From a virus: a stretch of DNA of 57,003 nt. Made by a program: the position numbers and the translations under genes. Location of the stretch: the IMG/VR virus record IMGVR_UViG_3300040801_002155, positions 1 through 57,003 of that record; one strand, given 5' to 3'. The notes below the pieces were generated by a model that saw nothing but the letters and a program-made list of their open reading frames with translations, ran no database searches and had not been told where the DNA came from. Shown here piece by piece: positions 1 to 57,003 of this stretch. How positions within the stretch are numbered: the first letter of the stretch is position 1; each line of letters starts with the position of its first letter.

Positions 1-117
1 ACGCCATCCTTATTAATATATGTCTGGGGGTTTGGAATGAATATTTTCTTTCCAGTTTTCTTATCGATCTTATAATAATCTCTTCGATATGGAACTCGAT
101 ATTCAGCAGATGCTCTA
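1..117. repeat. Exact 117-bp terminal direct repeat, copy 1 (identical to 56887-57003). It is the end overlap of a circularly closed or permuted assembly; unique length 56,886 bp
   Basis: The string acgccatccttattaatatatgtc...cagcagatgctcta is present at both window ends. The repeat lies inside an open reading frame and joins it in phase. Confidence 0.9.
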
Positions 118-2012
118 GAAACAATGGTTGTTGCCCCTTTTCTTGGGCCACCCTGATATTTTGCTTTAAGTTGGGCTATGCCATTATCCTTATATGATTG
201 TTGATAATTGAGACCGTGTTTTTCTGCGTCGATAACAACCATGGAATGACGAACGGCTCTTGCTATCTCATCACTAGTTGGGGATGCTCCTTTGATTGTC
301 ATATCCGTAATAAGATTTGAAATCTTTCCCATTTCTGTATCTTTATTTGCTATTGTCATTCTCTTCATTCCCGGAACGGCGGGGTATGAAATTTTTGGAT
401 CGAAATCTGCCAGGCCCTTTAATGATGGGGCTATCTCTATTTTATTAGCATTATTTGGAATAACTAATACGGTGTCACCATCAAAATCTGCTCCTGACAG
501 CTTTTGCGCCACATCGGGATGAACTCCGACAGCATCTCTTGCATTTCCTAAAAGATTTCTCATCTGTGGGTCTTTATTATTTACTTTCAATTGCGGAATT
601 TCAAATATGCCACCATGAGGATGTCGTATAAGAACCACAGTTTCGCCATTGTTATAATTCGGAGCATATATCTCTGTCGGCTTCATATTGGGTGCGGGTA
701 ATAAAACATGATTTGCTTGCCGAGGCATTGAGGCGGCTTTTAAATCGACCGCGTCTGAATCGCAAGAATCTGCAAAAGTAAGTAATAATTTTTGCTTTAT
801 CGTTGGGTTTGTTAATGACTTGTATTCGTCAAATTCTTCTTGCCTTATTTTTACGGCCGTATCTAATTGCTCTTTTGCGAATTTTGGTTTTTGTTTAGAT
901 AGCATTTGAGAGGACAAAGTATTAGACCATTCAAGCCATGAACCTTCAATATTAGACGTTGGACCAGTACCAACAACATTAAGTGCTGATATATGATCTT
1001 TACCATCTTTTCCTTTATAATGATACTGACGAATATCAGTGCCGAAAGGATTATCTGGATTATCCTCCATAACTTTAAAAACAGTATCTTTTTTTTCTCC
1101 CATTATCGGAGTTCCCTTAGGTTTATTGGTATTATAACGAATATCAACGCCATCGGGAAGATCATCGGCATACATTGCCATTCCTTTTAAATAATGTGAA
1201 CCATCAACTCCGATTCTTACTTGAGCGTATCTGGCTTCTCCCAATGAAATATCAGGAACGCCTCGTCGAAGTTCTATAACACCATCCTTATCTTTTCCAC
1301 CATCTTCTGCAAAATTTACGACAATTCGTTTACTATCGATATTATTAATTGGTTCAAGACCAAGCCAATTTCTACCACCATCATTACTCCATTCGGATAT
1401 GGTACGAATTTTATCTCGATTTGGAAAAAGCTCTGTCTTATAATCCACATCATCTTTTGTTAAAACTTTGATATATGTTTTTTTTCCACTCGGTTGGGGC
1501 GCGGTTACATATTGTAACTTATATCCATCTTTCTCTAGTTCTTTAATCGCTAAGTCTAACCGATGCCTGGTTACATTGGCATGATACTCAGACCCAGCGC
1601 CAACATCAACATAAAGCTTTTCCTCAACCTGTCTTCTTAACATATCGGCCGTTTTTTCTGTTATCAATGCTCTTTCTTGGGTGGCCGGATTTAATAAACT
1701 TTTAACTGTTCTTGGATCTACTCCCAATCTTTCTGCAATTGCGGCATCCGAATATCCTTTATCCTTTAAACGAAGCGCGAAGGAAGCATCGGCTTGTCTT
1801 TGGGCCGATTTCTCGGCGGAAAGCTCAGCGCGAAGTTGAGTTGTAGACTCAAAACCAAGACCCTTTGCAATGTTTATTTCGCTTAATCCTTTTTCTTTTA
1901 GTTCATTAACCCGATGCCTTAATGATGGCTCACTTTGATATGGGTCTTCACCGCTTCCCCAAGGATATCTTCCAGATCTTCTAGGGGTACCATAATGTTT
2001 TAATTCGGCCAT
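1..2012 (-). CDS. Single-chain two-barrel RNA polymerase (YonO / RdRP-like, with beta-type and beta-prime-type DPBB motifs), codons 1-671. The ORF runs off the left edge and continues in phase at 56886->56226 (890 codons in total)
   Basis: ATG at 2012..2010, with GAGGAG about 7 nt upstream. Hand translation shows no stop down to position 1. Codons 507-513 read GADFDGD (nt 474-494). Codons 460-470 read VLIRHPHGGIF. Codons 276-294 read KGMAMYADDLPDGVDIRYN (nt 1131-1187). The track omits it only because no stop lies inside the window. Confidence 0.75.
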   Translation of the reverse strand, partial: MAELKHYGTPRRSGRYPWGSGEDPYQSEPSLRHRVNELKEKGLSEINIAKGLGFESTTQLRAELSAEKSAQRQADASFALRLKDKGYSDAAIAERLGVDPRTVKSLLNPATQERALITEKTADMLRRQVEEKLYVDVGAGSEYHANVTRHRLDLAIKELEKDGYKLQYVTAPQPSGKKTYIKVLTKDDVDYKTELFPNRDKIRTISEWSNDGGRNWLGLEPINNIDSKRIVVNFAEDGGKDKDGVIELRRGVPDISLGEARYAQVRIGVDGSHYLKGMAMYADDLPDGVDIRYNTNKPKGTPIMGEKKDTVFKVMEDNPDNPFGTDIRQYHYKGKDGKDHISALNVVGTGPTSNIEGSWLEWSNTLSSQMLSKQKPKFAKEQLDTAVKIRQEEFDEYKSLTNPTIKQKLLLTFADSCDSDAVDLKAASMPRQANHVLLPAPNMKPTEIYAPNYNNGETVVLIRHPHGGIFEIPQLKVNNKDPQMRNLLGNARDAVGVHPDVAQKLSGADFDGDTVLVIPNNANKIEIAPSLKGLADFDPKISYPAVPGMKRMTIANKDTEMGKISNLITDMTIKGASPTSDEIARAVRHSMVVIDAEKHGLNYQQSYKDNGIAQLKAKYQGGPRKGATTIVSRASAEYRVPYRRDYYKIDKKTGKKIFIPNPQTYINKDG

Positions 2013-2015
2013 AAT

Positions 2016-2570
2016 TTACTCCTCTTGACTTAATCTTTGGATTCTCTCGTCGAAATCTTTTATTTTTTGCATTATGTAAAGTATGTCTTCTGGTACTGGA
2101 ATATGAATTAAAACCTCATCTAACTGGTATATTCTAAGTTCCATTTCAATCTCATTAGGACTATAATTATACTCTAAACAAAATAAGGCGGCATAAATTT
2201 CAAGCTGGGTTAAAGAAACTCTGGATTTTCCTGTTTTCAAATCATGAATTCTTAATATGTTGTCTCGAAAACATATGGCATCGGCGGTTCCAAAACAATT
2301 TGGAGAGTAATATAAAACGACTTCCGTTTCCATCTTAAAGCCAATACCATCGTTGACATATAAATTAAATGTTTTAGGAGATCTCGGTAATTTTTGTCTA
2401 AGGTCTATTAATTCAGCGGCCAATTCATGAAATCTAGTTCCTCTTTCGGCTGCTTTCCAATTTAAATATACTTCTTCTAATTTTAAGTCATCATAATTTA
2501 CCCAATGATATTTAGAAGCGGAAAGAAATGCATGAGAACCACTAAGACTTGAATGATTGTTCCAATTCAT
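2016..2570 (-). CDS. PD-(D/E)XK nuclease (DUF2800 / Cas4-like phage exonuclease)
   Basis: MNWNNHSSLSGSHAFLSASKYHW N-terminus; GTADAICF...IHDLKTGK fits D...(D/E)xK. I start at internal Met34 of the tracked ORF 2016..2669 because the longer form overlaps the upstream gene by 128 nt. Confidence 0.55.
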   Translation of the reverse strand: MNWNNHSSLSGSHAFLSASKYHWVNYDDLKLEEVYLNWKAAERGTRFHELAAELIDLRQKLPRSPKTFNLYVNDGIGFKMETEVVLYYSPNCFGTADAICFRDNILRIHDLKTGKSRVSLTQLEIYAALFCLEYNYSPNEIEMELRIYQLDEVLIHIPVPEDILYIMQKIKDFDERIQRLSQEE

Positions 2571-2868
2571 TGAGTATCTTCTCCTTATTCTCGGGATATA
2601 TAAATGCAGCATAAGACATTTTGTTAAATTTCTTAACATAATATTCCTGATTCGGTTGTCTTTCTGCATCTTTACTAACTTTGACTTCTAGCATTGCATA
2701 TTTATTATTATAGAATATAGATAGATCGCAAATTCCTTGAATATAAGACGCATCGTTTCTTAATACTTCGCATCCTGGGAATCTTTTTTTGAGATCATCT
2801 ATTACTTCTTTTTGAAACTTGCTTTCTTTCATTACTTTGCCTCGATTTTCATGGTGATTTCCTTTCAA
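2542..2868 (-). CDS. VRR-NUC-type nuclease (Holliday-junction / branch nuclease)
   Basis: GICDLSIF...AMLEVKVS is a PD-(D/E)XK core in a ~100-aa protein that follows an SNF2 helicase, a common phage pairing. Confidence 0.6.
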   Translation of the reverse strand: MKGNHHENRGKVMKESKFQKEVIDDLKKRFPGCEVLRNDASYIQGICDLSIFYNNKYAMLEVKVSKDAERQPNQEYYVKKFNKMSYAAFIYPENKEKILNELEQSFKS

Positions 2869-2908
2869 AAAAAATAAAATATGTAACTTAAGAGGTTACT
2901 TACTCTAT

Positions 2909-2933
2909 CCTTCATTATAGGCTATGTTTTTTT
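2909..2933 (-). promoter_or_regulatory. Weak variant of the conserved TATAATGAA promoter-like element, upstream of the VRR-NUC gene
   Basis: Minus strand reads AAAAAAACATAGCCTATAATGAAGG. It resembles the consensus ACAATAAAAACAAnnnnTATAATGAAACC. Confidence 0.3.
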
Positions 2934-2937
2934 AGTA

Positions 2938-4128
2938 TTAAAGACTTGTAAATCGATTTTCATTAAATTTTCTTTTTTGTCTAAGAGCTTTTCCAATAGC
3001 CTGGTCAATTTCGGAATTACTTGTAAGGGTGTAATAATATAAATCTACAAAAGGAGTATTTAATCGGTCAATTCTACCAGCTGCTTGAATCATTATTCTA
3101 TAAGAATAATTTTGTGAAAAGAAAACAACGGTATCAGTTTCAATACAGTTCCATCCTTCCGATCCAGCAATATATTGAACCAAATATAACCAACTATCTG
3201 TATTTGGAATCGGTTCATGCTTATGGCCATTCCATTCCGAATATGATATTCCATTTTTCTTTGCAAATTTTCTTAGAGCGCTAAGTTCATAATTAAAATT
3301 ATAGAATAAAACGATTTTGTTATGCTCTTCGAATATTTCTTTTAGTTTTACCAATCGATCAGGATCTGAATTTGATACTCTTCGTAAAAGATAACATAGT
3401 TTTGAAATGTCTCTTATTGGAGCATTATCATAAATATCCCAACGATCATACATCACTCTTCTTTGTTTTTCTTTATCAAAATTACAGACTATTCTTTTTT
3501 CATGAGAAATGGTTTTTCGAGTGAAATGCATATCTACAGTTATTTGATTTTTTAATTCTATTAATTTTGTTATTTGCAAATATCTTTCAACTTTTGGAAA
3601 TTTTGTAAATCGACTATATACTACGTGTCTTCTTATAAATTCTGTTCTATTTTTATAAAACCCATTTGCAATGAAGACGGGGATTAAATCCATCCACGTA
3701 TCAGCGGGAGTCGCAGTCAGTAATATCCATTGATTATTCTTTGCTATGTTAATGAATGACTTAACCCAAACTCCACTTCCAATTACTCGCTGTTCATCAA
3801 ATATAAAGAAGGCATCTTTAATGGATGTATAATTTTTAATTCTATTCCAACTATCTACCTTTTTTATTATTAATGGTATATTCGCTGCTTCCTTGACCCA
3901 ATCCAAAGTATCTCTTTTTCTAGCAGTTGTTATTACATATAAATCTTTTTTTAGACGCATAGGGGAATAAGTATCGTCGCCTTTTTGTAAAGTAATTCCT
4001 CCACAAATTTTTTCATAAAAATATACCAGCGACGTTAATGTTTTACCCGAGCCAACTCCGCCAACTAGAATTGACCCGGGTTTTAATTTCTCTATGGCCT
4101 TTTTTTGATGGTCATAGAGGGATATCAT
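2938..4128 (-). CDS. SNF2/DEAD-like superfamily-2 helicase
   Basis: Motif I GGVGSGKT, motif II FIFDEQ, motif VI QAAGRIDR. Start moved to ATG 4128 (MISLYDHQ), which has an AGAGGA RBS and lies just past the upstream stop. Confidence 0.75.
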   Translation of the reverse strand: MISLYDHQKKAIEKLKPGSILVGGVGSGKTLTSLVYFYEKICGGITLQKGDDTYSPMRLKKDLYVITTARKRDTLDWVKEAANIPLIIKKVDSWNRIKNYTSIKDAFFIFDEQRVIGSGVWVKSFINIAKNNQWILLTATPADTWMDLIPVFIANGFYKNRTEFIRRHVVYSRFTKFPKVERYLQITKLIELKNQITVDMHFTRKTISHEKRIVCNFDKEKQRRVMYDRWDIYDNAPIRDISKLCYLLRRVSNSDPDRLVKLKEIFEEHNKIVLFYNFNYELSALRKFAKKNGISYSEWNGHKHEPIPNTDSWLYLVQYIAGSEGWNCIETDTVVFFSQNYSYRIMIQAAGRIDRLNTPFVDLYYYTLTSNSEIDQAIGKALRQKRKFNENRFTSL

Positions 4129-4130
4129 GG

Positions 4131-4679
4131 TTAATCCTCTATCCTTTGACAAGTTCCATCAATGAGCTCATAACCAGGCTCACATAAAATATTCTGAGCA
4201 GAATCAGGGGCGTTTTCAAAATCATACTTTGATTCCCATGGATCCGGCTGAATTGTTACATACATGGTTTTCAAATATGCCTTGACCCCTGTCTTTCCTC
4301 GAACATTCCAGTTATAAGGATTGAGAGTTAAATCAACCCGCAAAATATCAGCCCAATCTAAAATGTTAATATTAGCTGCGGTCATAAGCGAGGTAGTCTT
4401 ATTTGGATTTACCAAAACGATTTTCGGAGGATAAGGATCAAAACTAACCGCTACACTCAAATATGGCTGCTTTTCATCATCCTCATTTTTTGGATCCAGC
4501 CACTTAACATTCCATCCCTCTTCCTCCAACTCTAAAGCCTGTTCCACATTATCAAGAAATACAACAAAATTTCTATTGCCTTCGGGATTAAATTGACCGC
4601 CTTTTCCAGCAAAATTTCGAAATCCAATTCTTGCATCTGCGATGTTTATATTATTAGTTACTCGTTTTTCTTGTGTCAT
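4131..4679 (-). CDS. Putative ssDNA-binding protein (DUF2815 / gp2.5-like). The call is positional
   Basis: 182 aa, between the polymerase and the SNF2 helicase, in a module that also has DUF2800-like and VRR-NUC genes. No diagnostic motif recognised. Confidence 0.35.
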   Translation of the reverse strand: MTQEKRVTNNINIADARIGFRNFAGKGGQFNPEGNRNFVVFLDNVEQALELEEEGWNVKWLDPKNEDDEKQPYLSVAVSFDPYPPKIVLVNPNKTTSLMTAANINILDWADILRVDLTLNPYNWNVRGKTGVKAYLKTMYVTIQPDPWESKYDFENAPDSAQNILCEPGYELIDGTCQRIED

Positions 4680-4690
4680 AATTGTCTCCT

Positions 4691-7600
4691 TTATGAAATA
4701 TCATCTGCGGCGAATGATTCAAAATCGCCAAATTTATTAATTGTTTCTATTGCTTTATCAATCAAAGTATTAAAATATTCGAAATCTATGTTGGCTTTAT
4801 AATCAAGATCTCGAACAATTTCTGCTTCTTGCCACCGATAACCTTTTGTTCCGGTAATGGCATAATATTTATCATTTTTGACTCGATATAATATGCCTCC
4901 ACCAAGACCAGGTTTAATTGGACAGAATTCTCCTGCCCTACCAACAAATTTAAGATTATGTTCTCCTTCCGGAAGATCTTCATCAAAATCTAAATATATC
5001 TTTGAATCTCCAGTTACGGTTCGCACTTCACATAAATCACTAAATTCGATAGGCTCTTTAGTAAATAGCTTTTTGAAAATATAGGGATGCTGAAATTGTG
5101 CTCCGGTTGCAGTCCATTTACCAACGTCATCTTTATGTTGAGAATATGAATATTTAGCAATGTAAACAGCATCATTAACCAAACAAAACTTTTCATACGT
5201 GGCCTCATGTTCAAATTCATAATCATACTTTTTAGCAAATTCTTTACAAAAATCAATTATTTCTTGATCAGCATTTGGTATTTTTATTGAATCTGTCTTA
5301 ATATGAGCAACAGTATATCCTCTTTTTTGAACTTCATCCTGCAGTGTTCTCATAAATAATGCACCACGTAAAGCAACAATATTATTCACATTCTTTGGGT
5401 GTTTCATTACATTTGAAAATCTAGCGGAAGTTAATCCATAAGTAGAATTTAATGCAATCTTTAAGGCATATGACAAGTCTTCCATAATACTTTCATCCTT
5501 CAAATATGGGGCAAGCTTGCCATCAAACATCTCGGATGCTGCTTTTTTGTCTCCTCTTTTAATCGCAACGCGAGCATCTTTAATCTGTTCATAATTTTTC
5601 GTGTATTTGCCAAAATAGTTCATATTAATTAAGGAGGTCGGATGCATAGATGCAATATCAATAAGAGCAACATTTGCATACATGCCTGGCTCGGAATATA
5701 CATAGCCGCCAAATCCAACATCATCTCCTCGATACATATTATGAAACTTCTTTCCATCAATTTGTTTCCACTCATAGCCAGGAAATGTTTCGCTTAAATC
5801 TGTATAAACTAATTGCGGATCTTTATCATTTCCAAATATAAGTCTTGTTACAAGTTGATTGGTAGAATTATTAGGAGTCATGCCAGTTAATTCGGCCAAA
5901 ATTCGTCGAGCCGCCCAATCTGCCTTCCTGTCATTAAAAGTTGCTTCTGTAATTGTAACATCATTTACACAATACTCTGCGGCTAAATCCCATTTATCCT
6001 CTGGGACAGGTTCATCCCAAGGGAATGCGAATTCATTATGATGTAATCCAAGCTCAATCCCGAATTTCTTAAGGCTTTGTTTTTTATTTGAAAAGTCATA
6101 AACATCGGTATAGGAAAGATTATACGCTTCCCTAAATAAATAATTATTTCCGGCTTTAGAAACTATGTTTTGACTAAGCTGGTATAATTGATCATTACTA
6201 TATCCAATATAACGAGCATATAAAATATGATTATCATATCTTCGATTATTAAATCCGATAAGTTTGAATTTAAGTAGGTCCTCAATCTCTATTGGTGTTG
6301 GGTTAATGAGTTTTACTGGCTGATACTTATCGCCCGCTAGCTTATATACCACAATAAATAAATTAGGAAATACTTCAACATCAAAGAAGACATGATCTTT
6401 TATTTCATAGTCTGTATATGGAATGCTTTCTCTTTCTGAAGCAAATTTCATCTGCGGGATAAGAGATACACAATAATCAGATTGATTAGTTGAATTCATT
6501 GCGAATGTTAAAACTTGGCCGCGCATATCACTTACATCATAAATCAAATCCGACTCATACGCATCATCTAAAATCTTTTTAATAAAATCTATACTTGGCT
6601 TTGTGGCCGAATGATACTCTTTGTTTAAGTTATTAACGATTAATCTACGTAATGCCGTTTCGGTTTTAACGGTTTGACTATTTATCATACTTATTCCTCC
6701 TTTCTTAAGAGGCAGGCCGGATGAAATATGCCTAATTGGAAGATCATTACATAAACTTAATTGTCTTCTTAAACTACTATTACCAACGGAAACTTTAATC
6801 TCTATCCCATCAGAATATATGCGACTAAGGGTTTTTGCATCTCCATCATAAATATAATGTAAATGAATTCCCGCACCGCTTTTACTAAATTCGGCATAAG
6901 TTGGTGGCCATGTGGATGCTTCTTTTAAATTTCTATCTCTATCTTTTTCTCCTTTCTCATTTTTTAAATCAAAGTCTATTACAATGTGATTTTCATCAAG
7001 CTGAACATAATGAAGTTTAGCTGTATCCAAATCGGAAAGTTTTGTTTTGCAATTTTTCCATTTAAGATATGGAGTACCATTATCATTTGCGTACTGGGCG
7101 GGTCTATCTGCACATTCCTCGTCAAATATGGAGTCTGTCTGATCTAAAACAAGCTCCCACTCGGTGTCTTCTGGCTCAGAATAAATAACTGCCCTATTGG
7201 TATCAATTGACTCTGGTTTGAAATTCCAATATACAGACCTTCTTGCTTTACCGTCAATCCTTTTTTGATCTGCATAATCTCTAAAATATGCCTTTAGTTC
7301 TTCTCTAAAAGTATGCCTTGGTAAAATATAACCATTACCATTTTCCTCACAAAACTCTTTATACATTTTATAGACTTGACTTAATTGCACATACTCGATT
7401 TCTTGAAGAAAGTAAAAATAATTTTCTTCTACAAAGTTAAATACGATGTTAGTTTGGAACATCATTTCTTTTGGACGATATGAATCGTAATGCTTCTTAC
7501 CAAGATTCTTATAAATATCAATACATTTATAAGCTATCGCTCCAAGCTCGAATTCTATCTCATCCATAATATGATCATACTCTTTTGGGGATAGGTGCCT

Positions 7601-8518
7601 TCCACTTGGCTTAACGTCGATAAGCCTTCTAGTTATGCCGGATTTACTATCAGTAATTTTGACTGGCTGGTTTGTCCCCATATATAAAAAGCAATTGATA
7701 GGCATGGAATATTGGGACTTATGTTTCTCATTAATTACAACCTCTTCGTGAGATATGATTGAATTCAAAGTACTGTTATCTAAGATTTTACTTAAATCGC
7801 CATCGTGTTGAATTGCGACTAATGGATTATTCTTAAATACTTCTGTACCAAATATGTTATTATTTCCAACCAATGCCTTTGCATTAAAAGCTATGTAATA
7901 TCCCTCTACTAATTTCTGAAGAATATTTAAAAATGTGGATTTACCACTTCCGGCCTCACCATATAAAACAATAAATTTTTGAATCTTCTTACTGTCACCA
8001 GTTAATACTGCTCCAATTGACCATTCTAATTTTTGTCTTTCTTCTTCATCATACAGTACGGACATTAAACGATCATATGCTTTGACCTTACCTTCTTCTA
8101 AATTGTATGGGAGATTATGTGTTGAATAACTGGATTTTGTTATGTTATCATTTGCGAATAGAATTTTATTATCAATTGGATAGTAATTATCTGGCATACT
8201 TCTAATAAACTTAATCCATTGATTCCAAGCGCCGGTTGAATAACTGGATAATGTCTTTACATTTACATGCGTCTCCTCTCCCAAATATTTATCTTTATAC
8301 CTAAATAATTCCTGGTCAACTAATCGAACTACTTCCATCTCATCCGTTAACCAAGACTTTTGTTCTTCATCCCATATTGCGTAAAAGGATCGACCGCGAA
8401 CCATAAGGTCCTTACTCTTACATACCTTAAAATCTGGATATATCTCTACCATTCCAGCGGGTCTGTTCTTACTTTTATTTATTGCTCGCTTTTCTATGAT
8501 TTCTAAGAAATCCATCAA
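4691..8518 (-). CDS. Fused replicase: SF3 (D5/P4-like) helicase + AEP-like primase domain + family-B DNA polymerase with 3'-5' exonuclease
   Basis: Walker A GEAGSGKS (aa 187-194) and SGITRRLIDV. VIDFD...SKSGAGIHLHY (aa 512-555). Exo I FFDVEV (711), Exo II GFNNRRYDNHIL, Exo III YCVNDV (849). PolB motif A DIASMHPTS (953), motif B KIALNSTYG (1020), motif C HIKTDS (1072). Confidence 0.85.
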   Translation of the reverse strand: MMDFLEIIEKRAINKSKNRPAGMVEIYPDFKVCKSKDLMVRGRSFYAIWDEEQKSWLTDEMEVVRLVDQELFRYKDKYLGEETHVNVKTLSSYSTGAWNQWIKFIRSMPDNYYPIDNKILFANDNITKSSYSTHNLPYNLEEGKVKAYDRLMSVLYDEEERQKLEWSIGAVLTGDSKKIQKFIVLYGEAGSGKSTFLNILQKLVEGYYIAFNAKALVGNNNIFGTEVFKNNPLVAIQHDGDLSKILDNSTLNSIISHEEVVINEKHKSQYSMPINCFLYMGTNQPVKITDSKSGITRRLIDVKPSGRHLSPKEYDHIMDEIEFELGAIAYKCIDIYKNLGKKHYDSYRPKEMMFQTNIVFNFVEENYFYFLQEIEYVQLSQVYKMYKEFCEENGNGYILPRHTFREELKAYFRDYADQKRIDGKARRSVYWNFKPESIDTNRAVIYSEPEDTEWELVLDQTDSIFDEECADRPAQYANDNGTPYLKWKNCKTKLSDLDTAKLHYVQLDENHIVIDFDLKNEKGEKDRDRNLKEASTWPPTYAEFSKSGAGIHLHYIYDGDAKTLSRIYSDGIEIKVSVGNSSLRRQLSLCNDLPIRHISSGLPLKKGGISMINSQTVKTETALRRLIVNNLNKEYHSATKPSIDFIKKILDDAYESDLIYDVSDMRGQVLTFAMNSTNQSDYCVSLIPQMKFASERESIPYTDYEIKDHVFFDVEVFPNLFIVVYKLAGDKYQPVKLINPTPIEIEDLLKFKLIGFNNRRYDNHILYARYIGYSNDQLYQLSQNIVSKAGNNYLFREAYNLSYTDVYDFSNKKQSLKKFGIELGLHHNEFAFPWDEPVPEDKWDLAAEYCVNDVTITEATFNDRKADWAARRILAELTGMTPNNSTNQLVTRLIFGNDKDPQLVYTDLSETFPGYEWKQIDGKKFHNMYRGDDVGFGGYVYSEPGMYANVALIDIASMHPTSLINMNYFGKYTKNYEQIKDARVAIKRGDKKAASEMFDGKLAPYLKDESIMEDLSYALKIALNSTYGLTSARFSNVMKHPKNVNNIVALRGALFMRTLQDEVQKRGYTVAHIKTDSIKIPNADQEIIDFCKEFAKKYDYEFEHEATYEKFCLVNDAVYIAKYSYSQHKDDVGKWTATGAQFQHPYIFKKLFTKEPIEFSDLCEVRTVTGDSKIYLDFDEDLPEGEHNLKFVGRAGEFCPIKPGLGGGILYRVKNDKYYAITGTKGYRWQEAEIVRDLDYKANIDFEYFNTLIDKAIETINKFGDFESFAADDIS

Positions 8519-8553
8519 TATAAGGACCTCCTTTCTTTATGTTTTTTGTCTAG

Positions 8554-8803
8554 TGTCACAAAATCCCACTTTTTTTGCCAACTTTCCCTATATATTTTTT
8601 TTTATTATAAAAAAAATTTTGTAGCGTAAACTGATTTTTGGGTGCAAAACTGTGACATTTTACCCAAAATAGGGCTTTTTTATCAAATTTACCCGTAAAA
8701 ATACCCTTTTTGCTGTCACACTTTTGTCACACTTTTGTCACATTTTTGCATTTGTCACACTTTTTTGTGACACTTTTTCAAAACTGTGACACTTTTTGTG
8801 ACA
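8554..8803. repeat. Cluster of nine TGT(C/G)ACA repeats; candidate replication origin or operator array
   Basis: TGTCACA at 8554, 8714, 8725, 8736 and 8753. TGTGACA at 8651, 8766, 8785 and 8797. Most are followed by C and a T-run, and several are 11-13 nt apart. A 32-nt A/T-only tract lies at 8589-8620. The whole 296-nt gap has no ORF. Confidence 0.6.
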
Positions 8804-8813
8804 CTTTTAACGA

Positions 8814-9347
8814 TTAAAATGGATAATTCACAGACAAATATGTCATCATTTGATACCATAATTCAACTTTATGCTGGGGTTTATGTACACCCCGGCGCCA
8901 ATTTTTAATTGGAAATATAGAACCTCTGCCATCCGATAAATATTGGCGTTCTAAAAATTTAAGCAGTATACTATGAATCTCTAATTCATTTTCTTCCGTA
9001 ACGTTTGAATCTGTAAAGATAAGTAAATCTAAATTATCAAGAAACTCCCAGAATAAATCCACATAATCTACATCATATCCTGTTCCACTAATGTTCCATT
9101 CCATACGTTTACTTAACGCTATTAGCATTTCAAGCATCCTACAAGGCCCAAATAACTCCCGGCCTTCATAGAATACCCCATCTCTTAGCATTAGCCCATC
9201 TTCTGCTCGATTTTGATCGTTCGGAAGGACACTATAAAACTCTTTTTGCCACAAAATATCAAGAAGAATTTCATAATAAGGACTTTCATGATTTTGAACT
9301 TCGGTTTTTAAATAGTTCGCATATGATTCTTCAGTTTTATCAGTCAT
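8814..9347 (-). CDS. Hypothetical protein (177 aa)
   Basis: Long minus-strand ORF with a GGAGG RBS. It sits between a terminator (9373-9406) and the repeat cluster. Confidence 0.6.
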   Translation of the reverse strand: MTDKTEESYANYLKTEVQNHESPYYEILLDILWQKEFYSVLPNDQNRAEDGLMLRDGVFYEGRELFGPCRMLEMLIALSKRMEWNISGTGYDVDYVDLFWEFLDNLDLLIFTDSNVTEENELEIHSILLKFLERQYLSDGRGSIFPIKNWRRGVHKPQHKVELWYQMMTYLSVNYPF

Positions 9348-9372
9348 AATAGTGTACCTCCTTTCTTGTCAG

Positions 9373-9406
9373 AGAAAAAAAGAGAGGCATGTTACTAACC
9401 TCTCTT
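9373..9406 (-). terminator. Rho-independent terminator
   Basis: Minus strand reads AAGAGAGG-TTAGTAACATG-CCTCTCTT followed by TTTTTTT, directly after the stop of 9430..10311. Confidence 0.7.
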
Positions 9407-9429
9407 CTTTTCATAAATATAACTAAATA

Positions 9430-10311
9430 TTAGCCCTCTTGTTCCAGATCATTGTCCATTGGAATATCATTGTAATTGATTTTTTGATTTTTAGGACGTT
9501 TGTAGGGTGTGGTTTTTGGCTTTCGGGGTTTTTCTTCTTCATACTCCATCGATCTGGCATCCATGGCCTCTTTCGTTCGAGCTAAACGACGATAATTTTT
9601 TTCTTTATCAGTTTCAAGTCTGATACTAACCTCCTCGTTATAAGATTTACTAAGGGCGTGAATTTCATAATCAGTTTCGATTGTTTCAGATCGTACAAAT
9701 ACTGTTGACTTACGCTCAACGGCTTCTTCCCAATCCCATCCAAGAATATCATATGGACTGTGAAGTATTTCATCATTCTCAGTGCACATAATACTGTCGA
9801 ACCGATAATAATACAGATCAATCTTTTCATAACCGTTATCCTGCATAAATACAGTATAATCGATTAAATATGGTTCATCCCTCGGTTCTGGTTCGTCATC
9901 TTCTTCCAAATATTCTGGATGCTCCTCGTCTTCAAGATCATCATCATCATACTCGACATATTCCACTTCATCGAAAAACTCTGGATCGATATTACCCTCT
10001 ATTATAACACCATCTTCAGTGGTTTTTACGCTTTGAACTTTTCCAATTAAATCTTCTGGGGAAGGCTTTGCATATCGTTCAACTAATTTCCGATTTTCTT
10101 CTTTTTCTTCTACTTCGATCTCATTTGCATACTTTTTTGTAAAATATGCACGGACGTCCATAATCTCTTCCTCAGCAAGTTCTTGATAGTGCTCTTCCAG
10201 CAATTTCTTTGCAATGAAGAACCCGGCTCCTCCACCGGCCACAAAGGCAAGGCCGATAATTAATAGTGCTTTTGGGTCACTTGTTTGTATTTTCATTTTT
10301 TTCCTTTCCAT
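9430..10311 (-). CDS. Membrane-anchored, highly acidic hypothetical protein
   Basis: N-terminal TM segment ALLIIGLAFVAGGGAGFFIA, then long D/E-rich stretches. An alternative start at 10296 (MKIQ) has the better RBS. Confidence 0.6.
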   Translation of the reverse strand: MERKKMKIQTSDPKALLIIGLAFVAGGGAGFFIAKKLLEEHYQELAEEEIMDVRAYFTKKYANEIEVEEKEENRKLVERYAKPSPEDLIGKVQSVKTTEDGVIIEGNIDPEFFDEVEYVEYDDDDLEDEEHPEYLEEDDEPEPRDEPYLIDYTVFMQDNGYEKIDLYYYRFDSIMCTENDEILHSPYDILGWDWEEAVERKSTVFVRSETIETDYEIHALSKSYNEEVSIRLETDKEKNYRRLARTKEAMDARSMEYEEEKPRKPKTTPYKRPKNQKINYNDIPMDNDLEQEG

Positions 10312-10594
10312 TTAACTCATCAAAACTAAAAGATATGGCGCCCGTTACCATCAATAAACCTCCGATAAATCCGAGGGTATTAAGGATGGACATTCCTGTG
10401 GTATTCCGCATAAGTATAAAACCCACAAGAAAGAACAGGATAGTAATAATCCATTCGATTCGTTTTTCCTTTTTAATTTGTTTATGTTCTTCGGCACCTT
10501 TTCCCAGATCATAAAGATGATCTGGTTTGTTCTTTTGTAAATAGTCATTTAGATCATTTAAACTTTTTGTTAATTCATCTTCAACCGGTGTCAT
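10277..10594 (-). CDS. Small membrane protein
   Basis: 105 aa with two hydrophobic segments (WIITILFFLVGFILM and GFIGGLLMVTGAISF). Confidence 0.5.
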   Translation of the reverse strand: MTPVEDELTKSLNDLNDYLQKNKPDHLYDLGKGAEEHKQIKKEKRIEWIITILFFLVGFILMRNTTGMSILNTLGFIGGLLMVTGAISFSFDELNGKEKNENTNK

Positions 10595-10596
10595 TG

Positions 10597-10830
10597 TTAT
10601 CTCCTTTCCCAGTGTATCTCAACTGGTTCGCCATAGTAATTTGTAACGTACATGTATTCAGCATCATAGTTTTTATGCATGTCCATGAGCAAAGTTTCCC
10701 GCTGTAAAGCAGTAAAACCAAACTCAGTAAGGTCTAAATATATTTCGCCATCCTCATCCATCCATAAATTGCTTTCTGCTAAATAATAGACTGGTTGCGC
10801 ACTGTCCGGAGGAAAGGTTTTGTCGAACAT
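10597..10830 (-). CDS. Hypothetical protein (77 aa)
   Basis: Minus-strand ORF tightly packed against its neighbours, with an RBS. Confidence 0.5.
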   Translation of the reverse strand: MFDKTFPPDSAQPVYYLAESNLWMDEDGEIYLDLTEFGFTALQRETLLMDMHKNYDAEYMYVTNYYGEPVEIHWERR

Positions 10831-10841
10831 TATTTACTCCT

Positions 10842-11093
10842 TTAGGATATCGCCATGCGAATCCGTCGTACATAAGATTCAATTTTTGCTTGTTCTGCTT
10901 TTGTTTTAGGGTCTTTATACCGATAAAATGCATTCCGTAATGAACTGAAATATACTGAATTGCCATTTTTATCAGTAACTACCCATCGCCGTCTTCCCAT
11001 AAACTCGCCACGACTTAATGTCATCCCTAACTCAGCTAGCATTTTCATTAATAATCTTTTGGGGACTCGCCCCCGTGTATCTTTAGCCATCAT
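10842..11093 (-). CDS. Hypothetical basic protein (83 aa)
   Basis: Minus-strand ORF, K/R-rich. Possibly nucleic-acid binding, but unsupported. Confidence 0.5.
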   Translation of the reverse strand: MMAKDTRGRVPKRLLMKMLAELGMTLSRGEFMGRRRWVVTDKNGNSVYFSSLRNAFYRYKDPKTKAEQAKIESYVRRIRMAIS

Positions 11094-11263
11094 ACTCCTT
11101 TTTAGTTGTAATACATGGACATCAATCTTCTTTTATTCCAGTAGCATACATAATAAATATCATTATGTTAAAAAGTATTTTAACCATGATGTGGTGAAAT
11201 TGTATCTTTGTGCTGGCCGTAGTTATTGCATTCCTTATATCTTCAATTTTATACGCATTTATT

Positions 11264-11668
11264 TCAGCCATTATTCTCCTTTTCATTTTTTAAATATGAA
11301 TGTAACATTCCTAAAACACAGGCAGGACAGAATTTTCCACCCATAATATTGTCGGCCATAACGGTTGCTAAAATATCATCATTGCATGGCTGTCCGCATC
11401 GAGAACACTGTGTAATTGTTACTTCTTCGATTGGTCTAATTTCAAAGTCGGCCTCCACAAATGATGGTTCTGGTGCTGAATATAAATGTTCAATTCCAGT
11501 AATATTACGCAGGGTTATTATTGCCTCGAATGAATTGCCCTCTTTATAGAGAACCTCAAACATCTCCTCAAAATTATTAATAATTTTAGTTTTTAAAAGA
11601 CGTTTAGTACTCTCTTTATCTGGCCAGCGAATTTGATATCGATAGATCGATTTTAATTCATTCGGCAT
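11264..11668 (-). CDS. Hypothetical protein with a Cys4 zinc-ribbon-like motif
   Basis: CSRCGQPC ... CPAC pairs in the C-terminal half. Confidence 0.5.
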   Translation of the reverse strand: MPNELKSIYRYQIRWPDKESTKRLLKTKIINNFEEMFEVLYKEGNSFEAIITLRNITGIEHLYSAPEPSFVEADFEIRPIEEVTITQCSRCGQPCNDDILATVMADNIMGGKFCPACVLGMLHSYLKNEKENNG

Positions 11669-11670
11669 GT

Positions 11671-11841
11671 TTAAGCCTCCATCTTATAGGTGACTTCTTT
11701 TTTCGTAACTTTGATGATACGTCCTAAGAAGCCGACCCTACCTTTAGAGTCTTTGAATTCTCGCAGCTCTCCCACCTGACCCCTGCGAACAGGACTAAAC
11801 TTTGAATTGTATCGTGTAACTTCCATTCCTTTTTTTAACAT
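11671..11841 (-). CDS. Small hypothetical protein (56 aa), below the track cutoff
   Basis: Hand translation: MLKKGMEVTRYNSKFSPVRRGQVGELREFKDSKGRVGFLGRIIKVTKKEVTYKMEA. It fills an otherwise empty 213-nt gap. Confidence 0.4.
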   Translation of the reverse strand: MLKKGMEVTRYNSKFSPVRRGQVGELREFKDSKGRVGFLGRIIKVTKKEVTYKMEA

Positions 11842-11881
11842 CTTCTTCCATTCCTTTTTTCTTATATCGGTGAATATAATT

Positions 11882-12193
11882 TTAGTCGTTATCTAAACTT
11901 TTAGGAGGAATAACCACCTCCCAATTTGTTAAAATATCCTCATTGGTCATTTTGGATACTTTTCCATCTTTTAAAACTAGCCATTCTCCTTGACGTATAG
12001 TTATACGCTGACTCCATGGTCCTTGGTTCACAACAAAGGCGGAAATATCATTGGTAGCAACACTTCCGACTGACCAAAAACCGTCATTGGCAACCTCTTT
12101 TAGAAGAAATCCAATTTCATCAACATTCTCTTTAGTAAATCGAACAGCTTTAATGAATTCTGGAACTCTTTTTTTAAACTTATGTAAAGGCAT
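11882..12193 (-). CDS. Hypothetical protein (103 aa)
   Basis: Minus-strand ORF with an RBS. Confidence 0.55.
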   Translation of the reverse strand: MPLHKFKKRVPEFIKAVRFTKENVDEIGFLLKEVANDGFWSVGSVATNDISAFVVNQGPWSQRITIRQGEWLVLKDGKVSKMTNEDILTNWEVVIPPKSLDND

Positions 12194-12203
12194 AATATCA
12201 CTC

Positions 12204-12341
12204 CTAAACCGATAGGGCCAGTAAGTTTAAAAACCAGGCTCCGATTCGTGGAACTAAGTACATATAGCCAATGATAAACATTATTAATACTGCCACAAAT
12301 ATCAATAAATCGGTGAACCAATCATGATTGCTGTACTTCAT
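12204..12341 (-). CDS. Small membrane protein (45 aa from the internal start)
   Basis: AAGGAGAATAAAATG start gives MKYSNHDWFTDLLIFVAVLIMFIIGYMYL. The tracked 61-aa form overlaps the upstream gene. Confidence 0.4.
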   Translation of the reverse strand: MKYSNHDWFTDLLIFVAVLIMFIIGYMYLVPRIGAWFLNLLALSV

Positions 12342-12351
12342 TTTATTCTCC

Positions 12352-12552
12352 TTAATATGATTTTGAAAGAGTAAATTCGAATTCCTCAATCTCTGATAAG
12401 TTCAGAGTGGTTGTTTGTGTAGTAAGACGATCTTCTGTTATTATTTTTAATCTTTTAGTAGTGGCATTAAACTCCAAATATATTACATCATCATGAGCCA
12501 GGTATTTTCCACTTTGCACCGCTTCAAATTCAAACCTTGGGTAAGAATCCAT
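12352..12552 (-). CDS. Hypothetical protein (66 aa)
   Basis: Minus-strand ORF with an RBS. Confidence 0.5.
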   Translation of the reverse strand: MDSYPRFEFEAVQSGKYLAHDDVIYLEFNATTKRLKIITEDRLTTQTTTLNLSEIEEFEFTLSKSY

Positions 12553-12564
12553 TTTATTCTCCTT

Positions 12565-12816
12565 TTAGTAATATCCGTCATTATCTTCTTTTAAACGACG
12601 GTGAAGTTCTTTCTTTATTTGAATTTGTTTTAAATTTGTTACGAACTGATTTATGGCATTGAACAATCCGAAATTAAAAAACATAGTCGCCATTAAAAGC
12701 GCAAAGATTTTCCAAGGTTCTGCATCGCAAACAGATTTAACAATTAGTACTGCTATAAACATTAACGCTGCATTGAAAATATAAATTAGTGTATTCCTAA
12801 GTGTGTTATACTCCAT
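12565..12816 (-). CDS. Small membrane protein (83 aa)
   Basis: Two hydrophobic segments, then a basic tail. Confidence 0.5.
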   Translation of the reverse strand: MEYNTLRNTLIYIFNAALMFIAVLIVKSVCDAEPWKIFALLMATMFFNFGLFNAINQFVTNLKQIQIKKELHRRLKEDNDGYY

Positions 12817-13048
12817 GCTTTTCTCCTTTTAAAATTCTATCAAATTCTGCTCTTATTACTTCTTCCCAATCTTTTTTAAGAGCTCTTTCGATTTCTTGTT
12901 GCAAGAACATTAGTTTTTCTGCCGAGACCATAATGGATTTGGGATCGTCTTTACAAGGTTCTTTTAAAGAAACCTCATATAGCCCTCTTGCCAAACGATG
13001 CAAACTAACGGTTATTCCCTCAAATTCACCCTCCCAAATTTTAGTCAT
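12806..13048 (-). CDS. Hypothetical protein (80 aa)
   Basis: Minus-strand ORF followed by a terminator at 13067-13100. Confidence 0.5.
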   Translation of the reverse strand: MTKIWEGEFEGITVSLHRLARGLYEVSLKEPCKDDPKSIMVSAEKLMFLQQEIERALKKDWEEVIRAEFDRILKGEKHGV

Positions 13049-13066
13049 TTATTTTCTCCTTTTAGA

Positions 13067-13100
13067 AAAGAAAATAGCCTAAGATTTCTCTCAGGCTATT
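13067..13100 (-). terminator. Rho-independent terminator, identical in sequence to 23967-24001
   Basis: Minus strand reads AATAGCCT-GAGAGAAATCTT-AGGCTATT followed by TTCTTTT. Confidence 0.7.
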
Positions 13101-13120
13101 TCTTTACCCTTATACAAGTT

Positions 13121-13345
13121 TCATCTTTGCGTTTTAAAATAGATTGTATCAGCAAGTCCGATAGCAATATCGGCAAGCAATACGCCGGTTGATACTGAAA
13201 CTGCTCTTTTAACAATGCGCGAAGTCTTTTCTTGTTTAGACTCATTTACATTGTCATTAAGAGCTTCTTCAATAGCAACGGACACCGTTGTGCCAACTAC
13301 AAGTATCGTTCCTAATACAAAAAGTGGTCTTAATTCGCTATCCAT
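13121..13345 (-). CDS. Small membrane protein (74 aa)
   Basis: Hydrophobic segments PLFVLGTILVVGTTVSVAI and GVLLADIAIGLA. It lies directly downstream of a conserved promoter element. Confidence 0.55.
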   Translation of the reverse strand: MDSELRPLFVLGTILVVGTTVSVAIEEALNDNVNESKQEKTSRIVKRAVSVSTGVLLADIAIGLADTIYFKTQR

Positions 13346-13365
13346 TTTTACTCCTTTAATATAGT

Positions 13366-13394
13366 GGGTTCATTATACCCTTTGTTTTTATTGT
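13366..13394 (-). promoter_or_regulatory. Conserved promoter-like element (ACAATAAAAACAAAGGGTATAATGAACCC)
   Basis: One of at least 11 copies of the same ~29-nt block, each ending about 20 nt upstream of an RBS and ATG. Confidence 0.5.
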
Positions 13395-13397
13395 CTT

Positions 13398-13703
13398 TTA
13401 GATATGTCCTTTAAGTTCCGGAATCTTAAGTTCAACATAATCTTTAAATCCAGTTTCTCTGATTATCTTAAGTCCAACTTGTTTATTGACACGGTTTGCA
13501 AAACTAAGCCATTTTCGATCTTGTTCTTTTATAACACTGAGCATCGTCGAATTGGATTCCGAATGGCGCATTTTACAAATCTCTTTAACCTCATTTAAGA
13601 AATCAGCTAATATGGAGAAAATTTTATTATTTATTGCATCGGTGGTCTCATAGGGAATCCCGGCAACAAATTCATTTGCATACTCTTTAGCTTTTTTCAT
13701 CAT
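13398..13703 (-). CDS. Hypothetical protein (101 aa)
   Basis: Minus-strand ORF. Confidence 0.55.
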   Translation of the reverse strand: MMKKAKEYANEFVAGIPYETTDAINNKIFSILADFLNEVKEICKMRHSESNSTMLSVIKEQDRKWLSFANRVNKQVGLKIIRETGFKDYVELKIPELKGHI

Positions 13704-13944
13704 TTACTCCTTTGAATGTCCTATTCAACATTGGTAAGATCAAGTGAATATCCGTTGTGCCAAAAGTTTCGAAAAGAACTTTATCATCATAAGCTTTCTT
13801 CATCGCTTCTTTTAAAATTGGCAGCGACTTTTTAAGTATGCGTATAATTTCATTTACCACCTCTACCAATTTGGCGCAAGCTTCAATAAACGCCTCAATA
13901 TACATCTCTGAAACTTTATTAATTTTTGCAATTTCTGAATTCAT
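13687..13944 (-). CDS. Hypothetical protein (85 aa)
   Basis: Minus-strand ORF, helical and charged. Confidence 0.5.
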   Translation of the reverse strand: MNSEIAKINKVSEMYIEAFIEACAKLVEVVNEIIRILKKSLPILKEAMKKAYDDKVLFETFGTTDIHLILPMLNRTFKGVNDEKS

Positions 13945-13945
13945 C

Positions 13946-14404
13946 TTAGAATCCTCCCTCTGGAGATACTAAATGTGCAAGGTAACTAAGCGCCTCATCA
14001 TGCTCAGTAAATACAATGTCCGCAGCCTCAAGAATGAAGGCATGCCTATGAATATTATCCTCTTGCATAGTAAGAACAGTATGCTTTCGCAAAATATGAC
14101 CCCAGGCTAATTCCATAGTTGAGCCAATGGAAACGTGATTCGCCATACTCAAATTGCAATATAGGACATCGCACAAGGATACCATCCAGCAATCACGCTC
14201 AATAATAGCGTGGTTTGTTGACATTGGATAACCGGCATAGCCTTCTGCTTTGAATTTTAGTTCGTTTCGAAAATATCCCTTAGCTGTTAATGGACTAAAT
14301 ACTTGATAACCCATTCCCGTCAAAACGGACTTTACATTTTTAAAATATGAGAAAACATCTTCTCCACTTAATCCGCTAATAGATGCGGCGGTATAGATTT
14401 TCAT
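13946..14404 (-). CDS. Nucleoside 2-deoxyribosyltransferase-like protein (small form)
   Basis: MKIYTAASISG...GYQVFSP...CDVLYCNL...IGSTMELAWG fits the Rossmann-like NDT/DUF4406 pattern, recalled from memory. Confidence 0.5.
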   Translation of the reverse strand: MKIYTAASISGLSGEDVFSYFKNVKSVLTGMGYQVFSPLTAKGYFRNELKFKAEGYAGYPMSTNHAIIERDCWMVSLCDVLYCNLSMANHVSIGSTMELAWGHILRKHTVLTMQEDNIHRHAFILEAADIVFTEHDEALSYLAHLVSPEGGF

Positions 14405-15066
14405 AGCTTTTCCTCAATTTCTCGCATTCCGTTTTTATAGAAATTTAACAGCGGAGTTACGAATTTATTTTCATTTCTTCGGCATAAAGACTGTATTGTA
14501 TTCATATTTAATCCACCCATGATGATAAAGAAATCTGCCATGTCATTTGTACTTGGAAACATTAAAGTAACATTATGATGAATGATATCGAAATATCGAT
14601 CTTCTTTTTCGTTAATCATAAGTACTGGAATGCCTGCACCAATTGCAACGCCAACTTCAAATATCAATCCAATCCCAGAAGGATTATCTTCGGACATATA
14701 TGCAATTACTAAATCCGAGTCTAAAAGATTAATTCTATCCCATTTGGAGTATTGAATCGGATTGGTTAGACCACTTTTCCGAGGATCTACAAATAAAACC
14801 TCTGTATAGGCATTAATAAAGTAATCTTGCCAATCGCCATGCATTCCTCCAGACAAATATACTTTTGGTTGTTTTTCGTTTTTTCGAGGGATCGCAGTAC
14901 TTCTTTTACTTAAATAGTTTTCAAATTCTGAAAATAGCTTATCAAATTTGGTTTTTTCAAAATCTGCGGAATAAAGATACCCAGGAAAGCCCATTCCACC
15001 AAGTCTAGATTGCTTAATGGATAAAAATATTTTATAAATCTCTGCAAATAATGTTGACTCTTCCAT
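14401..15066 (-). CDS. Nucleoside 2-deoxyribosyltransferase-like protein
   Basis: PKVYLSGGMHGDW...SDLVIAYMSEDNPSGIGLIFEVGVAIGAGIPVLMI. Start set at MEESTLF (RBS AAAGGAG) just past the upstream stop. It overlaps the next gene by 4 nt. Confidence 0.6.
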   Translation of the reverse strand: MEESTLFAEIYKIFLSIKQSRLGGMGFPGYLYSADFEKTKFDKLFSEFENYLSKRSTAIPRKNEKQPKVYLSGGMHGDWQDYFINAYTEVLFVDPRKSGLTNPIQYSKWDRINLLDSDLVIAYMSEDNPSGIGLIFEVGVAIGAGIPVLMINEKEDRYFDIIHHNVTLMFPSTNDMADFFIIMGGLNMNTIQSLCRRNENKFVTPLLNFYKNGMREIEEKL

Positions 15067-15079
15067 TTTTATACTCCTT

Positions 15080-15508
15080 TCAGATAAATATAGGTGATTG
15101 TAATACTGCTTCAAGCTTCTGAATCGTTTCCGGTTTAGGAAATTTCTCTCCGTGTTCAATAGTATAAAGAGTATTCTTTCCTAAACCGGCTTTTTTTGAT
15201 AGGGCCACTTGCGATAAGCCCATCTCTGTTCTTAGTTTTTTTAATCTAATGGCATAGTCTGGAATATGATCCTTCTTATAAACTTCTCTATCATTCCAGC
15301 TTTCAATTGCTTTATTTCCGGTGGATTGCATAACGCCCAATTTCCAGCAATTTAAACAGATAACACGATAATTATTCTTATCATATTTTAATACTGTAGG
15401 GCCTCGCCTTCTTGTTGGAATGTTATATGGTGATTTACACTTTGGGCAAATATCAATCAGATGATCCATGAATTTTTTCCATGACCTCGCCGAAATCAAA
15501 AACGCCAT
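15080..15508 (-). CDS. Zinc-ribbon (Lar-like) + XRE-family HTH fusion protein
   Basis: N-terminus CPKC...CLNC...AIESWN. C-terminus LKKLRTEMGLSQVALSKKAGLGKNTLYTIEHGEKFP is a classic XRE HTH. Confidence 0.6.
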   Translation of the reverse strand: MAFLISARSWKKFMDHLIDICPKCKSPYNIPTRRRGPTVLKYDKNNYRVICLNCWKLGVMQSTGNKAIESWNDREVYKKDHIPDYAIRLKKLRTEMGLSQVALSKKAGLGKNTLYTIEHGEKFPKPETIQKLEAVLQSPIFI

Positions 15509-16370
15509 CCTTTTTCAAGCTTTTTAGATAATATATTAATCTATCCATTTCCTCATCTGTAAGTCCTGAATTGGTGGGTTTTGCAGCAAATTCTTCGGTT
15601 TCCATAATTTTTGGTTGAGTTCTAAGTTCATACTCATTATTAATAAAATCTGATAATTCTCGAATTAGCTGATTGCGCAAATCCATTACTTCAACAAGTG
15701 TTAGGTTTTCAAGTTCAGAAGCTCTAATTTGGATTTTTAAAAGAGAATCATTCTCATTATTTTTATACTCGTCAATTTTTCGTAAGGCCTCATCGAGATA
15801 CGTTAGGCTATCTAACTTTACAGGATCGATGATGTTTTGTTCTTTTTTCGTAAAATCTTCCATTGCTTGTTTAAAAGCCGCGTTTGCACGGTCTATATCC
15901 ACCGAAGTAGTAAAGTTGTATGCGACTTTATTATTCTGATCCTTTAGACTTACAGGTTCTGAAGTATCTTTTTTAAATTCTTCAATTTCTTTAAATAGTT
16001 CTAAAATTGCGCTTTCTTTTAGAAGCCGATTCGTTTCATAAAGAGCCGGAATATCTAAAGGATCTTCACGTGGCTTTTCATTATACAAACAGATTGCTAT
16101 AAGAGAATATACTGCTAGATCTAGCAGCGTATCGGTAATATGCTCTCCGACTTGATCGTTCGTAGGATCTTTGGAGAGATTACAAACCCGAATAAACTTA
16201 TCGCTCATCCGTATGAGGCATCCTTGAAAAGCAGATATACCTAACATCTCGGCCATACGGAAGTTTGCCCAAGGATCGTCCGCGTCCTTACCAGCATAGC
16301 CATCGTTTTTACGTTTATGCAGATCTCGAATATCATCTAACAGCTTTATGAATTCTTTACTTTCAGCCAT
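15453..16370 (-). CDS. DUF1599-like (MazG-like all-alpha) N-terminal domain + coiled-coil C-terminal region
   Basis: HKRKNDGYAG...GCLIRMSDKFIRVCNL...ITDTLLDLAVYSLIAI matches the DUF1599 pattern as I recall it. Confidence 0.45.
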   Translation of the reverse strand: MAESKEFIKLLDDIRDLHKRKNDGYAGKDADDPWANFRMAEMLGISAFQGCLIRMSDKFIRVCNLSKDPTNDQVGEHITDTLLDLAVYSLIAICLYNEKPREDPLDIPALYETNRLLKESAILELFKEIEEFKKDTSEPVSLKDQNNKVAYNFTTSVDIDRANAAFKQAMEDFTKKEQNIIDPVKLDSLTYLDEALRKIDEYKNNENDSLLKIQIRASELENLTLVEVMDLRNQLIRELSDFINNEYELRTQPKIMETEEFAAKPTNSGLTDEEMDRLIYYLKSLKKDGVFDFGEVMEKIHGSSD

Positions 16371-16878
16371 TGAAAACTCCTTCTAATATAACTTCGCCAT
16401 TTCGGATTGGAAAGATATGAAAATATGTTCCTGCGCGAAGATTGTCTATGAGCTCTGGATGACTTCCTTCAATAAGGGTTCGATATTCCTTTGCAATTTT
16501 AATGGCATCGGTTTTGTCTTTGGCCCAAATCCTAATTCTCATATCCATAAATCTAGGAGGCGTCGTGAAAATATCAAACTCGTGGTTTCCACCATAAATG
16601 ATCATATCTCCAGATTTCAATCCCGTAAGATCCTCATCATTAAAACTACCAGTATCAATGGATAAAATCTCTCCTTTTCGATCAAAATAAACGACCCAAT
16701 AATTATAATCTTCTGGGAATTTATTTAGGTCCCATTTATCCATAATAAATGGTTCAATGTTTGCCTCGTCATCATTCATTAATTTTTTATATTTTTCAGC
16801 ATCTTTTTCATTAGAAAACACTGCACAAATATGATACTCAGAATAGTACCCACTCGTTACAATAAAAACTTCAGCCAT
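16363..16878 (-). CDS. Hypothetical protein (171 aa)
   Basis: Minus-strand ORF overlapping both neighbours by 8 nt, consistent with translational coupling. Confidence 0.55.
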   Translation of the reverse strand: MAEVFIVTSGYYSEYHICAVFSNEKDAEKYKKLMNDDEANIEPFIMDKWDLNKFPEDYNYWVVYFDRKGEILSIDTGSFNDEDLTGLKSGDMIIYGGNHEFDIFTTPPRFMDMRIRIWAKDKTDAIKIAKEYRTLIEGSHPELIDNLRAGTYFHIFPIRNGEVILEGVFNG

Positions 16879-17374
16879 TGTCTTCTTCCTCCATTAACCA
16901 TTCTGGGTGATCTTCTCTGGCTTTTGCACATACTGCATTGCCTACGACTTTAAGCCAGGGCATACCAAGCTTTCCATTTTTGTATTGGTCATAATAATCT
17001 CTATAACGAGCCATTATTCGTGTTGGAGCATCGGCAATATTTTTTTGCCTCCAAGTATTACCCCATCTTCTTTGGTCTCCTTTAAGTCGAGCTAACATCA
17101 GGGGAACAAACTCGCGTTCGAAATAATGTATAAGTATTAAATCGTCTGGATCTTCTTCGGCTTCTTTAAGCAATCTAATCTTTTCTTTTGTAACCACATC
17201 ATTAAGACGAGAATATAAATACTCAAGCTGTTCACGATCTATATCAACTCTATATACATCATATGGTAAAGCATCGACATTACTAATTTTTGAAACTACT
17301 TCTGAACTAGTAATTCCATTGAATACAAGTTGAATTTCTTCCAATATTTCTAAAAGATGCTTAGTCATGGCCAT
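16871..17374 (-). CDS. Hypothetical protein, possibly related to NTP pyrophosphohydrolases
   Basis: GDQRRWGNTW...PWLKVVGNAVCAKAREDHPEW. Start set at MAMTKHLL (RBS AAGGAG). The family assignment is uncertain. Confidence 0.4.
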   Translation of the reverse strand: MAMTKHLLEILEEIQLVFNGITSSEVVSKISNVDALPYDVYRVDIDREQLEYLYSRLNDVVTKEKIRLLKEAEEDPDDLILIHYFEREFVPLMLARLKGDQRRWGNTWRQKNIADAPTRIMARYRDYYDQYKNGKLGMPWLKVVGNAVCAKAREDHPEWLMEEEDNG

Positions 17375-17741
17375 CGGATTTCTCCTTATTAATAATATCA
17401 TAAGTATCGCTTGTCATTAAAATATAAGCCGTATGATCATTATCGACAGCCAAACCAACTTCAATAAACGGAACTAATCTTTTACTTTCAGTTGGAGCTC
17501 CCACCGCCGAATATCTTTTGATTAAAACTCGAAGCAAATCGACGTCAGTAAAGCAGTCAAATATAATCTCTTTATTGCGCTCAAGAAATCCTGCCATTAC
17601 CTCTTTGGTCTTATCAATTAAGATCTTACCAGATGCAAGGGCATTGGTTAAGCGAGCAATCTCTTCGTTTTTGGCTTTGGTCATAGACAGTGCCCCGATG
17701 ATTAATCCGAGCACAAATATAAATAGAAATTGAATGAACAT
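17361..17741 (-). CDS. N-terminally anchored membrane protein (126 aa)
   Basis: MFIQFLFIFVLGLIIGALS TM segment. Confidence 0.5.
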   Translation of the reverse strand: MFIQFLFIFVLGLIIGALSMTKAKNEEIARLTNALASGKILIDKTKEVMAGFLERNKEIIFDCFTDVDLLRVLIKRYSAVGAPTESKRLVPFIEVGLAVDNDHTAYILMTSDTYDIINKEKSDGHD

Positions 17742-17752
17742 TTTATCTCCTT

Positions 17753-18682
17753 TTAATTGTAACCTTTTTCATAAACTTCTGCTAACATCTTAACTGCAAG
17801 TTGAATTTCCATGAATGCCAATGCACTATCATAATTCTTGTAGGCGTCAAATATCAATGGTTTGCTACGAGATAGCTCAAAATCAAACCATAAACGATCG
17901 CCTATGTCCGGAACATCTAAGTCATAGTTTAATTCAATCAATTTTAATGCGTGCATATAGTTTGGATCATCGATCGGAATAGACCCATTTAAAATATGCT
18001 TCTTAGCATTGACTGGACCCACCCCATTTACACCAGAAACATTATCAGATGAATCTCCGACCATTGCTTTATATGAGTCGAAATATAAAGGCTCAAACTC
18101 ATACTCTTCTACAAAATTGTTTTTGGTATAGAACACCCCGGGAAATTTATAGATATGACATCTATCATAATGTAGAAGCTGATACAAATCTTTATCCCCG
18201 CTAAATATAAATACATCTGTGGTGGACCTTTTAGGTCTTGCCCACGGCAAAGGATCAACACAAATAAGATTAACAATACTTGCTATTATATCATCTGCTT
18301 CTGCGCCATCCCTTCTTACTATTTCTGTATCTATATCTTCGAGTATTCGTGGCATTATTTCCCTAAAATTCCTGAAATTTTCATCCTTAACAGGAACTCG
18401 ATTCTGTTTATATGAGGAATCTATTTTGGTTCTATTCAGTTTGGTTCGGCTCTCTCCGGCAAATATAAATTCTATTGGGGTAGTACCCACTCCGGCCCTT
18501 TGAATCAAGAGCCGGAGCGAATCGAGAAACTGTACTATAGGAACCCAAGGATGAAGTTCCCTGTCTTTTATACCACTAAAGTATGACCTATACAAAATGT
18601 TTGCATAGTCTACCAGTAACAAGATTTTCGTTAATTGGTCTTCTTCTTTTAATTCTGGTCTAATTGGTGAGAGCTTCTTCAT
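17753..18682 (-). CDS. 5'-3' exonuclease / flap endonuclease (Pol I N-terminal-domain-like)
   Basis: PIN-like LLLVDYANILYR and AEADDIIA, plus the H3TH motif VGDSSDNVSGVNGVGPVNAKK. Confidence 0.8.
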   Translation of the reverse strand: MKKLSPIRPELKEEDQLTKILLLVDYANILYRSYFSGIKDRELHPWVPIVQFLDSLRLLIQRAGVGTTPIEFIFAGESRTKLNRTKIDSSYKQNRVPVKDENFRNFREIMPRILEDIDTEIVRRDGAEADDIIASIVNLICVDPLPWARPKRSTTDVFIFSGDKDLYQLLHYDRCHIYKFPGVFYTKNNFVEEYEFEPLYFDSYKAMVGDSSDNVSGVNGVGPVNAKKHILNGSIPIDDPNYMHALKLIELNYDLDVPDIGDRLWFDFELSRSKPLIFDAYKNYDSALAFMEIQLAVKMLAEVYEKGYN

Positions 18683-18690
18683 ATTATCCC

Positions 18691-19674
18691 CTATTCGGGC
18701 ATGTGATCAATGATTGGCCCATCTACATTAAAATCTAACAAGAATGGCTCACCGTTCCGAATGGCAGTATAACCAAGGGTTTGGTTCATCAAAGCATCAA
18801 CCTCCGGCCCAAAGGAGACATAATTATCTCCTTCTCCCTGCCAACGCCACCCAACGATCTGACCGGCCTTTGTACGAGGAAATCCTAATTCATAATAGAC
18901 ATCATTAAGATATAAATATCCATGTGCCTTAAGATGATCGTTTGCCCATATATTTTTAGCCTTTAAGGTAAGGGCATTATAATCGGGATGTGGCGACCAT
19001 TGACTACTACCAGTGTAGGTACCGTCTGTATTCCAGACCTGTTTTTCAAATAAACGGGCATACATATCAGTACCAAATCCATCTGGTAAAACCTGAATTT
19101 CTTTCTTTACCTTTTTGGTTTTCCCATTCTCATCGGTAACCTTTTCTGTTAGGGTTTGGTATTCTGTACCATAACGGAAATGGAAATCCCGATCTGAACC
19201 AAGTTCATCGATTACTCGACTGCGGTACTCAGTAAATGCCTTATCGATTACACGATAGGCAGCGACTAACGCAATATTCCTTTTTCGAAGGATCTTCTGG
19301 CCGCCAACAATTGCCACTGCAGATCCAAGGCCCAGCATAACTATCGGACCATATAGAACCACAAAATCTCGGGCAGTTTGAGCATAGACTAATACCGTAT
19401 CTTGCTTTTCATTTTCTTCAGAATAATCTGGAACAACTTCTAATGCGTTTTTTACATCCGCCATCTTTAATTGATGGTTGGTTAAAATTTGTTCCGCCTT
19501 TGTTTCCGCTTTGGCTAATTTATATGCGGCAAATCCAAGACCAAATATACCAGCTATAGTCAAAATCTCTGGAGAGTATTCTTTTACTTTAAATGCTGCC
19601 ATACTTCCAAATTTTACAAGTTTACCTTTCATGCACGTTAATTTATTTGTGCAAGTTGTCAATTCAGTACTCAT
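18691..19674 (-). CDS. Two-TM hypothetical protein, paralog of 26341..27066
   Basis: Shares with the paralog: TM-loop-TM, A(A/L)xxxYxxxxxxxxEYRxxV(I/V)(D/E)xxG, and LND(V/F)YYELG(F/L). Confidence 0.6.
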   Translation of the reverse strand: MSTELTTCTNKLTCMKGKLVKFGSMAAFKVKEYSPEILTIAGIFGLGFAAYKLAKAETKAEQILTNHQLKMADVKNALEVVPDYSEENEKQDTVLVYAQTARDFVVLYGPIVMLGLGSAVAIVGGQKILRKRNIALVAAYRVIDKAFTEYRSRVIDELGSDRDFHFRYGTEYQTLTEKVTDENGKTKKVKKEIQVLPDGFGTDMYARLFEKQVWNTDGTYTGSSQWSPHPDYNALTLKAKNIWANDHLKAHGYLYLNDVYYELGFPRTKAGQIVGWRWQGEGDNYVSFGPEVDALMNQTLGYTAIRNGEPFLLDFNVDGPIIDHMPE

Positions 19675-19766
19675 TATAGATCTCCTTTTTACTTTAGTAA
19701 TTTAAAAAAATATAAGAATAGTATTCTTTAATCATTTACCAGATCTGGCAAATGGAATACTACTCT

Positions 19767-19792
19767 ATTATAGGGTTTGTAATTTTTGTAGG
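19767..19792 (-). promoter_or_regulatory. Variant of the conserved promoter-like element
   Basis: Minus strand reads CCTACAAAAATTACAAACCCTATAAT, upstream of 18691..19674. Confidence 0.35.
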
Positions 19793-19798
19793 CAAATA

Positions 19799-20269
19799 TC
19801 ATTCATATTGATGGCCTATAAAGGCTAATACTTGCTTACTTTGTTCATTTCGTTTTCCTTGAAGTCGTCCAAGTTCTAAATATATATTGCCATATTGCAT
19901 GAGCTCACAGTACAATCCCGTCCAAGAAGGAATTTTTCTAAGATCCTCAAAAAAGTATTTTGTAAAGATAATAATCTTTGGTCTTGTCTTTGGGGGGAAG
20001 AATTTTCTTGCCGAGAATATAAAACTTCTAAGTTCTAATGGATCATCTAATGGTTCTGAGCCTGCGATAACGATTGTGCTAACCCTGGAGTCTTTTGAAA
20101 TTGTTTCTAGAATATACTCATCCGGGATTTTTATTATATGTAAACCATATATTGGAAGATGAATTTCCTTTTTCCAAGCAATGGGAGGAACCGATAAAAC
20201 AGCGCAAGGCTCCTTACAAAATATTTGTGATGTTGAAAATTCAATGAAATGATGTAGATGCATTGCCAA
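19799..20269 (-). CDS. Hypothetical protein (156 aa)
   Basis: Minus-strand ORF. VIAGSEPLDD recalls radical-SAM activases, but there is no CxxxCxxC. Confidence 0.5.
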   Translation of the reverse strand: MAMHLHHFIEFSTSQIFCKEPCAVLSVPPIAWKKEIHLPIYGLHIIKIPDEYILETISKDSRVSTIVIAGSEPLDDPLELRSFIFSARKFFPPKTRPKIIIFTKYFFEDLRKIPSWTGLYCELMQYGNIYLELGRLQGKRNEQSKQVLAFIGHQYE

Positions 20270-20275
20270 ATCCTT

Positions 20276-20422
20276 TTAATTAGTTAGGAAAAGACTTGAA
20301 AATATAGCCAAAACTGCCAGTATAATAATCACAGCTAAGATGAATGACCCTATCTTTTTGGCTATATCGGCAAATTTACTATCTTTTAATCTTATCCTAT
20401 CGAATGAATGTTTATTAAACAT
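20276..20422 (-). CDS. Small membrane protein (48 aa), below the track cutoff
   Basis: Hand translation: MFNKHSFDRIRLKDSKFADIAKKIGSFILAVIIILAVLAIFSSLFLTN. Confidence 0.35.
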   Translation of the reverse strand: MFNKHSFDRIRLKDSKFADIAKKIGSFILAVIIILAVLAIFSSLFLTN

Positions 20423-20434
20423 GCTACGTCCTTT

Positions 20435-20740
20435 CTAAAGTATCGCTCCTCCGAGAAGAAATGAAAGTAATAGTGTAATGAGAATCAATACTCCTTCAAA
20501 TGCACTCGAATCATTACTTTCGGTTTTAGGTGGTAGTTGAAGAATTAACGGGCCGTTCCCCGGCATTAATTCCTCAACTTTAAAATCTTTAATATCTTCG
20601 TCAACTGCGATTTGATCCCAATAATCAGCATCGCTAATTTCTGGAGCACAACAATTAAGAAGATCTTGGAATTCGTCCTTGGCTTCTCTTGGTGTACCAG
20701 CCGTAATGTAATAGTGTCTTTTAAATCTATATACTGGCAT
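20435..20740 (-). CDS. C-terminally anchored hypothetical protein (101 aa)
   Basis: C-terminal VLILITLLLSFLLGGAIL. Preceded by the TTATATTTAAAGGAGA initiation block. Confidence 0.5.
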   Translation of the reverse strand: MPVYRFKRHYYITAGTPREAKDEFQDLLNCCAPEISDADYWDQIAVDEDIKDFKVEELMPGNGPLILQLPPKTESNDSSAFEGVLILITLLLSFLLGGAIL

Positions 20741-20762
20741 TTTATCTCCTTTAAATATAAGT

Positions 20763-20802
20763 TTGGGGAGTGTTTGCTTGTCTGGACTTGCTCACTCCCC
20801 AA
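20763..20802 (-). terminator. Hairpin / candidate terminator
   Basis: A 10-bp stem TTGGGGAGTG / CACTCCCCAA with a 20-nt loop, after the stop of 20819..21166. The downstream tract is AT-rich but not a clean U-run. Confidence 0.4.
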
Positions 20803-20818
20803 AGCAGTGCAAACCTGC

Positions 20819-21166
20819 TTATAGACGAATTGAATTATAAACTTGATTTAGATAATCGCCAAGTTTACGCATTTCTTTAGTTAGAGTCCTAATACGCTCC
20901 TCCATTTCGGATCGTATTATATCAGCTCCCGTATTACCGTCTGAAACAACTCCAGCATCAAGTGGAAGTCGAATTGGCTCCAATAATCTTCCCAATTCAT
21001 GCGCAAGGCCTATGGCATCACACAAAGCTCCATCAAGCTCGTCCAAATCACCGCTAATACAACCAACATTTGCATTTCTTTCGGTTGGACTAGCGAGTTC
21101 ATTATGTACGTTCCAGTCATCCCGTTTTTTACTAATTCCTTCTGCTTGTACTTGTAAGGGTGTCAT
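20819..21166 (-). CDS. Hypothetical protein (115 aa)
   Basis: Minus-strand ORF preceded by TTATATTTAAAGGAGA. Confidence 0.5.
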   Translation of the reverse strand: MTPLQVQAEGISKKRDDWNVHNELASPTERNANVGCISGDLDELDGALCDAIGLAHELGRLLEPIRLPLDAGVVSDGNTGADIIRSEMEERIRTLTKEMRKLGDYLNQVYNSIRL

Positions 21167-21193
21167 TTTATCTCCTTTAAATATAAATAGTTT

Positions 21194-21343
21194 TTATAGC
21201 CCATACATATGGGTTTCGTATTCTTCTTTCTTTTTCTTTTCTTTGTGCCCATCAAATATGGCCATAAGCACAAAGTAAATAATATATAGGTTAATTGCTC
21301 CCATTACCACAAGAAATAAATAAAGTAGTACCTGTCTAAGCAT
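21194..21343 (-). CDS. Small membrane protein (49 aa), below the track cutoff
   Basis: Hand translation: MLRQVLLYLFLVVMGAINLYIIYFVLMAIFDGHKEKKKKEEYETHMYGL. RBS AGGAGAAAATAATG. Overlaps the upstream stop by 8 nt. Confidence 0.4.
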   Translation of the reverse strand: MLRQVLLYLFLVVMGAINLYIIYFVLMAIFDGHKEKKKKEEYETHMYGL

Positions 21344-21863
21344 TATTTTCTCCTTTCTTAGACTCCTCAACAAGCTGGAAGCCTTTTTCCTCGCACTTCT
21401 TACACCGGGTTACATACCACCCAGTAAAAGTGCTTAGAAACCGTCCTGGTGATCCACAAATCTCACAGGTTCTTAAGGCTTTTCCTTCTGCTTCTTTTAT
21501 GATGCTATCAATCTCATCGGTTGTAGAACTCAAATATATACGCAATCCCCCAAGCTTTTCTTTAATCTGCATTATTTGAATATCAAGATCATCTCGAATT
21601 ATAATCTCTTCAATTTTCCGCAAAGCTTCATTAATTAGGAGATGCCAGCCTTTTTCGCATTCGAAATGATCAGATAAAATATTAGCACCATCGGGTTTCA
21701 TAAACCAGAAAAGTAATTTTTGTGAATCTGCAAATTTGAAAGCTTCATCATAAGAATTAAAAGTCCCCAAGCAAGTTGAGGCATAGTGACCACGTTCGGA
21801 AGTATCGATGACGATGGTTCCAAACTCATTTTCCCATACGTACCATACAGTTTCTTCGGGCAT
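21336..21863 (-). CDS. Hypothetical protein with a C-terminal zinc ribbon
   Basis: CEKGWHLLI...QIKEKLGGLRIY...CEICGSPG...CKKCEEKG. This looks like a recurrent phage domain of unknown function. Confidence 0.6.
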   Translation of the reverse strand: MPEETVWYVWENEFGTIVIDTSERGHYASTCLGTFNSYDEAFKFADSQKLLFWFMKPDGANILSDHFECEKGWHLLINEALRKIEEIIIRDDLDIQIMQIKEKLGGLRIYLSSTTDEIDSIIKEAEGKALRTCEICGSPGRFLSTFTGWYVTRCKKCEEKGFQLVEESKKGENNA

Positions 21864-21875
21864 TATATTTCTCCT

Positions 21876-22001
21876 TTATTTAAATAGCCTTTTAATCCAT
21901 TCGGCAATCCAATATCCGATAACTCCTATTAGAAGTAGTGCCAGTATAAACAGACCAAAAATATCACCGGCCGTCCATACAAAGTGAATATTCTCAAACA
22001 T
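21876..22001 (-). CDS. Small membrane protein (41 aa), below the track cutoff
   Basis: Hand translation: MFENIHFVWTAGDIFGLFILALLLIGVIGYWIAEWIKRLFK. RBS AGGAGGAATAAATG. Confidence 0.4.
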   Translation of the reverse strand: MFENIHFVWTAGDIFGLFILALLLIGVIGYWIAEWIKRLFK

Positions 22002-22012
22002 TTATTCCTCCT

Positions 22013-22186
22013 TTAAAATAAACGCATTTGACGTTCTTGTTCTTTTTTTTCTTGTTCTTCTCGTTCCTTAAGAGAAGAGAATATAGCAATAATCTGATTA
22101 TCCGACATCTGGTTAACTTTCTGTTTCCAACTTTTTCCAGGATAAGCAGCTATGATAGCCTGCCTCATTTGATTAACATTGGGCAT
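22013..22186 (-). CDS. Small hypothetical protein (57 aa), below the track cutoff
   Basis: Hand translation: MPNVNQMRQAIIAAYPGKSWKQKVNQMSDNQIIAIFSSLKEREEQEKKEQERQMRLF. Preceded by TTATATTTAAAGGAGA. Confidence 0.4.
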   Translation of the reverse strand: MPNVNQMRQAIIAAYPGKSWKQKVNQMSDNQIIAIFSSLKEREEQEKKEQERQMRLF

Positions 22187-22208
22187 AAATTCTCCTTTAA
22201 ATATAAAT

Positions 22209-22336
22209 GATGGAGGATGGATTCGGCCAATGCGAATGCATACATTGTGAAAACCAAACTATTTTTAAAGGAGGGGCCAAACGGTAAAGCGAAACCATAC
22301 ATCATTCTTTATAACATCGACTACCCATCCTCCATC
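22209..22336 (-). other. Non-coding element bracketed by a perfect 12-bp inverted repeat; candidate structured RNA
   Basis: GATGGAGGATGG (22209-22220) and CCATCCTCCATC (22325-22336) flank about 104 nt that is visibly more GC-rich than its surroundings. There is an inner CAATG/CATTG hairpin and no ORF. Confidence 0.35.
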
Positions 22337-22345
22337 AGGCCAATT

Positions 22346-22987
22346 TTAAATTTCTCTAGTTCGCGGCAATAAAATTGTATAACCGTCACGAACTCGTTTT
22401 ACTTGCGCACTACTAATATTTGTCCACCCGAAATTTCCATCGGTAAATGCCGAGTCAATCCCAAGCAATTCGTAATAATCTGCAACAGACGCAACGCCAT
22501 ATTCTTCAATTAGATCAAACAGGCGGCTCATAACTTCTTCCGCTTCTCCTCTAGAAGGGATAATAATATTGTCAAAATCATGCCTTGCTCTTTCAGTTCT
22601 TGATAAATATCGACTTTCACGTTCTGGTTCTCGCGTTCTAGTTAATCGATTATAAGGAATATATGATCGTCCTTTATCTCTATATATGTTTGATCGCGAT
22701 GATAATCCTCTCTGCTCCCCAAAAAGAAGCATCTCAATTCCACCCCCAACGATATCGCTCAATGTCGACTTCATTGCTGGTATTAATATATCATGGAGAA
22801 TATAGTCTCCAACGCTCCTTGTATCATCACCTAAGAATACTTCTGCAACTTTTTGCCCGAAAGTTTTCTTCTGTTTTATGACTTTTCCGGTAACAACAGG
22901 AGCAAGCGTTTTTCTTGTTTCTTCTTTTTCTCGATTCGAATTACCGGGAAAGTCCAAGTCGGTTCTGACTAGTTTTCTTTCTCCCAT
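22346..22987 (-). CDS. Hypothetical protein (213 aa)
   Basis: Minus-strand ORF starting 1 nt after the ligase stop. Confidence 0.6.
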   Translation of the reverse strand: MGERKLVRTDLDFPGNSNREKEETRKTLAPVVTGKVIKQKKTFGQKVAEVFLGDDTRSVGDYILHDILIPAMKSTLSDIVGGGIEMLLFGEQRGLSSRSNIYRDKGRSYIPYNRLTRTREPERESRYLSRTERARHDFDNIIIPSRGEAEEVMSRLFDLIEEYGVASVADYYELLGIDSAFTDGNFGWTNISSAQVKRVRDGYTILLPRTREI

Positions 22988-22988
22988 A

Positions 22989-23882
22989 TTAACTTCCTTT
23001 CAATAATCGTTTAAATATAGGCGAACTAAGAGAAATAAGGCCATTTTTCTTTCCAGTTCTACCAAATGCTTCAATTTCAATTAGTTCACCAATCGGTGAA
23101 TTTTCCATAAAATATAATCGGTCGTCCATTGTATAGCCTGACCCTACTCTTACTGGAACTGTACATCCAGAAACCTCACATATAAGAGCCGAAATTCCAC
23201 CCTCTATTTTAGTCCCTTTATCTGCGAATTCTACATCAATTACAGTTCCAACAAATTCTTCCACTCTTTTTACTTTAATCAATGATGTGCTTCTACCATG
23301 AATATATGGGGCATCTAAATCCATTAGCATTAAGCCTTCTTTATTCTGTGAAAGAACATCATTCATTAATTCGGCCAATGTATGAATATCATTTCCATGT
23401 AATACCCCATACCTTTGCACTTCAAATATAGGTGCCTTTAAGGGAATATCGGCAAATGTTTCTGCCAACTGAATTGTTCGTTCTAAGCCGCTTCGAATAT
23501 CTCCATCTGGTTTAAACATATCAAAACAAATAGCAGATAGTTTTTCTTTATTATCGCCATACTGCTGAGAGGCTAATCCAATTGTTCTGGCCCTAAGAAG
23601 GAAAGAATTTTCATCCGAAAAATATAAATCTGTGTCAACCAATTCGCAATCGTAAATTATTTCCCTGGGGAATTTTTCGTTTTCTAAATATGATGTTATA
23701 TGTTTAAGCCATGGATCAGATTTACCACTTCGACTATATGCTTTAACGTCCCCGTTTTCGGTTTTATAAAAGAGACGACGGACACCATCGATTTTTTCGG
23801 TAATGCGCCATAGTTTGTCGGCAAGAATTTCATTTGGATCGTAATTTCTTAAATTTACACCAAGAGCTGGATTAAGTTCCAT
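22989..23882 (-). CDS. ATP-dependent DNA ligase (minimal, ~297 aa)
   Basis: Motif I EKIDGVR, motif III YDCELV, motif V EGLMLMDLDAPYIHGRSTSLIKVKR. Start set at MELNPALG (RBS AAGGAGG) rather than the tracked upstream start. Confidence 0.85.
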   Translation of the reverse strand: MELNPALGVNLRNYDPNEILADKLWRITEKIDGVRRLFYKTENGDVKAYSRSGKSDPWLKHITSYLENEKFPREIIYDCELVDTDLYFSDENSFLLRARTIGLASQQYGDNKEKLSAICFDMFKPDGDIRSGLERTIQLAETFADIPLKAPIFEVQRYGVLHGNDIHTLAELMNDVLSQNKEGLMLMDLDAPYIHGRSTSLIKVKRVEEFVGTVIDVEFADKGTKIEGGISALICEVSGCTVPVRVGSGYTMDDRLYFMENSPIGELIEIEAFGRTGKKNGLISLSSPIFKRLLKGS

Positions 23883-23966
23883 CGTCACCTCCTTTTTTTT
23901 AAATATAAGTATATAATTAAGGTATAGCGCCATTAGGTTGCGGCGCCATAGGCACGCTCCTTTCTT

Positions 23967-24001
23967 AAAAGAAAATAGCCTAAGATTTCTCTCAGGCTAT
24001 T
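23967..24001 (-). terminator. Rho-independent terminator, identical to 13067-13100
   Basis: Same 35-nt string aaaagaaaatagcctaagatttctctcaggctatt on the plus strand. Confidence 0.7.
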
Positions 24002-24008
24002 CGCTTTT

Positions 24009-24185
24009 TCAACACATTTTTTTTCCTTGAATTGTATTGTCTGAATTAATTTGTTCAAGTAATTCGGAAATATACTCTTGTTCTTCTTTTACCCATGCTT
24101 TGTCCGCATTTTCATCTGCGGCCATTGCAAGACCTAAAATTAGACTACCAAGTGAAATTTCCTGTTTTTGTTCTTTGTCATTCAT
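24009..24185 (-). CDS. Small hypothetical protein (58 aa), below the track cutoff
   Basis: Hand translation: MNDKEQKQEISLGSLILGLAMAADENADKAWVKEEQEYISELLEQINSDNTIQGKKMC. It has a promoter element upstream and a terminator downstream. Confidence 0.4.
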   Translation of the reverse strand: MNDKEQKQEISLGSLILGLAMAADENADKAWVKEEQEYISELLEQINSDNTIQGKKMC

Positions 24186-24206
24186 TTCAACTCCTTAGAA
24201 TATAAT

Positions 24207-24235
24207 GGTTTCATTATAGGAGTTGTTTTTGTTGT
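24207..24235 (-). promoter_or_regulatory. Conserved promoter-like element (ACAACAAAAACAACTCCTATAATGAAACC)
   Basis: Copy of the ~29-nt block, upstream of 24009..24185. Confidence 0.5.
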
Positions 24236-24249
24236 CAAAACGTCTTGAG

Positions 24250-24447
24250 TTAGGCGGCCTCAACAACTGTTTCGGAAACTTCTTCCATCGCAGCCGCAAT
24301 GTTCTCAAGTTCATTAGGAACTTCGGTTCCGTACTGAACAGCTTTAACAAGCACGAATGCGCCAACTGCAACACCAACGGCAATCCCCGCGGTTTTCAAT
24401 GGATTTTCTTTTACGAAACTAACGACTTTACTAATTTGCTCTTGCAT
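24250..24447 (-). CDS. Small membrane protein (65 aa)
   Basis: TM segment AGIAVGVAVGAFVLV and an acidic tail. The N-terminus MQEQ is shared with 25065..25298. Confidence 0.5.
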   Translation of the reverse strand: MQEQISKVVSFVKENPLKTAGIAVGVAVGAFVLVKAVQYGTEVPNELENIAAAMEEVSETVVEAA

Positions 24448-24506
24448 TTTTTTACTCCTTTTAAATTAATAGTTTTTGATTTTATGTTTTTATGCGATAT
24501 ACTATT

Positions 24507-24692
24507 CTATGGTTTTTCGATGAAAATATAATATTTGCCGTCGGGCTCCTTTCTAATTACTCCATCATTTTCTATAGACGTTTCACTCATCCACAATTCA
24601 GCTTCTTTATACGAATTAAAATGCATTTTTTCATACTGTTTCATCTTGAAATTCGTAATTTTAATTCCGCCGCTTCCACTATATCCTTCCAT
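24507..24692 (-). CDS. Hypothetical protein (61 aa)
   Basis: Minus-strand ORF with a GGAGG RBS. Confidence 0.45.
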   Translation of the reverse strand: MEGYSGSGGIKITNFKMKQYEKMHFNSYKEAELWMSETSIENDGVIRKEPDGKYYIFIEKP

Positions 24693-24718
24693 ATTACCTC
24701 CTTAACAAAAAGTAAAGC

Positions 24719-25009
24719 CTAGGTTTCCCTAGGCAGTACTTCTTCTGATTCCGTTTTCATAGATTTGATTTTTTGAATCGTTTCCTTTCCAAAATCAGTG
24801 ACTTCAGTTACAATCTTCTCCGCAGAAGCGGCAACAGCCGCTCCAACAGTAGTCGCAATCGTTACCTCTCCAATTTTCACGAGTATCTCTGACGATTTAC
24901 TCATGACTACATCTTTGGTAACTTTCTTGACTGTCAGCTTGAGGACTTCCTTCGCTCCCATGGAGCTGATCGTTCCTGTCACTAATTTCACAATGGGAAT
25001 TACATTCAT
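24719..25009 (-). CDS. Hypothetical protein (96 aa)
   Basis: Minus-strand ORF directly downstream of a conserved promoter element. Confidence 0.5.
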   Translation of the reverse strand: MNVIPIVKLVTGTISSMGAKEVLKLTVKKVTKDVVMSKSSEILVKIGEVTIATTVGAAVAASAEKIVTEVTDFGKETIQKIKSMKTESEEVLPRET

Positions 25010-25034
25010 TTCTAATCTCCTTTACAAATAGTGT

Positions 25035-25063
25035 GGTTTCATTATACCCTTTGTTTTTATTGT
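25035..25063 (-). promoter_or_regulatory. Conserved promoter-like element (ACAATAAAAACAAAGGGTATAATGAAACC)
   Basis: Copy of the ~29-nt block, upstream of 24719..25009. Confidence 0.5.
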
Positions 25064-25064
25064 A

Positions 25065-25298
25065 CTATCCCTTGTATAATATTTTTCCAACAAAATTTGC
25101 AACAGCGGTTGTAGAACTGATCGCACAATATCCTGCAATTACCTTATGCCAGCTTTTAATTTCGGCCGCTCTCTGTTTATCAAAATTTTCATCCGGCTTG
25201 TAAACCGAGTTCAAACCTTCAGAAACTGCATTGAATGTAAGAATTGATGTTCCGACAATCGCCGTTATTAAAATGTATCCTTTCATTTGCTCTTGCAT
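25065..25298 (-). CDS. Small membrane protein (77 aa)
   Basis: Two hydrophobic segments. Confidence 0.5.
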   Translation of the reverse strand: MQEQMKGYILITAIVGTSILTFNAVSEGLNSVYKPDENFDKQRAAEIKSWHKVIAGYCAISSTTAVANFVGKILYKG

Positions 25299-25328
25299 TT
25301 TTACTCCTTTTCAGATAGTACTGGTGAA

Positions 25329-25904
25329 TTAATATCTTTTTTTTATTGGATCTGGTATTTCGGCACATTTTTCTGCATTAATTGGCCAATCATGATATTT
25401 TAATTGATTAAATATATCCAGAGGATTTGTTAATACCTCTGGATACCACACTTCATCATAAGTAATACTATGTTCTTTGAAGAATGAAATATCTAAAAGA
25501 GCAGTTGTTAATAGTCGCATAAGTTCATCATCGTCTAATTCATTGCCCATATGAATACGAACACGTTTTGCAGATTCAAATACTTCATGAATATCTCTTC
25601 GCATCATTACCGTTTTAAAGACAACATTTTTAGGCATTGTCCTTAACTCATCTACTTTATGAAGGAAAAGTTTTACTAATTGTCCTTCATACATAGCAGG
25701 AAAGTTCTTTTTATGCCGAGCCTTATAACCAAGCTCATAATATCCGTTTCTATTTGGTATATATCCATTTATAATTTTATCTCGTTTTGTATTTGATTCT
25801 TGATATGCTCCTTTCATTCCTCCAGCAATTAGAGATTCCATCATCATTGACGTTCCGCTACGAACCAGACCAGATACTACATAAACAATTTTTTGCTTCA
25901 TCAT
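25329..25904 (-). CDS. Sulfotransferase-like P-loop protein
   Basis: VVSGLVRSGTSMM resembles the 5'-PSB loop of PAPS-dependent sulfotransferases, and VMMRRDIHEVFES resembles the 3'-PB RDPxD motif. Judged from memory only. Confidence 0.4.
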   Translation of the reverse strand: MMKQKIVYVVSGLVRSGTSMMMESLIAGGMKGAYQESNTKRDKIINGYIPNRNGYYELGYKARHKKNFPAMYEGQLVKLFLHKVDELRTMPKNVVFKTVMMRRDIHEVFESAKRVRIHMGNELDDDELMRLLTTALLDISFFKEHSITYDEVWYPEVLTNPLDIFNQLKYHDWPINAEKCAEIPDPIKKRY

Positions 25905-25936
25905 TTTATCCTTTGAAATAGTTTATGAAAAAGAAA

Positions 25937-25990
25937 AGGGTCTGTTAGACCCTAGTCTTTTGAAACGGCAAAAAGGGTCTTTTAGACCCT
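25937..25990 (-). terminator. Tandem pair of near-identical Rho-independent terminators
   Basis: AGGGTCT-nnn-AGACCCT hairpins at 25937-25953 and 25974-25990. On the minus strand each is followed by a T-run. The second overlaps the stop of 25982..26302. Confidence 0.65.
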
Positions 25991-26302
25991 AGTCTTTGAG
26001 ACGAAAGAAATCGCCTTGCTTGAGATAATGTCCAATTTCTCGTGTCCGATGATCAATAATATGCCCAGTAGATTAGTTGCCGCCGAGACGATCACGTTCG
26101 GGTCAACCTTATCAAAAAACCGTTTGTCTACAGATTCTTTTTCTGTAGGCTTTTCTTCTTTTAACAAATTGGCCAAAACCTTGAGCCTCTCGTTCAGGTC
26201 TCTAAACTTTGTGGGATCTTTTTCTTCCATCATTTCACGGATGATTTTTCTCATCTCTTTGCGAAGTTCCTCTCTCGTTTCAAGATCTACTATGGTTTCC
26301 AT
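25982..26302 (-). CDS. Hypothetical protein with a C-terminal TM segment (106 aa)
   Basis: Charged helical N-terminus, then VSAATNLLGILLIIG. Confidence 0.55.
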   Translation of the reverse strand: METIVDLETREELRKEMRKIIREMMEEKDPTKFRDLNERLKVLANLLKEEKPTEKESVDKRFFDKVDPNVIVSAATNLLGILLIIGHEKLDIISSKAISFVSKTRV

Positions 26303-26319
26303 CTTTACTCCTTTCTAGT

Positions 26320-26347
26320 GGTTTCATTATAAGGCATGTTTTATTTG
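26320..26347 (-). promoter_or_regulatory. Degenerate copy of the conserved promoter-like element
   Basis: Minus strand reads CAAATAAAACATGCCTTATAATGAAACC. It overlaps the 3' end of 26341..27066. Confidence 0.3.
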
Positions 26348-27066
26348 CGGGGCGTGACCTCATAACTTAAAACCAGACAAGGTTTTCCATCTTTAGTTAA
26401 CTGACTTGAGAAATTTATTTGTATTAGGCCATCATCCACATTAAATCCTAAATCATAGCCCAAATCTGTGGGGTCTAATCCCAGTTCATAATAAAAATCA
26501 TTTAGTGAAATAAATCCTTCAAGCATCAGTTCACGATTTGTTTCGTTTATTTTTTGTCTAATCTTTTCAATATCCGATTGAAAATATCTTCCACTTAAAG
26601 CATCAAGGCATAATACATCCCCAGATCCAGTAATTATCACATGTGTTTGAGGATTTGCAAATACTTTATCTTGATCAATCGCATCACGAAGTACTTGCTC
26701 TTTCTTTTCTCCTATTGTTTCTACAACTTTTTGACGATATTCATTTAGTGTAGACTGGGTTATAGAATATAATCCAACAAGGGCCGCCTTTTTCCTTTCA
26801 TTAATCGTATTGGCCCCAAGTATTGCAACCGTCGTTATGATTACACTAGCCGCTGTTGGAATATAAAATTTCCATGCAACTTTGATTTTCTCCTTCGTTG
26901 TTTCGCACTCATATTTTCTTATGGCTTCTACTGCCTTCGGGGTTGCGTCAATCGCAAAGACCGTTGAAGTAAATAAACCTGTAATGGCTATCCCCGTAAG
27001 GATATGAGTGCTGTTTTGTTCGACAAATCTTCCAAGTCCCTTCATGCTTTGTTTTATACTAAACAT
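26341..27066 (-). CDS. Two-TM hypothetical protein, paralog of 18691..19674
   Basis: Shared architecture and the SLNDFYYELGL motif. Confidence 0.6.
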   Translation of the reverse strand: MFSIKQSMKGLGRFVEQNSTHILTGIAITGLFTSTVFAIDATPKAVEAIRKYECETTKEKIKVAWKFYIPTAASVIITTVAILGANTINERKKAALVGLYSITQSTLNEYRQKVVETIGEKKEQVLRDAIDQDKVFANPQTHVIITGSGDVLCLDALSGRYFQSDIEKIRQKINETNRELMLEGFISLNDFYYELGLDPTDLGYDLGFNVDDGLIQINFSSQLTKDGKPCLVLSYEVTPRK

Positions 27067-27182
27067 GTGTGCTCCTATACTTTATGGTGAATAAATATAA
27101 ATATGGCTCGGTGCGAGATTCCGCGGTTAATTTTATTCTCTACCCGACTTACGCTCCGCTTCTTTAAAAAGACCATAAAAGT

Positions 27183-27500
27183 TTATTGTTTAATACCGCA
27201 AAATTCCCCCAAATATCGCTCTTTTTCGCCAGTGAGATAGCGAAAACGGCGAATATCAAAATCGCTAATTGGAGTATAGTGTTGTCCCTTAATCAGCATT
27301 GTGCTGAACACGAGCTGATTGTCTGACATATGACGATCTCCACTATAAGTAGAAGCATTGCCATTGGTCTCGTTGTGCAAACGAATAATCTCATTCGCAG
27401 CGCTAATAACCCCCTGAATGGCCTCGTTAACAGTAAGACCACAATACTGAATCATGTGAATGACCCAAATAAAAATAAAATTTACGATATCGCCGGGCAT
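27183..27500 (-). CDS. Hypothetical protein (105 aa)
   Basis: Minus-strand ORF with an RBS. Confidence 0.55.
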   Translation of the reverse strand: MPGDIVNFIFIWVIHMIQYCGLTVNEAIQGVISAANEIIRLHNETNGNASTYSGDRHMSDNQLVFSTMLIKGQHYTPISDFDIRRFRYLTGEKERYLGEFCGIKQ

Positions 27501-27598
27501 GTTTTTCTCCTTTCAAGAGAGTTAAAAATTTGATAAATGTGAAAGAAATAAAAGGCTAAGTTTTAACTTCTCTTAGTCTTTTATTTTTGAAATATTAT

Positions 27599-27751
27599 TT
27601 AACGGTTAAATTGTTCCGCAAATGTATCAATCTTTTCTCTTTGATTTTTGATACGTTTATCAATCTTACGACTTATAAGAATTGCTCTTACAGCCGAAAC
27701 AATTGATATCATAAAAAAAATTCCTGATATAACTAATACTATAGCAAACAT
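27599..27751 (-). CDS. Mini membrane protein A (50 aa) of the cassette array
   Basis: Hand translation: MFAIVLVISGIFFMISIVSAVRAILISRKIDKRIKNQREKIDTFAEQFNR. RBS AAAGGAGATTAAAAATG. Confidence 0.55.
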   Translation of the reverse strand: MFAIVLVISGIFFMISIVSAVRAILISRKIDKRIKNQREKIDTFAEQFNR

Positions 27752-27774
27752 TTTTAATCTCCTTTTAATAGTAT

Positions 27775-27850
27775 GGTTTCATTATAGGAGTTGTTTTTAT
27801 TGTAGGAGAGAAAGAAATAAACCGATGTTTTGGTTTACTTCTTTTGAAAC
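27775..27850 (-). promoter_or_regulatory. Terminator-plus-promoter cassette, copy 1
   Basis: Minus strand reads GTTTCAAAAGAAGTAAACCAAAACATCGGTTTATTTCTTTCTCTCCTACAATAAAAACAACTCCTATAATGAAACC. It combines a 10-bp hairpin (one G.U pair, on the minus strand only) with the promoter block. Confidence 0.55.
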
Positions 27851-27866
27851 TTAATCTTCGGGCTTT

Positions 27867-28049
27867 TCATTTTTTTGAATAAAATTCCTCTCGGATCATT
27901 CCTGCCATTCCAAGTATACCGAAGAGCAGATACATGACTCCAAAAATTGGATGATATACATCATCAAATTTGAAGAAGAACAAATACGTTCCCCAAGCAA
28001 CTACGGAAGTGTACAAGAATATCTGAATATAAAAAATTATTCTACTCAT
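27867..28049 (-). CDS. Mini membrane protein B (60 aa)
   Basis: Tracked ORF MSRIIFYIQIFLYTSVVAWGTYLFFF...; two TM segments. Confidence 0.55.
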   Translation of the reverse strand: MSRIIFYIQIFLYTSVVAWGTYLFFFKFDDVYHPIFGVMYLLFGILGMAGMIREEFYSKK

Positions 28050-28070
28050 TTTTAAACTCCTTTTAATAGT

Positions 28071-28146
28071 GGTTTCATTATAGGAGTTGTTTTTATTGTA
28101 GGAGAGAAAGAAATAAACCGATGTTTTGGTTTACTTCTTTTGAAAT
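28071..28146 (-). promoter_or_regulatory. Terminator-plus-promoter cassette, copy 2
   Basis: Near-identical to copy 1. Confidence 0.55.
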
Positions 28147-28152
28147 TTAACT

Positions 28153-28305
28153 TTATGGTTTATTGATTGTAATCTTAACGATTCCCAATTCTCGAATCAT
28201 TAGTGCAATAAATACTGCTACGATGATCACTTTCCCAAAAGGGATCACCGAAACAATAATCGATACAATAACAAGTGTGAATAGGGCTTTAATTAACCTC
28301 TTCAT
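28153..28305 (-). CDS. Mini membrane protein C (50 aa)
   Basis: Hand translation: MKRLIKALFTLVIVSIIVSVIPFGKVIIVAVFIALMIRELGIVKITINKP. Confidence 0.55.
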   Translation of the reverse strand: MKRLIKALFTLVIVSIIVSVIPFGKVIIVAVFIALMIRELGIVKITINKP

Positions 28306-28328
28306 TTCAATTCTCCTTTTAATAGTAT

Positions 28329-28409
28329 GGTTTCATTATACCCTTTGTTTTTTTTGTAGGTAAGGAGAGAAAGAAATAAACCGATGTTTTGGTTTACTTC
28401 TTTTGAAAC
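28329..28409 (-). promoter_or_regulatory. Terminator-plus-promoter cassette, copy 3 (AGGG variant)
   Basis: Same hairpin. The promoter block reads ACAAAAAAAACAAAGGGTATAATGAAACC. Confidence 0.55.
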
Positions 28410-28589
28410 TCAATTGAATATAAAATCGAGCGACTCTGCATATTTATCTGAAAGTTCCTCAGGCTCTACTCCTGCAATTAGAGCAAGTATAGTGAAGCTT
28501 ACAATATATAAAAATACTGCAAGCGACCCAATAATTGATTTAATTACAACTAATATAACCATGAGAACACGTAAAATAAATTGTTTCAT
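28410..28589 (-). CDS. Mini membrane protein D (59 aa)
   Basis: Hand translation: MKQFILRVLMVILVVIKSIIGSLAVFLYIVSFTILALIAGVEPEELSDKYAESLDFIFN. Confidence 0.55.
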   Translation of the reverse strand: MKQFILRVLMVILVVIKSIIGSLAVFLYIVSFTILALIAGVEPEELSDKYAESLDFIFN

Positions 28590-28612
28590 CTTAATCTCCT
28601 TTAATAGTTAAT

Positions 28613-28693
28613 GGTTTCATTATACCCTTTGTTTTTTTTGTAGGTAAGGAGAGAAAGAAATAAACCGATGTTTTGGTTTACTTCTTTTGAAAC
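28613..28693 (-). promoter_or_regulatory. Terminator-plus-promoter cassette, copy 4
   Basis: Identical to copy 3 over the part I compared. Confidence 0.55.
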
Positions 28694-28861
28694 TTAATCT
28701 TCATCTAAGAATGTCTTCATGCTCTTTTCTAAATTTTTCATTGTTACTTGTGCAATGTATGGCGCGATGATTGGGGACAATAGTAGTTGAACTACCGCCC
28801 AAATAGCTTGCGCTAATACGAGTGCAAAAATAATCAATACGAAATCTACAAATGTAAACAT
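28694..28861 (-). CDS. Mini membrane protein E (55 aa)
   Basis: Hand translation: MFTFVDFVLIIFALVLAQAIWAVVQLLLSPIIAPYIAQVTMKNLEKSMKTFLDED. Confidence 0.55.
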   Translation of the reverse strand: MFTFVDFVLIIFALVLAQAIWAVVQLLLSPIIAPYIAQVTMKNLEKSMKTFLDED

Positions 28862-28885
28862 TTTTAATCTCCTTTAATAGTTAAT

Positions 28886-28972
28886 GGTTTCATTATACCC
28901 TTTGTTTTTTTTGTAGGTCTAATAAAGGAGAGAAAGAAATAAACCGATGTTTTGGTTTACTTCTTTTGAAAC
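28886..28972 (-). promoter_or_regulatory. Terminator-plus-promoter cassette, copy 5
   Basis: Same as copy 3, with a short insertion (tctaataaa) between the hairpin and the promoter. Confidence 0.55.
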
Positions 28973-28974
28973 TT

Positions 28975-29157
28975 TTAATCTTTGGATTTGTCATTTAGAA
29001 CGCTCGCGGCTGCGAATAATACTAGCAGCCCTGTAATGTAGAACGTCCCTACCGTATAGAGGCTATCCTGACTTGCGCCAGTAAACACCAATACGGTGAG
29101 GAACACCCCACCCAACAAGGCAAATAATAAATATCCGATTTCCTTTAGTACTTTCAT
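28975..29157 (-). CDS. Mini membrane protein F (60 aa)
   Basis: MKVLKEIGYLLFALLGGVFLTVLVF... The tracked 69-aa form starts at the ATG inside the promoter motif (TATAATGAAACC) and is probably too long. Confidence 0.55.
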   Translation of the reverse strand: MKVLKEIGYLLFALLGGVFLTVLVFTGASQDSLYTVGTFYITGLLVLFAAASVLNDKSKD

Positions 29158-29176
29158 TTCAACTCCTTTTAATAGT

Positions 29177-29245
29177 GGTTTCATTATAGGAGTTGTTTTT
29201 GTTGTAAGAAAAATAAAAGCCGATGTTATGGCTTCTATTTTTTAC
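29177..29245 (-). promoter_or_regulatory. Terminator-plus-promoter cassette, copy 6 (different hairpin, AAGCC/GGCTT)
   Basis: Promoter block conserved. The hairpin sequence has diverged, but the structure and the T-run are retained. Confidence 0.5.
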
Positions 29246-29248
29246 CAG

Positions 29249-29398
29249 TTAGTTAATAGTTGATAGTACATTTAAAATTTCTAGATAATTATTTTTGACT
29301 GCTTGTCCTAATAAGGTAGCAACAATAATAACAATTAATGCAACTACCATAAATAAGAAAAAACGTTCACAAATCAAATCTACAAATTTTGTATTCAT
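29249..29398 (-). CDS. Mini membrane protein G (49 aa)
   Basis: Hand translation: MNTKFVDLICERFFLFMVVALIVIIVATLLGQAVKNNYLEILNVLSTIN. Confidence 0.5.
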   Translation of the reverse strand: MNTKFVDLICERFFLFMVVALIVIIVATLLGQAVKNNYLEILNVLSTIN

Positions 29399-29419
29399 TT
29401 CAACTCCTTAAAATATAGT

Positions 29420-29448
29420 GGTTTCATTATAGGAGTTGTTTTTATTGT
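29420..29448 (-). promoter_or_regulatory. Conserved promoter-like element, first copy after the end of the late operon
   Basis: Minus strand reads TTACAATAAAAACAACTCCTATAATGAAACC. Confidence 0.5.
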
Positions 29449-29484
29449 AAGAAAAAAAATATACGGTACGTTAATTCTGCAACC

Positions 29485-29520
29485 AGTAGAGGCGTCCTAA
29501 TAATCTAAGACACCTCTACT
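29485..29520 (-). terminator. Long hairpin ending the late (structural) transcription unit
   Basis: Outer stem AGTAGAGG/CCTCTACT plus an inner stem of about 6 bp, starting 19 nt after the stop of 29539..30366. A T8 run follows only about 25 nt downstream. Confidence 0.45.
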
Positions 29521-29538
29521 CTATTCTAAATATAAATA

Positions 29539-30366
29539 TTAACTATCGGCTGTGTAACTTAAGATTGCACCTTTAGCATAAACATACGCAATTGCAGTAT
29601 CCAATGGATCATTGCCAACTCGCCCTATTCGAACTGTTAAAATATCTCCTGGACTTGCATCAACTAATTCAATTGCAGAGGTTACTTTTATCTGATTTTC
29701 AACCAAAGGATTCATTGGAATAGTTGTGTAGATGTTTTGAATCCAGTGATGATCAGTATCCTCTAAAATTTGGGCATAACTAACGTCCATTATTATTCGT
29801 GCAGATCCAGTATCTGATACAAGTCCCCCAACAATCAATCCGATAATCTCCCCGTCCCCAACGTAGTCATCGGGAATCATGCCCATAGCATAAAAATTCG
29901 TAGTGGCATCTGGCGGCAGTGGAACTCCGTATCGACTAATACTAAATCCAGAGTCCAATGTATCTATTACTAAAGGTATAAACACGCGTCTTGTTCTGTT
30001 CTCGATCTGTGCTGGTACCACTACGTGCTCTGTTCGTAAATGCTCCAAATACTGATGAACTTCAGAAAGATCTGCTGCTGTAAAAACTCGAGAGACCCAA
30101 GTTCCACTTGGCCAAGCAAGAGGATCAGACCCCCTGATAACTGTGACTTCTCCGGTTAAAGTGCCAGATGGATCTTCTTCATAACCAACAACTTCTACTG
30201 TTTCAGTCTCTTCCTCGTTAAATCCTAATGTAAGTCTTGTGATATTAGCAGCGGCAAAGTCGCTAACATCAGATAATTCTAATACTGTCTCGGTATCATT
30301 AACTCCGGTAATCAATAATGAAACTGGCGAATCTTTTAATGGAACATGTAATGTTGGAACTGTCAT
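29539..30366 (-). CDS. Tail fibre / receptor-binding protein candidate
   Basis: Last gene of the tail module, just after the Tal-like gene. The call is positional. Confidence 0.4.
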   Translation of the reverse strand: MTVPTLHVPLKDSPVSLLITGVNDTETVLELSDVSDFAAANITRLTLGFNEEETETVEVVGYEEDPSGTLTGEVTVIRGSDPLAWPSGTWVSRVFTAADLSEVHQYLEHLRTEHVVVPAQIENRTRRVFIPLVIDTLDSGFSISRYGVPLPPDATTNFYAMGMIPDDYVGDGEIIGLIVGGLVSDTGSARIIMDVSYAQILEDTDHHWIQNIYTTIPMNPLVENQIKVTSAIELVDASPGDILTVRIGRVGNDPLDTAIAYVYAKGAILSYTADS

Positions 30367-30382
30367 AATATACTCCTTTCAA

Positions 30383-31579
30383 TTAAATAAAACTTTTAAC
30401 AATTAGACCTATATCGACAGTCCCTTGGCCAATTACTATTTTGCCACTATTTGGTTCTCCGGTTAGGTCATCTTTAGTAAATTCTTGAACTACAAGATTA
30501 TCATCGAATCCATCCTCAGTAACAATTCGTACGATGTCTCCGATTTTCAATTTTGAAGCTGCATATATTAGTTTGGTATCGATTTCATATGTCACAAATG
30601 GTTTTCTTAATCTTTCTATTAATGCATTTGCATAATCTAGCAATGATTGCGCGGTTTCAAATCTATCATCATGCATTATGGACGTTATTATGCCATACTC
30701 TTCAATCCCTTCCTCGGATTCTACGTATGCTTTTCCTCCATTAATACTTGAAAAGCTTAAACCATCATTTCCATAAATATAAAGCCGCGTACAAAGACTT
30801 CTAGGATCGGTTCTTTTCTTTATTCCGAATATATTCTTTTTATATCGAATATCAGCGACTGGGTCACTTAAAATTTGTTTTAGGTTTAACTCCCACGGGG
30901 TAATTTTGGTATTGAATGACCAATAATGATCATCCGAAAGTGGTCCTCCAATATAATATAAAGAAGCCAACAGATTCATATCTTCAAACTCATACTTAAA
31001 TTCATCCGTATAATCGCACTCATTAAGAACCCATTTTTCTTCGTTCTGATAAGTTAATACTTCTTCAAGAACTTCTTGCGTGGTTTCTGCTCCGACACCC
31101 CCAAGCTCTAAAAGACCAATTATAGAACTATCAAGCAATGTACTGAGTACATGCTCCAATGTATATTCAACCTCACGAACATTTTCTTCATCTATAGTTT
31201 CATCTACTGGCATTATTCTAAATAAACCAACATATCTGCTAACTTCGATTTGTGGCGGTATAAAATATCCAACTGGCGCTAATACAGAGCCCGTGTATGT
31301 TATTGGCCCGAGAAGGCCGGTATAATATCCGGCCGGAGGACCAGCAGGTATTAAATCTGGAAGAACTGCCTCTGGATCTGAAACTTCTTCAAGATCCCAA
31401 ATCTCGACCAAATTAAATGGAGCGCAGTACTGATTTTTTGCATCGGAATATGGCAATTTAAAAGACCCCGTCCAAACAGAATTAAGCTGCTGAGTATAAG
31501 TAATATCATAGGCATTTTGTAAATATGCTAAGCGTTTACCAGTTTTCCAATTATAAACTGTCAAAGGTTTTAAACTCAT
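30383..31579 (-). CDS. Tail-associated protein (Tal-like, siphovirus tail-tip N-terminal domain)
   Basis: N-terminus MSLKPLTVYNWKTGKRLAYLQNAYDITYTQQLNSVWTGSFKLPY is typical of the prophage tail endopeptidase / Tal family as I recall it. Confidence 0.55.
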   Translation of the reverse strand: MSLKPLTVYNWKTGKRLAYLQNAYDITYTQQLNSVWTGSFKLPYSDAKNQYCAPFNLVEIWDLEEVSDPEAVLPDLIPAGPPAGYYTGLLGPITYTGSVLAPVGYFIPPQIEVSRYVGLFRIMPVDETIDEENVREVEYTLEHVLSTLLDSSIIGLLELGGVGAETTQEVLEEVLTYQNEEKWVLNECDYTDEFKYEFEDMNLLASLYYIGGPLSDDHYWSFNTKITPWELNLKQILSDPVADIRYKKNIFGIKKRTDPRSLCTRLYIYGNDGLSFSSINGGKAYVESEEGIEEYGIITSIMHDDRFETAQSLLDYANALIERLRKPFVTYEIDTKLIYAASKLKIGDIVRIVTEDGFDDNLVVQEFTKDDLTGEPNSGKIVIGQGTVDIGLIVKSFI

Positions 31580-31591
31580 AGTTTATCTCCT

Positions 31592-32158
31592 TTATAGCCA
31601 ACGATTTTCATAAATAAGAATCACTCCAAGTTCATTAGTTGGAAGTGGACTTGGGGGAACTCCCCCTTCATAATCCCATATAAACATAAGCCTATTTAAA
31701 CCAACCCCCAATTGAAAGAATCTACTATCTACACTGAGAGAAGAAACATCATGAGTCAACCCGAATAGTATAATCATTTCATCCGTATCAATAGTGATAG
31801 TCTGATACGGCTCTAAAGAAATGTCGGTAAGATCTAAAACAGAAACTTTCAAATCCCCAACAGGGAATAAACTCATATCTGCCATTCCACCGATTCGAAT
31901 GTTAAGTTCGAGAACTAATGTAAATTCAGGAACCTCCAAACCTCCTTCGGCGTCATCAATTATTCCAGAAAGTGGAAGTTCCCATAAAGGAATAAAATTT
32001 GTAATGCCACCTTCTGCGCCCAGCTCTAAATCTGGTATTGGAGTATATATAACAGCACCAGTAGCATTGATGCCGCCAACAGAAAGCCAGCGAAGACGTT
32101 CTTCATCGTTTCTTACGACATCAAAACTAGATCTATCAAACGAAATATGGCCAAACAT
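31592..32158 (-). CDS. Tail-tip-associated hypothetical protein (188 aa)
   Basis: Minus-strand ORF between the Dit-like and Tal-like genes. Confidence 0.5.
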   Translation of the reverse strand: MFGHISFDRSSFDVVRNDEERLRWLSVGGINATGAVIYTPIPDLELGAEGGITNFIPLWELPLSGIIDDAEGGLEVPEFTLVLELNIRIGGMADMSLFPVGDLKVSVLDLTDISLEPYQTITIDTDEMIILFGLTHDVSSLSVDSRFFQLGVGLNRLMFIWDYEGGVPPSPLPTNELGVILIYENRWL

Positions 32159-32176
32159 TATCTTCCTCCAATACTA

Positions 32177-32605
32177 TTAGTTTTCGTATACTGTCAGCCC
32201 TCCAATAGGAACTGTGGGTTTTACACCAACATTAAGTGCGTATGTCGCACCCAATGGACCGTAATATACTGGTTCTTCACCATCTCCAGCGACATTGGTT
32301 GTCATTATTGCTGCATATGCGCAATTACCAGAGTTCGATGGGACCGTTGCAAACTCAATATCATTAGTATTGAGAATCTCGGCAACCGCAGAACCAACCG
32401 GTACTGTGGGATCATCATCAAATTGAATTTCTTGTCTGGCATAATCAACATAACTAACTTCCGTTCCACTTCCATCAGCCCCTGGATTCGTGACAAATAA
32501 TGCCAAATATAATGGTGTCGAGCCAACCGATGGCGGAGTTATAAGAGTCACGACTCTAAGATTATCCTTTAATGTTTGTATTTTTGCATCATTTCCTTTT
32601 GCCAT
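32177..32605 (-). CDS. Tail-tip-associated hypothetical protein (142 aa)
   Basis: Minus-strand ORF between the Dit-like and Tal-like genes. Confidence 0.5.
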   Translation of the reverse strand: MAKGNDAKIQTLKDNLRVVTLITPPSVGSTPLYLALFVTNPGADGSGTEVSYVDYARQEIQFDDDPTVPVGSAVAEILNTNDIEFATVPSNSGNCAYAAIMTTNVAGDGEEPVYYGPLGATYALNVGVKPTVPIGGLTVYEN

Positions 32606-32621
32606 GATAATTTATCCTTTC

Positions 32622-33179
32622 CTATGTTTCAATATACTTATGATATATTTTAAGTTTATTCATTGTTGTGTTTGTTAAGTTTTTAATAATTAATCTTACT
32701 GGAGTTTCAACTGTTCCGCCCGTTGTAATTTCAATAACAGGATCAGATACTCCTAAAAATTGATCTACTTGTATTGCTGTTTCATATGCAAATGGATGAG
32801 TAATCGTAAATTCAACTTCAAATAAGGCATATTCAAGCATTGTTACTGTTGGTGGAGGAGAACTAACATATGCCGTATAATGTAAATTTGGCTCATAATC
32901 AAACGTTAATTCTCCAATTCCACTCAACCATAATGCAATTCTTCGCATCTCTGCATAAATATCTGCACCATCTGGTAAGACGTAAGAGCAAAAAATACTT
33001 TCCTCTCTTGGCTCATAACCCCCGTCCTCTTCTATAAATGCCTTTGATCGTCCAGGGATTGTAATAAGATTTCTCCTCTTTTGAGGAGACAGTACTTTCT
33101 TAGTTGGTGTCTCTCGAACATTATATGTTGAACTATGTATACCTTTAAAAGTAAAACCTCCAAGCATAATAAGTATCAT
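32622..33179 (-). CDS. Distal tail protein (Dit-like)
   Basis: FTFKGIHSSTYNVRETPTKKVLSPQKRRNLITIPGRSKAF, immediately downstream of the tape measure gene. Confidence 0.6.
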   Translation of the reverse strand: MILIMLGGFTFKGIHSSTYNVRETPTKKVLSPQKRRNLITIPGRSKAFIEEDGGYEPREESIFCSYVLPDGADIYAEMRRIALWLSGIGELTFDYEPNLHYTAYVSSPPPTVTMLEYALFEVEFTITHPFAYETAIQVDQFLGVSDPVIEITTGGTVETPVRLIIKNLTNTTMNKLKIYHKYIET

Positions 33180-33188
33180 CTCCTCTCT

Positions 33189-36100
33189 TTAAAACGAATA
33201 AGCCGGTTTGATTCCTCTAGCCCGCATAGCATTTTCTTGTTTGCGGTAAAGCAATTCTGCAATCTTTTCAATATCTGCTTCAGAGCGAATCGTAATCCCA
33301 TTTAAATTAAACTGATTTGTAATGCCTTGTCCACCATTTACTACCGCCGCATTACTTCCATTTTGACGTTCTTCGGCAACCAATCTATCCGCACTAATTT
33401 GCGATGCGGCAAGATCATATGACTGCCCATTTGATAATAAATTACTAAGTGTATTGGCCCCAGCTTGAACTTGATTTAAATCTAATACTGGTGTAATAAC
33501 TGGATTTAAATTAATGTCTGAATCCAATACATCTGAAAGACCAGACATCGTCGAACGTAATCCATCCATAGCTTGCTCACCAACATTCTGAGCAGCTTTA
33601 ACAACTTTTCCAGCAAGTGCAACTATGCCATTTATAAGACCTTTATCTAAATTTTCACCCATCCAGGTGGTCTCTTTCGACGGTGATTCTTCTTTAAAGA
33701 TACCAGTCAATGCGTCTAGAACGCTCCGTCCTAATGCTCTAACTGCGTCCACAACCCAAGTAACACCGGCATTTATTCCAGCAATAAGACCATCGATAAG
33801 ATGACCTCCAATAGATTCACCTTCTTCGAGATTTAAATACTCAGCGATTGAGGTTAAGAATGCTGATGCCAAATTTTCACACGCCTCAAATATTAATGGC
33901 ATGTTTTCTTCAACTGCATCGGCTAAGCCATTAATGAAGTCAACAACTACCTTAAAAGCCGCTTCAATTATTCTTAGCTCTTCCGCCCCAATACCTTCTA
34001 AGAAGGCAATGATAAGATCTCCACCGGCAGTTATTAAGTCTGGAAGTTTTTCTGTTATCGCATTTAAAATCGCAATAACAATATTGTAAATCTCTTCAAC
34101 AATCGCTCCAATATTTTCTCCTATCCCTTGTAATAAAGCGACAAGAAACTCTGCTCCGGCCTTAATAAAATCTGGAACCAGTTCCTTCATTAATAATAAT
34201 ACATCAGTTACAAGAGTCCAAATTGTCTCAAGGAGTGTTGGGTACATTTCAGCCCACGCCTCAAGTCCCGCCAACAATAATGCGGTAAAAGCACCCGCAA
34301 TTTCTGGGGCACCCTCCGCAATAACCTCGGCAAAACGTACTATTCCTTCGCCTATCTTTTCAAATATTTCTGGTATTTGATCGACAATTTCTGGGTACTT
34401 GGCCAGCACTAATAAAAGCTGAGCCAATGAACCAATAGCAAATCCAATTCCGAATGCTATTGCGGCTATTCCCACAGCCATGGCAGCAAGAGTTAAACCA
34501 AAGGCTACTAAAACTGGAAGTATTGGTTGTACCAAATACGAAGCGGCCACAAAAACCGCAAGTACTCCGGCAATAGCTAATAATCCCTTACCGATATCTT
34601 CCCATTTCATATTACCAAATTTTTCAAAAATCGGAATAAATAAGTTAAGGGCAAGAGCTATTACGGCCATAGCGGCCGCACCGAGTAATACATTAGGGTT
34701 TTTCATATTCTCCATTGCAATTACGAGAAGCGAAAGAATACCCATTACAGCAATGAAACCCTGAAGTAGAACCATAGGATCCATATTCCCTAAAGTCTCT
34801 ATACTACCAATAAAAAGTTTTACAGCAAATGCAATTAAAAGCATTCCGGCCGCACCTGCTAATATCGATTTTGAACTGCCCTCTTTGCCCCCGAATTTAC
34901 CAATAATAGCAGAAAAAGCCGTAAACATACCAATTAACTTCGCCAAAGCCCATAGTCCTTGATTTAACTGATCCGGATTCATATCGCCAAGTTCTTTCAC
35001 TACACCAACCACCATTCTTACTGCAACTGCTAATCCAAGAAGACTCATGGCACCAGCTTTAGAATCCTTTCCTTTACCCATAATTCGTGCGGAAGCAACC
35101 AACCCTGCCATCATCGCAGCTAATGCAAACATAGCGCCAGGATCAACGCCCTCAAGCAATCTTACTGCACCGGCCATCATTATCACTGCTAATCCTAATA
35201 ATAACATAGATGCGGCGGCTTTTGCTGGATTACCACCTTTTTTCATTGCTAACATAACGCCGGTTAAATTGGCAAGTAAAAGCGTAATCGCGGCAACTGC
35301 ACTTGATACCTTTTCCGGATCTAAGAATGATAAAATAAGAACGGCACCAACTAAAATTGCAACCGCGGTCGCAATTCCAACTAATGTTTTAGCCTTTAAT
35401 GAATTTTGATACTCTTCTAACGTTCCTTTTAACTTACCTAATATTCCAAGAAATGAATCTTTAATACTCTTACCACTTCGAAAAACATCTATAAATTTAT
35501 CGAAAAGCTGTATGACCTTTAAAAGAATTCCTCCGGCGACAAGACCTTTTAGAAAATCAAAAAAGCCCTCAAAACTAAGTTCCTTCTCACCAGAAAATGT
35601 ATCTTTAAATCCTGAAAAGACCTCTCCGATTTTAGTAAAAAATCCTTTTATCGCATCCCAAACGGAAATTCCATCTTCTTTAACACCTACGGCGAATTCT
35701 CCAATGTTTTGACCAAAGTACTTGAGTAATTCCCAAACTGGGCCAAAAGTATTTTTTAGGAAGGTCACAAGACTTGCTAAGCCGCCTTTTAAATTTTCAA
35801 ATGTGGCTTCTAAATCAATACCACCAAAAAAGTTGTTAATCGGTGCAAACGCAGCCTTTAACCAGACCCCGATACCTGAAAATACTCCAGATAGGCCACC
35901 TTTAGAAAACCAGGTGCCTATAGAAGTGAAAAATTCACCAATACTGGATGTTAAATCTTTTACCCAGCCAAAGCTTGCCGTATTAATTCCTATGCTTTCA
36001 AGAAACTCTGTAAGTTTTTCTAATGCATTTCCATTTTGAATGTTTTGTACAAGTCTACCAATTTGGTCTGCGATCCATCCTATACCATCTGACACAGCTT

Positions 36101-37589
36101 TAGAAATGTCGGCAAAAAGTTTTCCTTTGTCTGCTGCTTCTCTAAGTTTTGTAAAGATTGAAAAAACGTCTGCCAGAAACCCCAATGTATCGGTATTTTC
36201 TCCGATTTTTTTAAGACCATCGGCTATTCCTTTAAATACTGCAGATACTATTTTCCATCCAAGATACAATGCATTAAATAGACCTAGAAAAATTGTTTTT
36301 AGCTTTACAATTTGTTCGCTGCTTGGTCTTAATCCTATAAGAAAATCCCTAAGATTTTTGGTCATTCTTGTAAGATCATAACGCTTTAGTGTTCCAAATA
36401 CTTCTTTCCAAGCAACCTTTACAATTAAAAGAACCGTCTTAAATGCATACCACGCGGCGGTTAAACCCTCAATAAGTGCATCTCGTCCGCCAAGTCTACC
36501 CCAATCAGTCAGAATTTCATTTCGTCTATCTGAACTTTCCTTAACCATTTTACCTAATTCTTCCGAAATACCTGTAAAAAGATCACTAGCTTGATTAAAA
36601 TTACCAATTATCCTCTCAAAAGTTACGCCCCAACCAGAGCCAATAGCCTCTTTAAGAGTATCCATAAGCTGACTAAAGGTTCTTACTTTTGTTGCTGCTT
36701 CGCTTGCCCTTGCTCCGATTTCGGTTGTTTCATCTGAATATCTTGAAAGTGTGTCTACTAAGACATCCGTTGTCAACCACTGATTAAACAGCGAATAATT
36801 GAACTCTTTTGTGGCGCTAATAACGCTACCTACTTTTCCTTCTTTTGCGCCTACAACATCATACAAACCATCCAAACGTTCCGTTAATGTCCCAGCAGCA
36901 ACAGCGGAATCTATTAATTGTTTCTTAAATTCTAGAGTCCCCATCTTTGCAAGTTCAATGGATCTCCATTGACGAAGTTGAACAAAACCTCCAGAAAGTG
37001 ACTTGGCAAAAGCATTCATAGCCGAAGCCGCTTGATCGGTGTTGGCACCCGATATTGCCGCCACATTAGCGACACCCTGAATTGAGGCAACTGCCAAATC
37101 CAAATGAATGCCCTGATTTGTAAAGTCACTAATGTTCCGAGTCATATCAGAAAAACTATAAATAGTTCTATCCGCATATGCATTTAATTCTGCGAGTTTT
37201 CTATTAATATGATCTAATGTTACGGGAACACCCGCTTCATCTATAGCATTAGCGAGCATAATCTTAATCGAATTCATTTTTAATTCGTATTCTTTAAAAC
37301 CTTCGAAAACCTGGTCAATCGTTAATGATTTTGCAAGCTTTTGCCCTAACTCTAAAGCTTGAGCGCCTATTTTTAATAAAGCACCCGTTGCGATTGTACC
37401 CAATGCTGAAAACTGTGATCCAACACCCTTTGCAACTGCTCCCAATGCTGTTAATGCTCCGGCCTTTCCGGCCTCTTTAAGAGCTTCATCAAAATCCTTT
37501 AAAGAATTCTTTGACTCTTTGATTCTTTCTTCAAAGTTTTTATTTAAAAACTCCATTTCAACAATGCGTTTATCAATACTTGGACTCAT
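33189..37589 (-). CDS. Tape measure protein (~1466 aa)
   Basis: Largest gene here, with helical repeats and a long hydrophobic central region, placed between the tail chaperones and Dit. Start set at the ATGA overlap with the upstream stop (MSPSIDKR). Confidence 0.85.
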   Translation of the reverse strand: MSPSIDKRIVEMEFLNKNFEERIKESKNSLKDFDEALKEAGKAGALTALGAVAKGVGSQFSALGTIATGALLKIGAQALELGQKLAKSLTIDQVFEGFKEYELKMNSIKIMLANAIDEAGVPVTLDHINRKLAELNAYADRTIYSFSDMTRNISDFTNQGIHLDLAVASIQGVANVAAISGANTDQAASAMNAFAKSLSGGFVQLRQWRSIELAKMGTLEFKKQLIDSAVAAGTLTERLDGLYDVVGAKEGKVGSVISATKEFNYSLFNQWLTTDVLVDTLSRYSDETTEIGARASEAATKVRTFSQLMDTLKEAIGSGWGVTFERIIGNFNQASDLFTGISEELGKMVKESSDRRNEILTDWGRLGGRDALIEGLTAAWYAFKTVLLIVKVAWKEVFGTLKRYDLTRMTKNLRDFLIGLRPSSEQIVKLKTIFLGLFNALYLGWKIVSAVFKGIADGLKKIGENTDTLGFLADVFSIFTKLREAADKGKLFADISKAVSDGIGWIADQIGRLVQNIQNGNALEKLTEFLESIGINTASFGWVKDLTSSIGEFFTSIGTWFSKGGLSGVFSGIGVWLKAAFAPINNFFGGIDLEATFENLKGGLASLVTFLKNTFGPVWELLKYFGQNIGEFAVGVKEDGISVWDAIKGFFTKIGEVFSGFKDTFSGEKELSFEGFFDFLKGLVAGGILLKVIQLFDKFIDVFRSGKSIKDSFLGILGKLKGTLEEYQNSLKAKTLVGIATAVAILVGAVLILSFLDPEKVSSAVAAITLLLANLTGVMLAMKKGGNPAKAAASMLLLGLAVIMMAGAVRLLEGVDPGAMFALAAMMAGLVASARIMGKGKDSKAGAMSLLGLAVAVRMVVGVVKELGDMNPDQLNQGLWALAKLIGMFTAFSAIIGKFGGKEGSSKSILAGAAGMLLIAFAVKLFIGSIETLGNMDPMVLLQGFIAVMGILSLLVIAMENMKNPNVLLGAAAMAVIALALNLFIPIFEKFGNMKWEDIGKGLLAIAGVLAVFVAASYLVQPILPVLVAFGLTLAAMAVGIAAIAFGIGFAIGSLAQLLLVLAKYPEIVDQIPEIFEKIGEGIVRFAEVIAEGAPEIAGAFTALLLAGLEAWAEMYPTLLETIWTLVTDVLLLMKELVPDFIKAGAEFLVALLQGIGENIGAIVEEIYNIVIAILNAITEKLPDLITAGGDLIIAFLEGIGAEELRIIEAAFKVVVDFINGLADAVEENMPLIFEACENLASAFLTSIAEYLNLEEGESIGGHLIDGLIAGINAGVTWVVDAVRALGRSVLDALTGIFKEESPSKETTWMGENLDKGLINGIVALAGKVVKAAQNVGEQAMDGLRSTMSGLSDVLDSDINLNPVITPVLDLNQVQAGANTLSNLLSNGQSYDLAASQISADRLVAEERQNGSNAAVVNGGQGITNQFNLNGITIRSEADIEKIAELLYRKQENAMRARGIKPAYSF

Positions 37590-37963
37590 AAATCTTGAAC
37601 CTCCTTCCAGCACCCATCAGATATCATATCGAATATTTCTTTTAATGCGGGATTTATATAATCTACTCCCTGTACATATCCATTTCCTCGTGTCCCATGT
37701 CCATACTGTATTAAAATTGCTAAGGGAGTTCCATTTGTTAGAATTTTCGTATTCGTCCAAATAATCTTCCAATTTTCTATCTCATATGACCATGAATCTG
37801 CAGTCTCACCCGTATCTTTAGGAGTATATTCTCTTAAAGCTTCCACTCCCAGTTGACCATATTTATGAAAGATTTGCTTTACCCTATGGGGTAATTTCGT
37901 TTCGGCGCCTTCAAAAAAATTTTCTGTATTTTTAAAACTTCCGGATGTTCTAAGTTTTATCAT
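37586..37963 (-). CDS. HK97 gp10-like tail/neck component
   Basis: MIKLRTSGSFKNTENFFEG...REYTPKDTGETADSW pattern. Moderate recall-based match. Confidence 0.4.
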   Translation of the reverse strand: MIKLRTSGSFKNTENFFEGAETKLPHRVKQIFHKYGQLGVEALREYTPKDTGETADSWSYEIENWKIIWTNTKILTNGTPLAILIQYGHGTRGNGYVQGVDYINPALKEIFDMISDGCWKEVQDL

Positions 37964-37979
37964 TAAGGCGCTCCTTTAT

Positions 37980-38336
37980 TTAGAATGGTTCTGGTTCTAT
38001 TCCAGCATCTTTTAATTGTTTACTAAGTTTTTGAGCCCATGTTCTCCACCGAGAAGCTTCACTTTGCAAATCCGCCATTTGTTGAGTCATGAATTTTCTA
38101 TAATTATCAAACTCGACTCTTAAAAGTGCATACTTTTTTTCTTGTTCTTCTTTAAACTTTTCATACTTTTCGTCTTGTCTGGTGTTTCTTGCTTCTTGCT
38201 TATCTATTGTGTCTTGCATTTTTGACATGGAATCGGCATCTAAATTATCGATTTCACTTGGTTGTTTTTTAATAGTCAAATATACTGCAATTCCTGAGGC
38301 TAATAAACTAAAAATAGAAATTATAATTTCAAACAT
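37980..38336 (-). CDS. N-terminally anchored coiled-coil membrane protein
   Basis: MFEIIISIFSLLASGIAVYLTI followed by about 90 aa rich in charged heptads. Start set at 38336, which overlaps the upstream stop by 8 nt. Confidence 0.5.
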   Translation of the reverse strand: MFEIIISIFSLLASGIAVYLTIKKQPSEIDNLDADSMSKMQDTIDKQEARNTRQDEKYEKFKEEQEKKYALLRVEFDNYRKFMTQQMADLQSEASRWRTWAQKLSKQLKDAGIEPEPF

Positions 38337-38634
38337 TATGCAATCTCCTATATTTATCCCATGCTCTAGCTGCGATGACAACAAGTGTAAATAATATTCC
38401 TGGCCGAACTAAGAGTTGATGCGCATAAAAATCAATACCGAGAATTGGTCGTAATATAGAAAATATATAATATAAACTCCAATAAATTCCTATAATAGCT
38501 AATAGTAATTTCTTTACATCTTTTATATATTTAAAATATAAGTTTAATTCAAAATAAGCAAGAAATAGTCCAGCAAAAACTATAAAATATTTTAATATGT
38601 TATAAAATAAATTTTCAATCTCGACAAATGTCAT
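38329..38634 (-). CDS. Polytopic small membrane protein (101 aa, ~3 TM)
   Basis: Three hydrophobic segments. ATGA-type overlap with the upstream gene. Confidence 0.5.
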   Translation of the reverse strand: MTFVEIENLFYNILKYFIVFAGLFLAYFELNLYFKYIKDVKKLLLAIIGIYWSLYYIFSILRPILGIDFYAHQLLVRPGILFTLVVIAARAWDKYRRLHNV

Positions 38635-38996
38635 GATACACCAATTCTTTCACAATAATCCAGTGGAATCCAGCCTCCATCAGACTGCATTCGTCCCCAC
38701 TTTAAAGCACCAAGACCGGTTGATTCTTCGGTAATATTAAATTCATCGCCACGTTTTGCACGACCAAAAATAACATGATTTGTTCCTGGGCCAGAATAAT
38801 ATTTAAGTCTTGCCACATTAACTCTTACTCTAAAAACCGTTTGCTCTTCTTGTGGGCCAAAAACCTCTTCAATTTCTTCTAATTCGCTTTCTAAATCTTC
38901 TACTTCTGATTCATATTCAATATGAGTTTCAGGTTCTTCTTTTTTTATGTTATACTTTTTTAAATATTCATCAAAACTCGTAATTTCGTTGTCCAT
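38631..38996 (-). CDS. Acidic N-terminus + SH3b-like domain protein
   Basis: FRVRVNVARLKYYSGPGTNHVIFGRAKRGDEFNI...WGRMQSDGGWIPLDY resembles bacterial SH3 domains. Confidence 0.45.
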   Translation of the reverse strand: MDNEITSFDEYLKKYNIKKEEPETHIEYESEVEDLESELEEIEEVFGPQEEQTVFRVRVNVARLKYYSGPGTNHVIFGRAKRGDEFNITEESTGLGALKWGRMQSDGGWIPLDYCERIGVS

Positions 38997-39000
38997 TATG

Positions 39001-39546
39001 TTATCCCTTTGTATTTAATTTCTTTTTGCGTGCGGCATTAAGGGCCGCATTTCTACTAAGAATTGAATTCCTTGGCATCTTTTTAGCTGGAGTATTTTTA
39101 ATACTACAAACCCGAATTAATGTTAAAAGACGATTAAGATGCCACTTCTGGCATTCAAAAGGAATATTCATTGATATCATCCAATAATAAATTAATTCTG
39201 CGGTGATGGTTTCCGATCTTCCAGTAGATTTATGAAATTCAGAAAAAGTAGTTGCTGTCATTTTAGAATCAATGTATTCGTTAATTCTATCGATCTGCTC
39301 TTTCGAAAGCAAGTCCACAATATAGTCTGGCACATTATGATCGATAATCATACATCTTACATAATCTCTAGTCTCTTCTGTTGTTTTTGGATCTGGGCCT
39401 AAAAATGGCTTGTGCCATGTAGACTCCCATTTTGATAAAGAGAGAAGAGAATGCTCTAATCTAATCGTTCTACTTTTTACATGAATAAACTCGAACGTTT
39501 CCTCGTTAAAGAAATTTTCATTATCAGATAATGTTAAGGTTAGCAT
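39001..39546 (-). CDS. Tail-assembly-chaperone-region protein (Gp15-like?)
   Basis: Lies between the major tail and tape measure genes. KWESTWHKPF...ELIYYWMISMNIPFECQKWHLNRLLTLI looks like a conserved Firmicutes-phage family. Confidence 0.4.
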   Translation of the reverse strand: MLTLTLSDNENFFNEETFEFIHVKSRTIRLEHSLLSLSKWESTWHKPFLGPDPKTTEETRDYVRCMIIDHNVPDYIVDLLSKEQIDRINEYIDSKMTATTFSEFHKSTGRSETITAELIYYWMISMNIPFECQKWHLNRLLTLIRVCSIKNTPAKKMPRNSILSRNAALNAARKKKLNTKG

Positions 39547-39570
39547 TTCTTCTCTCTTTATCTAAACTAT

Positions 39571-40023
39571 CTAATTTTGTAGTAGACGATTGATAAAATC
39601 GAGCATTTCTTTTTGATGCGTGATCATATGCTCAACAAAAGCATCATAAACAGCAGATTGTTTAAAATCTTGAAGAACTTCGGGACCTTTAACAAAACGC
39701 GATCCATCTTTTGATCGAACCCCATATGATAAATCCACCAATCTATCTAAAAGTCTACCAACCATCCGAACGCTTTCAGCCAAAAGTTGATTTCTTTCAC
39801 TAAATGGATCTTCGTCATCAACCAAAGGTTCTTTATCAATTAAGTCCTCCTCGGTAGCCAGTAAGAGTTTACTTCGTTCTTCTAATTTTTGTCCAAGCTC
39901 CATAATTTCATTATATACGGAATCCTCTGCGGTTAATACGGAAGCTTTAGAGACATGAAAGTAAAGGTCTTCACTTCTTTCAACACCATTAAAATCTGTA
40001 AATGTAATAGTCTTTTTTAACAT
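39571..40023 (-). CDS. Acidic tail assembly chaperone candidate
   Basis: 150 aa and acidic, directly downstream of the major tail gene. No overlapping -1 frame extension seen. Confidence 0.4.
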   Translation of the reverse strand: MLKKTITFTDFNGVERSEDLYFHVSKASVLTAEDSVYNEIMELGQKLEERSKLLLATEEDLIDKEPLVDDEDPFSERNQLLAESVRMVGRLLDRLVDLSYGVRSKDGSRFVKGPEVLQDFKQSAVYDAFVEHMITHQKEMLDFINRLLQN

Positions 40024-40048
40024 GTTATTTTACTCCTTTTCAGAATTT

Positions 40049-40077
40049 GAGTGGGGCCATTAGGTCAGACCCCACTC
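40049..40077 (-). other. GC-rich hairpin without a U-tract, after the major tail gene
   Basis: GAGTGGGG-13 nt-CCCCACTC. Confidence 0.4.
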
Positions 40078-40097
40078 ATTGATTTAACTAAAATATA

Positions 40098-40751
40098 TTA
40101 GGGCAATTCCATCATATCAATGATGTCTTGAGGAAGAGGCAAATTCGGATCGATCATATATCCGCCAAATAATTGCTCTTCAAGAGCGGCCAATTTAGTT
40201 TCATCTGCTTTTGTGCTGTCAATAACCAAATGTGCCGTTGGGCGATAGCCAACAATCTCAATAGGATCGGTCGTAATTTCCCAACTAAATGTAATAGCTT
40301 CTGGGGATTCATTGATTGTCTGATATGCTTTCTCAGAAGGTGAGGCCATTGCTCCATAGATGATATGAAGTTTATAACCAAGATCATCACCATCGACATC
40401 GTTGCCAATCTTTGTCTTATAGACTAGGCCGAATTTCTTTCGACGCTGCTGATTAATGAACACTCCATCGGAGGATTCATACGAACCATCACATTCAGCA
40501 AATTCTTCGGGATAGGTGAAGGCCTCAATGGTCGCACCAAATTCCTCATTGCTATACATGGTTAGATATTTGATATTATCGGCGTAAAGTGGAGTTGGTT
40601 CTGCTCCGGAAGGATTTTCACTAACGGAGACCAGCCCATTCCATGCAACACCAAGCGGGTATGCTCCACTACTCTGAACGTAGAGAACCCCATTATTGAC
40701 GCCGGTTTCGTATAAACGTTGGCCGGTGCCATCCCATACTAATGCTGTCAT
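40098..40751 (-). CDS. Major tail protein
   Basis: MTALVWDGTGQRLYETGVNNGVLY...AWNGLVSVSENPSGAEPTPLYADNIKY...EAFTYPEEFAECDG is the typical siphovirus tail-tube pattern. Confidence 0.6.
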   Translation of the reverse strand: MTALVWDGTGQRLYETGVNNGVLYVQSSGAYPLGVAWNGLVSVSENPSGAEPTPLYADNIKYLTMYSNEEFGATIEAFTYPEEFAECDGSYESSDGVFINQQRRKKFGLVYKTKIGNDVDGDDLGYKLHIIYGAMASPSEKAYQTINESPEAITFSWEITTDPIEIVGYRPTAHLVIDSTKADETKLAALEEQLFGGYMIDPNLPLPQDIIDMMELP

Positions 40752-40766
40752 AATAATTAAGCTCCT

Positions 40767-41087
40767 TTAATAGTATAATGTAAAAACAAAATGATTTAAA
40801 TTATCCGATTTAAAGCTTCTATCAAAGCTGCAATATGCAAGCTCTAATACTTTATTCGGAATTTCTGAGTCTGGATTTTTATCAATTACAGTAACAGAGT
40901 ATCTTTTTTTATTTTTATACATAATAGAATCTGCATAATCTGTTTTAATCTTTTCCAACTCATAAATAATACAGGGATAAGTTAAATTAAATGAAGATGG
41001 TGGTTGGTAGTAAACCTCGTATGGATCTATAAGATCTTTCAAAATTTCATGTAATTCTAATCTTTTTGATGGTGCCAACTCATCCAT
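40767..41087 (-). CDS. Head-tail joining / tail completion protein candidate
   Basis: 106 aa, between the capsid and major tail genes. Confidence 0.4.
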   Translation of the reverse strand: MDELAPSKRLELHEILKDLIDPYEVYYQPPSSFNLTYPCIIYELEKIKTDYADSIMYKNKKRYSVTVIDKNPDSEIPNKVLELAYCSFDRSFKSDNLNHFVFTLYY

Positions 41088-41394
41088 TATAAACTTCTCC
41101 TAATGTTAAAATTAGCCGGGGTCGTTGAATTTCGATTCTACTTACTTTCCAACGAGTTCCCTGCCAACGAATATAACGTATTGTAGAGAGGTTCTTATAA
41201 GCGTACGGATCTGCGATAATCGAAATCCTATTAGAAAGTACTAAATTATCGTTTTTTTCTTCAGTAACATCCCATCTTCTGGCATTTTGAAGAATATCTC
41301 CCCTATAAGAACGCTCTACAACAACGTCATCCCAAACCCCTGGAGATATTTCTGTCTGTGTAATATAACCGACTGGTCCATAAAATTTACTCAT
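41080..41394 (-). CDS. Head closure / head-tail adaptor candidate
   Basis: 104 aa, immediately after the capsid gene. Confidence 0.4.
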   Translation of the reverse strand: MSKFYGPVGYITQTEISPGVWDDVVVERSYRGDILQNARRWDVTEEKNDNLVLSNRISIIADPYAYKNLSTIRYIRWQGTRWKVSRIEIQRPRLILTLGEVYNG

Positions 41395-41426
41395 AAATAT
41401 CTCCTAGTCTTATCTTAAAATATTAA

Positions 41427-43313
41427 CTATGCAGATGCGCCAGAAGGACTTGCATCAGCGGGTTCTGCTTTCTCGGCCCAAATAGCCAATGCAGAATGAG
41501 GCACTGTTAACGCGCCAGAAATACGAGTTTCAATCAGGTATTTATGCTGGTTGAAGTCGATATCGAAGTCATCAAACATCGTGATCGCCCCACCCTTATC
41601 GGCACCAATAGAATAATCAACCATGTTAACAATAACGCCAACGAGTTCGCTATAATCGACATCATCAGTATCGGAATTAACAACTGTCTCTAATACAGGA
41701 ACCTCAACAATTTCTTTAACGCGAAGTGCAGCGGCAAGATCGGCAAGTGTATTATAAATACGTCGACCAGTGCTATCCTTCAAAAGAAGCATGTCGGCAA
41801 CAATATCGGCATTAGTGAACAACGTTGGATTACCAGCACCACGATAGTCTTTTCGAGCACGAACAATACCATCAATAATTTCAGAAGTTGTGGCATCTGT
41901 TGCGGGGGATGTGGCTTCAATAACTGTGTGAACGGTATAAAGATCATCATCTTTCGCAATTGGACGAATTTTGGTTTCGCTAATCTTGTCATCACTGGCA
42001 ACTGAGCGACCATCACCAATTATAACAGCGCGAGCCAATTCCTCTTCGAGCATCATACGCATTTCAGAACGAAGCCAAAGAACAATATCGAAATCTGTAA
42101 TGTCGAGCATATCATCACGATCAATTTTCTGCTTCTTATAAACAGTTTGAGGATCAGTGGTTCGTTTCAACAAAGCAAAGACCTGTTCGACCTTTTCATT
42201 GCCCTTGACATAACCTAAGGCGCGAGCCTGGTCTTCTGTCAGATCTGCAACAAGGGTCTTTACACGAGTAAATGGAATTTTCTTGGCGGCGCCAAATACT
42301 TTGCTAACCCAATCCATCTTTCGAGTGAGCATATTGGGGGTTGCAGATGATGCCTTATAATCGGGGAATAAATACCCGATATCAGTGATTGAATGCTTCA
42401 AACTATCCGCGTCTTTAGGACCGATATAAGCCTCATAAGCTTCTGCCATTGAATCGAAACCATGGGCTAAGAAAGCATTCTTTAAGGTTGACTGCGATTT
42501 TACAGCGGTGGTAAAAATTTCACGAAGTCCATCGCGGGTTAAGGTTTTGTGCATAATTGTATTATCTCCTTCGGTTTTTGGTTGTGATTGATCAAAAATG
42601 TTATTTTTCATAATAGGTTCTCCTGGGGTAATATCTGATTGTTTAATTTCTTCGGTGTCATCATTGCCTTCATCTTCTGAATCTTTGTCGGTCATATCTT
42701 CGGCAGTATCAAGAGCTTTACCGATCATTGCATAAACTACTGTTTTTTGTTTATCAGTAAATGTTGCAAACACATCGGCAACGGTCTCCTCTTCATTATC
42801 TTCTTTGTCGTCTTCTTGCTGCGTTGGATCGGCATGAAAAATTTCATCAATTTGTTCATTTGCGGATAATACTGCTTCGGATTCTTCTTGCGTAATCGAA
42901 CCATCAGCGTGTTCAAAAGACAAATTATCAATAAATGCGCCCTGATTTGCTCCGGCAATAACTAAACTTACTTCACGAATAACGCCATGGATAACATTTT
43001 TTGCCTTTTCTACTAATGAATTTGCATAAATTGAAAGTGCCTTAATGTCTCCATGTTTGATTAATTCTTTTGCAGCTTGAGCTTTTTCAGTTCCATTAAA
43101 GGAACAATATGCATATACTCCATCTGGACGATTTTCCAGTAATGCATGCCCTAAAATATTTTCAGGCTCATTATGCAAATGTTGCCACACTAACGGAACA
43201 ATTTGCCCGTCGTTATCAAGAAATGCATCTTGCTGGATTGTTCTTCCATCGCTGCATTTCAAATTGGTTTTAGTGGCATAACCACTAAAATCATACTTCA
43301 TTTTTTCAGTCAT
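41427..43313 (-). CDS. Fusion of prohead protease (HK97/S78-like), an acidic scaffold-like linker and the major capsid protein
   Basis: N-terminus VPLVWQHLH...IKALSIYAN...VIREVSLVIAGANQGAFI (S78-like). Acidic aa ~165-225. The C-terminal ~380 aa are capsid-like (ELARAVIIGDGR...). Confidence 0.65.
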   Translation of the reverse strand: MTEKMKYDFSGYATKTNLKCSDGRTIQQDAFLDNDGQIVPLVWQHLHNEPENILGHALLENRPDGVYAYCSFNGTEKAQAAKELIKHGDIKALSIYANSLVEKAKNVIHGVIREVSLVIAGANQGAFIDNLSFEHADGSITQEESEAVLSANEQIDEIFHADPTQQEDDKEDNEEETVADVFATFTDKQKTVVYAMIGKALDTAEDMTDKDSEDEGNDDTEEIKQSDITPGEPIMKNNIFDQSQPKTEGDNTIMHKTLTRDGLREIFTTAVKSQSTLKNAFLAHGFDSMAEAYEAYIGPKDADSLKHSITDIGYLFPDYKASSATPNMLTRKMDWVSKVFGAAKKIPFTRVKTLVADLTEDQARALGYVKGNEKVEQVFALLKRTTDPQTVYKKQKIDRDDMLDITDFDIVLWLRSEMRMMLEEELARAVIIGDGRSVASDDKISETKIRPIAKDDDLYTVHTVIEATSPATDATTSEIIDGIVRARKDYRGAGNPTLFTNADIVADMLLLKDSTGRRIYNTLADLAAALRVKEIVEVPVLETVVNSDTDDVDYSELVGVIVNMVDYSIGADKGGAITMFDDFDIDFNQHKYLIETRISGALTVPHSALAIWAEKAEPADASPSGASA

Positions 43314-43336
43314 AATTAATCTCCTATAATTTTTAA

Positions 43337-44626
43337 TTATTCAATATCATACAATAAGCGAGTTTGTTCTTTCTCTTCTCCCTCTTCCTCTTCTTCAACC
43401 GGCTTTCTCTTTTTTATATAAGAGTTTGGTTGCTTATCGATCGGCATATTCTTATTCCTTATATCATCTGCCCCTGGATCTTTTGAGGGTTTTATACCGA
43501 GAATAGATCGAATTTCATTTGGTGTTAAAATTTCATTTCTTGTAAAGGCGTCTGCCATGTCAGCCATTTCATTAGCAGGGATAAGACGTAAAATATCTCT
43601 AAATCCCATTATTGACTGTCCTTGAGTTCTTGCTGTTTTTGTCAAAAACTTTCGGCGCATTTCTTCTGAAAGTGCTGTTACAAGAGGTTCGACCGTTCGA
43701 TTGTAATAATTAACCATTGCTTTTTCATTTGCTTTTCCAGAAAAAACATCTTCTGAAATTCCAAGCTGACTATATAACATTCTCGTTAAGTAGGTAATTT
43801 GTTCTAAAAGATTATTATTGCTTGGTCTATTTAATTGTGTAATGCGTTCCGTTCCATCCGTATACGCAATCCCATACCGACTCCCACTTAACTGTTCTTC
43901 AATTGCTCTACGTCTTTCTTCAGCTTGTTGCCTTCGTGCCTCGGTTTTAATTATGTATGGTAATTGAATTATTATATCAAGTTTTCCACTTCCACTTTGT
44001 TCATCGATTACATCCAAGAGAACAAGTTTTCTGATGAGTCTCTGTAATGTTCCATTTGGCTCATTCATTATTGCAAAATGTGGATTCTCAATTATCGCAA
44101 CAATTGACTTAGGTAAGATTATTTCTTCTCTTATACCTTTTCGATCGTTATAAAGATCAACTCTTACATGATCTGGATACCATGCGGTAATTTTTCCGGT
44201 TCTCATAGTCAATATATCATAACCAGAGGTGTCTTTTGGAGAAATGGCGGTATCAACCGGAACCAAAGCCACAACCCCCTCATCAAACATGCTTATTATA
44301 GCATCATGAATAAATGCTCTTCCTGTTTGATCTTTGTTTGCTTCAACCGAAAAACAATTTTGTAAGCCGCTATCCATAGTCTCTTTATATCGACCATTTT
44401 CATCTAAACGAACGTGCGTTATATCATAAGCCGCAACATCTAATGCTATTTTGTTATAAATGGCGGTAATAATAGAGCGCTCGTTACCTCTTGAAAAACG
44501 GGGTCGAAATGGGCTATAAGAACTTTGATAGCCAAGATCTCTATATTCTAAATAATCTTCTGGTTCGTTATTTCCTATAAAAGCATTCCAAGCGTGTTTT
44601 AGACGAGAGCCAAATGGTTTTGCCAT
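43337..44626 (-). CDS. Portal protein
   Basis: 429 aa between TerL and the capsid gene, with an acidic C-terminal tail. The call rests on size and position plus a general portal-like pattern. Confidence 0.6.
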   Translation of the reverse strand: MAKPFGSRLKHAWNAFIGNNEPEDYLEYRDLGYQSSYSPFRPRFSRGNERSIITAIYNKIALDVAAYDITHVRLDENGRYKETMDSGLQNCFSVEANKDQTGRAFIHDAIISMFDEGVVALVPVDTAISPKDTSGYDILTMRTGKITAWYPDHVRVDLYNDRKGIREEIILPKSIVAIIENPHFAIMNEPNGTLQRLIRKLVLLDVIDEQSGSGKLDIIIQLPYIIKTEARRQQAEERRRAIEEQLSGSRYGIAYTDGTERITQLNRPSNNNLLEQITYLTRMLYSQLGISEDVFSGKANEKAMVNYYNRTVEPLVTALSEEMRRKFLTKTARTQGQSIMGFRDILRLIPANEMADMADAFTRNEILTPNEIRSILGIKPSKDPGADDIRNKNMPIDKQPNSYIKKRKPVEEEEEGEEKEQTRLLYDIE

Positions 44627-44630
44627 AAGT

Positions 44631-45104
44631 TTATCCTCCTCTTCTCATTAGGTTTTCATCTCTATATCCCACTTTTCCAGTTGAGAAAACGCCCTGTTTT
44701 ACTTGGCTCATGTCATATCCGGCATCTGCATATCCTGTTAAAACACCGATATTTCCGCGACTTGCCACAAAACGTACAACTCTTCCCGATGGGGTTGGAA
44801 TATCTCCAATATAGTTATTCATAAGTTCTGCCATTTTATTATTATACTGAAGGATCGTTTTAGCTGTAAGCTTTCCATTGGATTTAAGTTGTACATCTAA
44901 TTCTTTTTCTGCATAGGTTCTAAGATCTTTTGAAATGGCACGCGCGGCTTTTTTCTTAATTTTTTCGCCCTTTGTTTTTATAAACTTATCGTCTTTTCTG
45001 TCAAGACGGCGAGCTCCTCTTGGCGTCAATGAACCATCTGGGTTCTGATAACGCCGGATACCCCACTTCATTCCTACAATGCCGTAATGTTTTAAGTGAG
45101 TCAT
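44631..45104 (-). CDS. Hypothetical protein with an N-terminal KHYGxxGMKWGIR motif
   Basis: MTHLKHYGIVGMKWGIRRYQNPDGSLTPRG. Encoded between TerL and the portal gene. Confidence 0.55.
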   Translation of the reverse strand: MTHLKHYGIVGMKWGIRRYQNPDGSLTPRGARRLDRKDDKFIKTKGEKIKKKAARAISKDLRTYAEKELDVQLKSNGKLTAKTILQYNNKMAELMNNYIGDIPTPSGRVVRFVASRGNIGVLTGYADAGYDMSQVKQGVFSTGKVGYRDENLMRRGG

Positions 45105-45112
45105 AATATATC

Positions 45113-45622
45113 CTATCCGTCAAGTACTTCTTTGCTAATTATTGAAACTATTATCTCACCGACTTTTTCTCCAACTTTTTCTCCGGTTTTTTGTCCTAGA
45201 GAGCGGGCTCCACCTTCCGTTAGAGCAAGCGCAGATTTCGTACCAATGTCTTTTAATAGACTGGATGTTACTTTTTTTCCTGGGTCAATATCCTGTTTTA
45301 CTAAATCTGCATACTTCTTTTCAAGTTCCAATCTAGCAATTGCCTCTTGTAATTCTTCCTTGGACATGATTCTTTTATTTGTCATGGCGGCTTTCCGCTC
45401 TTTAAGTGCTTCTTTTCTTAAAGCTCTTTCAGATTTTGGTTTTTCAGCCTTTGGAGAACGCGATCCAGAATCACGTCTGTCATTCCGTATTCCCCATTTC
45501 ATACCAAGAACCCCATAATGAGTTAGCTCATTATTTTCCGAATCCGTTTCATTAGATATATTCTTTTTTTCATCCTCCTTTTCTGTTGGCGATCTAGACG
45601 TACTAAGTATTACTTTATTCAC
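45113..45622 (-). CDS. Hypothetical protein with a THYGxxGMKWGIR motif
   Basis: GTG start after AGGAGG. ...NNELTHYGVLGMKWGIRNDRRD... then a helical, basic region. Confidence 0.55.
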   Translation of the reverse strand: MNKVILSTSRSPTEKEDEKKNISNETDSENNELTHYGVLGMKWGIRNDRRDSGSRSPKAEKPKSERALRKEALKERKAAMTNKRIMSKEELQEAIARLELEKKYADLVKQDIDPGKKVTSSLLKDIGTKSALALTEGGARSLGQKTGEKVGEKVGEIIVSIISKEVLDG

Positions 45623-45631
45623 TTTTACCTC

Positions 45632-47377
45632 CTATTCAAATGCTTCTTTATGTAGCTTATATGCAACATAAGCATCTAATAATGCAGCGACCGAATCAAT
45701 TTTTTCATCATTTCTTTTCTTTAATAATTTTCGATTGCCATTTGTATCTTCCATAGTAACACAGTTGCCCATGGTAAATGAAAATAATTCTTGATCGAAT
45801 ATGAGCAATCTTTCTTCACTTAATTTCTTTAATTCTCCAAGCGGAACTGATTCTGTTTTTGCTCCCTGAATGACTTTCTCAATACCATAAGGACCATTTT
45901 CTCTTTGCCATCGCTCAACAAACTCTCTGGCATTATATGGATCATATCCAAATGAGCGAACATCAAATTCTGAATCGCCAATAAATCTATCTAGGTCATC
46001 ATAAACATCCATCATATCTAATACAGCCCCATCAATAACCATTAAAGACCCTTCTTCAATGAATTGATCATACTTCATTCTCATTGCTCCTGGAAGTTTC
46101 ATTAAGGTTAAACTGGAAATGTAACATCTTGTTTTTATTCCGAACTCATTTCTTGTTAAAGGGAACATAAACGTAAAGGCACAAAAATCATCTCCCTGCG
46201 ACAAATCTGCTCCAAGAGAACATGGCATTTGCCAAAAATCTCTTCGCCGATGAGGCAATGTTTCTTCATATGTAAAGAAGTATGTATAACCCTCCATCGG
46301 AATGCCAAAACGTTTTGCTAAAATATCATTTCTTGTTGCCGGGGCTTTTTCAGCTCTCTCAACATCAAGGTGATATGCTTCATATGTAACAGTCTTTCCA
46401 AGATTCGGATTTGCTTTTAACCACGTTTCCGGATGAGCCACCTCTTCAATATCATCTAATCGATAGTACCAAATGGACACATGGGGGTTGATATAATCAC
46501 CTTTTAGAATGTCCATTAATTCCATTTTGATTGTATCGCCACTGCTATTCCGAACAGTTCCTTCTGAGCTAACTGCTATAATTAAATAATCGTCAAGTTT
46601 GCTTGCTCCTTGTTCGATTGCGCCAACAACGTCTTCTCTGATATCTCCGGAAAGCCACTCATCAATTGTACTAACTTTTGGGCGCAAACCTTGAAGTTTA
46701 TCAATAGACATTGGACGAACTTCTAGTAAAGATCCAGTTAAAAAGTTTTCAATACCCTTTTTGGTAGATGCTAACTTTACTCGATTTATCTTATTTCCCG
46801 TTGTGTTGTTTATTGAGCCACTGGTTAGAAATTTAAAAAGTGGTCCGCGAGATCTTGTAATGGCAGTTCTAATTGGCGATAAAACTTCTTCACTTTGCTT
46901 CATTGTTGGGGCGGTGGTTATCTGATGCGTCGTTGATGTATCTACATTTAAGAAAAAGTTCTGTATACAACTAGCATACATTGACTTAGCCGCGCCTCTT
47001 GCGACGATTAAGTATTGTTTATTAATTAATCGCTTTTTAATATTCCGTGTTACGTATCGGCCACCGTCTCCATCTGGATTTGGTTCATATACACTTCTCT
47101 CAATAAAGTAATACCATCCAAAGACCTGTTCAGCCCACAGTTTAAATGTATCCAATAAATGTAAGTCTGCGCCATCTGTCAGCGTTAATTCTGACTCGCA
47201 AAACTTAATAAATCCTTCAACCGCATCAATGTCATAATAAATAGATCGATTTTTAATTAAATCATCAATTCTATTCATTTCCATTGCAATTTCTTTACAG
47301 ACGGGTATTTTGCCTCGCAACACGGACTCTCTAAATTCACCATAATACTTTGGAGTTGCCGTGTTTGATAAGGTCAT
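45632..47377 (-). CDS. terL: Terminase large subunit (Terminase_1 / HK97-like type)
   Basis: Walker A-like IVARGAAKS, Walker B STIDEW, nuclease acidic residues GADLSQGDD and EKIDSVAALLDA. Confidence 0.9.
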   Translation of the reverse strand: MTLSNTATPKYYGEFRESVLRGKIPVCKEIAMEMNRIDDLIKNRSIYYDIDAVEGFIKFCESELTLTDGADLHLLDTFKLWAEQVFGWYYFIERSVYEPNPDGDGGRYVTRNIKKRLINKQYLIVARGAAKSMYASCIQNFFLNVDTSTTHQITTAPTMKQSEEVLSPIRTAITRSRGPLFKFLTSGSINNTTGNKINRVKLASTKKGIENFLTGSLLEVRPMSIDKLQGLRPKVSTIDEWLSGDIREDVVGAIEQGASKLDDYLIIAVSSEGTVRNSSGDTIKMELMDILKGDYINPHVSIWYYRLDDIEEVAHPETWLKANPNLGKTVTYEAYHLDVERAEKAPATRNDILAKRFGIPMEGYTYFFTYEETLPHRRRDFWQMPCSLGADLSQGDDFCAFTFMFPLTRNEFGIKTRCYISSLTLMKLPGAMRMKYDQFIEEGSLMVIDGAVLDMMDVYDDLDRFIGDSEFDVRSFGYDPYNAREFVERWQRENGPYGIEKVIQGAKTESVPLGELKKLSEERLLIFDQELFSFTMGNCVTMEDTNGNRKLLKKRNDEKIDSVAALLDAYVAYKLHKEAFE

Positions 47378-47427
47378 CTTAAGGGTTTATCCTTTCTTTA
47401 CCTTTAATTATTAGCATGGTCATTTCA

Positions 47428-48765
47428 TCATTGCACCTCTTTCACCATTTCAACAACATTACTATTTAATATTGCCTGCAAGCCGTTTGTCTTGTGCCAT
47501 AAAAACGCCTGTGCTTGTCTGGTACTTCCCACAAATCCATTGTCATAATGCCATGCATCGGTGCCGGTTATGGCACTAATACGCCTAAAAATAATTCCAT
47601 TTTTTGTTCTTAAATCTTCTGTATGAAGATGCCCCATATGAAATTCTCTAAAGCTAGAATCTCCCCATTCTTTTGCGGCTTCCAATTGCATAAGGCCCTC
47701 AAGTCGTTTGCCCTCTTTTTCTCCATGAGTATAACCTATAAGATTCCTGCCAAATAATTGATACTTTCTCCCAGCGGCATCAAGATCAACATCGATACTA
47801 TCTGTTTCGGAGTATCGTTGATATACGCCAACAACTGCTGCATAGCTAAGCATTCGATCGTGATTTCCTGGAATCCAAAAGACTTTTACTGGTGCAATCT
47901 TTCTAAGTTCTTCAACTGACCAAACTAATAAATCTACGCCTTTTCGAAATACCTTTTGCCAACGACTATCGCTATATAATTGTGTTCCAGCCGTTGTGGT
48001 TACTCCTGGTGTATCGAAATGGAAAAAATCTTGGCCAATTGGGAAAAGTATTTTTTCAATATCTCCAAACCGTTTAGCCTTTAATGTAAGATCCATAAAT
48101 GATTTTCGCCATAATGCTTCCGCAATCTTTAAATCATAATCATCGCCGCTTTCTTCATTCCACGCATGTTTTCCAAAGTGGAAATCCATTATTGGAAGCT
48201 CATATAATAAGCCATCTGTAAATAACTTATAATTATACTCTGTAAGATTTGCTGGTGGCAACTCTTGAAAAGCTTGTAAAACTTGCGGAAATCTTAATTC
48301 GGAAACAAGCGGTTTAACTCGTATTTTAACATGATACTTTCGATTCCTTTTTGTTAATGGGATTGAAGTTTTTACAACTTTGTCATCGATGATTTCTTGA
48401 TTTTCCATCTTCATTGTGACGTCCCAATGTCCTTTTAGAACTTCACAATCTATAACATGCCATTCAAGTGGATCCAATCCCATTTTATCTAATATCGTTG
48501 CTGGAGTCGCTTTTTCTCCAGGCGAAAGATAAATATCAACCTCAAGAGTCTTAGAATCATCCTCATGATAAAAAACTTTATCTGGTTCAAAGTCTGGTGG
48601 TTCTGGTCGTAGATCTTTTAATGTCTCAAGAAGCAATTTCATTCCGGCGATATACATTGCAGAATTATTATAACTCATTTCTTTATTGAAAATTCGTTTT
48701 AACTTTTCTTGAGAGTTTCCCTCGCCTTCAAAAATATCAAATGCTATTTTGTTTATGTCTGTCAA
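47428..48765 (-). CDS. Calcineurin-like metallophosphoesterase
   Basis: WIPGNHD, YTHGEKEG and MGHLH motifs. Confidence 0.7.
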   Translation of the reverse strand: MTDINKIAFDIFEGEGNSQEKLKRIFNKEMSYNNSAMYIAGMKLLLETLKDLRPEPPDFEPDKVFYHEDDSKTLEVDIYLSPGEKATPATILDKMGLDPLEWHVIDCEVLKGHWDVTMKMENQEIIDDKVVKTSIPLTKRNRKYHVKIRVKPLVSELRFPQVLQAFQELPPANLTEYNYKLFTDGLLYELPIMDFHFGKHAWNEESGDDYDLKIAEALWRKSFMDLTLKAKRFGDIEKILFPIGQDFFHFDTPGVTTTAGTQLYSDSRWQKVFRKGVDLLVWSVEELRKIAPVKVFWIPGNHDRMLSYAAVVGVYQRYSETDSIDVDLDAAGRKYQLFGRNLIGYTHGEKEGKRLEGLMQLEAAKEWGDSSFREFHMGHLHTEDLRTKNGIIFRRISAITGTDAWHYDNGFVGSTRQAQAFLWHKTNGLQAILNSNVVEMVKEVQ

Positions 48766-48795
48766 GAAGACCGTCCTTGTGTCGTGGATGAATAT

Positions 48796-48822
48796 AGCCC
48801 GTCCTAAAAATTAAGACGGGCT
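48796..48822 (-). other. GC-rich hairpin without a U-tract, between the holin-like and phosphoesterase genes
   Basis: AGCCCGTC-11 nt-GACGGGCT. Confidence 0.4.
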
Positions 48823-48843
48823 TGAATTCCTACATCTTAAAAA

Positions 48844-49167
48844 CTAATCTGTATTAAATGAGAAACCAATAAGTGGCATACCTTTAGTTACTGAATATGT
48901 CACACGGCTGCCGAGTAATTGCATAACGAATCCCAAGAAGGTTACTAAAAATCCAAGAACACTATCAACCATAACCCAATTTGCATTAACGTTAAAGAAT
49001 GATACCCCAGCCACAATAATAAATGCGGCTAAATTCAATCCTTGAACCCAACGCTCACTTGTCCCATCAGCAACGACTCCAAATCGTTTCAGAAGGTTAA
49101 CAACTACTGAAATAAGACCACCCAAACCGGTCAGTCCTGCCAAAATTCCTAATACATTATCAATCAT
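48844..49167 (-). CDS. Holin candidate (multi-TM, Dp-1-like pattern)
   Basis: GILAGLTGLGGLISVVVNLLKRFGVVADG...LNLAAFIIVAGVSFF...VLGFLVTFLGFVMQLL. Confidence 0.5.
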   Translation of the reverse strand: MIDNVLGILAGLTGLGGLISVVVNLLKRFGVVADGTSERWVQGLNLAAFIIVAGVSFFNVNANWVMVDSVLGFLVTFLGFVMQLLGSRVTYSVTKGMPLIGFSFNTD

Positions 49168-49181
49168 TTTTAAATCTCCTT

Positions 49182-49856
49182 TTATAATTTAAAATTAAGC
49201 ACTGCGCCATATAATATAAATGTTGCCCCATTTGTTCCATTGACTATTAGGCATGGGGTATATGTTACATTATTTACAACTTTTATTGGATTTGAAAAGG
49301 TCATTGTTAATTTATGGTCGCCAATATCACTCGATGATAACGGATTCGAATGCGCTTGATCGAATGTAATGTCGGACTTTGCCTCACCCAAAACTGGACT
49401 CGCATCTTCAGTCAATGTTGTCTTATAATATGCTCCAGTAAGAAAATCAATCCAGTCCCCACTTATCTTAAACCAGAAGGATATATCTATAAGTTCTGCA
49501 CCAATACTTTTGGCAATTGGAGCGATCGGAATATAAAGTTGAAAATCTCCTGCACCAACGGCTCTCTTTTCACATAAAAGATTATTTTCAAATGCCGTTG
49601 ACCATGTCCCTCCGACTTTTACTATGTTTTTTGGAGGAATGAATATAGATACTTCCTTACTTCCCATTAACGATTCTAAATTTTCATTAATACTTACAAA
49701 TCCATTATCAACTTCATTTACTTTTTCTATGAATGCTTTTTCAACTATCTCAATCTCATCCTGTATGCTATTTATAATATAAGGAAGAAATAATCCTCTA
49801 TGATGATCCCTTGATACTTTGGGATTTCCAGAATATGAGTATTGATTCTTTGCCAT
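49182..49856 (-). CDS. Hypothetical protein (224 aa)
   Basis: Minus-strand ORF in the late region. Confidence 0.55.
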   Translation of the reverse strand: MAKNQYSYSGNPKVSRDHHRGLFLPYIINSIQDEIEIVEKAFIEKVNEVDNGFVSINENLESLMGSKEVSIFIPPKNIVKVGGTWSTAFENNLLCEKRAVGAGDFQLYIPIAPIAKSIGAELIDISFWFKISGDWIDFLTGAYYKTTLTEDASPVLGEAKSDITFDQAHSNPLSSSDIGDHKLTMTFSNPIKVVNNVTYTPCLIVNGTNGATFILYGAVLNFKL

Positions 49857-49881
49857 ATAACTATCTCCTTTTTATAATTAA

Positions 49882-50820
49882 TTAACTTCTTATACTAATG
49901 TCTTGTTTTCGCAAATCTTTTAATAAATCAGATAGGTGTTTTGAATCCATCTCCTTTCCAATAAATAGATTTTTCCAATCAGTTTGTTCTTTATTAGTGG
50001 CCCTATTTATTAAATTTTCTAATGAATCATCGCCAAAATTAAGTGGATAGGCCATATAATCTTTATATTGATCCCAGTGTTTTAAACTAAAATTTTCAAT
50101 AATAGTACTTCCACTGCAAGGAATATGCTGACCAAATCCTATTGTTGGTTTCCCTCTAGCAACGGATAAGTACATAAACGTTCCTTCTGCAATGACTAAA
50201 TCCGCATCATCGATATCTCGATAAGATCCATCTGGTTTTCCAAATATAAGCTTAATTCGAGAATCTTTCCATAATCCAATATTTTCTAAGGGATTTAGTA
50301 CTCGTGCTTTAATATTATACTGATCGGAAATATCTAGTAATTTTTTATAAACATTCGCGTTTTCTTCCTTCTTTACATCTGGAAGTGCGTTGCTATGCAT
50401 TGATCCGTGAATCGGTGCAAATAAAATATTTCGAACTTTTGGTGGTTTTTTGAATGGCATAATTGGACAAAAATACCAGCCAATTACATAATGTTGTAAA
50501 TATGGACGCATAATTTCTTCAATATGCTTATGTCCCTCGCCAATGACTAAGTTTGCAAATATCTTCTTGTTTGGGGGAAAGTAATCGCTATCATTCCACC
50601 AAGCTCCTGTTGCTCCATGTGGATAGGTAATAATTGTGGCCCACTCATCATAATATTTATTAACTAATCCACGTCCAAGTTCGGGATTAAGCCTATTAAT
50701 TACGTGATCAAATAATGCAACACTAGCTCTACGCCGTCTAAAATACCATCCTTCTTTTTTTAAGGCTTCATCGATGCCCATTCCTTTATGCTGATGGTGT
50801 GAAATAAAGTATCTCATCAT
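49882..50820 (-). CDS. Hypothetical enzyme-like protein (312 aa), translationally coupled to the methyltransferase
   Basis: The start ATG at 50820 forms an ATGA overlap with the methyltransferase stop. The tracked 371-aa form overlaps that gene by 181 nt. A possible GT-B-like transferase, but I cannot support this from motifs. Confidence 0.5.
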   Translation of the reverse strand: MMRYFISHHQHKGMGIDEALKKEGWYFRRRRASVALFDHVINRLNPELGRGLVNKYYDEWATIITYPHGATGAWWNDSDYFPPNKKIFANLVIGEGHKHIEEIMRPYLQHYVIGWYFCPIMPFKKPPKVRNILFAPIHGSMHSNALPDVKKEENANVYKKLLDISDQYNIKARVLNPLENIGLWKDSRIKLIFGKPDGSYRDIDDADLVIAEGTFMYLSVARGKPTIGFGQHIPCSGSTIIENFSLKHWDQYKDYMAYPLNFGDDSLENLINRATNKEQTDWKNLFIGKEMDSKHLSDLLKDLRKQDISIRS

Positions 50821-51422
50821 GACAATATCCAGATAAACTCCCATGGGGCTTTTTTGCCCTTTATAGATTTGACAATGATAAATCCGGCCTTTAGAATGTG
50901 CCTTTCCCATGTATTGCGTTTCAAATGCCATTCCACTTGATGGCTTCCGATCTTTGTTCTTCGAAAAGCTTCTGGGCCTTTGGAATAGTCCAAACAATTT
51001 GGGACTTCGAGATAAAATAGCCCGTCATATGTAAGTCGCGACTTCATATCGATTAGAAAATCTTGAAGATGATACATATGCTCTGCTGTACCAAGACACC
51101 AAATTAAATCGAAAGTTTTTATATCTTCGAATTCGTTTTTGGTAGTAAACCTGGCATCTGGAACTTTTGCTTGGGCTAACTTTATCGCTTCTTCGGATAT
51201 GTCGATACCATACGGATTGGCAAATGGATTTTTCTTGTGATACCAGTCCAAAGCTACACCAGTTCCACAACCAAAGTCGAGAATATTATTTGGCGTCGGA
51301 GCATATGGATCTAGCATTTCATACATGAATTCTACTTTTTCTGTACTGGGCCACTTATTTGGGTTTTTGCGGTAAATTTCATTGTATTCTTGTTGTATCT
51401 CTTCTCTGGTTCGATCTTCCAT
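50817..51422 (-). CDS. Class I SAM-dependent methyltransferase
   Basis: Motif I ILDFGCGTGVAL, followed by GIDISEEA and DLIWCLGTAEH. Confidence 0.7.
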   Translation of the reverse strand: MEDRTREEIQQEYNEIYRKNPNKWPSTEKVEFMYEMLDPYAPTPNNILDFGCGTGVALDWYHKKNPFANPYGIDISEEAIKLAQAKVPDARFTTKNEFEDIKTFDLIWCLGTAEHMYHLQDFLIDMKSRLTYDGLFYLEVPNCLDYSKGPEAFRRTKIGSHQVEWHLKRNTWERHILKAGFIIVKSIKGKKAPWEFIWILS

Positions 51423-51458
51423 AAATTATCTCCTTTCAGAAATTACTTCCATTTTGAC

Positions 51459-52019
51459 TTAGCCCACTCCCAATAATGGTAGGAGTGGAGGTCCAGAACT
51501 AAGTATGCCTCGGTACCAGGTTGTGGTTAAATTCCAAGCAACTGCTGTATTAAAAACATACTCGCCTCTATAAAAACCAACCCCAAAATCTATTAAAGTA
51601 GGATCGGCACTATAACTAACTGAGCATTGTACTAATACTTCTACATCAATGTCAACCTGCGTATTTGCTGGTATTGATTTCATTAATATATCAGCGCTAG
51701 CACCGAAATTACCAGTTACAGAACCAGTAGCTCCTTTATTTGGGCCCTCTAAAACTAAGTAATTACTAACATTTGCATATTTTTTCTGTATTCTTAAAAA
51801 CAAACTTCTTGGTTGTGCGAACTGGCTCGTGTCATAAACAGTACCTGTAATCTTGAGCTTTGCGGTCATAATATATGAGCTGCCGTTTTCAACCCCATCC
51901 CATACTAATACTTCCCCCACAACCGATTTACTAGATGTGCTTTTTACATATTCTACATTATCAGAGATATTCGATTGTGAGTATAACGGCCACCTAGCCC
52001 TTATATTTGGGTAAACCAT
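51459..52019 (-). CDS. Hypothetical protein (186 aa)
   Basis: Minus-strand ORF, beta-rich composition. Confidence 0.55.
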   Translation of the reverse strand: MVYPNIRARWPLYSQSNISDNVEYVKSTSSKSVVGEVLVWDGVENGSSYIMTAKLKITGTVYDTSQFAQPRSLFLRIQKKYANVSNYLVLEGPNKGATGSVTGNFGASADILMKSIPANTQVDIDVEVLVQCSVSYSADPTLIDFGVGFYRGEYVFNTAVAWNLTTTWYRGILSSGPPLLPLLGVG

Positions 52020-52021
52020 AA

Positions 52022-52555
52022 TTAACCCCCTTTATATCCACTTATACTAACTTGCACATTCGCACCGGTTGTTTCGCATTCGACAAATACCGCAGTATTA
52101 GCAGAAAATACTATTGGTGTAGGTAGTTGAACGCTAAATCCTCCACCATCTTTAGCCGCGTTGTTTCTAAATTTAACTGTTCCACCGCTACCATCTCTAA
52201 ATTTAACAACCGTATTCACACTAGCGCTATTATTTGTAACAGTGATTGAGGTTATATAGATTTTAATACCCGCACCCTGAGCTGCGATTAGTTGAACTGG
52301 TATAGTATTCTCAATATCTGCACTTACTCCGCTAACTAAATTGTCTGGCCCAGAATATGGCACAACAACTTTATCACCCGCTAATACAATCCTTAAAGCA
52401 TTTTCAACGGCGCCTTCTCCGGCGAGAATCATGATGCCAGAGTCAGCTTCGCCGTTCATAATTTTAATTTTTGATACATGCGCGGTTCCAACCTGATCTG
52501 TTGCAGACACTTGAATATCGCCATGCCCATCAAGAATTTCTAAATTATCTGGCAT
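52022..52555 (-). CDS. Hypothetical beta-rich protein, paralog of 52565..52930
   Basis: ITSITVTNNSASVNTVVKFRDGSGGTVKFRNNAAKDGGGFSVQLPTPIVFSANTAVFVECETTGANVQVSISGYK aligns with the neighbouring gene. Confidence 0.55.
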   Translation of the reverse strand: MPDNLEILDGHGDIQVSATDQVGTAHVSKIKIMNGEADSGIMILAGEGAVENALRIVLAGDKVVVPYSGPDNLVSGVSADIENTIPVQLIAAQGAGIKIYITSITVTNNSASVNTVVKFRDGSGGTVKFRNNAAKDGGGFSVQLPTPIVFSANTAVFVECETTGANVQVSISGYKGG

Positions 52556-52564
52556 CTATTCCTC

Positions 52565-52930
52565 CTAAGCCTTAAATCCACATGCACTAACTTGAACCTT
52601 TGCGCCTGTAGTTTCGCAAACAACGTAAATTGCCGTTTTTGCCGAGAACATTAATGGAGCTGGAAAATCTAATGCAAATCCGCCGCCTTCTTTTGCTGCG
52701 TTGGCACGCCATTTTGTTTCTCCATTTAACCCATCTGTAAGTTTCACAACCGTTGAGACAGTATCATGATTGTTGGTTACTGACAGCGTTGTAATATATA
52801 ATTCTTCATTAATTCCAGTTGGAGCAGGAATTAAAAGAACTGGAGTTGTATCTTCAATATCATCCAGTGCCGCTGATACAAGATTACCTGCATATGCATA
52901 TCCGCCAAGCGGAAAATCAGTTAAACCCAT
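52565..52930 (-). CDS. Hypothetical beta-rich protein, paralog of 52022..52555
   Basis: ITTLSVTNNHDTVSTVVKLTDGLNGETKWRANAAKEGGGFALDFPAPLMFSAKTAIYVVCETTGAKVQVSACGFK. Start set at MGLTDFP (RBS GGGAGG). Confidence 0.55.
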   Translation of the reverse strand: MGLTDFPLGGYAYAGNLVSAALDDIEDTTPVLLIPAPTGINEELYITTLSVTNNHDTVSTVVKLTDGLNGETKWRANAAKEGGGFALDFPAPLMFSAKTAIYVVCETTGAKVQVSACGFKA

Positions 52931-54012
52931 CTTTCCTCCCAACCTTCAGGATAATGTAATTCCCAAAGAATATCTAATTTTTGTTTGTCTGTTAATTCTT
53001 GTGGTGGCTCAACCGGTTCATCTAATTTTTTCATATACTTTTCATGACCGGAACACCACTCGCTTTGTCCAATTCGGAACCAATTAATTCCGTCATTAAA
53101 TCGTTCTTCATAGACATATACTCGATTACCCATAAACAAGGATCGAACATACTTTCCATCTGGATAATCCGGAGTCGCCCTAACATTAAGTTCTTCTGTT
53201 ACACATTCTGCTCTAAATATAGCATCTTCAACCGGTGGCTCTACTGGAGGATCTTCGTCTTCAACCTCAAATGGTGAATCAATAATTGCCTGGCCAAGTT
53301 CTGGGCGCAACACAAATGCATGGCGATACTCCCACCAATTACAGCCTTGCAGATTGTGTTTCTTTACTTCGCTAACAAATATCTTTTGATCTTCTGGAAT
53401 TGCGCCCCAACCATGCTCGTTGAATGCCGCACCAGTTGGAATCATTGGAATGGTGGTTAACTTAGAATATTCCTCAATCGTTTGTTTTAATTGTCCCGGG
53501 ACCGTACCATTAGATTGCATCCAATATACCTGAGGCATATTTCCATCCATGTACTTAAGAAAAGTCTTAAATGGAAAACCACGATGAAGTGATGGGAAAC
53601 GAAACGTTGATAAATATAGCGGTAAGTCAGGAAATGCTTCTCTTAATGTTTCACAATAAATTTGAGCGGCGGCTGCTGAGTTCTCTAAATCTCTATATGC
53701 AACTTCCGCATTAATAACCAAACCATCATATGGATACTTTCTCAGTTCTTGAATTACGCGAACTGCTTCTGACTTTGCAAATGCCCCATAAACAAAATGA
53801 AACGGAACAACTTTAATTCCCGCTTCATGCGAACGTGACACAAATTCGTTTAAATATGGAGAATTTCCAGCATACTCATAATTCCCATCTGCAATCTTTG
53901 GCATGGCATGCGTCATTCCCGCTTTTACAAGATTTGCAACAATCTGTTCAACTGGACCAGATCTCCATAGTTGCCAAATATAGATTCCTTTTCCTTTGAC
54001 TAAATTTTTCAT
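52921..54012 (-). CDS. Cell-wall hydrolase candidate: TIM-barrel glycosidase-like N-terminal domain + SH3b-like C-terminal domain
   Basis: KGIYIWQL...AGIKVVPFHFVYG pattern. C-terminus LNVRATPDYPDGKYVRSLFMGNRVYVYEERFNDGINWFRI is SH3b-like. Confidence 0.5.
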   Translation of the reverse strand: MKNLVKGKGIYIWQLWRSGPVEQIVANLVKAGMTHAMPKIADGNYEYAGNSPYLNEFVSRSHEAGIKVVPFHFVYGAFAKSEAVRVIQELRKYPYDGLVINAEVAYRDLENSAAAAQIYCETLREAFPDLPLYLSTFRFPSLHRGFPFKTFLKYMDGNMPQVYWMQSNGTVPGQLKQTIEEYSKLTTIPMIPTGAAFNEHGWGAIPEDQKIFVSEVKKHNLQGCNWWEYRHAFVLRPELGQAIIDSPFEVEDEDPPVEPPVEDAIFRAECVTEELNVRATPDYPDGKYVRSLFMGNRVYVYEERFNDGINWFRIGQSEWCSGHEKYMKKLDEPVEPPQELTDKQKLDILWELHYPEGWEERWV

Positions 54013-54419
54013 TCTTCTTCCTCCTCTAATTCTGCTTCGGCTATTAATGCATAAGGTTCAAATATAACTTGTAATCGCCATTCAAATTCTTTAACTTGAT
54101 CCTCGATGGATTTTACTAAAAATGCATTTTGTGGAGGATCGAACATCAAACGAATTTTTAAATACATATAACTTTTTATAAGTTCGGCATCTTCGTCTGA
54201 GAAAAAATCTGTCCATAGATCTTCTCTCGAAGTTATTCTAAATCCATCACTGGAACCACCACCCAATTGATTCAGTATACTAAATACAGAATTAATATGC
54301 ATAATAAGTTCTTGATCGAAATTGGTATCGCCATCGTCATACTCTTCACCCGATGGATCTTCGACAATATTGACTTCGATTCCCAAAAGAGTTTTAACTG
54401 AATCTAATATACTGTCCAT
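54009..54419 (-). CDS. gp6-like head-tail connector / DNA-packaging protein candidate
   Basis: MDSILDSVKTLLGIEV...FDQELIMHINSVFSILNQLG pattern. Confidence 0.45.
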   Translation of the reverse strand: MDSILDSVKTLLGIEVNIVEDPSGEEYDDGDTNFDQELIMHINSVFSILNQLGGGSSDGFRITSREDLWTDFFSDEDAELIKSYMYLKIRLMFDPPQNAFLVKSIEDQVKEFEWRLQVIFEPYALIAEAELEEEEE

Positions 54420-54829
54420 AAAGTTGTATCTCCTTTTTCTCTTTTCTTTGGCAATCTAATTAAATTATCTTTATTGCCAAAATGAATTGCGTTATGTGTG
54501 TTATGAGAAACGCAAATTAAAAATTCTGGATCAAGAAGAATCTCGCTTCCGAATTCTAAATCTTCTGGAGTAACCGGATTCATATGATGGACCCTAATTC
54601 CACTACATATAGATCGGTCTGGCATTGCTAAGTCACATGCATTATCTCGAATAATTATTTCTCTTCGAACTTGCTTCCATTCGCGAGATGTATAAAATTG
54701 TTGATTTAAATATCTATCAAATCCAAAAGTTACAACTCCTGTTTGTCCAGAAAGTTTTAAATAATCAAATCGTTCTTCAAAAGATTTAAGTCTAATTAAT
54801 TCATTATAAGTTCTAATCTTCTTCGTCAT
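54404..54829 (-). CDS. HNH endonuclease (terminase-associated type)
   Basis: CDLAMP...IRVHHMNPV...CVSHNTHNAIH. Confidence 0.75.
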   Translation of the reverse strand: MTKKIRTYNELIRLKSFEERFDYLKLSGQTGVVTFGFDRYLNQQFYTSREWKQVRREIIIRDNACDLAMPDRSICSGIRVHHMNPVTPEDLEFGSEILLDPEFLICVSHNTHNAIHFGNKDNLIRLPKKREKGDTTLWTVY

Positions 54830-55163
54830 ATTCGTTCTCTCTTGGTCCTGCGCCAGAATATTCGCGCATTGCTAAAAGTGCATCAGTGAATAAGGCCTCA
54901 ATCTTTTTATGCGATTTAAGTTGTTCAGTTTTTGCTGTGATCAAATCTTTTTGCTTTTCTAAAATTTCTTTTTCGATTGCTTCTTTCGTAGAACCAACTT
55001 TTAAAAAATGTGTAATAATTTGTGAGCTTGCAGTACCATCTAAAAGTTGTTGCTCTGCTAAATCATTAGCCAATGCAATCATTCGCTGCTCTTGTGCCTC
55101 CGGAGTCTTTGCTGGAGGCCTTTTTGTACTTTGTTTAGGCTTGGTTTTTGTTTGCCTAGGCAT
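54813..55163 (-). CDS. Small terminase-like / DNA-binding coiled-coil protein
   Basis: Basic N-terminus, DGTASSQIITHFLKVGSTKE, then a coiled coil. It is the first gene after the GC-rich island and overlaps the HNH gene. Confidence 0.4.
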   Translation of the reverse strand: MPRQTKTKPKQSTKRPPAKTPEAQEQRMIALANDLAEQQLLDGTASSQIITHFLKVGSTKEAIEKEILEKQKDLITAKTEQLKSHKKIEALFTDALLAMREYSGAGPRENEYDEED

Positions 55164-55185
55164 TGTTTATGCCTCCTTTCTTTGA

Positions 55186-55449
55186 CTATTGGGGTAGTTT
55201 GAGAGTATTTGTTATATATTTATTGTTCTATTGCAGCCTGATGGATGCCCATTGTCTGAAAGGAGAACGGTGCTCACCAACACCGGTTTGGAAGAAGACC
55301 AACAAAAAGCAATGGACACCCACTAGGCCGCAATAGGCCTCCTCAGAAATATCCCCCGGAGATTTTTTTGGGAGCGAGGCGATTTTTAAGGGGGGGATGG
55401 TTGCTGACCTCGGCCCCCCCTATGCCTTCACTCTTCTCACTACATCGAG
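55186..55449 (-). other. GC-rich, structure-dense non-coding island: candidate cos/pac site, late promoter or leader, or ncRNA
   Basis: No ORF of 60 aa or more in any frame. G7...C7 hairpin at 55390-55420. GGCC-6 nt-GGCC at 55326-55339. An 8-bp helix pairs 55247-55254 with 55310-55317 and encloses hairpins at 55268-55285 and about 55286-55303. Confidence 0.5.
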
Positions 55450-55698
55450 TTATTCGTAAATGACAACCTTTTTATATAAACCAATGGGATCTAAGTAACA
55501 TATTCGATCAACAGCTTTCTCGACTTCTTCAATAAATTCTTTTTCTGACAAATGTATAGAAGTATTGGCAAGCCGAGCTAAGTAAGAAGAACTATTGTAA
55601 CCTTTCTCTTGATCGAATCGTTTCCATTCATCATAATCTTTATACGGATCAAAAGGATTATCTATAGTTGATAAGAAAACTGCTATCTTTTTAGTCAT
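55450..55698 (-). CDS. Hypothetical protein (82 aa)
   Basis: Minus-strand ORF. ATGA-type overlap with the upstream gene. Confidence 0.55.
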   Translation of the reverse strand: MTKKIAVFLSTIDNPFDPYKDYDEWKRFDQEKGYNSSSYLARLANTSIHLSEKEFIEEVEKAVDRICYLDPIGLYKKVVIYE

Positions 55699-56225
55699 TT
55701 AATCATCTCCCATGCTAGTAATGTGTTGATTGATAGTATACTTGGAAGACTGGTTAAAGTTTTTATAGTGGTTTGTATGGCTCTTACCAACTGAAATGGG
55801 GTCTTTATACTGCCATAATGCTTCTCATTTTCTTTAAGAATGAAATGATGCTTACTAAAACCTGAATGATCATTGTATAGCGTTTGCTCCAAGAGTGGTT
55901 CTATAAGACCATTTAATGTAGTATGGGGGTTAAAATTTACCCATTTAGTAATCATTATCAACGTTTCTTTTATAAGAGCGTCAATGATTTGCTTTTTGGC
56001 ATGGTTTATTAGTGTAGTACCATTATATTTGGGGGTGATTTTTATTTGAGAAGAGTCTTTATTTATTGAGTTGTATAGAAGTATGAAAAAGGGCCTCTTT
56101 ATTTTAGACGGGGGGTTATTTTTTAAGCTTCTTTTAAATTGAGGCGGGGGATTAAGTTCAACAATACTAAACCCAGTTGGTTGTGCTTTTATTTTAGGAG
56201 GGGGATTAATTTTATTGGCATTCAT
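55695..56225 (-). CDS. Hypothetical protein with three NPPPxxK repeats (176 aa)
   Basis: INPPPKIK, LNPPPQFK and NNPPSKIK are encoded by C5-6 runs. The ORF starts immediately after the RNA polymerase stop. Confidence 0.5.
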   Translation of the reverse strand: MNANKINPPPKIKAQPTGFSIVELNPPPQFKRSLKNNPPSKIKRPFFILLYNSINKDSSQIKITPKYNGTTLINHAKKQIIDALIKETLIMITKWVNFNPHTTLNGLIEPLLEQTLYNDHSGFSKHHFILKENEKHYGSIKTPFQLVRAIQTTIKTLTSLPSILSINTLLAWEMIK

Positions 56226-57003
56226 TTAATCATCTCCTTTATTATTAATTGCATCCATTAGTGTTGTAATTGGAAGCCCAAGTAATTTAGCTACTTCGGC
56301 TTGTGTATATCCTCTATTAAATAGAACCAGGGCTTTTGAAATCTTGGCATTGGATACTATCGGTTTTTCTCTGGGGGTTGCGTATTGCTTAATCAAATCT
56401 AAGTCGGTATTATTTAGAATCTGTTTTAAGAAATTATTTGAAACGGCTCCGGCTTGGATTGCTTCCCATTCTTTTTCTGTTATTGGGATTTGTTGCTTCT
56501 TAGCTCCGACTCTATGCCGGGCTTCTACTATTGCCATGCCTTTCATTTTTTTTAGTTGCTTTTTTGACAGCTCGGGATTGGCTTGCTTTTGTGCCTGGTA
56601 CTTACTATCTGCAAGTAATAATGCTTGCCTTTCTAATGGCTTATTACTTTTAGCAAGGGCAAGTTTAGACTTCAATGCGGCTACTTCTTTATCATACGTT
56701 TTATATGCAGAGGGGGAATAATTTAGATTTGGAGTATTTACGGCAAGTTTTCTTGCTTCATCTGCCATGGCTTTCATTGAATTTGCATAGTTTGCATATA
56801 CGGTTTCCATTACAGTGCCGGAACTTAAAGTAAATGCATCATCGGTCTCATACATTTGAGTCGATTTTGTTTTCCGATCGACGGTTACGCCATCCTTATT
56901 AATATATGTCTGGGGGTTTGGAATGAATATTTTCTTTCCAGTTTTCTTATCGATCTTATAATAATCTCTTCGATATGGAACTCGATATTCAGCAGATGCT
57001 CTA
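56226..57003 (-). CDS. C-terminal part (codons ~633-890) of the YonO/RdRP-like RNA polymerase that begins at 2012. Positions 56887-57003 duplicate 1-117
   Basis: The frame is open from the right edge to the stop at 56226-56228 and in phase with ATG 2012: (2012+56886-56855)/3 = 681. The tracked 209-aa ORF starts at internal Met682. C-terminal HTH-like YTQAEVAKLLGLPITTLMDAI. Confidence 0.75.
   Translation of the reverse strand, partial: RASAEYRVPYRRDYYKIDKKTGKKIFIPNPQTYINKDGVTVDRKTKSTQMYETDDAFTLSSGTVMETVYANYANSMKAMADEARKLAVNTPNLNYSPSAYKTYDKEVAALKSKLALAKSNKPLERQALLLADSKYQAQKQANPELSKKQLKKMKGMAIVEARHRVGAKKQQIPITEKEWEAIQAGAVSNNFLKQILNNTDLDLIKQYATPREKPIVSNAKISKALVLFNRGYTQAEVAKLLGLPITTLMDAINNKGDD
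56887..57003. repeat. Exact 117-bp terminal direct repeat, copy 2
   Basis: Identical to 1-117. Confidence 0.9.

Follow-up and report, generated by a model that had tools for sequence, protein, structure and literature searches.

A phage 1706 ORF75-type RNA polymerase encoded across the ends of a circularised phage contig, and a promoter-like motif that accompanies it

Introduction

YonO of the Bacillus prophage SPbeta acts as a DNA-dependent RNA polymerase which transcribes the SPbeta late genes, a single operon with one start site; how single-chain two-barrel polymerases find their promoters was left open for this enzyme (PMC5467207). Thermus phage P23-45 encodes gp64 and gp96, which were described as RNA polymerases that transcribe phage genes, and there is a separate promoter motif for each polymerase (PMC10770324). 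In addition, QDE-1 is reported to have both DNA- and RNA-dependent activity (PMC9508822).

Two-barrel polymerases are recognised by residues in each of the two barrels (Iyer 2003; Ruprich-Robert & Thuriaux 2010). The beta-prime-like barrel has a metal-binding triad, DxDxD, and ahead of it an arginine and a proline (Rpb1 R446/P448; Qde1 R962/P964). The beta-like barrel contributes a basic pair (Rpb2 K979/K987; Qde1 R738/K743) and a fourth acidic residue (Rpb2 D837; Qde1 D709).

ORF75 of Lactococcus phage 1706 and its family were named YonO-like in 2010 (PMC2919709). The family was described again in 2021, when the ORF75-type protein was presented as a signature gene across a group of phages of Actinobacteria and Firmicutes, helix-turn-helix (HTH) domains were noted at both ends of the protein, and an HHpred run gave 95.7% for PF05183 (bioRxiv 10.1101/842583). 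The family comprises 3,512 clusters at 50% identity and occurs in 250 cultured phages, and most of its records are labelled only as 'helix-turn-helix DNA-binding protein'. It is not new, as it was published in both 2010 and 2021 and has its label in PHROGs and in RefSeq, and the novelty implied by a previous, sequence-only reading of the DNA described here was accordingly too high.

Here, we describe a member of this family in the window, that is, the whole 57,003-nt stretch of viral DNA that was analysed (IMG/VR record IMGVR_UViG_3300040801_002155). Every feature located below is on the minus strand, except for the terminal duplicate, which has no strand.

Results

The polymerase gene spans the contig ends

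Bases 1–117 of the window are exactly identical to bases 56887–57003, and this is the only length at which prefix and suffix match exactly. This single exact terminal repeat identifies the window as a circularised contig of 56,886 bp, with the terminal duplicate (56887..57003) being an overlap from the assembly of a circular or concatemeric molecule. An open frame begins at an ATG (2012..2010), 6 nt behind a ribosome-binding site, GAGGAG (2019..2024), and continues to base 1 without a stop. It resumes in phase at 56886 and ends at a TAA (56228..56226). The 5' part of the gene (1..2012) therefore holds codons 1–670 and two bases of codon 671, and the 3' part (56226..56886) holds the remainder of codon 671 to codon 890 followed by the stop. 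The joined translation is 2673 nt long, or 890 codons plus stop, and contains the peptides that had been quoted for it: VVLIRHPHGG...SGADFDGDTVLVIP, with D509, D511 and D513 (bases 488–474), and GSHYLKGMAMYADDLPDGVDIRYNTN around K276.

The ORF list begins at 2016 and gives only the tail of this gene, 56226..56855, starting at an internal Met682. By its own description the ORF lister omits frames that run off the window ends. The remaining genes of the window are all on the minus strand. In each of these respects, from the terminal repeat to the truncated ORF, the sequence-only reading was correct. It had also allowed that an assembly error could have brought two unconnected halves together. 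However, full-length homologues, over 100 in number and up to 88% identical, are colinear through codon 671 with no indel, so the join is not an assembly artefact and the halves are contiguous. In addition, the consensus N-terminus of the family begins at the Met encoded at 2012. The gene is a routine though easily overlooked member of a published family, and it shows how ORF callers lose genes that are split by the ends of circular contigs.

The protein belongs to the 1706 ORF75 family

The profile of PHROG 4291 ("RNA-dependent RNA polymerase") matched the protein end to end, with residues 3–886 aligned to profile positions 11–907 of 909 (E=0, 1146.8 bits). Orthologues in this PHROG include Cheesy gp100, Tanis gp92, Rhodococcus phage ReqiPepy6 (Pepy6) gp106 and a 'putative RNA polymerase' of Faecalibacterium phage FP_oengus. 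The protein is 40% identical to ORF75 of Lactococcus phage 1706 (BLASTP, E 3e-138) and ~52% identical to the Cheesy protein, and no near-identical record was found among cultured phages. It is the orthologue of 1706 ORF75.

The AlphaFold model (pLDDT 81.4, pTM 0.69) has two six-stranded regions, at residues ~230–350 and 430–520, so that both barrels lie in one polypeptide, as had been proposed. When the model was compared with the PDB by Foldseek, the best matches were QDE-1 (E 3.9e-9) and RDR2 (5.6e-6), followed by P74-26 gp62 (1.2e-4) and the P23-45-type gp64 (4.8e-4), all with a probability of 1.0. The match to crAss gp66 was weak (E 1.1e-2, probability 0.47), and cellular beta-prime chains together with gp66 fell in the range of E 0.01–0.1. 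A search of viral models gave matches at 2.9e-7 to an 'RNA dependent RNA polymerase' and at 2.2e-5 to a protein of P23-45. The Pfam RdRP family (PF05183) scored below its gathering threshold (18.8 against 23.8 bits, residues 500–605), and a few homologues carry a precomputed PF05183 match.

Membership of the YonO family was considered and rejected. YonO itself matches its own profile, PHROG 8308, with E=0, whereas the protein described here matches it only partially (E 3.1e-5, residues 431–782). Comparison with YonO by hhalign gave E 0.015–0.021, and family-to-family HMM-HMM scores were below 10 bits. Aligned motif by motif, the YonO family and the polymerase are colinear. The likeness to YonO, QDE-1 and crAss gp66 that had been put forward stands for QDE-1, is only distant for YonO and is weak for gp66. 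By its fold and motifs, the gene product is a single-chain two-barrel RNA polymerase and a distant relative of the cellular RNA polymerases.

Predicted catalytic residues lie in the two barrels

The first, beta-subunit-like barrel (963..1325) contains D243, R266 and K276. Of 171 diverse relatives, at least 95% share R266 and K276-G277, in VRIGVDGSHYLKG, and this R...KG motif lies where the sequence-only reading had placed it. VRIGVDGSHYLKG aligns with VRL--PWVKG of YonO, with a 5-residue insertion. D243-G244, 23 residues ahead of R266, is invariant, and in the profile alignment the TDG motif of YonO was not placed opposite it.

The second, beta-prime-like and catalytic barrel (453..725) contains R463-x-P465-H466 and D509-F-D511-G-D513. 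Both the model and the conservation confirm the earlier placing of the DFDGD metal site and RxPH here. DFDGD does not vary among 72 close relatives, and at least 95% of the 171 diverse ones have both it and R463-H-P465-H466, the latter of which aligns with LRSPH of YonO. This barrel region aligns to the YonO profile and, below threshold, to Pfam RdRP.

D509/D511/D513, R463/P465, R266/K276 and, probably, D243 correspond to the eight invariant residues of PMC2919709. The equivalence of R266 and K276 to superfamily residues is suggested by the motif alignment, and D243 is probably equivalent as well. On this alignment, the three Asp of DFDGD, R-x-P and R...K at the barrel interface would be the positions by which every two-barrel polymerase holds its catalytic Mg2+ and the incoming NTP.

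HTH modules and a conserved peptide flank the core

HTH modules, some of them resembling sigma region 4, flank the catalytic core at both ends. The N-terminal region (residues ~31–107; 1692..1922) has two HTH units, with model helices at 31–51 and 89–107, and Pfam finds HTH_23 (32.9 bits, cut-off 24.6) and Sigma70_r4_2 (26.3 bits, cut-off 25.7) at residues 79–107. The C-terminal HTH (residues ~850–889; 56232..56351) is seen as helices 850–889 of the model and as HTH_24 (23.8 bits, cut-off 21.9) and HTH_3 (24.2 bits, cut-off 23) at residues 861–885.

The extreme N-terminus is a conserved peptide, LKHYGTPRRSGRYPWGSG (residues 4–21; 1950..2003), which is predicted to be disordered (pLDDT <50). 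Eight of its residues, H6, G8, S13, G14, R15, G19, S20 and G21, recur in at least 95% of the 171 diverse relatives. The sequence-only reading had missed this peptide and the HTH domains at both ends.

The peptide resembles, at the level of the pattern HYG-x(2-7)-G-x(2,3)-WG, the DUF7211 motif (L)xHYGxxGMKWG of two small genes between terminase and portal (44631..45622): g17 (45622–45113; Pfam DUF7211, PF23847, E 3e-8) and g18 (45104–44631; E 3.5e-7). The expression HYG.{1,12}WG matches only these two ORFs and the polymerase ORF in the window. PF23847 gave no match to the polymerase N-terminus at E<=10, and a profile built here from that N-terminus found g17 and g18 weakly (E 0.018 and 0.35). 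Apart from the polymerase, the only carriers of the HYG...WG peptide in the window, Cheesy and HotFries are DUF7211 proteins whose genes adjoin the terminase or portal genes.

A link to the virion comes from the GenBank record of phage 1706, in which orf75 is annotated 'structural protein'; the same label is repeated for Pepy6 gp106. In addition, 1706 orf7, itself annotated structural, carries a variant HRG...WG. Mass spectrometry of purified phage can detect contaminants, and the 'structural protein' label is to be read with this caution.

The gene adjoins the predicted right cos end

Alignment with the genome ends on record for Cheesy, 1706, HotFries, Tanis and Pepy6, the last with an annotated 9-nt 3' overhang, predicts the cos site, and thus the physical genome ends, at 55361..55420. 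The right end, ...ATCGCCTCGCT, would stop at 55373 and the left end, CCCAAAAAAATC..., would begin at 55372; a G7...C7 inverted repeat at 55420–55390 precedes the site. In linear virion DNA the polymerase gene would then be ~0.85 kb from the right cos end. It comes after the genes for DNA polymerase/primase, ssDNA-binding protein, helicase and exonuclease, and its position after helicase and exonuclease, adjoining the right cos end, is as in the PHROG 4291 relatives. The sequence-only reading had taken the gene for the last one before the late region, and hence for a late-gene polymerase. The inference is weak, as the polymerase and terminase genes are separated by a pair of small genes, by the cos site and by a further ~8 kb of genes.

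A promoter-like motif accompanies the enzyme

In four genomes with a gene for the enzyme, the motif YRCR-N6/7-ACA-N5-TATART shows strong enrichment and strand specificity; these are the window and phages of three known host genera from two phyla. Counts of ACA-N5-TATA[AG]T on the coding strand, on the other strand and as a shuffle mean are 13, 0 and 1.8 in the window; 9, 1 and 0.76 in Arthrobacter phage Cheesy; 13, 1 and 2.15 in Lactococcus phage 1706; and 12, 1 and 0.28 in Gordonia phage Tanis. In the controls, the coding and other strands have 0 and 0 (SPbeta) and 1 and 0 (SPP1). Streptomyces phage HotFries has one strict match only.

All 13 sites of the window are intergenic, and 10 of them sit 23–31 nt ahead of a start codon. 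One copy, AATACTAAAAAAACATAGCCTATAATGAAGGAT (2907..2939), lies 915 nt upstream of the start codon of the polymerase and also precedes the exonuclease gene; the distance is similar in the relatives Cheesy (54804, 938 nt) and L009 (9110, ~890 nt). Further copies are at 13365..13397 and at 19760..19792, the latter a variant, AAATTACA-N5-TATAAT-AGAG, that is nearest to the Arthrobacter phage form. Three dispersed copies follow (24206–24238, 25034–25066 and 26319–26351; together 24206..26351), and then an array of seven (27774..29451), in which most copies (28966–27600) are followed by a ribosome site, an ORF of 50–69 codons and a hairpin terminator. The window's own variant reads TACAA-N-AAAAACA-N5-TATAAT-GAAACCA. 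Motif copies all lie outside the structural arm, and that of the window has none.

Within the motif lies a perfect -10 hexamer of the primary-sigma type, and in a genome announcement the motif was taken for a sigma-70 promoter (PMC9671010). It could be used by host polymerase, either alone or together with a phage activator that binds at about -30. On our reading of the aligned sites, the upstream boxes have a spacing that is wrong for a sigma-70 -35 element. Consensus sites for sigma-70 show no enrichment, and a scan of ~45 ORFs found no sigma factor or other transcription factor.

Discussion

Proposed role and alternatives

The reading that we prefer as a whole, and to which we give about an even chance, is that of a phage-specific, promoter-specific DNA-dependent RNA polymerase which is possibly carried in the virion. 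The gene product would be a self-contained enzyme of the ORF75 family, in which built-in HTH modules stand in for a sigma factor and direct it to the ~30-bp motif YRCR-N6/7-ACA-N5-TATART-RGAA. In this capacity the motif would serve the 13 gene starts that it precedes in the non-structural arm, the exonuclease–polymerase pair among them. More speculatively, the disordered N-terminal peptide may be an assembly or targeting signal common to the small head-module proteins, and the enzyme might travel inside the capsid and enter the cell together with the DNA. There it could begin transcription of the small-gene array without host polymerase, as in N4, the crAss-like phages and P23-45. The motif-free structural arm might be reached by read-through over the joined cos ends or from another promoter. 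A point against this reading is that, if the polymerase's own gene lies behind a promoter of this type, some enzyme must be present at the outset, which only packaging or reading of the motif by the host would explain.

A YonO-style late-gene polymerase is the alternative that we take seriously while thinking it doubtful. Here, host RNA polymerase would read the TATAAT promoters of the early and middle genes, that of the polymerase gene included, and the newly made phage enzyme would transcribe the ~26-kb structural arm, as a single long operon, from one unrecognised promoter near cos. YonO and its single late operon provide the precedent, the circular map puts the polymerase gene upstream of the structural arm, and that arm has short gaps only and no internal copy of a motif whose -10 hexamer is perfect for sigma-A. 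However, the relation to YonO is so distant (a different PHROG and a partial profile match) that the function of YonO is not safely transferable, and the 286-nt gap which holds cos yielded no candidate late promoter. Host sigma-A would also leave the ACA and YRCR boxes unexplained; these keep a fixed, non-sigma-70 spacing in the Lactococcus, Arthrobacter and Gordonia phages and occur as single copies in one Streptomyces phage and one metagenomic relative. The virion annotation of the orthologue is easier to reconcile with an enzyme that is injected and acts early than with a late one and, together with the confinement of the motifs to the non-structural arm, hints away from a YonO-like late role.

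The same HTH modules and motif could be explained by redirection of the host polymerase, which we consider improbable. The motif, a primary-sigma -10 element with upstream boxes at short spacing, would be a 'middle-promoter' site with a phage box at about -30, as for T4 MotA, the three HTH units of the protein would act as an activator, and the core would have another job, for example priming or R-loop formation for replication, a thought encouraged by the replication genes that precede it. Yet the genome already encodes a dedicated primase-polymerase, and the catalytic residues are conserved as well as the HTH residues, which indicates that polymerase activity is under selection. No characterised two-barrel phage enzyme is known to work like this, in the N4, crAss-like, P23-45, YonO or jumbo-phage systems. 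Very improbable, in our view, is that the database names are right, and that the protein is a true RNA-dependent RNA polymerase, as it is labelled in PHROGs and RefSeq, which makes dsRNA or antisense RNA, or an HTH regulator with a dead fold. QDE-1 is indeed the closest solved fold, with a weak Pfam RdRP match besides, and an HTH DNA-binding protein is what most of the 250 phage records name. The RdRP name, however, is founded on homology only. YonO is DNA-dependent, the Thermus phage enzymes transcribe phage genes, QDE-1 has DNA-dependent activity as well, and a dsDNA phage offers no obvious RNA template. What speaks against a dead fold is that at least 95% of relatives retain the catalytic residues, namely the Asp triad, R-x-P, R...K and, probably, D243.

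Returning to the phage-specific polymerase, the ORF75 family brings built-in DNA-binding domains and a candidate promoter to the question of how such enzymes find promoters, with tractable phage–host pairs in Arthrobacter, Gordonia and Lactococcus. Should the enzyme enter the cell along with the DNA, the family would form a new and widespread group of virion polymerases among siphoviruses of ordinary size. In its fullest form, which we put forward only tentatively, the proposal is that a very large and mostly mis-annotated group of siphoviruses, with 250 cultured members that infect Actinobacteria or Firmicutes and over 3,500 protein clusters from metagenomes, may share a virion-packaged, sigma-independent polymerase, with fused HTHs that read a ~30-bp promoter conserved across phyla and an N-terminal capsid-loading signal.

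Comparison with known systems

The closest relatives are 1706 ORF75 and its actinophage orthologues. These are colinear with the polymerase over the full length, have the N-terminal peptide, HTH at both ends and DFDGD, adjoin the exonuclease gene and the right cos end, and have the promoter-like motif in their genomes. In contrast to these phages, the phage of the window is uncultured and low in GC (36%), and 1706 ORF75 is ~140 residues longer than its polymerase.

YonO is likewise a phage-encoded single chain of ~100 kDa with two barrels, without accessory domains of the cellular type, and has DxDGD, RxPH and R...KG in the same order. It differs in belonging to another family with a partial profile match, in having neither a Pfam HTH nor the HYG peptide, and in a C-terminal CxxC...CxxC pattern; the promoter-like motif is absent from SPbeta. 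The late-gene role of YonO is demonstrated, whereas that of the window polymerase is a proposed one. QDE-1 and plant RDR2 (PF05183) are the best fold matches over nearly the whole chain, and the beta-like barrel without an inserted flap domain, as found in RdRPs and YonO (PMC7824862), is a further likeness. However, TM-scores are ~0.33 and identity is 11–15%, and for a bacteriophage protein with HTH domains nothing gives cause to expect RNA templates.

P23-45 gp64 and P74-26 gp62, which are non-virion enzymes, and gp96, a virion enzyme fused to the tape measure, are single-chain two-barrel polymerases of siphoviruses, as here, with sequences that have no detectable similarity to the window polymerase. 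Unlike gp96, the window polymerase has no tape-measure fusion, and any packaging would go by way of the N-terminal peptide. The gp66 of crAss-like phage phi14:2 and the N4 vRNAP are early polymerases packaged in the virion; gp66 exceeds 2,000 residues, and the N4 vRNAP has a T7-like fold. gp66 is also a two-barrel enzyme, with a weak fold match to the polymerase, and should the 1706 orthologue be a virion protein, as annotated, it and the N4 vRNAP would match the polymerase in the logic of their life cycle.

Gene structure

The first 117 bases of the window are identical to its last 117, the only length at which prefix and suffix agree, and for this reason the sequence is a circularised contig of 56,886 bp. 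The polymerase gene lies on the minus strand, which carries every other gene of the window too. It begins at ATG 2012..2010, is preceded by the ribosome-binding site GAGGAG (2024..2019) and stays open down to base 1; once joined to 56886..56226, it reaches an in-phase TAA at 56228..56226, giving 2673 nt or 890 codons plus a stop. Because the ORF lister discards frames that run off an end, the 5' part is missing, leaving the minus strand blank for 1-2015 and the tail alone given as 56226..56855 from internal Met682. Across the junction at codon 671, the alignment with over 100 full-length homologues (57-89% identical) has no indel, and the consensus N-terminus of the family is the same Met as the start in the window. 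Judged from these alignments, the junction of the two halves is genuine. The sequence-only reading had proposed this frame, which the 117-nt identity, the in-phase stop and the indel-free homologues bear out; the ORF listing agrees with its account of the caller's omission and of the short ORF as a mere tail. A biological terminal repeat was considered for 1-117 and dropped; the genome ends are predicted at a conserved cos site, 55372/55373.

Fold and active site

Searches of the PDB by sequence and by profile returned HTH look-alikes only, so that structure prediction is the basis of the fold assignment. Pfam places HTH_23 and Sigma70_r4_2 above threshold at residues 79-107 and HTH_24 and HTH_3 at residues 861-885 of the C-terminus, while RdRP, at residues 500-605, is sub-threshold (18.8 bits vs 23.8). 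An AlphaFold model, computed from an alignment of 72 sequences, is confident (pLDDT 81.4, pTM 0.69). It contains two six-stranded regions, residues ~230-350 and ~430-520, with DFDGD directly before the final strand of the second. The top Foldseek match in the PDB is QDE-1 (E 3.9e-9, probability 1.0), followed by maize and Arabidopsis RDR2. The Thermus phage polymerases P74-26 gp62 (1.2e-4) and gp64 (4.8e-4) are matched as well, crAss-like phi14:2 gp66 is weak (1.1e-2, probability 0.47), and large subunits from ASFV, bacteria and eukaryotes match weakly lower down. A Foldseek search of a viral model library agrees with this result.

Eight residues are invariant in all two-barrel polymerases according to Ruprich-Robert and Thuriaux: three Asp and a fourth Asp, an Arg-x-Pro and two basic residues (PMC2919709). 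Their counterparts here are D509/D511/D513, R463/P465 and R266/K276, with D243 probably corresponding to the fourth Asp; each is kept in at least 95% of 171 diverse relatives. In the profile alignment with YonO, VRIGVDGSHYLKG pairs with VRL--PWVKG, LIRHPH with ILRSPH, ADFDGD with FDNDGD and MGKISNLITDM with IGEYSNNITKIW. The two-barrel interpretation is supported by the model, the Foldseek matches and the conserved active-site residues. The second motif of the sequence-only reading (GSHYLKGM...), taken there as the beta-like barrel, was in the right place, as the conserved R266/K276 and the pairing with YonO indicate.

Family relationships

In the PHROG library, the polymerase matches phrog_4291, 'RNA-dependent RNA polymerase', end to end (E=0, 1146.8 bits; residues 3-886 vs profile positions 11-907 of 909). 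YonO itself is assigned to phrog_8308, which matches residues 431-782 only (E 3.1e-5). When the polymerase family alignment was compared with the single YonO sequence, hhalign gave a weak result and no usable match; compared with the YonO family alignment, the result was sensible and colinear with weak statistics (E 0.021), and the two families compared as HMMs scored <10 bits. Membership of the YonO family was dropped because of these weak family-to-family statistics. By these comparisons, the polymerase is YonO-like in the broad sense, at the superfamily level only and outside the YonO family, and it is at that level that the original YonO-type assignment holds. As a family assignment it fails, since the phrog_8308 match is partial and, by homology, the polymerase belongs with Lactococcus phage 1706 ORF75 in PHROG 4291. 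ORF75 is 40% identical to the polymerase and colinear (3e-138), and the 1706 protein is one of the five 'YonO-like' families named in 2010 (PMC2919709).

In cultured phages, megablast gave no match to the gene; tblastn found a full-length orthologue in 250 of them, which infect Arthrobacter (95), Gordonia (55), Streptomyces (54) and Lactococcus (13), further carriers being human-gut siphoviruses and phages of Curtobacterium, Microbacterium, Rhodococcus and Faecalibacterium. The closest homologue gave no match when its exact protein was looked up. Among 1.84 billion representatives, a profile search yielded 3,512 clusters, 1,163 of them below 1e-30. Most records are named 'helix-turn-helix DNA-binding domain protein' and some in RefSeq 'RNA-dependent RNA polymerase'. 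Koert et al. reported a putative polymerase, noted its DxDGD loop and an HTH domain at either end, and regarded the protein as a signature of the Actinobacteria/Firmicutes phage supercluster (bioRxiv 10.1101/842583). A literature search found no biochemical study of the PHROG 4291/1706-ORF75 polymerase. The polymerase comes from an uncultured phage, and the family to which it belongs is known but uncharacterised.

Gene order and predicted genome ends

In the direction of transcription, on the minus strand, the DNA polymerase/primase (8518-4691) is followed by an ssDNA-binding or annealing protein, a helicase, the exonuclease (2669-2016) and, immediately after it, the polymerase gene. Two small genes then precede a GC-rich non-coding gap of 286 nt (55449-55164), beyond which are an HNH endonuclease and a virion protein. 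Another 6 kb or so of genes, most without a family match, lead to the terminase (47377-45632), with a metallophosphatase/DNA-repair-exonuclease-like gene (phrog_704) at 48765-47428. Next are two small DUF7211 genes (44631-45622), the portal, a protease-capsid fusion and the tail genes, which end near 29539. The 628-codon fusion gene (41427-43313) matches phrog_3270 (head maturation protease) along its whole length and, in its C-terminal part, a major head protein profile also; such a fusion is already known from clusters AM and AU of Arthrobacter phages. Within 49882-56225, the 176-aa ORF directly after the polymerase has no PHROG or Pfam match, and the same is true of five ORFs in the cos-terminase interval (363, 371, 224, 177 and 186 aa), of which the 363-aa one sits where relatives have the endolysin.

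The gap sequence ...ATCGCCTCGCT / CCCAAAAAAATCTCCGGGGG... aligns with the deposited right/left termini of Arthrobacter phage Cheesy, 1706, Streptomyces phage HotFries, Gordonia phage Tanis and Rhodococcus phage ReqiPepy6 (Pepy6), the last of which has a 9-nt 3' overhang annotated in its record. On the basis of this alignment, the gap is the predicted site of the physical genome ends, with cos ends at 55373/55372 and a G7...C7 inverted repeat in the same gap. The polymerase gene would consequently lie 0.85 kb from the right end of the virion DNA, as it does in cultured relatives.

Other non-coding features were also seen. Upstream of the DNA polymerase/primase, a 295-nt gap (8519-8813, minus strand) contains six coding-strand copies of AGTGT(C/G)ACA (8805-8722), with degenerate TGTGACA/TGTCACA copies close by; these look like replication-origin iterons or operator sites. 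Two near-identical strong terminator hairpins, GAAATAGCCTGAGAGAAATCTTAGGCTATTTT, are located on the minus strand at 13071-13102 and 23973-24002, each within one copy of a 45-nt repeat whose two copies share 93% identity. Searches of the window found no Rfam match and no tRNA.

A conserved promoter-like motif

On the coding strand of the window, a ~33-nt motif is found repeatedly, and the per-phage consensus sequences have YRCR-N6/7-ACA-N5-TATART-RGAA in common. Counts were made of a simplified form, ACA-N5-TATA[AG]T, for either strand and for shuffled sequence. This form occurs 13 times on the coding strand of the window and 0 times on the other (shuffle mean 1.8), with corresponding values of 9, 1 and 0.76 for Cheesy, 13, 1 and 2.15 for 1706, and 12, 1 and 0.28 for Tanis. 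The controls gave 0, 0 and 1.66 (SPbeta) and 1 coding and 0 on the other strand (SPP1); HotFries and a metagenomic relative at 67% identity have one copy each. All 13 window sites are intergenic, 10 of them 23-31 nt ahead of a start codon. In every genome, the copies start directly after the tail genes, ahead of the small-gene array; a few more are in the replication region and none in the structural arm. The window, Cheesy and a further relative (L009) each have one copy ~0.9 kb ahead of the polymerase gene.

Several small-array genes in the window have their own hairpin terminator. At 27600-29450 there is a tandem array of six or seven mini transcription units of ~280 bp, most with the motif, a ribosome site, a 50-69-codon ORF and a hairpin terminator. 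At least some of these ORFs resemble small membrane proteins, and two escape or are mis-started by simple ORF calling. Clusters AM, AU, DJ and CC are reported to have numerous small transmembrane genes at the genome centre, and the array agrees with this.

The N-terminal peptide

Residues 1-27 of the polymerase (LKHYGTPRRSGRYPWGSG) are predicted to be disordered, yet their conservation equals that of the active site. Elsewhere in the window, the pattern HYG-x-WG is found in two ORFs only, the small DUF7211 proteins between terminase and portal, where it takes the form xHYGxxGMKWG. Cheesy has it in gp7, gp9 and the polymerase, HotFries in the polymerase and gp5 (directly before the terminase), and 1706 has a variant, HRG...WG, on orf7, alongside orf75. 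In all four genomes, the small genes with the motif adjoin terminase or portal genes. Our own profile linked the peptide to the DUF7211 proteins weakly and the Pfam DUF7211 model does not match the polymerase N-terminus, so that the link stays a pattern-level lead, short of membership.

For some orthologues, the start codon given in the database record looks wrong: at 40580-40664 of HotFries, the coding sequence of the peptide lies ahead of the annotated start, and in 1706 orf75 the annotated start puts ~20 extra residues before the peptide.

Proposed role

The motif has been noticed before, in the genome announcement of one Gordonia phage, and was read as a sigma-70 promoter (PMC9671010). A literature search found no paper tying it to the polymerase or noting its cross-phylum spread. 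Reading by the host enzyme belongs to the main rival explanation, in which the protein is a YonO-style late polymerase; we consider this rather unlikely. Scans with the sigma-70 consensus showed no enrichment over shuffles, and by our count the upstream boxes of the aligned sites are away from the sigma-70 -35 position. The late-gene role, which the sequence-only reading had derived from the gene's position as the last before the structural region, is unsupported; that position holds on the circular map only and, in virion DNA, the predicted cos ends intervene.

Conservation of the motif across phyla argues for a phage-encoded reader, for which the HTH-bearing polymerase is the obvious shared candidate. 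The most likely mechanism, to which we give about an even chance, is that of a promoter-specific phage transcriptase, which would recognise the conserved motif, transcribe independently of sigma and possibly be brought in with the virion. Hints of virion association come from the conserved N-terminal peptide, with its pattern-level likeness to the small proteins beside terminase and portal, and from GenBank feature labels: orf7 and orf75 of 1706 are both labelled 'structural protein', a label repeated for gp106 of Pepy6, and the structural proteins of 1706 were reportedly identified from virions by SDS-PAGE and LC-MS/MS. Among known systems, N4, crAss-like, jumbo and P23-45 phages carry polymerases in the virion, and after injection these enzymes transcribe the first genes (PMC10770324; PMC7824862).

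Follow-up and report, generated by a model that had tools for sequence, protein, structure and literature searches.

A conserved promoter block of about 32 bp in a siphovirus-like genome and its candidate reader, a phage-encoded two-barrel RNA polymerase

The window, that is, the whole analysed stretch of 57,003 nucleotides (IMG/VR record IMGVR_UViG_3300040801_002155), holds a complete siphovirus-like genome of 56,886 bp, all genes of which are carried on the minus strand. Since positions 1-117 are identical to positions 56887-57003, an RNA-polymerase ORF is continuous across the window junction. Its N-terminal 671 codons, with HTH modules, both barrels and SGADFDGDTVLV, lie at 1-2015 (minus strand), and its C-terminal 219 codons, with a C-terminal HTH, at 56229-56886 (minus strand); the open frame has 891 codons and gives 890 aa from its ATG. 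This gene is located directly upstream of a late region of 26.7 kb. The last late gene (29539-30366) is followed by a strong minus-strand hairpin at the late/early boundary (29485-29520; -23.8 kcal/mol, z -6.2). A DNA primase-polymerase gene was found at 4691-8518 and an HTH_3 protein gene at 15080-15508, and many window ORFs have no recognisable function.

Thirteen copies of a block of ~32 nt, (T)ACAAnAAAAACA-N5-TATAAT-GAAACCA, were identified in the window, all of them intergenic and on the coding strand; the late region has none. A window search with TATAATGAAACCA gave 10 exact matches and one with a single mismatch, on the minus strand only (13365, 24206, 25034, 26319, 27774, 28070, 28328, 28612, 28885, 29176 and 29419). 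When up to two mismatches were allowed, 13 matches were obtained against 4.7 expected, a number reached in none of 100 shuffles, and a repeat search returned a 32-nt family of 11 copies and a 38-nt family of 10. A weight matrix was trained on 51 instances from other genomes only, with the window excluded. Its top 13 matches in the window were exactly the 13 copies (10.5-30.7 bits); the next window match had 1.3 bits, compared with maxima of 4.4 on the opposite strand and 12.1 in 20 shuffles. One more decayed copy, lacking TATAAT, lies in 24448-24506. The preliminary description had reported a ~29-nt block repeated at least 11 times. The repetition was borne out at agreeing positions, and the length is corrected to ~32 nt (-31 to +1). 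Of the copies that it called degenerate, those at 2909 and 19767 do belong to the family and are among the top 13 of the matrix; the third, at 26320, is a member too, but its 13-mer is exact and it differs only upstream (CCGCAAATAAAACATGCCT).

All blocks are on the minus strand, and their scores are those of the outside-trained matrix. Block 1 (29419-29450; 21.1 bits) is the first copy past the terminator of the last late gene and stands 5' of a 49-aa membrane-protein ORF. The cassette array continues with blocks 2 (29176-29207; 20.4 bits), 3 (28885-28916), 4 (28612-28643) and 5 (28328-28359; 20.2 bits for each of these three), 6 (28070-28101) and 7 (27774-27805; 18.6 bits for both). Block 8 (26319-26350) is the best match at 30.7 bits; it carries the ancestral type of upstream element, CCGCAA, and is the positional orthologue of a copy in a relative (L014:10737), just downstream of a DUF6353 gene. 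Among the dispersed copies, block 9 (25034-25065; 15.9 bits) has flanks unrelated to the array, and block 10 (24206-24237; 19.1 bits) has the upstream element TTGACA 14 nt from TATAAT. Block 11 (19760-19791; 10.5 bits) is a variant, CCTACAAAAATTACAAACCC-TATAAT-AGAG, with TTGCCT at 17 nt; its leader, which precedes a second DUF6353 gene, is structured. Block 12 (13365-13396; 11.8 bits) is a GAACCCA variant. Block 13 (2907-2938; 13.4 bits), 5' of an operon of a nuclease and the RNA polymerase, resembles a host promoter more closely than any other copy (TTAATA, 16 nt, TATAAT); its leader has a hairpin followed by a U-run, and its orthologues in three relatives read TGn-TATAAT.

Seven copies form terminator-promoter-RBS cassettes, each 5' of an unrelated gene for a membrane protein of 49-60 aa. 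The seven small ORFs (27599-29398, minus strand; 29249-29398, 28975-29157, 28694-28861, 28410-28589, 28153-28305, 27867-28049 and 27599-27751) are mutually unrelated, and each has a hydrophobic membrane-type segment (maximum 19-residue hydropathy 1.98-3.07). Five near-identical intrinsic-terminator hairpins, AAGAAGTAAACCAAAACATCGGTTTATTTCTT (-14 kcal/mol, z -6.6), lie on the minus strand between 27812 and 28965 (27812-27843, 28108-28139, 28371-28402, 28655-28686 and 28934-28965) with a promoter block directly downstream of each, and the cassette 1 terminator hairpin is at 29212-29239 (minus strand; z -5.0). Within the array, DNA identity is 0.59 for the ORFs versus 0.80 for the intergenic parts, and five of the seven spacers share ~100 nt of intergenic DNA including the terminator, which is 0.79-0.96 identical (0.92-0.96 in two subgroups). 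This long identity probably arose by recent duplication or gene conversion of a regulatory module around unrelated ORFs; the earlier proposal that cassette duplication explains part of the conservation holds for the seven-cassette array only. PeSL (promoter-early stem-loop) cassettes of T4-type phages reportedly mediate small-ORF shuffling. The array resembles them in its near-identical intergenic modules of stem-loop and early promoter, set between unrelated small ORFs in a plastic part of the genome, and in an intergenic identity far above that of the ORFs. PeSL promoters are ordinary sigma-70 early promoters, whereas the promoter part of the window cassettes is conserved across phyla.

The ~100 nt shared around unrelated ORFs, together with the recurrence of the same terminator sequence at 13072-13101 and 23973-24002, could also mean that the block is not primarily a promoter but a repeat that duplication or recombination has spread (a mobile module for regulation or recombination), or else an element acting at the RNA level, its promoter likeness being incidental. 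This is very improbable, because similarity among the six dispersed copies ends at the -31 to +1 block plus SD context, and because the block keeps a strict strand, an intergenic site and a fixed distance to the start codon and is retained across genomes that have no other DNA similarity. It also gave zero matches to Rfam families. Copies also follow terminators. In relatives the motif is found before tRNA genes too and is therefore not a translation signal. That the block is a transcription promoter is nearly certain.

The -10 hexamer is a perfect TATAAT in 13/13 copies, and TG at -15/-14 is absent from all of them, both as first described. A -35/-10 pair at 16-18 nt was accepted in 1 of the 11 copies visible to a consensus promoter scan and in 3/13 by a whole-genome scan, which left 10 without one and agrees with the reported lack of a conserved -35 at 17 nt. 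The TTACAA-like hexamer noted about 13 nt away was found, as a TTACAA/TTGACA-like element, 13-14 nt from TATAAT. The order of block, RBS and ATG was also described correctly; the distance of 15-20 nt was not, since in 11 copies the RBS starts 10-18 nt and the ATG 23-31 nt after the hexamer (the ATG ~17-25 nt from the block end). Two copies have longer leaders, with the ATG 92 nt (copy at 19772) and 61 nt (copy at 2919) after the hexamer.

These features could be those of -35-independent host promoters, with host sigma-A holoenzyme alone starting at all 13 copies and the perfect -10 aided by the A-tract spacer and the upstream T-rich terminator tails. The copies would then drive the early/middle genes including the polymerase operon, and the polymerase would transcribe the 26.7-kb late operon, like YonO in SPbeta; the extra conserved positions would be explained by inheritance of a strong promoter module from a common ancestor, or by contacts between the spacer and conserved parts of the core enzyme. 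We consider this main alternative somewhat unlikely, although several observations speak for it. Besides the invariant hexamer and the three copies that pass the -35 test, classical intrinsic terminators bound the cassettes and the polymerase gene is immediately upstream of the motif-free late region. The promoter scan detected no other host-type promoter class in the intergenic DNA of the window, yet some start site for the host enzyme has to exist, and function with a -10 alone is frequent among actinobacterial promoters. YonO, moreover, transcribes the late genes as a single long operon from one promoter (PMC5467207). On the other hand, promoters without a -35 at 16-18 nt (10/13 copies) and without TG are normally weak in Firmicutes.

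Further evidence against host sigma-A as the only reader came from related phages. The motif search suggested in the preliminary description gave 73 instances in 10 related genomes/contigs, none of them on the non-coding strand, with the shared design tCGCaa-A/T-ACA-N5-TaTaAT-GA (full consensus tcgCaa.Aa.tACA..gc.TaTaATGA.A); the motif was found in additional IMG/VR contigs too. The motif-bearing phages have 33-59% GC, and their hosts include Lactococcus, Faecalibacterium, Arthrobacter, Gordonia and Streptomyces. The conserved parts are about one helical turn apart: (T)CGCA/TACAA at about -28, ACA at -20 to -18, and T.T.AT at -12 to -7 followed by GA.A. Conservation at -31 to -27, -20 to -18 and -6 to -3, where sigma-A is not known to make a base-specific contact, extends over phages from two bacterial phyla. 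Descent alone is insufficient for such conservation because the flanking DNA and ORFs have diverged completely. In addition, sigma-70-type recognition needs A at -11. This base is missing from Faecalibacterium phage FP_oengus (CTTTAT in 9/9 copies) and from 4/6 copies of Streptomyces phage RosaAsantewaa (TTAAAT or TTATAT), with the flanks conserved in both. FP_oengus also encodes an integrase, and at least nine unrepressed strong sigma-A promoters are hard to square with lysogeny. Invariance within the genome, from which recognition by something beyond host sigma-A alone had been argued, is weak on its own, but the argument gains support from the cross-phyla positions and the loss of A-11 in two relatives. 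Weak host use of all copies in the low-GC window phage is nevertheless possible, because every copy has a perfect TATAAT.

A protein of ~890 aa is encoded by all motif-bearing phages; it contains a DFDGD motif and fused HTH modules and has the two-barrel fold of RNA polymerases. Homologues of the window polymerase occur in every motif-bearing genome (37-64% identity), with SGADFDGD invariant among them. The window protein matches phrog_4291 (E = 0), and its AF2 model matches QDE-1 (E 5e-11) and RDR2, the Thermus phage non-virion RNAPs 8f72 and 8f5m (E 1e-6), and also AR9 and cellular RNAP subunits. HTH_23 and Sigma70_r4_2 domains are located at aa 79-107 and a further HTH at aa 860-885. No close relative without the polymerase was found: full-length matches to the DNA polymerase (252 records) and to the RNAP (250 records) coincide, and the co-occurrence of motif and polymerase is therefore one without a negative control. 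The polymerase is the only non-replication, non-structural gene reported to be common to the lineage, and the protein has been noted with YonO-like and crAss-like motifs (bioRxiv 10.1101/842583). The phage polymerase proposed earlier as a reader is thus a real candidate, but it is this 890-aa enzyme and not the DNA primase-polymerase.

The two-barrel RNAPs of Thermus phage P23-45 offer a precedent, since a conserved motif found together with such an enzyme turned out to be its promoter; the virion RNAP gp96 uses an AT-rich motif and the non-virion RNAP gp64 a GC-rich one (PMC10770324). The window phage is similar in having a strongly conserved multi-copy motif 5' of early genes in polymerase-encoding relatives, and a single-chain two-barrel enzyme that matches the gp64-type structures. 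It differs in the motif sequence and in its enzyme, which bears HTH modules as fused parts but has no fusion to the tape measure protein. The enzyme is also comparable to YonO of Bacillus prophage SPbeta, a single-polypeptide RNAP of ~100 kDa with a DxDGD catalytic loop, whose gene is likewise directly upstream of the late operon (PMC5467207). YonO, however, has one promoter of undefined sequence, whereas the window has many copies of its candidate promoter, which lie in the early/middle region, and none in the late region. T7-type promoters share a motif of >20 bp that hardly varies between the upstream element and the start site, many repeats on one strand and, as proposed for the window phage, a host enzyme that is first to reach the polymerase gene. 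They lack a TATAAT hexamer in the sigma -10 position, and the right-hand single-subunit T7 polymerase and the two-barrel window enzyme have unrelated folds.

An element in place of the -35 also recalls T4 middle promoters, which combine a MotA box at -30 with a sigma-70 -10 and no -35 and depend on sigma appropriation by MotA/AsiA. By analogy, a phage-encoded specificity factor, either an activator with a sigma-appropriation partner or a divergent sigma, could bind the elements at about -28 and -19 and redirect the host core or holoenzyme, leaving the polymerase another task. The conserved element 12-14 bp upstream of the -10 (13-14 nt in the window) is placed like a MotA box, and the HTH_3 protein and the ORFs without a recognisable function offer candidates. 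We nonetheless judge this improbable. Sigma, MotA and AsiA homologues were not found in the 41 scanned window ORFs, and TCGCA/TACAA plus ACA is not the MotA box consensus. The window promoters, unlike the T4 middle class, head the very first genes past the late terminator, and the factor would have to be pre-made or injected with DNA that carries only block-type promoters. Activators do not usually make up for the loss of A-11 from the hexamer, as in FP_oengus, and outside replication and structure only the polymerase is reported lineage-wide (bioRxiv 10.1101/842583).

The reading that we favour, with about even confidence, is a lineage-specific promoter read by the phage's own polymerase and bootstrapped by the host enzyme. 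Several observations count against it. All 13 window hexamers are perfect sigma-A -10 elements, and classical hairpin-plus-U terminators, which are a signal of bacterial RNAP, close the cassettes. The motif-free late region beside the polymerase gene fits at least as neatly with the host reading the motif and the phage enzyme the late genes, and late-gene transcription is not explained by the model. Furthermore, the polymerase operon itself sits behind a motif copy, and the model therefore needs host bootstrapping or a packaged enzyme. Injection of the polymerase, made a condition for this reader in the preliminary description, is not required, as the promoter of its operon is the most host-like copy.

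Under the favoured reading, host sigma-A would start infection at 2907-2938, the copy with the best host-type features. The ~890-aa single-subunit two-barrel RNA polymerase, most likely the direct reader of the block, would go on to transcribe 13 units, of which seven are probably monocistronic (terminator, promoter, 23-31-nt leader, SD and small membrane-protein gene). Recognition of the upstream elements would fall to its two N-terminal and one C-terminal HTH modules, which resemble sigma region 4, and melting would take place at the AT-rich hexamer. Judged from sequence comparison, a ~32-bp promoter characterises a large lineage of siphoviruses, namely Lactococcus 1706-like phages, FP_oengus and actinophage clusters BI, AM, AU, AW, DJ, CC and EL, and the block is the form that it takes in the window phage.

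The 13-mer TATAATGAAACCA occurs in the window in ten exact copies and one copy with a single mismatch, all on the minus strand, and these 11 matches bore out the copy coordinates of the preliminary description, which had drawn attention to a repeated promoter-like block. Variants at 19772 and 2919 brought the copy number to 13 (such positions are the plus-strand coordinate of the first T of TATAAT). Each of the 13 was intergenic and lay on the coding strand, with none on the opposite strand. The conserved unit extends from -31 to about +1 and reads (T)ACAAnAAAAACA-N5-TATAAT-GAAACCA; in 11 copies an ATG follows 23-31 nt after the hexamer, with AAAGGAG in between. The feature is real, and both its extent and, by a wide margin, its conservation exceed what could be seen on first reading. 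Because of its strand, its intergenic sites, the terminators that precede it, the SD sequences or tRNA genes that follow it, and its conservation across genomes, there is little room for the block to be anything other than a promoter. At 24448-24506, a decayed block, TCGCATAAAAACATAAAATCAAAAAC, has kept the ancestral upstream element and lost TATAAT; as a promoter it may be dead or very weak. At copy 19772, which precedes the second DUF6353 gene, the leader is unusually long: the ATG comes 92 nt behind the hexamer, and two hairpins and a U-run are found at 19690-19759 (z -3.0). The gene at 27183-27500 lies behind a terminator-like hairpin (27501-27598) and has neither a block copy nor a recognisable promoter.

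A search of related genomes for the motif, as had been proposed in the preliminary description, gave a total of 73 instances in 10 genomes or contigs. Ten copies of TTTAAGTTTTACATACCC-TATAAT-GAAAGGA were found in Lactococcus phage P092 (GC 33%), eight of TCGCGTAAATTACAnGGGn-TATAAT-(A)GAAGA in Arthrobacter phage Cheesy (GC 45%), 12 of TCGCnnnnAnTACAnGnCn-TATAAT-GAGACCCCTAyGAAAGGA in Gordonia phage Avazak (GC 51%), and nine of CGCGAAAAATnCA-N5-CTTTAT-GGA in Faecalibacterium phage FP_oengus (GC 48%). The block's design was also present in Streptomyces phages SendItCS (five copies) and RosaAsantewaa (six copies), both with a GC content of 59%, and in the IMG/VR contigs L002, L004, L005 and L007 (GC 37-55%; 2-3 copies each). 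In uncultured relatives whose DNA polymerase is 74-78% identical, TCGCAnAAAAAACA-N5-TATAATGAAA was found at several intergenic sites, one of them orthologous to window copy 26331. The motif is conserved in genomes without other shared DNA similarity, with the consensus tcgCaa.Aa.tACA..gc.TaTaATGA.A from -31 to -3. When a weight matrix was trained on 51 instances from genomes other than the window, its top 13 hits in the window were the 13 copies (10.5-30.7 bits); the next hit scored 1.3 bits, the opposite strand gave at most 4.4 bits, and the late region of the window gave no hits. A loose core pattern, scanned in GC-rich stretches, was found 11, 5 and 7 times on the coding strand of Avazak, SendItCS and RosaAsantewaa, respectively, against 0 on the other strand, and a stricter family score gave no hits on the non-coding strand of any genome. 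The motif also precedes tRNA genes in P092 and FP_oengus, and tRNA-like genes lie directly downstream of it at about 8600 and 8988 in P092 (L016) and at about 2900-3000 in FP_oengus (L021). When representative bacterial genomes were scanned for the exact pattern, the hits were all single and at chance level and offered no clue to the host, and these genomes showed no sign of the motif as a common cellular promoter type. No description of the motif was found in the searchable open literature, and no transcription data for this phage group were found there.

The block had been proposed not to fit a plain sigma-A promoter. It has the -10 of such a promoter, TATAAT, in all 13 window copies. In most copies it lacks the -35 element, and it has the TGn extension in none; what had been reported of the missing -35, the missing TG and the TTACAA-like hexamer 13 nt away was upheld. 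The consensus promoter scan accepted only one of the 11 in-range copies as a -35/-10 pair, and it found 72 promoter-like sites in all against 74 expected from shuffles, so no excess was seen. In the whole-genome scan, at least four of six -35 consensus matches at 16-18 nt were present in three of the 13 copies, and no other strong canonical promoter class was found in the intergenic DNA of the genome. A TTGACA- or TTACAA-like hexamer stands 13-14 nt from TATAAT, and TG at -15/-14 is absent from all 13 copies. Sigma region 2 flips out A-11 to nucleate melting. This base is present in the window but is not kept among homologues, being replaced by T in all nine copies of FP_oengus (CTTTAT) and in four of the six of RosaAsantewaa (TTAAAT, TTATAT) with the flanks still conserved, whereas T-7 is kept everywhere. 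The strongest bases across genomes are C-28, ACA at -20 to -18, T-12, T-10, A-8, T-7, G-6, A-5 and A-3; the conserved bases differ from those of a sigma-70-type pattern. A shifted -10 register that would allow a 17-nt spacer was rejected because it gives AATGAA (TTTATG or TAAATG in relatives), without the key bases. The SigH, SigE, SigK, SigD and ECF sigma factors were also considered, and with their known spacings none fits two elements 13-14 nt apart.

The block shares a geometry with T4 middle promoters, in which the -35 is replaced by an element at -30 that accompanies the -10, and the MotA box consensus is centred at -30. The upstream element of the block is of a different sequence, and no motA- or asiA-type families were found in the scanned ORFs. 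A long, near-invariant, multi-copy motif on the coding strand and through the start site, as is characteristic of promoters of phage RNAPs, was observed from -31 to about +1, and the block would resemble the phage-RNAP promoters of T7 and P23-45 in function.

Recent duplication had also been suspected as a source of the conservation, and this holds for part of it. Between 29.45 and 27.6 kb lie seven successive units, each composed of a terminator hairpin with a U-tail (-14 kcal/mol, z -5 to -6.6), the block, a short SD leader and an ORF of 49-60 aa with a strongly hydrophobic 19-residue segment. The ORFs are mutually unrelated (mean DNA identity 0.59, about background), whereas the last 100 nt of the intergenic spacers have a mean identity of 0.80; five spacers are 0.79-0.96 identical over about 100 nt, and 0.92-0.96 within two subgroups. 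Near-identical promoter and stem-loop modules thus surround unrelated small ORFs, so part of the invariance of the array reflects recent duplication or gene conversion of a regulatory module. The array in this respect resembles the PeSL modules of T4-type phages. Promoters are unmentioned in the accounts PMC5513430 and PMC13313380. For the six dispersed copies (26331, 25046, 24218, 19772, 13377 and 2919), similarity ends at the block and its SD context, which argues for selection on the block itself. A 30-nt terminator hairpin, AAATAGCCTGAGAGAAATCTTAGGCTATTT, is present twice, at 13072-13101 and 23973-24002 (10.9 kb apart), each time located, in transcription order, about 200-270 nt past dispersed copy 13377 or 24218 with one small gene between, so regulatory modules are reused beyond the array too.

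The arrangement of the genome bears on which enzyme reads the block. Bases 1-117 of the window are identical to bases 56887-57003, which makes the window one closed 56,886-bp genome, and all its credible genes are on the minus strand. The late block runs from about 55.2 kb to 29.5 kb with terminase, portal, fused protease/capsid, tape measure and tail proteins; the fused capsid-maturation protease/major capsid gene (41427-43313) is typical of this supercluster. Small and unknown genes follow from 29.4 to about 10 kb, including a ligase, an exonuclease, an HTH_3 protein, two DUF6353 paralogues (26341-27066 and 18691-19674) and two adjacent ORFs at 13946-15159 with weak, sub-threshold matches to nucleoside 2-deoxyribosyltransferase. 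Replication genes come next and encode an ssDNA-binding protein, a 1275-aa DNA primase-polymerase and a helicase. The last operon in transcription order ends in an 891-codon ORF that crosses the junction (2015 to 1, then 56886 to 56229, minus strand), and ORF lists blind to the identity of the ends therefore miss the largest regulatory gene, that of the RNA polymerase. Megablast of 24-30 kb found no close relative at the DNA level among 50,697 phage records, protein identities to phage records were about 52% at best, the tail genes beside the cassettes had no relatives in viral or metagenome collections, and a DNA polymerase query found none in representative bacterial genomes. No Rfam families and no tRNA genes were found in the window. 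In the late region, 38337-39000 (664 nt) was left without a called gene by a simple gene call; one or two unannotated ORFs are probably present there, as the sequence resembles coding DNA whose product would be hydrophobic. In the gap 8519-8813, which lies upstream of the DNA primase-polymerase, nine TGTCACA/TGTGACA 7-mers are clustered at 8554-8808; six of the nine sit in A-tract iterons such as AAAAGTGTCACA, and an AT-rich stretch comes after the cluster. This array has the appearance of a replication origin or of a set of binding sites. Analogous arrays were seen in the relative L012 (at about 9930) and, with GTGGCCAAAAAC repeats, in Arthrobacter phage Cheesy (L017:44462-44899).

The junction-spanning ORF encodes a protein of 890 aa with SGADFDGDTVLV at aa 506-517, a DxDGD metal-binding loop in which S506-D513 is invariant in 44 homologues. 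The phage-encoded polymerase that had been put forward as a possible reader of the block does exist in the form of this two-barrel RNA polymerase; it is not the 1275-aa ORF at 4691-8518, which was rejected for the role as it is the DNA primase-polymerase. The 890-aa protein matched phrog_4291, annotated as 'RNA-dependent RNA polymerase', over its full length (E = 0) and the Pfam RdRP family weakly. Two HTH modules are N-terminal and one is C-terminal, with HTH_23 and Sigma70_r4_2 at aa 79-107 and a further HTH at aa 860-885. PDB sequence searches, with the single sequence and with a profile, gave nothing significant beyond weak HTH matches. An AlphaFold2 model of residues 1-670 was built from 44 homologues (mean pLDDT 74). 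In Foldseek this model matched QDE-1 (E 5e-11), RDR2 (E 5e-7) and the P23-45-like Thermus phage non-virion RNAPs (gp64/gp62; 8f72, 8f5m; E 1e-6), and then the AR9 and cellular RNAP large subunits (cellular beta-prime); TM-scores were only 0.25-0.37, so this two-barrel likeness is confined to the catalytic core. The protein belongs to a very large family: of 8,000 scored candidates from the metagenome protein collection, only one did not pass E 1e-10, and many metagenome homologues have precomputed Sigma70_r4 or GerE-type HTH hits. Among sequenced phages, 250 records encode the polymerase, nearly coinciding with the 252 records of full-length DNA polymerase relatives; the hosts are Arthrobacter, Gordonia, Streptomyces, Lactococcus, Curtobacterium, Microbacterium, Rhodococcus and Faecalibacterium, and human-associated contigs also encode it. 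A host-spanning supercluster has been defined and a YonO-like and crAss-like DxDGD motif noted in this protein, and promoters are not discussed in that preprint (bioRxiv 10.1101/842583). Motif and polymerase were present together in all eight genomes or contigs in which the polymerase region was examined, a co-occurrence that has no negative control because no close relative without the polymerase was found in the phage collection.

The chance that the block is read by the phage polymerase is judged to be about even. This reading is favoured by the HTH modules of the enzyme, by a scan of 41 ORFs in which neither a sigma factor nor MotA or AsiA was found, and by the precedent of P23-45, in which a conserved early motif co-occurring with a two-barrel phage RNAP was shown to be its promoter (PMC10770324). 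The conserved elements have their centres near -28.5, -19.5 and -9.5, with roughly one helical turn between neighbours, which would place all three on one face of the DNA and would suit a protein equipped with several HTH modules. Reading of the elements at about -28, -19 and -10 would then fall to the fused HTH modules together with the catalytic core. The main alternative is that the host sigma-A reads the 13 blocks and the phage enzyme reads the late operon, and this accounts equally well or better for the gene layout. The polymerase gene is directly upstream of a 26.7-kb late region without a motif copy, and YonO, the only characterised relative, transcribes one long late operon from a single promoter (PMC5467207). 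The perfect TATAAT in all 13 window copies and the classical bacterial-type terminators at the ends of the cassettes point the same way, but the absence of a -35 in most copies and of a TG extension in all, and the loss of A-11 among homologues, do not accord with an ordinary sigma-A promoter.

Since the polymerase operon itself lies behind a block (2907-2938), reading by the phage polymerase would require either that the host primes the system at this copy or that the enzyme is packaged. Copy 2907-2938 is the most host-like of all (TTAATA, 16 nt, TATAAT), and its orthologues in three relatives have TGC-TATAAT, an extended -10. If packaging proceeds from the terminase end in a lambda-like manner, the polymerase operon would be at the end entering the cell first; this is suggested by a cos-like CTCCGGGGGA at 55352-55361, which matches the physical left end of Streptomyces phage RosaAsantewaa. 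The sequence lies in a 286-nt GC-rich non-coding gap (55164-55449), together with a G7/C7 hairpin (55390-55420); the gap is bordered on one side by the two small genes that follow the RNA polymerase and on the other by the first late gene. It is probably the cos/packaging region, and late transcription possibly starts there. In the leader from the promoter copy to the first gene of the polymerase operon (2850-2906), a hairpin followed by 7-10 U stands directly before the SD. Equivalent leader hairpins were found in two other relatives (L012:15597-15650 and L008:5774-5825) and in P092 (L016:29454-29510); the fold is weak in the window (z -0.4) but more pronounced in the relatives (z -2.7 to -4.6). 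This hairpin could act as a conserved attenuator, restricting expression by a polymerase that is sensitive to terminators.

It is explicitly an open question how promoters are located by YonO-like two-barrel single-subunit RNA polymerases, and the YonO promoter is still undefined (PMC5467207). The block represents a promoter of a phage lineage, credibly linked to a family of polymerases that is uncharacterised. In a fuller and more tentative proposal, to which we give somewhat less than an even chance, the block would be the first recognisable promoter of uncharacterised, self-sufficient, single-chain two-barrel RNAPs with their own sigma-region-4-like HTH modules; it would be read from one face, its design would have been kept as the phage lineage passed between Firmicutes and Actinobacteria, and mimicry of the sigma-A -10 in low-GC hosts would allow dual use. 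The block offers a concrete 32-bp candidate promoter for the study of promoter finding by YonO-like enzymes, with natural variation in at least 73 instances from hosts of two phyla, and the HTH-fused polymerase is encoded by phages of Lactococcus, Arthrobacter, Gordonia and Streptomyces that are in culture and simple to work with, so the question of recognition is directly testable. If host sigma-A reads the block, it would represent a strong -35-less promoter architecture working in two phyla and would explain the expression of the small membrane-protein gene arrays typical of this lineage. If the phage enzyme reads it, the block and the polymerase would form a compact, host-independent promoter/polymerase pair for Gram-positive bacteria, and promoter recognition would be built into a minimal relative of cellular RNAP.

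Follow-up and report, generated by a model that had tools for sequence, protein, structure and literature searches.

What does a row of seven tiny, mutually dissimilar genes do directly behind the tail genes of a phage, and why is it interspersed with almost the same non-coding DNA again and again? We addressed this question for the viral sequence IMGVR_UViG_3300040801_002155 (57,003 nucleotides, here called the window, by which we mean the whole stretch that was analysed), a circular assembly of a 57-kb phage genome. Our reading, to which we assign a probability of roughly 70%, is that the region would constitute a hyperplastic accessory-gene array of self-contained expression units that recombine at the intergenic cassettes. 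A Firmicutes host is plausible for this phage because of the GC content of 36%, the AAGGAG signal and the nearest cultured low-GC relatives, which infect Lactococcus and Faecalibacterium.

The minus strand from 29398 to 27599 carries seven open reading frames of 49-60 aa, in agreement with the sequence-only reading that had first pointed to this locus:

29249..29398, minus strand: m1, 49 aa, one TM helix, GC3 0.14; exact copy in the contig L009
28975..29157, minus strand: m2, 60 aa with two TM helices; outlier in composition (GC3 0.49)
28694..28861, minus strand: m3, 55 aa; N-terminal 36 residues hydrophobic, tail acidic
28410..28589, minus strand: m4, 59 aa, two TM helices; unit missing from L009
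28153..28305, minus strand: m5, 50 aa, two TM helices; 62%-identical relative P0007
27867..28049, minus strand: m6, 60 aa, two hydrophobic segments
27599..27751, minus strand: m7, 50 aa; one N-terminal TM helix and a basic tail, GC3 0.16

All seven frames start with ATG, preceded at 6-8 nt by the Shine-Dalgarno sequence (A)AAGGAG, and they fill the space between the cassettes; if started at an upstream ATG, m2 would measure 69 aa. Kyte-Doolittle profiles exhibited one or two hydrophobic stretches in each of the seven proteins, as expected from the one or two helices that had been assigned to them. For two genes a homologue was found that aligns without gaps: m2 matches P0006 at 35/60 identical residues (59%, 43/60 positives) and m5 matches P0007 at 31/50 (62%, 44/50 positives), so that m2 and m5 are real genes. 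The one relative known to share them is a 9,219-nt JGI contig. A search of 1.84e9 representative proteins returned only self matches besides P0006 and P0007, i.e. the mini-proteins are ORFans; among 5.8e9 proteins m2 obtained two matches, and no PHROG, Pfam or PADLOC family was matched by any of the seven. As to function, the mini-proteins would most probably act at the membrane as accessory factors (for exclusion, host takeover or counter-defence), each of them dispensable by itself.

The intergenic spacers measured 91-115 nt rather than the 76-87 nt given previously, and at each of the six junctions they accommodate a hairpin, a promoter and a Shine-Dalgarno sequence. The elements of the array and its borders are, in gene direction:

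29485..29520, minus strand: strong hairpin after the 275-aa tail-module gene, 15-bp stem, -25.6 kcal/mol, z -4.4
29419..29450, minus strand: promoter P1, TTACAATAAAAACAACTCC-TATAATGAAACCA, variant A
29209..29242, minus strand: hairpin after m1, -13.8 kcal/mol, diverged homologue of the main hairpin
29176..29207, minus strand: promoter P2, variant A
28933..28966, minus strand: main hairpin copy 1, AAAGAAGTAAACC-AAAACATC-GGTTTATTTCTTT
28885..28916, minus strand: promoter P3, variant B (spacer AGGG)
28654..28687, minus strand: main hairpin copy 2
28612..28643, minus strand: promoter P4, variant B; left border of the unit that L009 lacks
28370..28403, minus strand: main hairpin copy 3
28328..28359, minus strand: promoter P5, variant B with the 5'-UTR variant that otherwise accompanies variant A (mosaic)
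28107..28140, minus strand: main hairpin copy 4
28070..28101, minus strand: promoter P6, variant A
27811..27844, minus strand: main hairpin copy 5
27774..27805, minus strand: promoter P7, variant A
27546..27586, no strand assigned: terminal hairpin, AAAAGACTAAG...CTTAGCCTTTT, homologous to hairpins of L020

The first of these hairpins is predicted to close the structural operon upstream of the array. The promoter block comprises 32 nt and occurs once per mini-gene. Its 13-mer TATAATGAAACCA is found in 10 exact copies in the window, on the minus strand only; when 2 mismatches were allowed, 13 matches were obtained compared to 4.7 expected, a number reached in 0 of 100 shuffles. The 22-mer of the hairpin has 5 exact copies where 0 are expected. 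A ribosome binding site, a promoter and a hairpin had been claimed for every gene: the first two are indeed present at 7/7, while the identical main hairpin recurs at five junctions only. The hairpin after m1 has kept the AACATC loop and carries one compensatory A-T to G-C change in the stem, the junction before m1 shares the promoter alone with the others, and the hairpin after m7 is of another type with no promoter beyond it.

The main hairpin has a stem of 13 bp (-14.0 kcal/mol, z -7.2) and a CT-rich tail behind it. Its stem is AT-rich with 3 G-C pairs, its U-tract is interrupted, and a consensus scan flagged 1/5 copies as terminator-like. The G.U pair that had been invoked as an argument for function in gene orientation is present, but carries little weight, given folding energies of -14.0 kcal/mol on the gene strand and -13.5 kcal/mol on the opposite strand. 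The cassettes fall into two groups, with identities of 97-99% within the intergenic regions IG2/3/4, 98% for IG5/6 and 84-88% from one group to the other. The longest identical run between neighbouring cassettes is 83 nt (IG3 versus IG4). On a finer scale the sub-blocks form a mosaic, in which all four combinations of spacer and UTR occur.

From this layout we propose the following mechanism. A unit would consist of the family-specific promoter, a leader of ~20 nt with a strong Shine-Dalgarno sequence, a membrane-protein frame of 49-60 codons and a hairpin with a pyrimidine-rich tail. Since such a unit is self-contained, each mini-gene would yield its own transcript of ~230-270 nt, separated from the neighbouring units and from the late tail operon upstream. 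A hairpin plus the promoter that follows it make up one cassette of 91-115 nt, and because neighbouring cassettes are nearly identical they could offer recombination a portable stretch of homology. Crossovers within them, either unequal or between genomes, would delete, duplicate, insert or replace single units while leaving the expression signals intact.

Comparison with related genomes, which the sequence-only reading had proposed, revealed gain and loss of mini-genes with breakpoints inside cassettes. For the window itself the evidence is a single indel between metagenome assemblies: the independent contig L009 has 0 mismatches over 3.4 kb except for one 284-bp loss, which removes precisely m4 and one cassette, with the crossover inside the 83-nt stretch that is identical in both flanking cassettes. 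Among clonal isolates, Tanis (a Gordonia phage) has gp36 flanked by two hairpin and promoter cassettes of 70 nt. The phage Gravy is 99.8% identical to Tanis apart from a 323-nt indel of gp36 plus cassette; it has no gp36 and a single chimeric cassette at that slot. In Avazak an unrelated gene occupies the gp36 slot, with junctions in the 70-nt cassettes. Not all isolate indels are bounded in this way, since the gp45 insertion of Avazak has no flanking cassette in Tanis. In the Lactococcus phage P1046 a mini-gene unit of 145 nt with a 21-aa TM frame inside is tandemly duplicated at 96% identity, and in the Streptomyces phage LibertyBell (L058) the hairpin copies at 2364 and 2682 agree at 100% over a length of 47 nt. 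The array site is hyperplastic across relatives, where the number of genes at it is 0 (L007), 2 (L020-L025), 8 (window), ~10 (L006) or ~14 (Tanis). The m4 indel, the gp36 slot of Tanis, Gravy and Avazak and the tandem unit of P1046 show the cassettes, at the level of sequence, to be recombination points for the loss, gain or swap of single genes.

Could the array instead have grown from one ancestral unit, duplicated seven times without foreign cargo, with coding parts diverging under diversifying selection while purifying selection and gene conversion preserved the likeness of the cassettes? The family does show tandem duplication of whole units, as the 96% identical units of P1046 demonstrate, the seven products are all short and hydrophobic, and m1 and m3 have a position-matched FVD motif in common (z=3.2). 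However, we detected neither residual similarity nor intermediate pairs. The best of the 21 pairwise protein comparisons reached z ~3.2-3.4, and 2/21 pairs gave p<=0.05 at the coding-DNA level against a codon-shuffled null, such that the seven proteins are indeed as dissimilar as they had seemed. In addition, GC3 ranges from 0.14 to 0.49 (chi-square p=2.7e-4), which divergence in situ does not predict, and Tanis and Avazak hold unrelated genes in the same slot. Since the hairpin sequence shows no conservation across relatives, the identity of its five copies is due to recent copying and not to selection. We thus consider this origin unlikely and infer, because similarity is absent and GC3 heterogeneous, that the mini-genes differ in origin or age and are not diverged paralogues.

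Some of the genes may also have been born in place, if the cassettes flank short AT-rich spacers whose T-rich codons readily provide hydrophobic frames. The ORFan status in both protein searches, the very low GC3 of m1, m4 and m7 (0.14-0.22) and the tiny TM frame in the P1046 units would fit such a cradle of de novo genes. Against it, a relative of ~60% identity has kept both m2 and m5, with substitutions that are conservative, so that these two are older, constrained genes, and m2 is richer in GC than the genome. Birth in place is therefore quite improbable.

Small TM proteins directly downstream of tail genes are furthermore reminiscent of the holins and antiholins at this place in many Gram-positive siphoviruses. 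No endolysin or holin was recognised elsewhere in the window, and an annotated holin lies just before the small-gene region in the Arthrobacter phage Lewando and in LibertyBell. A lysis module nevertheless has very little to recommend it: no mini-protein matches a holin family in Pfam or PHROGs at E<=1 and no endolysin was recognised nearby, seven unrelated holins would not be parsimonious, and m4 is dispensable in L009. Moreover, lysin A and holin of cluster DJ reside in the left arm before the terminase, and promoters of the same class drive small genes farther downstream that have no part in lysis.

Mis-assembly that joins alternative alleles, or spurious frames between protein-binding or structural DNA repeats, is hardly credible. 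The window was assembled from a metagenome, assemblers can be misled by repeats of 83-104 nt (the L009 indel might conceivably be an assembly skip across the 83-nt repeat), and AT-rich DNA easily yields short hydrophobic frames. However, the separately assembled JGI contigs L009 and L010 give the same mini-gene order at 100% identity, the same architecture is present in clonal isolates of the family, start codons and AAGGAG are correctly spaced in 7/7 frames that fill the space between cassettes, and m2 and m5 are conserved as proteins. Finally, a cluster resembling type I toxin-antitoxin systems, with the hydrophobic peptides as toxins and antisense RNAs using bidirectional hairpins, is very improbable: size and hydrophobicity are similar and the hairpins fold on both strands, that of m7 even better on the opposite one (-19.8 versus -9.6 kcal/mol on the gene strand), but Rfam at E<=1 gives only a chance CrcZ match, promoter-like sites in antisense orientation are no more frequent than by chance (20 found, 20.0 expected) and the conserved signals all follow gene orientation.

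The recombining array of expression units, as we favour it, finds a close counterpart in the promoter-early stem-loop (PeSL) cassettes of T4-type myoviruses (Arbiol et al. 2010, PMC2839356; Comeau et al. 2014, PMC4122927). This likeness had been suggested before, and the cassette-bounded variation, i.e. the m4 loss in L009 and the gp36 slot of the isolates, supports it. Both combine promoter and stem-loop in one intergenic element with conservation over ~100 bp, both are concentrated in hyperplastic regions where they flank ORFans, and in both the crossovers fall between hairpin, -10 element and Shine-Dalgarno sequence. The pairs window/L009 and Tanis/Gravy/Avazak mirror ORF192 of RB49/phi1, the case that defined PeSLs, with a single chimeric cassette at the junction. 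In contrast to PeSLs, whose stems are GGGG/CCCC, the array hairpin is AT-rich and located upstream of the promoter; the promoter lacks a -35 element at 17 nt and has a family-specific element centred near -29; promoter and terminator activity are here predicted from sequence; and the cargo is uniformly tiny membrane proteins at unusually regular spacing (period 243-296 nt). Since there is no sequence homology and the carriers are siphoviruses of ~55-60 kb with a YonO-like RNA polymerase, the cassettes would be analogues and not homologues of PeSLs.

In the usual view, morons are acquired through illegitimate recombination; they lack conserved repeats at their flanks, and they are typically expressed from the prophage. 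As with the array units, each is one accessory gene that has a promoter and a terminator to itself (predicted in the array), is inserted between core genes, is absent from relatives and is sometimes deviant in composition, as m2 is with its GC3 of 0.49. In the array, however, the regulatory flanks themselves constitute the repeated homology. Signs of lysogeny were not seen in the window: there was no integrase among the proteins scanned, and the promoter motif was absent from 185,579 representative genomes. The morons of lambdoid phages are discussed in PMC2839356. Integron gene-cassette arrays likewise line up small, unrelated and individually mobile frames in tandem between repeated recombination sites, but our array showed neither an integrase nor attC-like sites, a separate promoter stands before every unit in place of one shared Pc, and the homology is an ordinary direct repeat compatible with general recombination.

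The promoter block is neither a property of the array nor a standard sigma-70 promoter. Further copies are distributed over the genome:

26319..26350, minus strand: promoter copy outside the array, drives the 106-aa phrog_5818 gene; keeps the CGCAA upstream element of the family
25034..25065, minus strand: promoter copy, drives a 96-aa gene
24206..24237, minus strand: promoter copy, drives a 58-aa gene
19763..19791, minus strand: diverged promoter copy preceding the second DUF6353 gene
13365..13396, minus strand: promoter copy, TATAATGAACCCA

Twelve window copies align with copies from L002-L007, L020, Tanis, Lewando, LibertyBell, Cheesy, P1046 and FP_oengus. The common architecture is a CGCA-like pentamer, an A-rich stretch ending in ACA, N4-5, a TATAAT-like hexamer and GA(A/G)AC, with the Shine-Dalgarno sequence within ~25 nt. 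Conservation covers ~30 nt, well beyond the -10 hexamer and including the first transcribed bases. The family is common to ~250 deposited siphoviruses of Actinobacteria and Firmicutes, all of which have a YonO-like RNA polymerase. Its letters are lineage-specific with the architecture kept: nnACAA..TATAATGAAACCA in the window (the pentamer is nnACA in 10/11 well-aligned copies), TCGCAG..TATAATGAGACCCC in Gordonia, TCACA..TATAGTAGAAAG in Lactococcus and ACGCGAAAAA..CTTTATGGAAG in Faecalibacterium phages. We rejected a canonical sigma-70 promoter, as there is no -35 element at canonical spacing: the only -35-like hexamer lies 13-14 nt from the -10 element, and the consensus scan found 1/7 array promoters with total matches at chance level.

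For cluster DJ Gordonia phages a 43-50-nt intergenic motif in 5 copies was read as a sigma-70 -10 promoter (PMC9671010 Vardy; PMC10868162 Conley). It belongs to the same family (TCGCA...ACA-N4/5-TATAATGA(A/G)AC), lies in the same genomic region between tail and replication genes, and adjoins terminator predictions as well as numerous small genes for TM or signal-peptide proteins. By comparison, the upstream element of the window is lineage-specific (nnACA for TCGCA) and its seven-unit array is denser and homogenised. The sequence-only reading knew of no description of this organisation in a Firmicutes siphovirus; for cluster DJ Gordonia phages the motif, adjacent terminators and small membrane genes had already been noted, but these announcements link the motif neither to recombination nor to a phage polymerase or relatives in another phylum (PMC9671010; PMC10868162), and a connection to recombination or the polymerase appears previously undescribed.

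Which polymerase would read this promoter class? The window encodes a candidate, whose gene (~890 aa) spans the ends of the circular assembly:

56226..57003, minus strand: YonO-like RNA polymerase, C-terminal part with HTH domains
1..2010 (end ~2010), minus strand: YonO-like RNA polymerase, N-terminal part; candidate reader of the promoter class

To our knowledge, the promoter specificity of the family's YonO-like, HTH-flanked polymerase has never been defined. Sigma-70 factors require the A at -11, which is missing from the hexamer in 12/12 FP_oengus copies, and some LibertyBell copies have the hexamer TGTAGG or TATAAC, yet retain the downstream GAGACCCC. Together with the lineage-dependent letters, the element near -29 and the sigma-region-4-like HTH of the polymerase, this speaks for a cognate promoter of the single-chain enzyme rather than a host sigma-A promoter. 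Against it stand the perfect TATAAT in the window and in most lineages, the absence of the motif from the structural operon, and the single late promoter, of undefined sequence, used by SPbeta YonO (PMC5467207). We therefore put the cognate reading forward tentatively, at somewhat less than an even chance; alternatively, host sigma-A RNA polymerase with a phage factor may read the cassettes. If the cognate reading were true, the cassettes would form a 'plug-and-play' system of the phage's own, independent of the host, that serves for the expression as well as the shuffling of ORFan genes and is conserved across siphoviruses infecting two bacterial phyla.

Phage-encoded RNA polymerases of the T7/T3/SP6 type have lineage-specific promoter sets. 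Similarly, the motif varies with phage lineage, and the same polymerase is present in all of the lineages, whereas most lineages of the window's family have the perfect sigma-70-type TATAAT. The polymerase of this phage supergroup has been described (bioRxiv 10.1101/842583), as has YonO itself (PMC5467207). In the window the HTH-flanked DxDGD polymerase is encoded in synteny with a DUF6353 membrane protein.

The window begins and ends with the same sequence: positions 1-117 are identical to positions 56887-57003, such that it represents a complete circular or terminally redundant assembly with a unique length of 56,886 bp and 36% GC. Essentially all of its genes are located on the minus strand, on which the tail module precedes an array of seven mini-ORFs, termed m1 to m7:

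37613-33189, minus strand: tape measure, tail module
33179-32622, minus strand: Dit, tail module
31579-30383, minus strand: tail protein, tail module
30366-29539, minus strand: 275-aa ORF, last of the tail module
29520-29485, minus strand: strong hairpin closing the tail module (-25.6 kcal/mol)
between 29398 and 27599, minus strand: m1 to m7 (49, 60, 55, 59, 50, 60 and 50 aa)
27546-27586: hairpin following m7, CTAAG...CTTAG type, far more stable on the opposite strand (-19.8 vs -9.6 kcal/mol)
27183-27500: 105-aa gene following the array, leader CTCTTGAAAGGAGA, GC3 of 0.41 (above the genome norm)
26341-27066 and 18691-19674: DUF6353 paralogues of 241 and 327 aa, TM segments at the N-terminus
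41427-43313: major capsid protein fused to prohead protease (628 aa), 47-49% identical to the fusion protein of actinophage relatives

All seven mini-ORFs start with ATG 6-8 nt past an (A)AAGGAG sequence and encode one or two hydrophobic helices each. Every one of them is preceded by a 32-nt block, (T/C)TACAAnAAAAACAA-(CTCC/AGGG)-TATAATGAAACCA, and followed by a hairpin, and the repeat counts of block and hairpin in the window far exceed chance. The sequence-only reading had described near-identical cassettes of hairpin and promoter block around coding parts without similarity, which our analysis confirmed with qualifications. Five of the hairpins are identical (AAAGAAGTAAACC-N8-GGTTTATTTCTTT; -14.0 kcal/mol, z -7.2). 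The hairpin 3' of m1 is homologous to these but has diverged, retaining the loop and showing one compensatory pair, and the one 3' of m7 belongs to another type. The latter type also adjoins promoters in the relative L020 (~7685-7725 and ~7940-7985), with compensatory changes. The argument that a G.U pair on the minus-strand RNA supports function in the gene orientation turned out to be weak when checked.

The intergenic cassettes (IG) of the array are 91-115 nt long. Their identity amounts to 97-99% within IG2, IG3 and IG4, 98% for IG5 and IG6, and 84-88% between these groups. Their sub-blocks form a mosaic: the 5'-UTR variant ATACTATT is paired with both spacer variants, such that all four combinations of spacer and UTR exist. 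At its 5' edge the cassette contains AAGATTAA (28694-28702, 28975-28983), the TAA of which is the stop codon of m2 and m3. The cassette thus supplies the last codons of these genes (-KD-stop and -ED-stop). After m6 the same sequence, GAAGATTAA, is non-coding (27852-27860) and lies 6 nt 3' of the TGA stop of m6 itself, which looks like the footprint of a cassette that took the end of another gene along when it was copied.

Between the coding parts of m1 to m7 no protein similarity was found. At the DNA level 2 of 21 pairs reached p<=0.05 against a codon-shuffled null, the test by which we judged coding-DNA similarity given that the global DNA identity measure is unreliable for these regions. 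GC3 ranges from 0.14 (m1) to 0.49 (m2), compared to 0.24-0.30 for core genes (chi-square p=2.7e-4). This spread suggests different origins or ages of the mini-genes and argues against recent paralogy. An exhaustive HMMER scan of the concatenated m1-m7 against 1.84 billion representative proteins returned, apart from self matches, only two relatives, both of equal length and without gaps: P0006, 59% identical to m2 (43/60 positives), and P0007, 62% identical to m5 (44/50 positives). Both are encoded on a single 9,219-nt JGI contig. The changes in both pairs are mostly conservative and have the look of protein-level constraint. Among 5.8 billion proteins no further relative of m2 was detected, and none of the seven matched PHROG, Pfam (including the holin families) or PADLOC families. 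Rfam contained no family within the array region. Readings of the array as CRISPR-like, as known RNA, or as holin, defence-system or type I TA genes found no support. Position, dispensability, ORFan status and membrane targeting mark the mini-proteins as accessory factors, for which exclusion, takeover or counter-defence are reasonable guesses and a lysis role is unlikely. The array also provides a compact set of seven uncharacterised phage mini membrane proteins, of a kind systematically missed by annotation: five of the seven fall under common length cut-offs.

The sequence-only reading had called for a comparison of related genomes with breakpoints inside the cassettes, and one such breakpoint was seen. 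In L009, an independent JGI contig of 3,403 nt, every aligned base is identical to the window, and exactly 284 bp are absent, corresponding to m4 and a single cassette. The crossover point falls within an 83-nt stretch common to the cassettes on both sides of m4. A third assembly, L010, reproduces m6, m7 and the following gene. The dense, regular seven-unit array was present only in the window and L009 among all loci fetched. Neither near nor distant deposited phages matched the DNA of the region, and in IMG/VR both the hairpin 22-mer and the flanking 275-aa protein were without match.

Since an 83-nt repeat could mislead a metagenome assembler, we sought the same phenomenon in clonal isolates. 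The phages Tanis and Gravy are 99.8% identical. In Tanis, gp36 (76 aa) is flanked by two 70-nt hairpin-plus-promoter cassettes, whereas Gravy carries a single cassette, the left side of which is identical to Tanis copy 1 and the right side to copy 2. This chimera reveals a 323-nt indel with a crossover within 43 identical nt. In Avazak an unrelated 88-aa gene occupies the same slot between the same flanking cassettes. Lactococcus phage P1046 (L057, MN552143.1) contains at 25123-25412 two tandem 145-nt units that are 96% identical, each consisting of promoter, SD, a 21-aa ORF with one TM segment (MLDIIIVLLIGILVGKALKKK) and a predicted terminator; the GenBank record shows neither this ORF nor any other gene at the site. 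Taken together, these cases document deletion, replacement and duplication of units at cassettes. The insertion of Avazak gp45 is an indel that is not bounded by cassettes.

The window belongs to a larger group of phages. A gene spanning its ends (56226-57003 joined to 1-~2010, minus strand) encodes a protein of ~890 aa that contains the catalytic motif DFDGD and matches phrog_4291 and, weakly, Pfam RdRP. HTH domains are found at its N- and C-termini, with a sigma-70 region-4-like HTH at residues 79-107. About 250 deposited siphoviruses carry full-length homologues of 38-52% identity at their genome end; they infect Arthrobacter, Gordonia, Streptomyces, Rhodococcus, Microbacterium, Curtobacterium, Lactococcus (P1046) and Faecalibacterium (FP_oengus). 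Most of these homologues are annotated merely as 'helix-turn-helix DNA-binding protein'. The capsid-protease fusion and the DUF6353 membrane protein have the same distribution as the polymerase. DUF6353 has thousands of homologues in phages and gut Clostridia records, the nearest relatives reaching 75% and 65% identity, and its synteny is kept across the whole supergroup. The supergroup has been recognised before and the protein proposed as a YonO-like RNA polymerase in a preprint that is silent on promoters, intergenic motifs and terminators (bioRxiv 10.1101/842583).

In all members examined, the stretch from the tail genes to DUF6353 is a gapped run of small genes, many encoding membrane proteins. 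The window has 8 of them at this site and Tanis about 14; of the other relatives, L007 has 0, L020-L025 have 2 and L006 has about 10. The gaps carry lineage-specific forms of one motif:

Metagenomic low-GC relatives: TCGCAAnAAAAACA-N5-TATAATGAAAC, 28 IMG/VR contigs
Gordonia phage Tanis: TCGCAGnnAATACAC-N4-TATAATGAGACCCC, 11 copies
Arthrobacter phages Lewando and Cheesy, Streptomyces phage LibertyBell: similar forms
Lactococcus phage P1046: TCACAnGTTTTACAC-N4-TATAGTAGAAAG
FP_oengus (L056, MG711463.1), 2280-8280: ACGCGAAAAAnnCA-N5-CTTTATGGAAG, 12 copies, each followed by a small gene after 25-30 nt

Hairpins with a T-run abut the promoters in L020, Tanis, LibertyBell, P1046 and FP_oengus, some being near-identical within one genome. 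In the FP_oengus region a conserved terminator-like hairpin occurs in six copies. The window-type promoter itself gave only single-copy matches in the one metagenome scan, two of them in short relatives, and none in either of the genome-collection scans, which thus provided neither a hint to the host nor prophage copies.

The architecture of the motif bears on which polymerase may read it. The hexamer TATAAT is perfect in most lineages, which favours the host sigma-A RNA polymerase, and the announcements of the Gordonia cluster DJ phages interpreted the motif as a sigma-70 -10 promoter (PMC9671010, PMC10868162). For a plain sigma-A promoter several features fit poorly, however. The sole upstream element is separated from the hexamer by 13-14 nt and has its centre near -29. 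A consensus scan misses 6 of the 7 array copies, and the conservation reaches into the first transcribed bases. The letters differ by lineage while the architecture is kept; in the window TCGCA is changed to nnACA in 10 of 11 well-aligned copies. In all 12 FP_oengus copies the hexamer is without the A found at -11 in sigma-70-type -10 elements, and some LibertyBell copies carry TGTAGG or TATAAC with the downstream GAGACCCC retained. Spacing, lineage-wise letters and hexamer changes form the pattern that co-evolution with a phage-encoded reader would give, for which the HTH-flanked, single-chain YonO-like polymerase is the obvious candidate. Against this assignment speak the lack of the motif in the structural operon and the single late promoter used by the YonO of SPbeta, a remote homologue (PMC5467207). 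We put the assignment at somewhat below even odds. Motif and polymerase have each been noticed before, separately. In the literature searched we found no promoter definition for YonO-type polymerases, for which the conserved motif is a concrete candidate.

How phages gain, lose and exchange small ORFan genes in their variable regions is a long-standing question. To our knowledge, the promoter-early stem-loop (PeSL) model for T4-type myoviruses is among the few concrete mechanisms proposed. At the sequence level, every mini-gene of the window forms an autonomous unit equipped with a promoter-like block, an SD and a hairpin of its own, the cassette of hairpin and promoter is the repeated homology, and single units are lost, replaced or duplicated via crossovers within cassettes. 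The units would be transcribed as monocistronic RNAs of ~230-270 nt, the hairpins probably terminating or attenuating transcription and thereby insulating the units from one another as well as from read-through of the late tail operon. Recombination may be carried out by the phage's own machinery, the window encoding a 5'-3' exonuclease, a phage ssDNA-binding protein, a Cas4-like exonuclease and a ligase.

With PeSLs (PMC2839356, PMC4122927) the cassettes share the composite structure, the ~100-bp conservation, the hyperplastic site, the association with ORFans and the cassette-bounded indels. In contrast to PeSLs they do not conform to a sigma-70 consensus, and they have no homology to the T4 elements. 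The system is thus best regarded as a functional analogue rather than a member. The same logic, as far as sequences can tell, operates in an unrelated, widespread siphovirus supergroup with about 250 deposited genomes from Actinobacteria and Firmicutes hosts and many more members in metagenomes. Cassettes of predicted terminator and promoter that also serve as portable homology for recombination thus seem to represent a general solution reached by convergence, and not a peculiarity of T4. In the literature searched, we found no PeSL-like report for siphoviruses and no description of cassette-mediated gene turnover in these phages, of the family-wide, lineage-specific nature of the motif, of its co-occurrence with the polymerase or of arrays of mini membrane genes like that of the window. 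The system is testable, because cultured members provide natural presence, absence and replacement variants of a single slot (Tanis, Gravy, Avazak) as well as the tandem duplication of P1046.

In read-through RNA of the minus-strand cassettes (e.g. 28590-28693, 28050-28152) the following gene's SD is paired with an anti-SD located further 5'. One type combines AACTCC in the promoter spacer with GGAGTT (m1, m2, m6 and the 24218 promoter), another CTCTCCTT 3' of the hairpin with AAGGAGA, and L007 has a matching pair, ATCTCC/GGAGAT, at ~12210. A transcript begun at the unit's own promoter would be free of the anti-SD. The pairing could mute translation from read-through or reflect simple linkage; because most promoters of the family are without it, we rank it as an observation and not as a mechanism.

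Within the larger window ORFs scanned with Pfam and PHROGs no endolysin, holin or sigma factor was recognisable. Judged by the gene order of cluster DJ phages, some of the unannotated ORFs that separate polymerase and terminase, at about 49-56 kb, may be the lysis genes. The 105-aa gene following the array is missing from L007 and L020, and the gap upstream of it (27501-27598) holds no promoter copy of the array class. Its leader matches the conserved leader that promoters have in Arthrobacter phages and in L006, a relative of higher GC.
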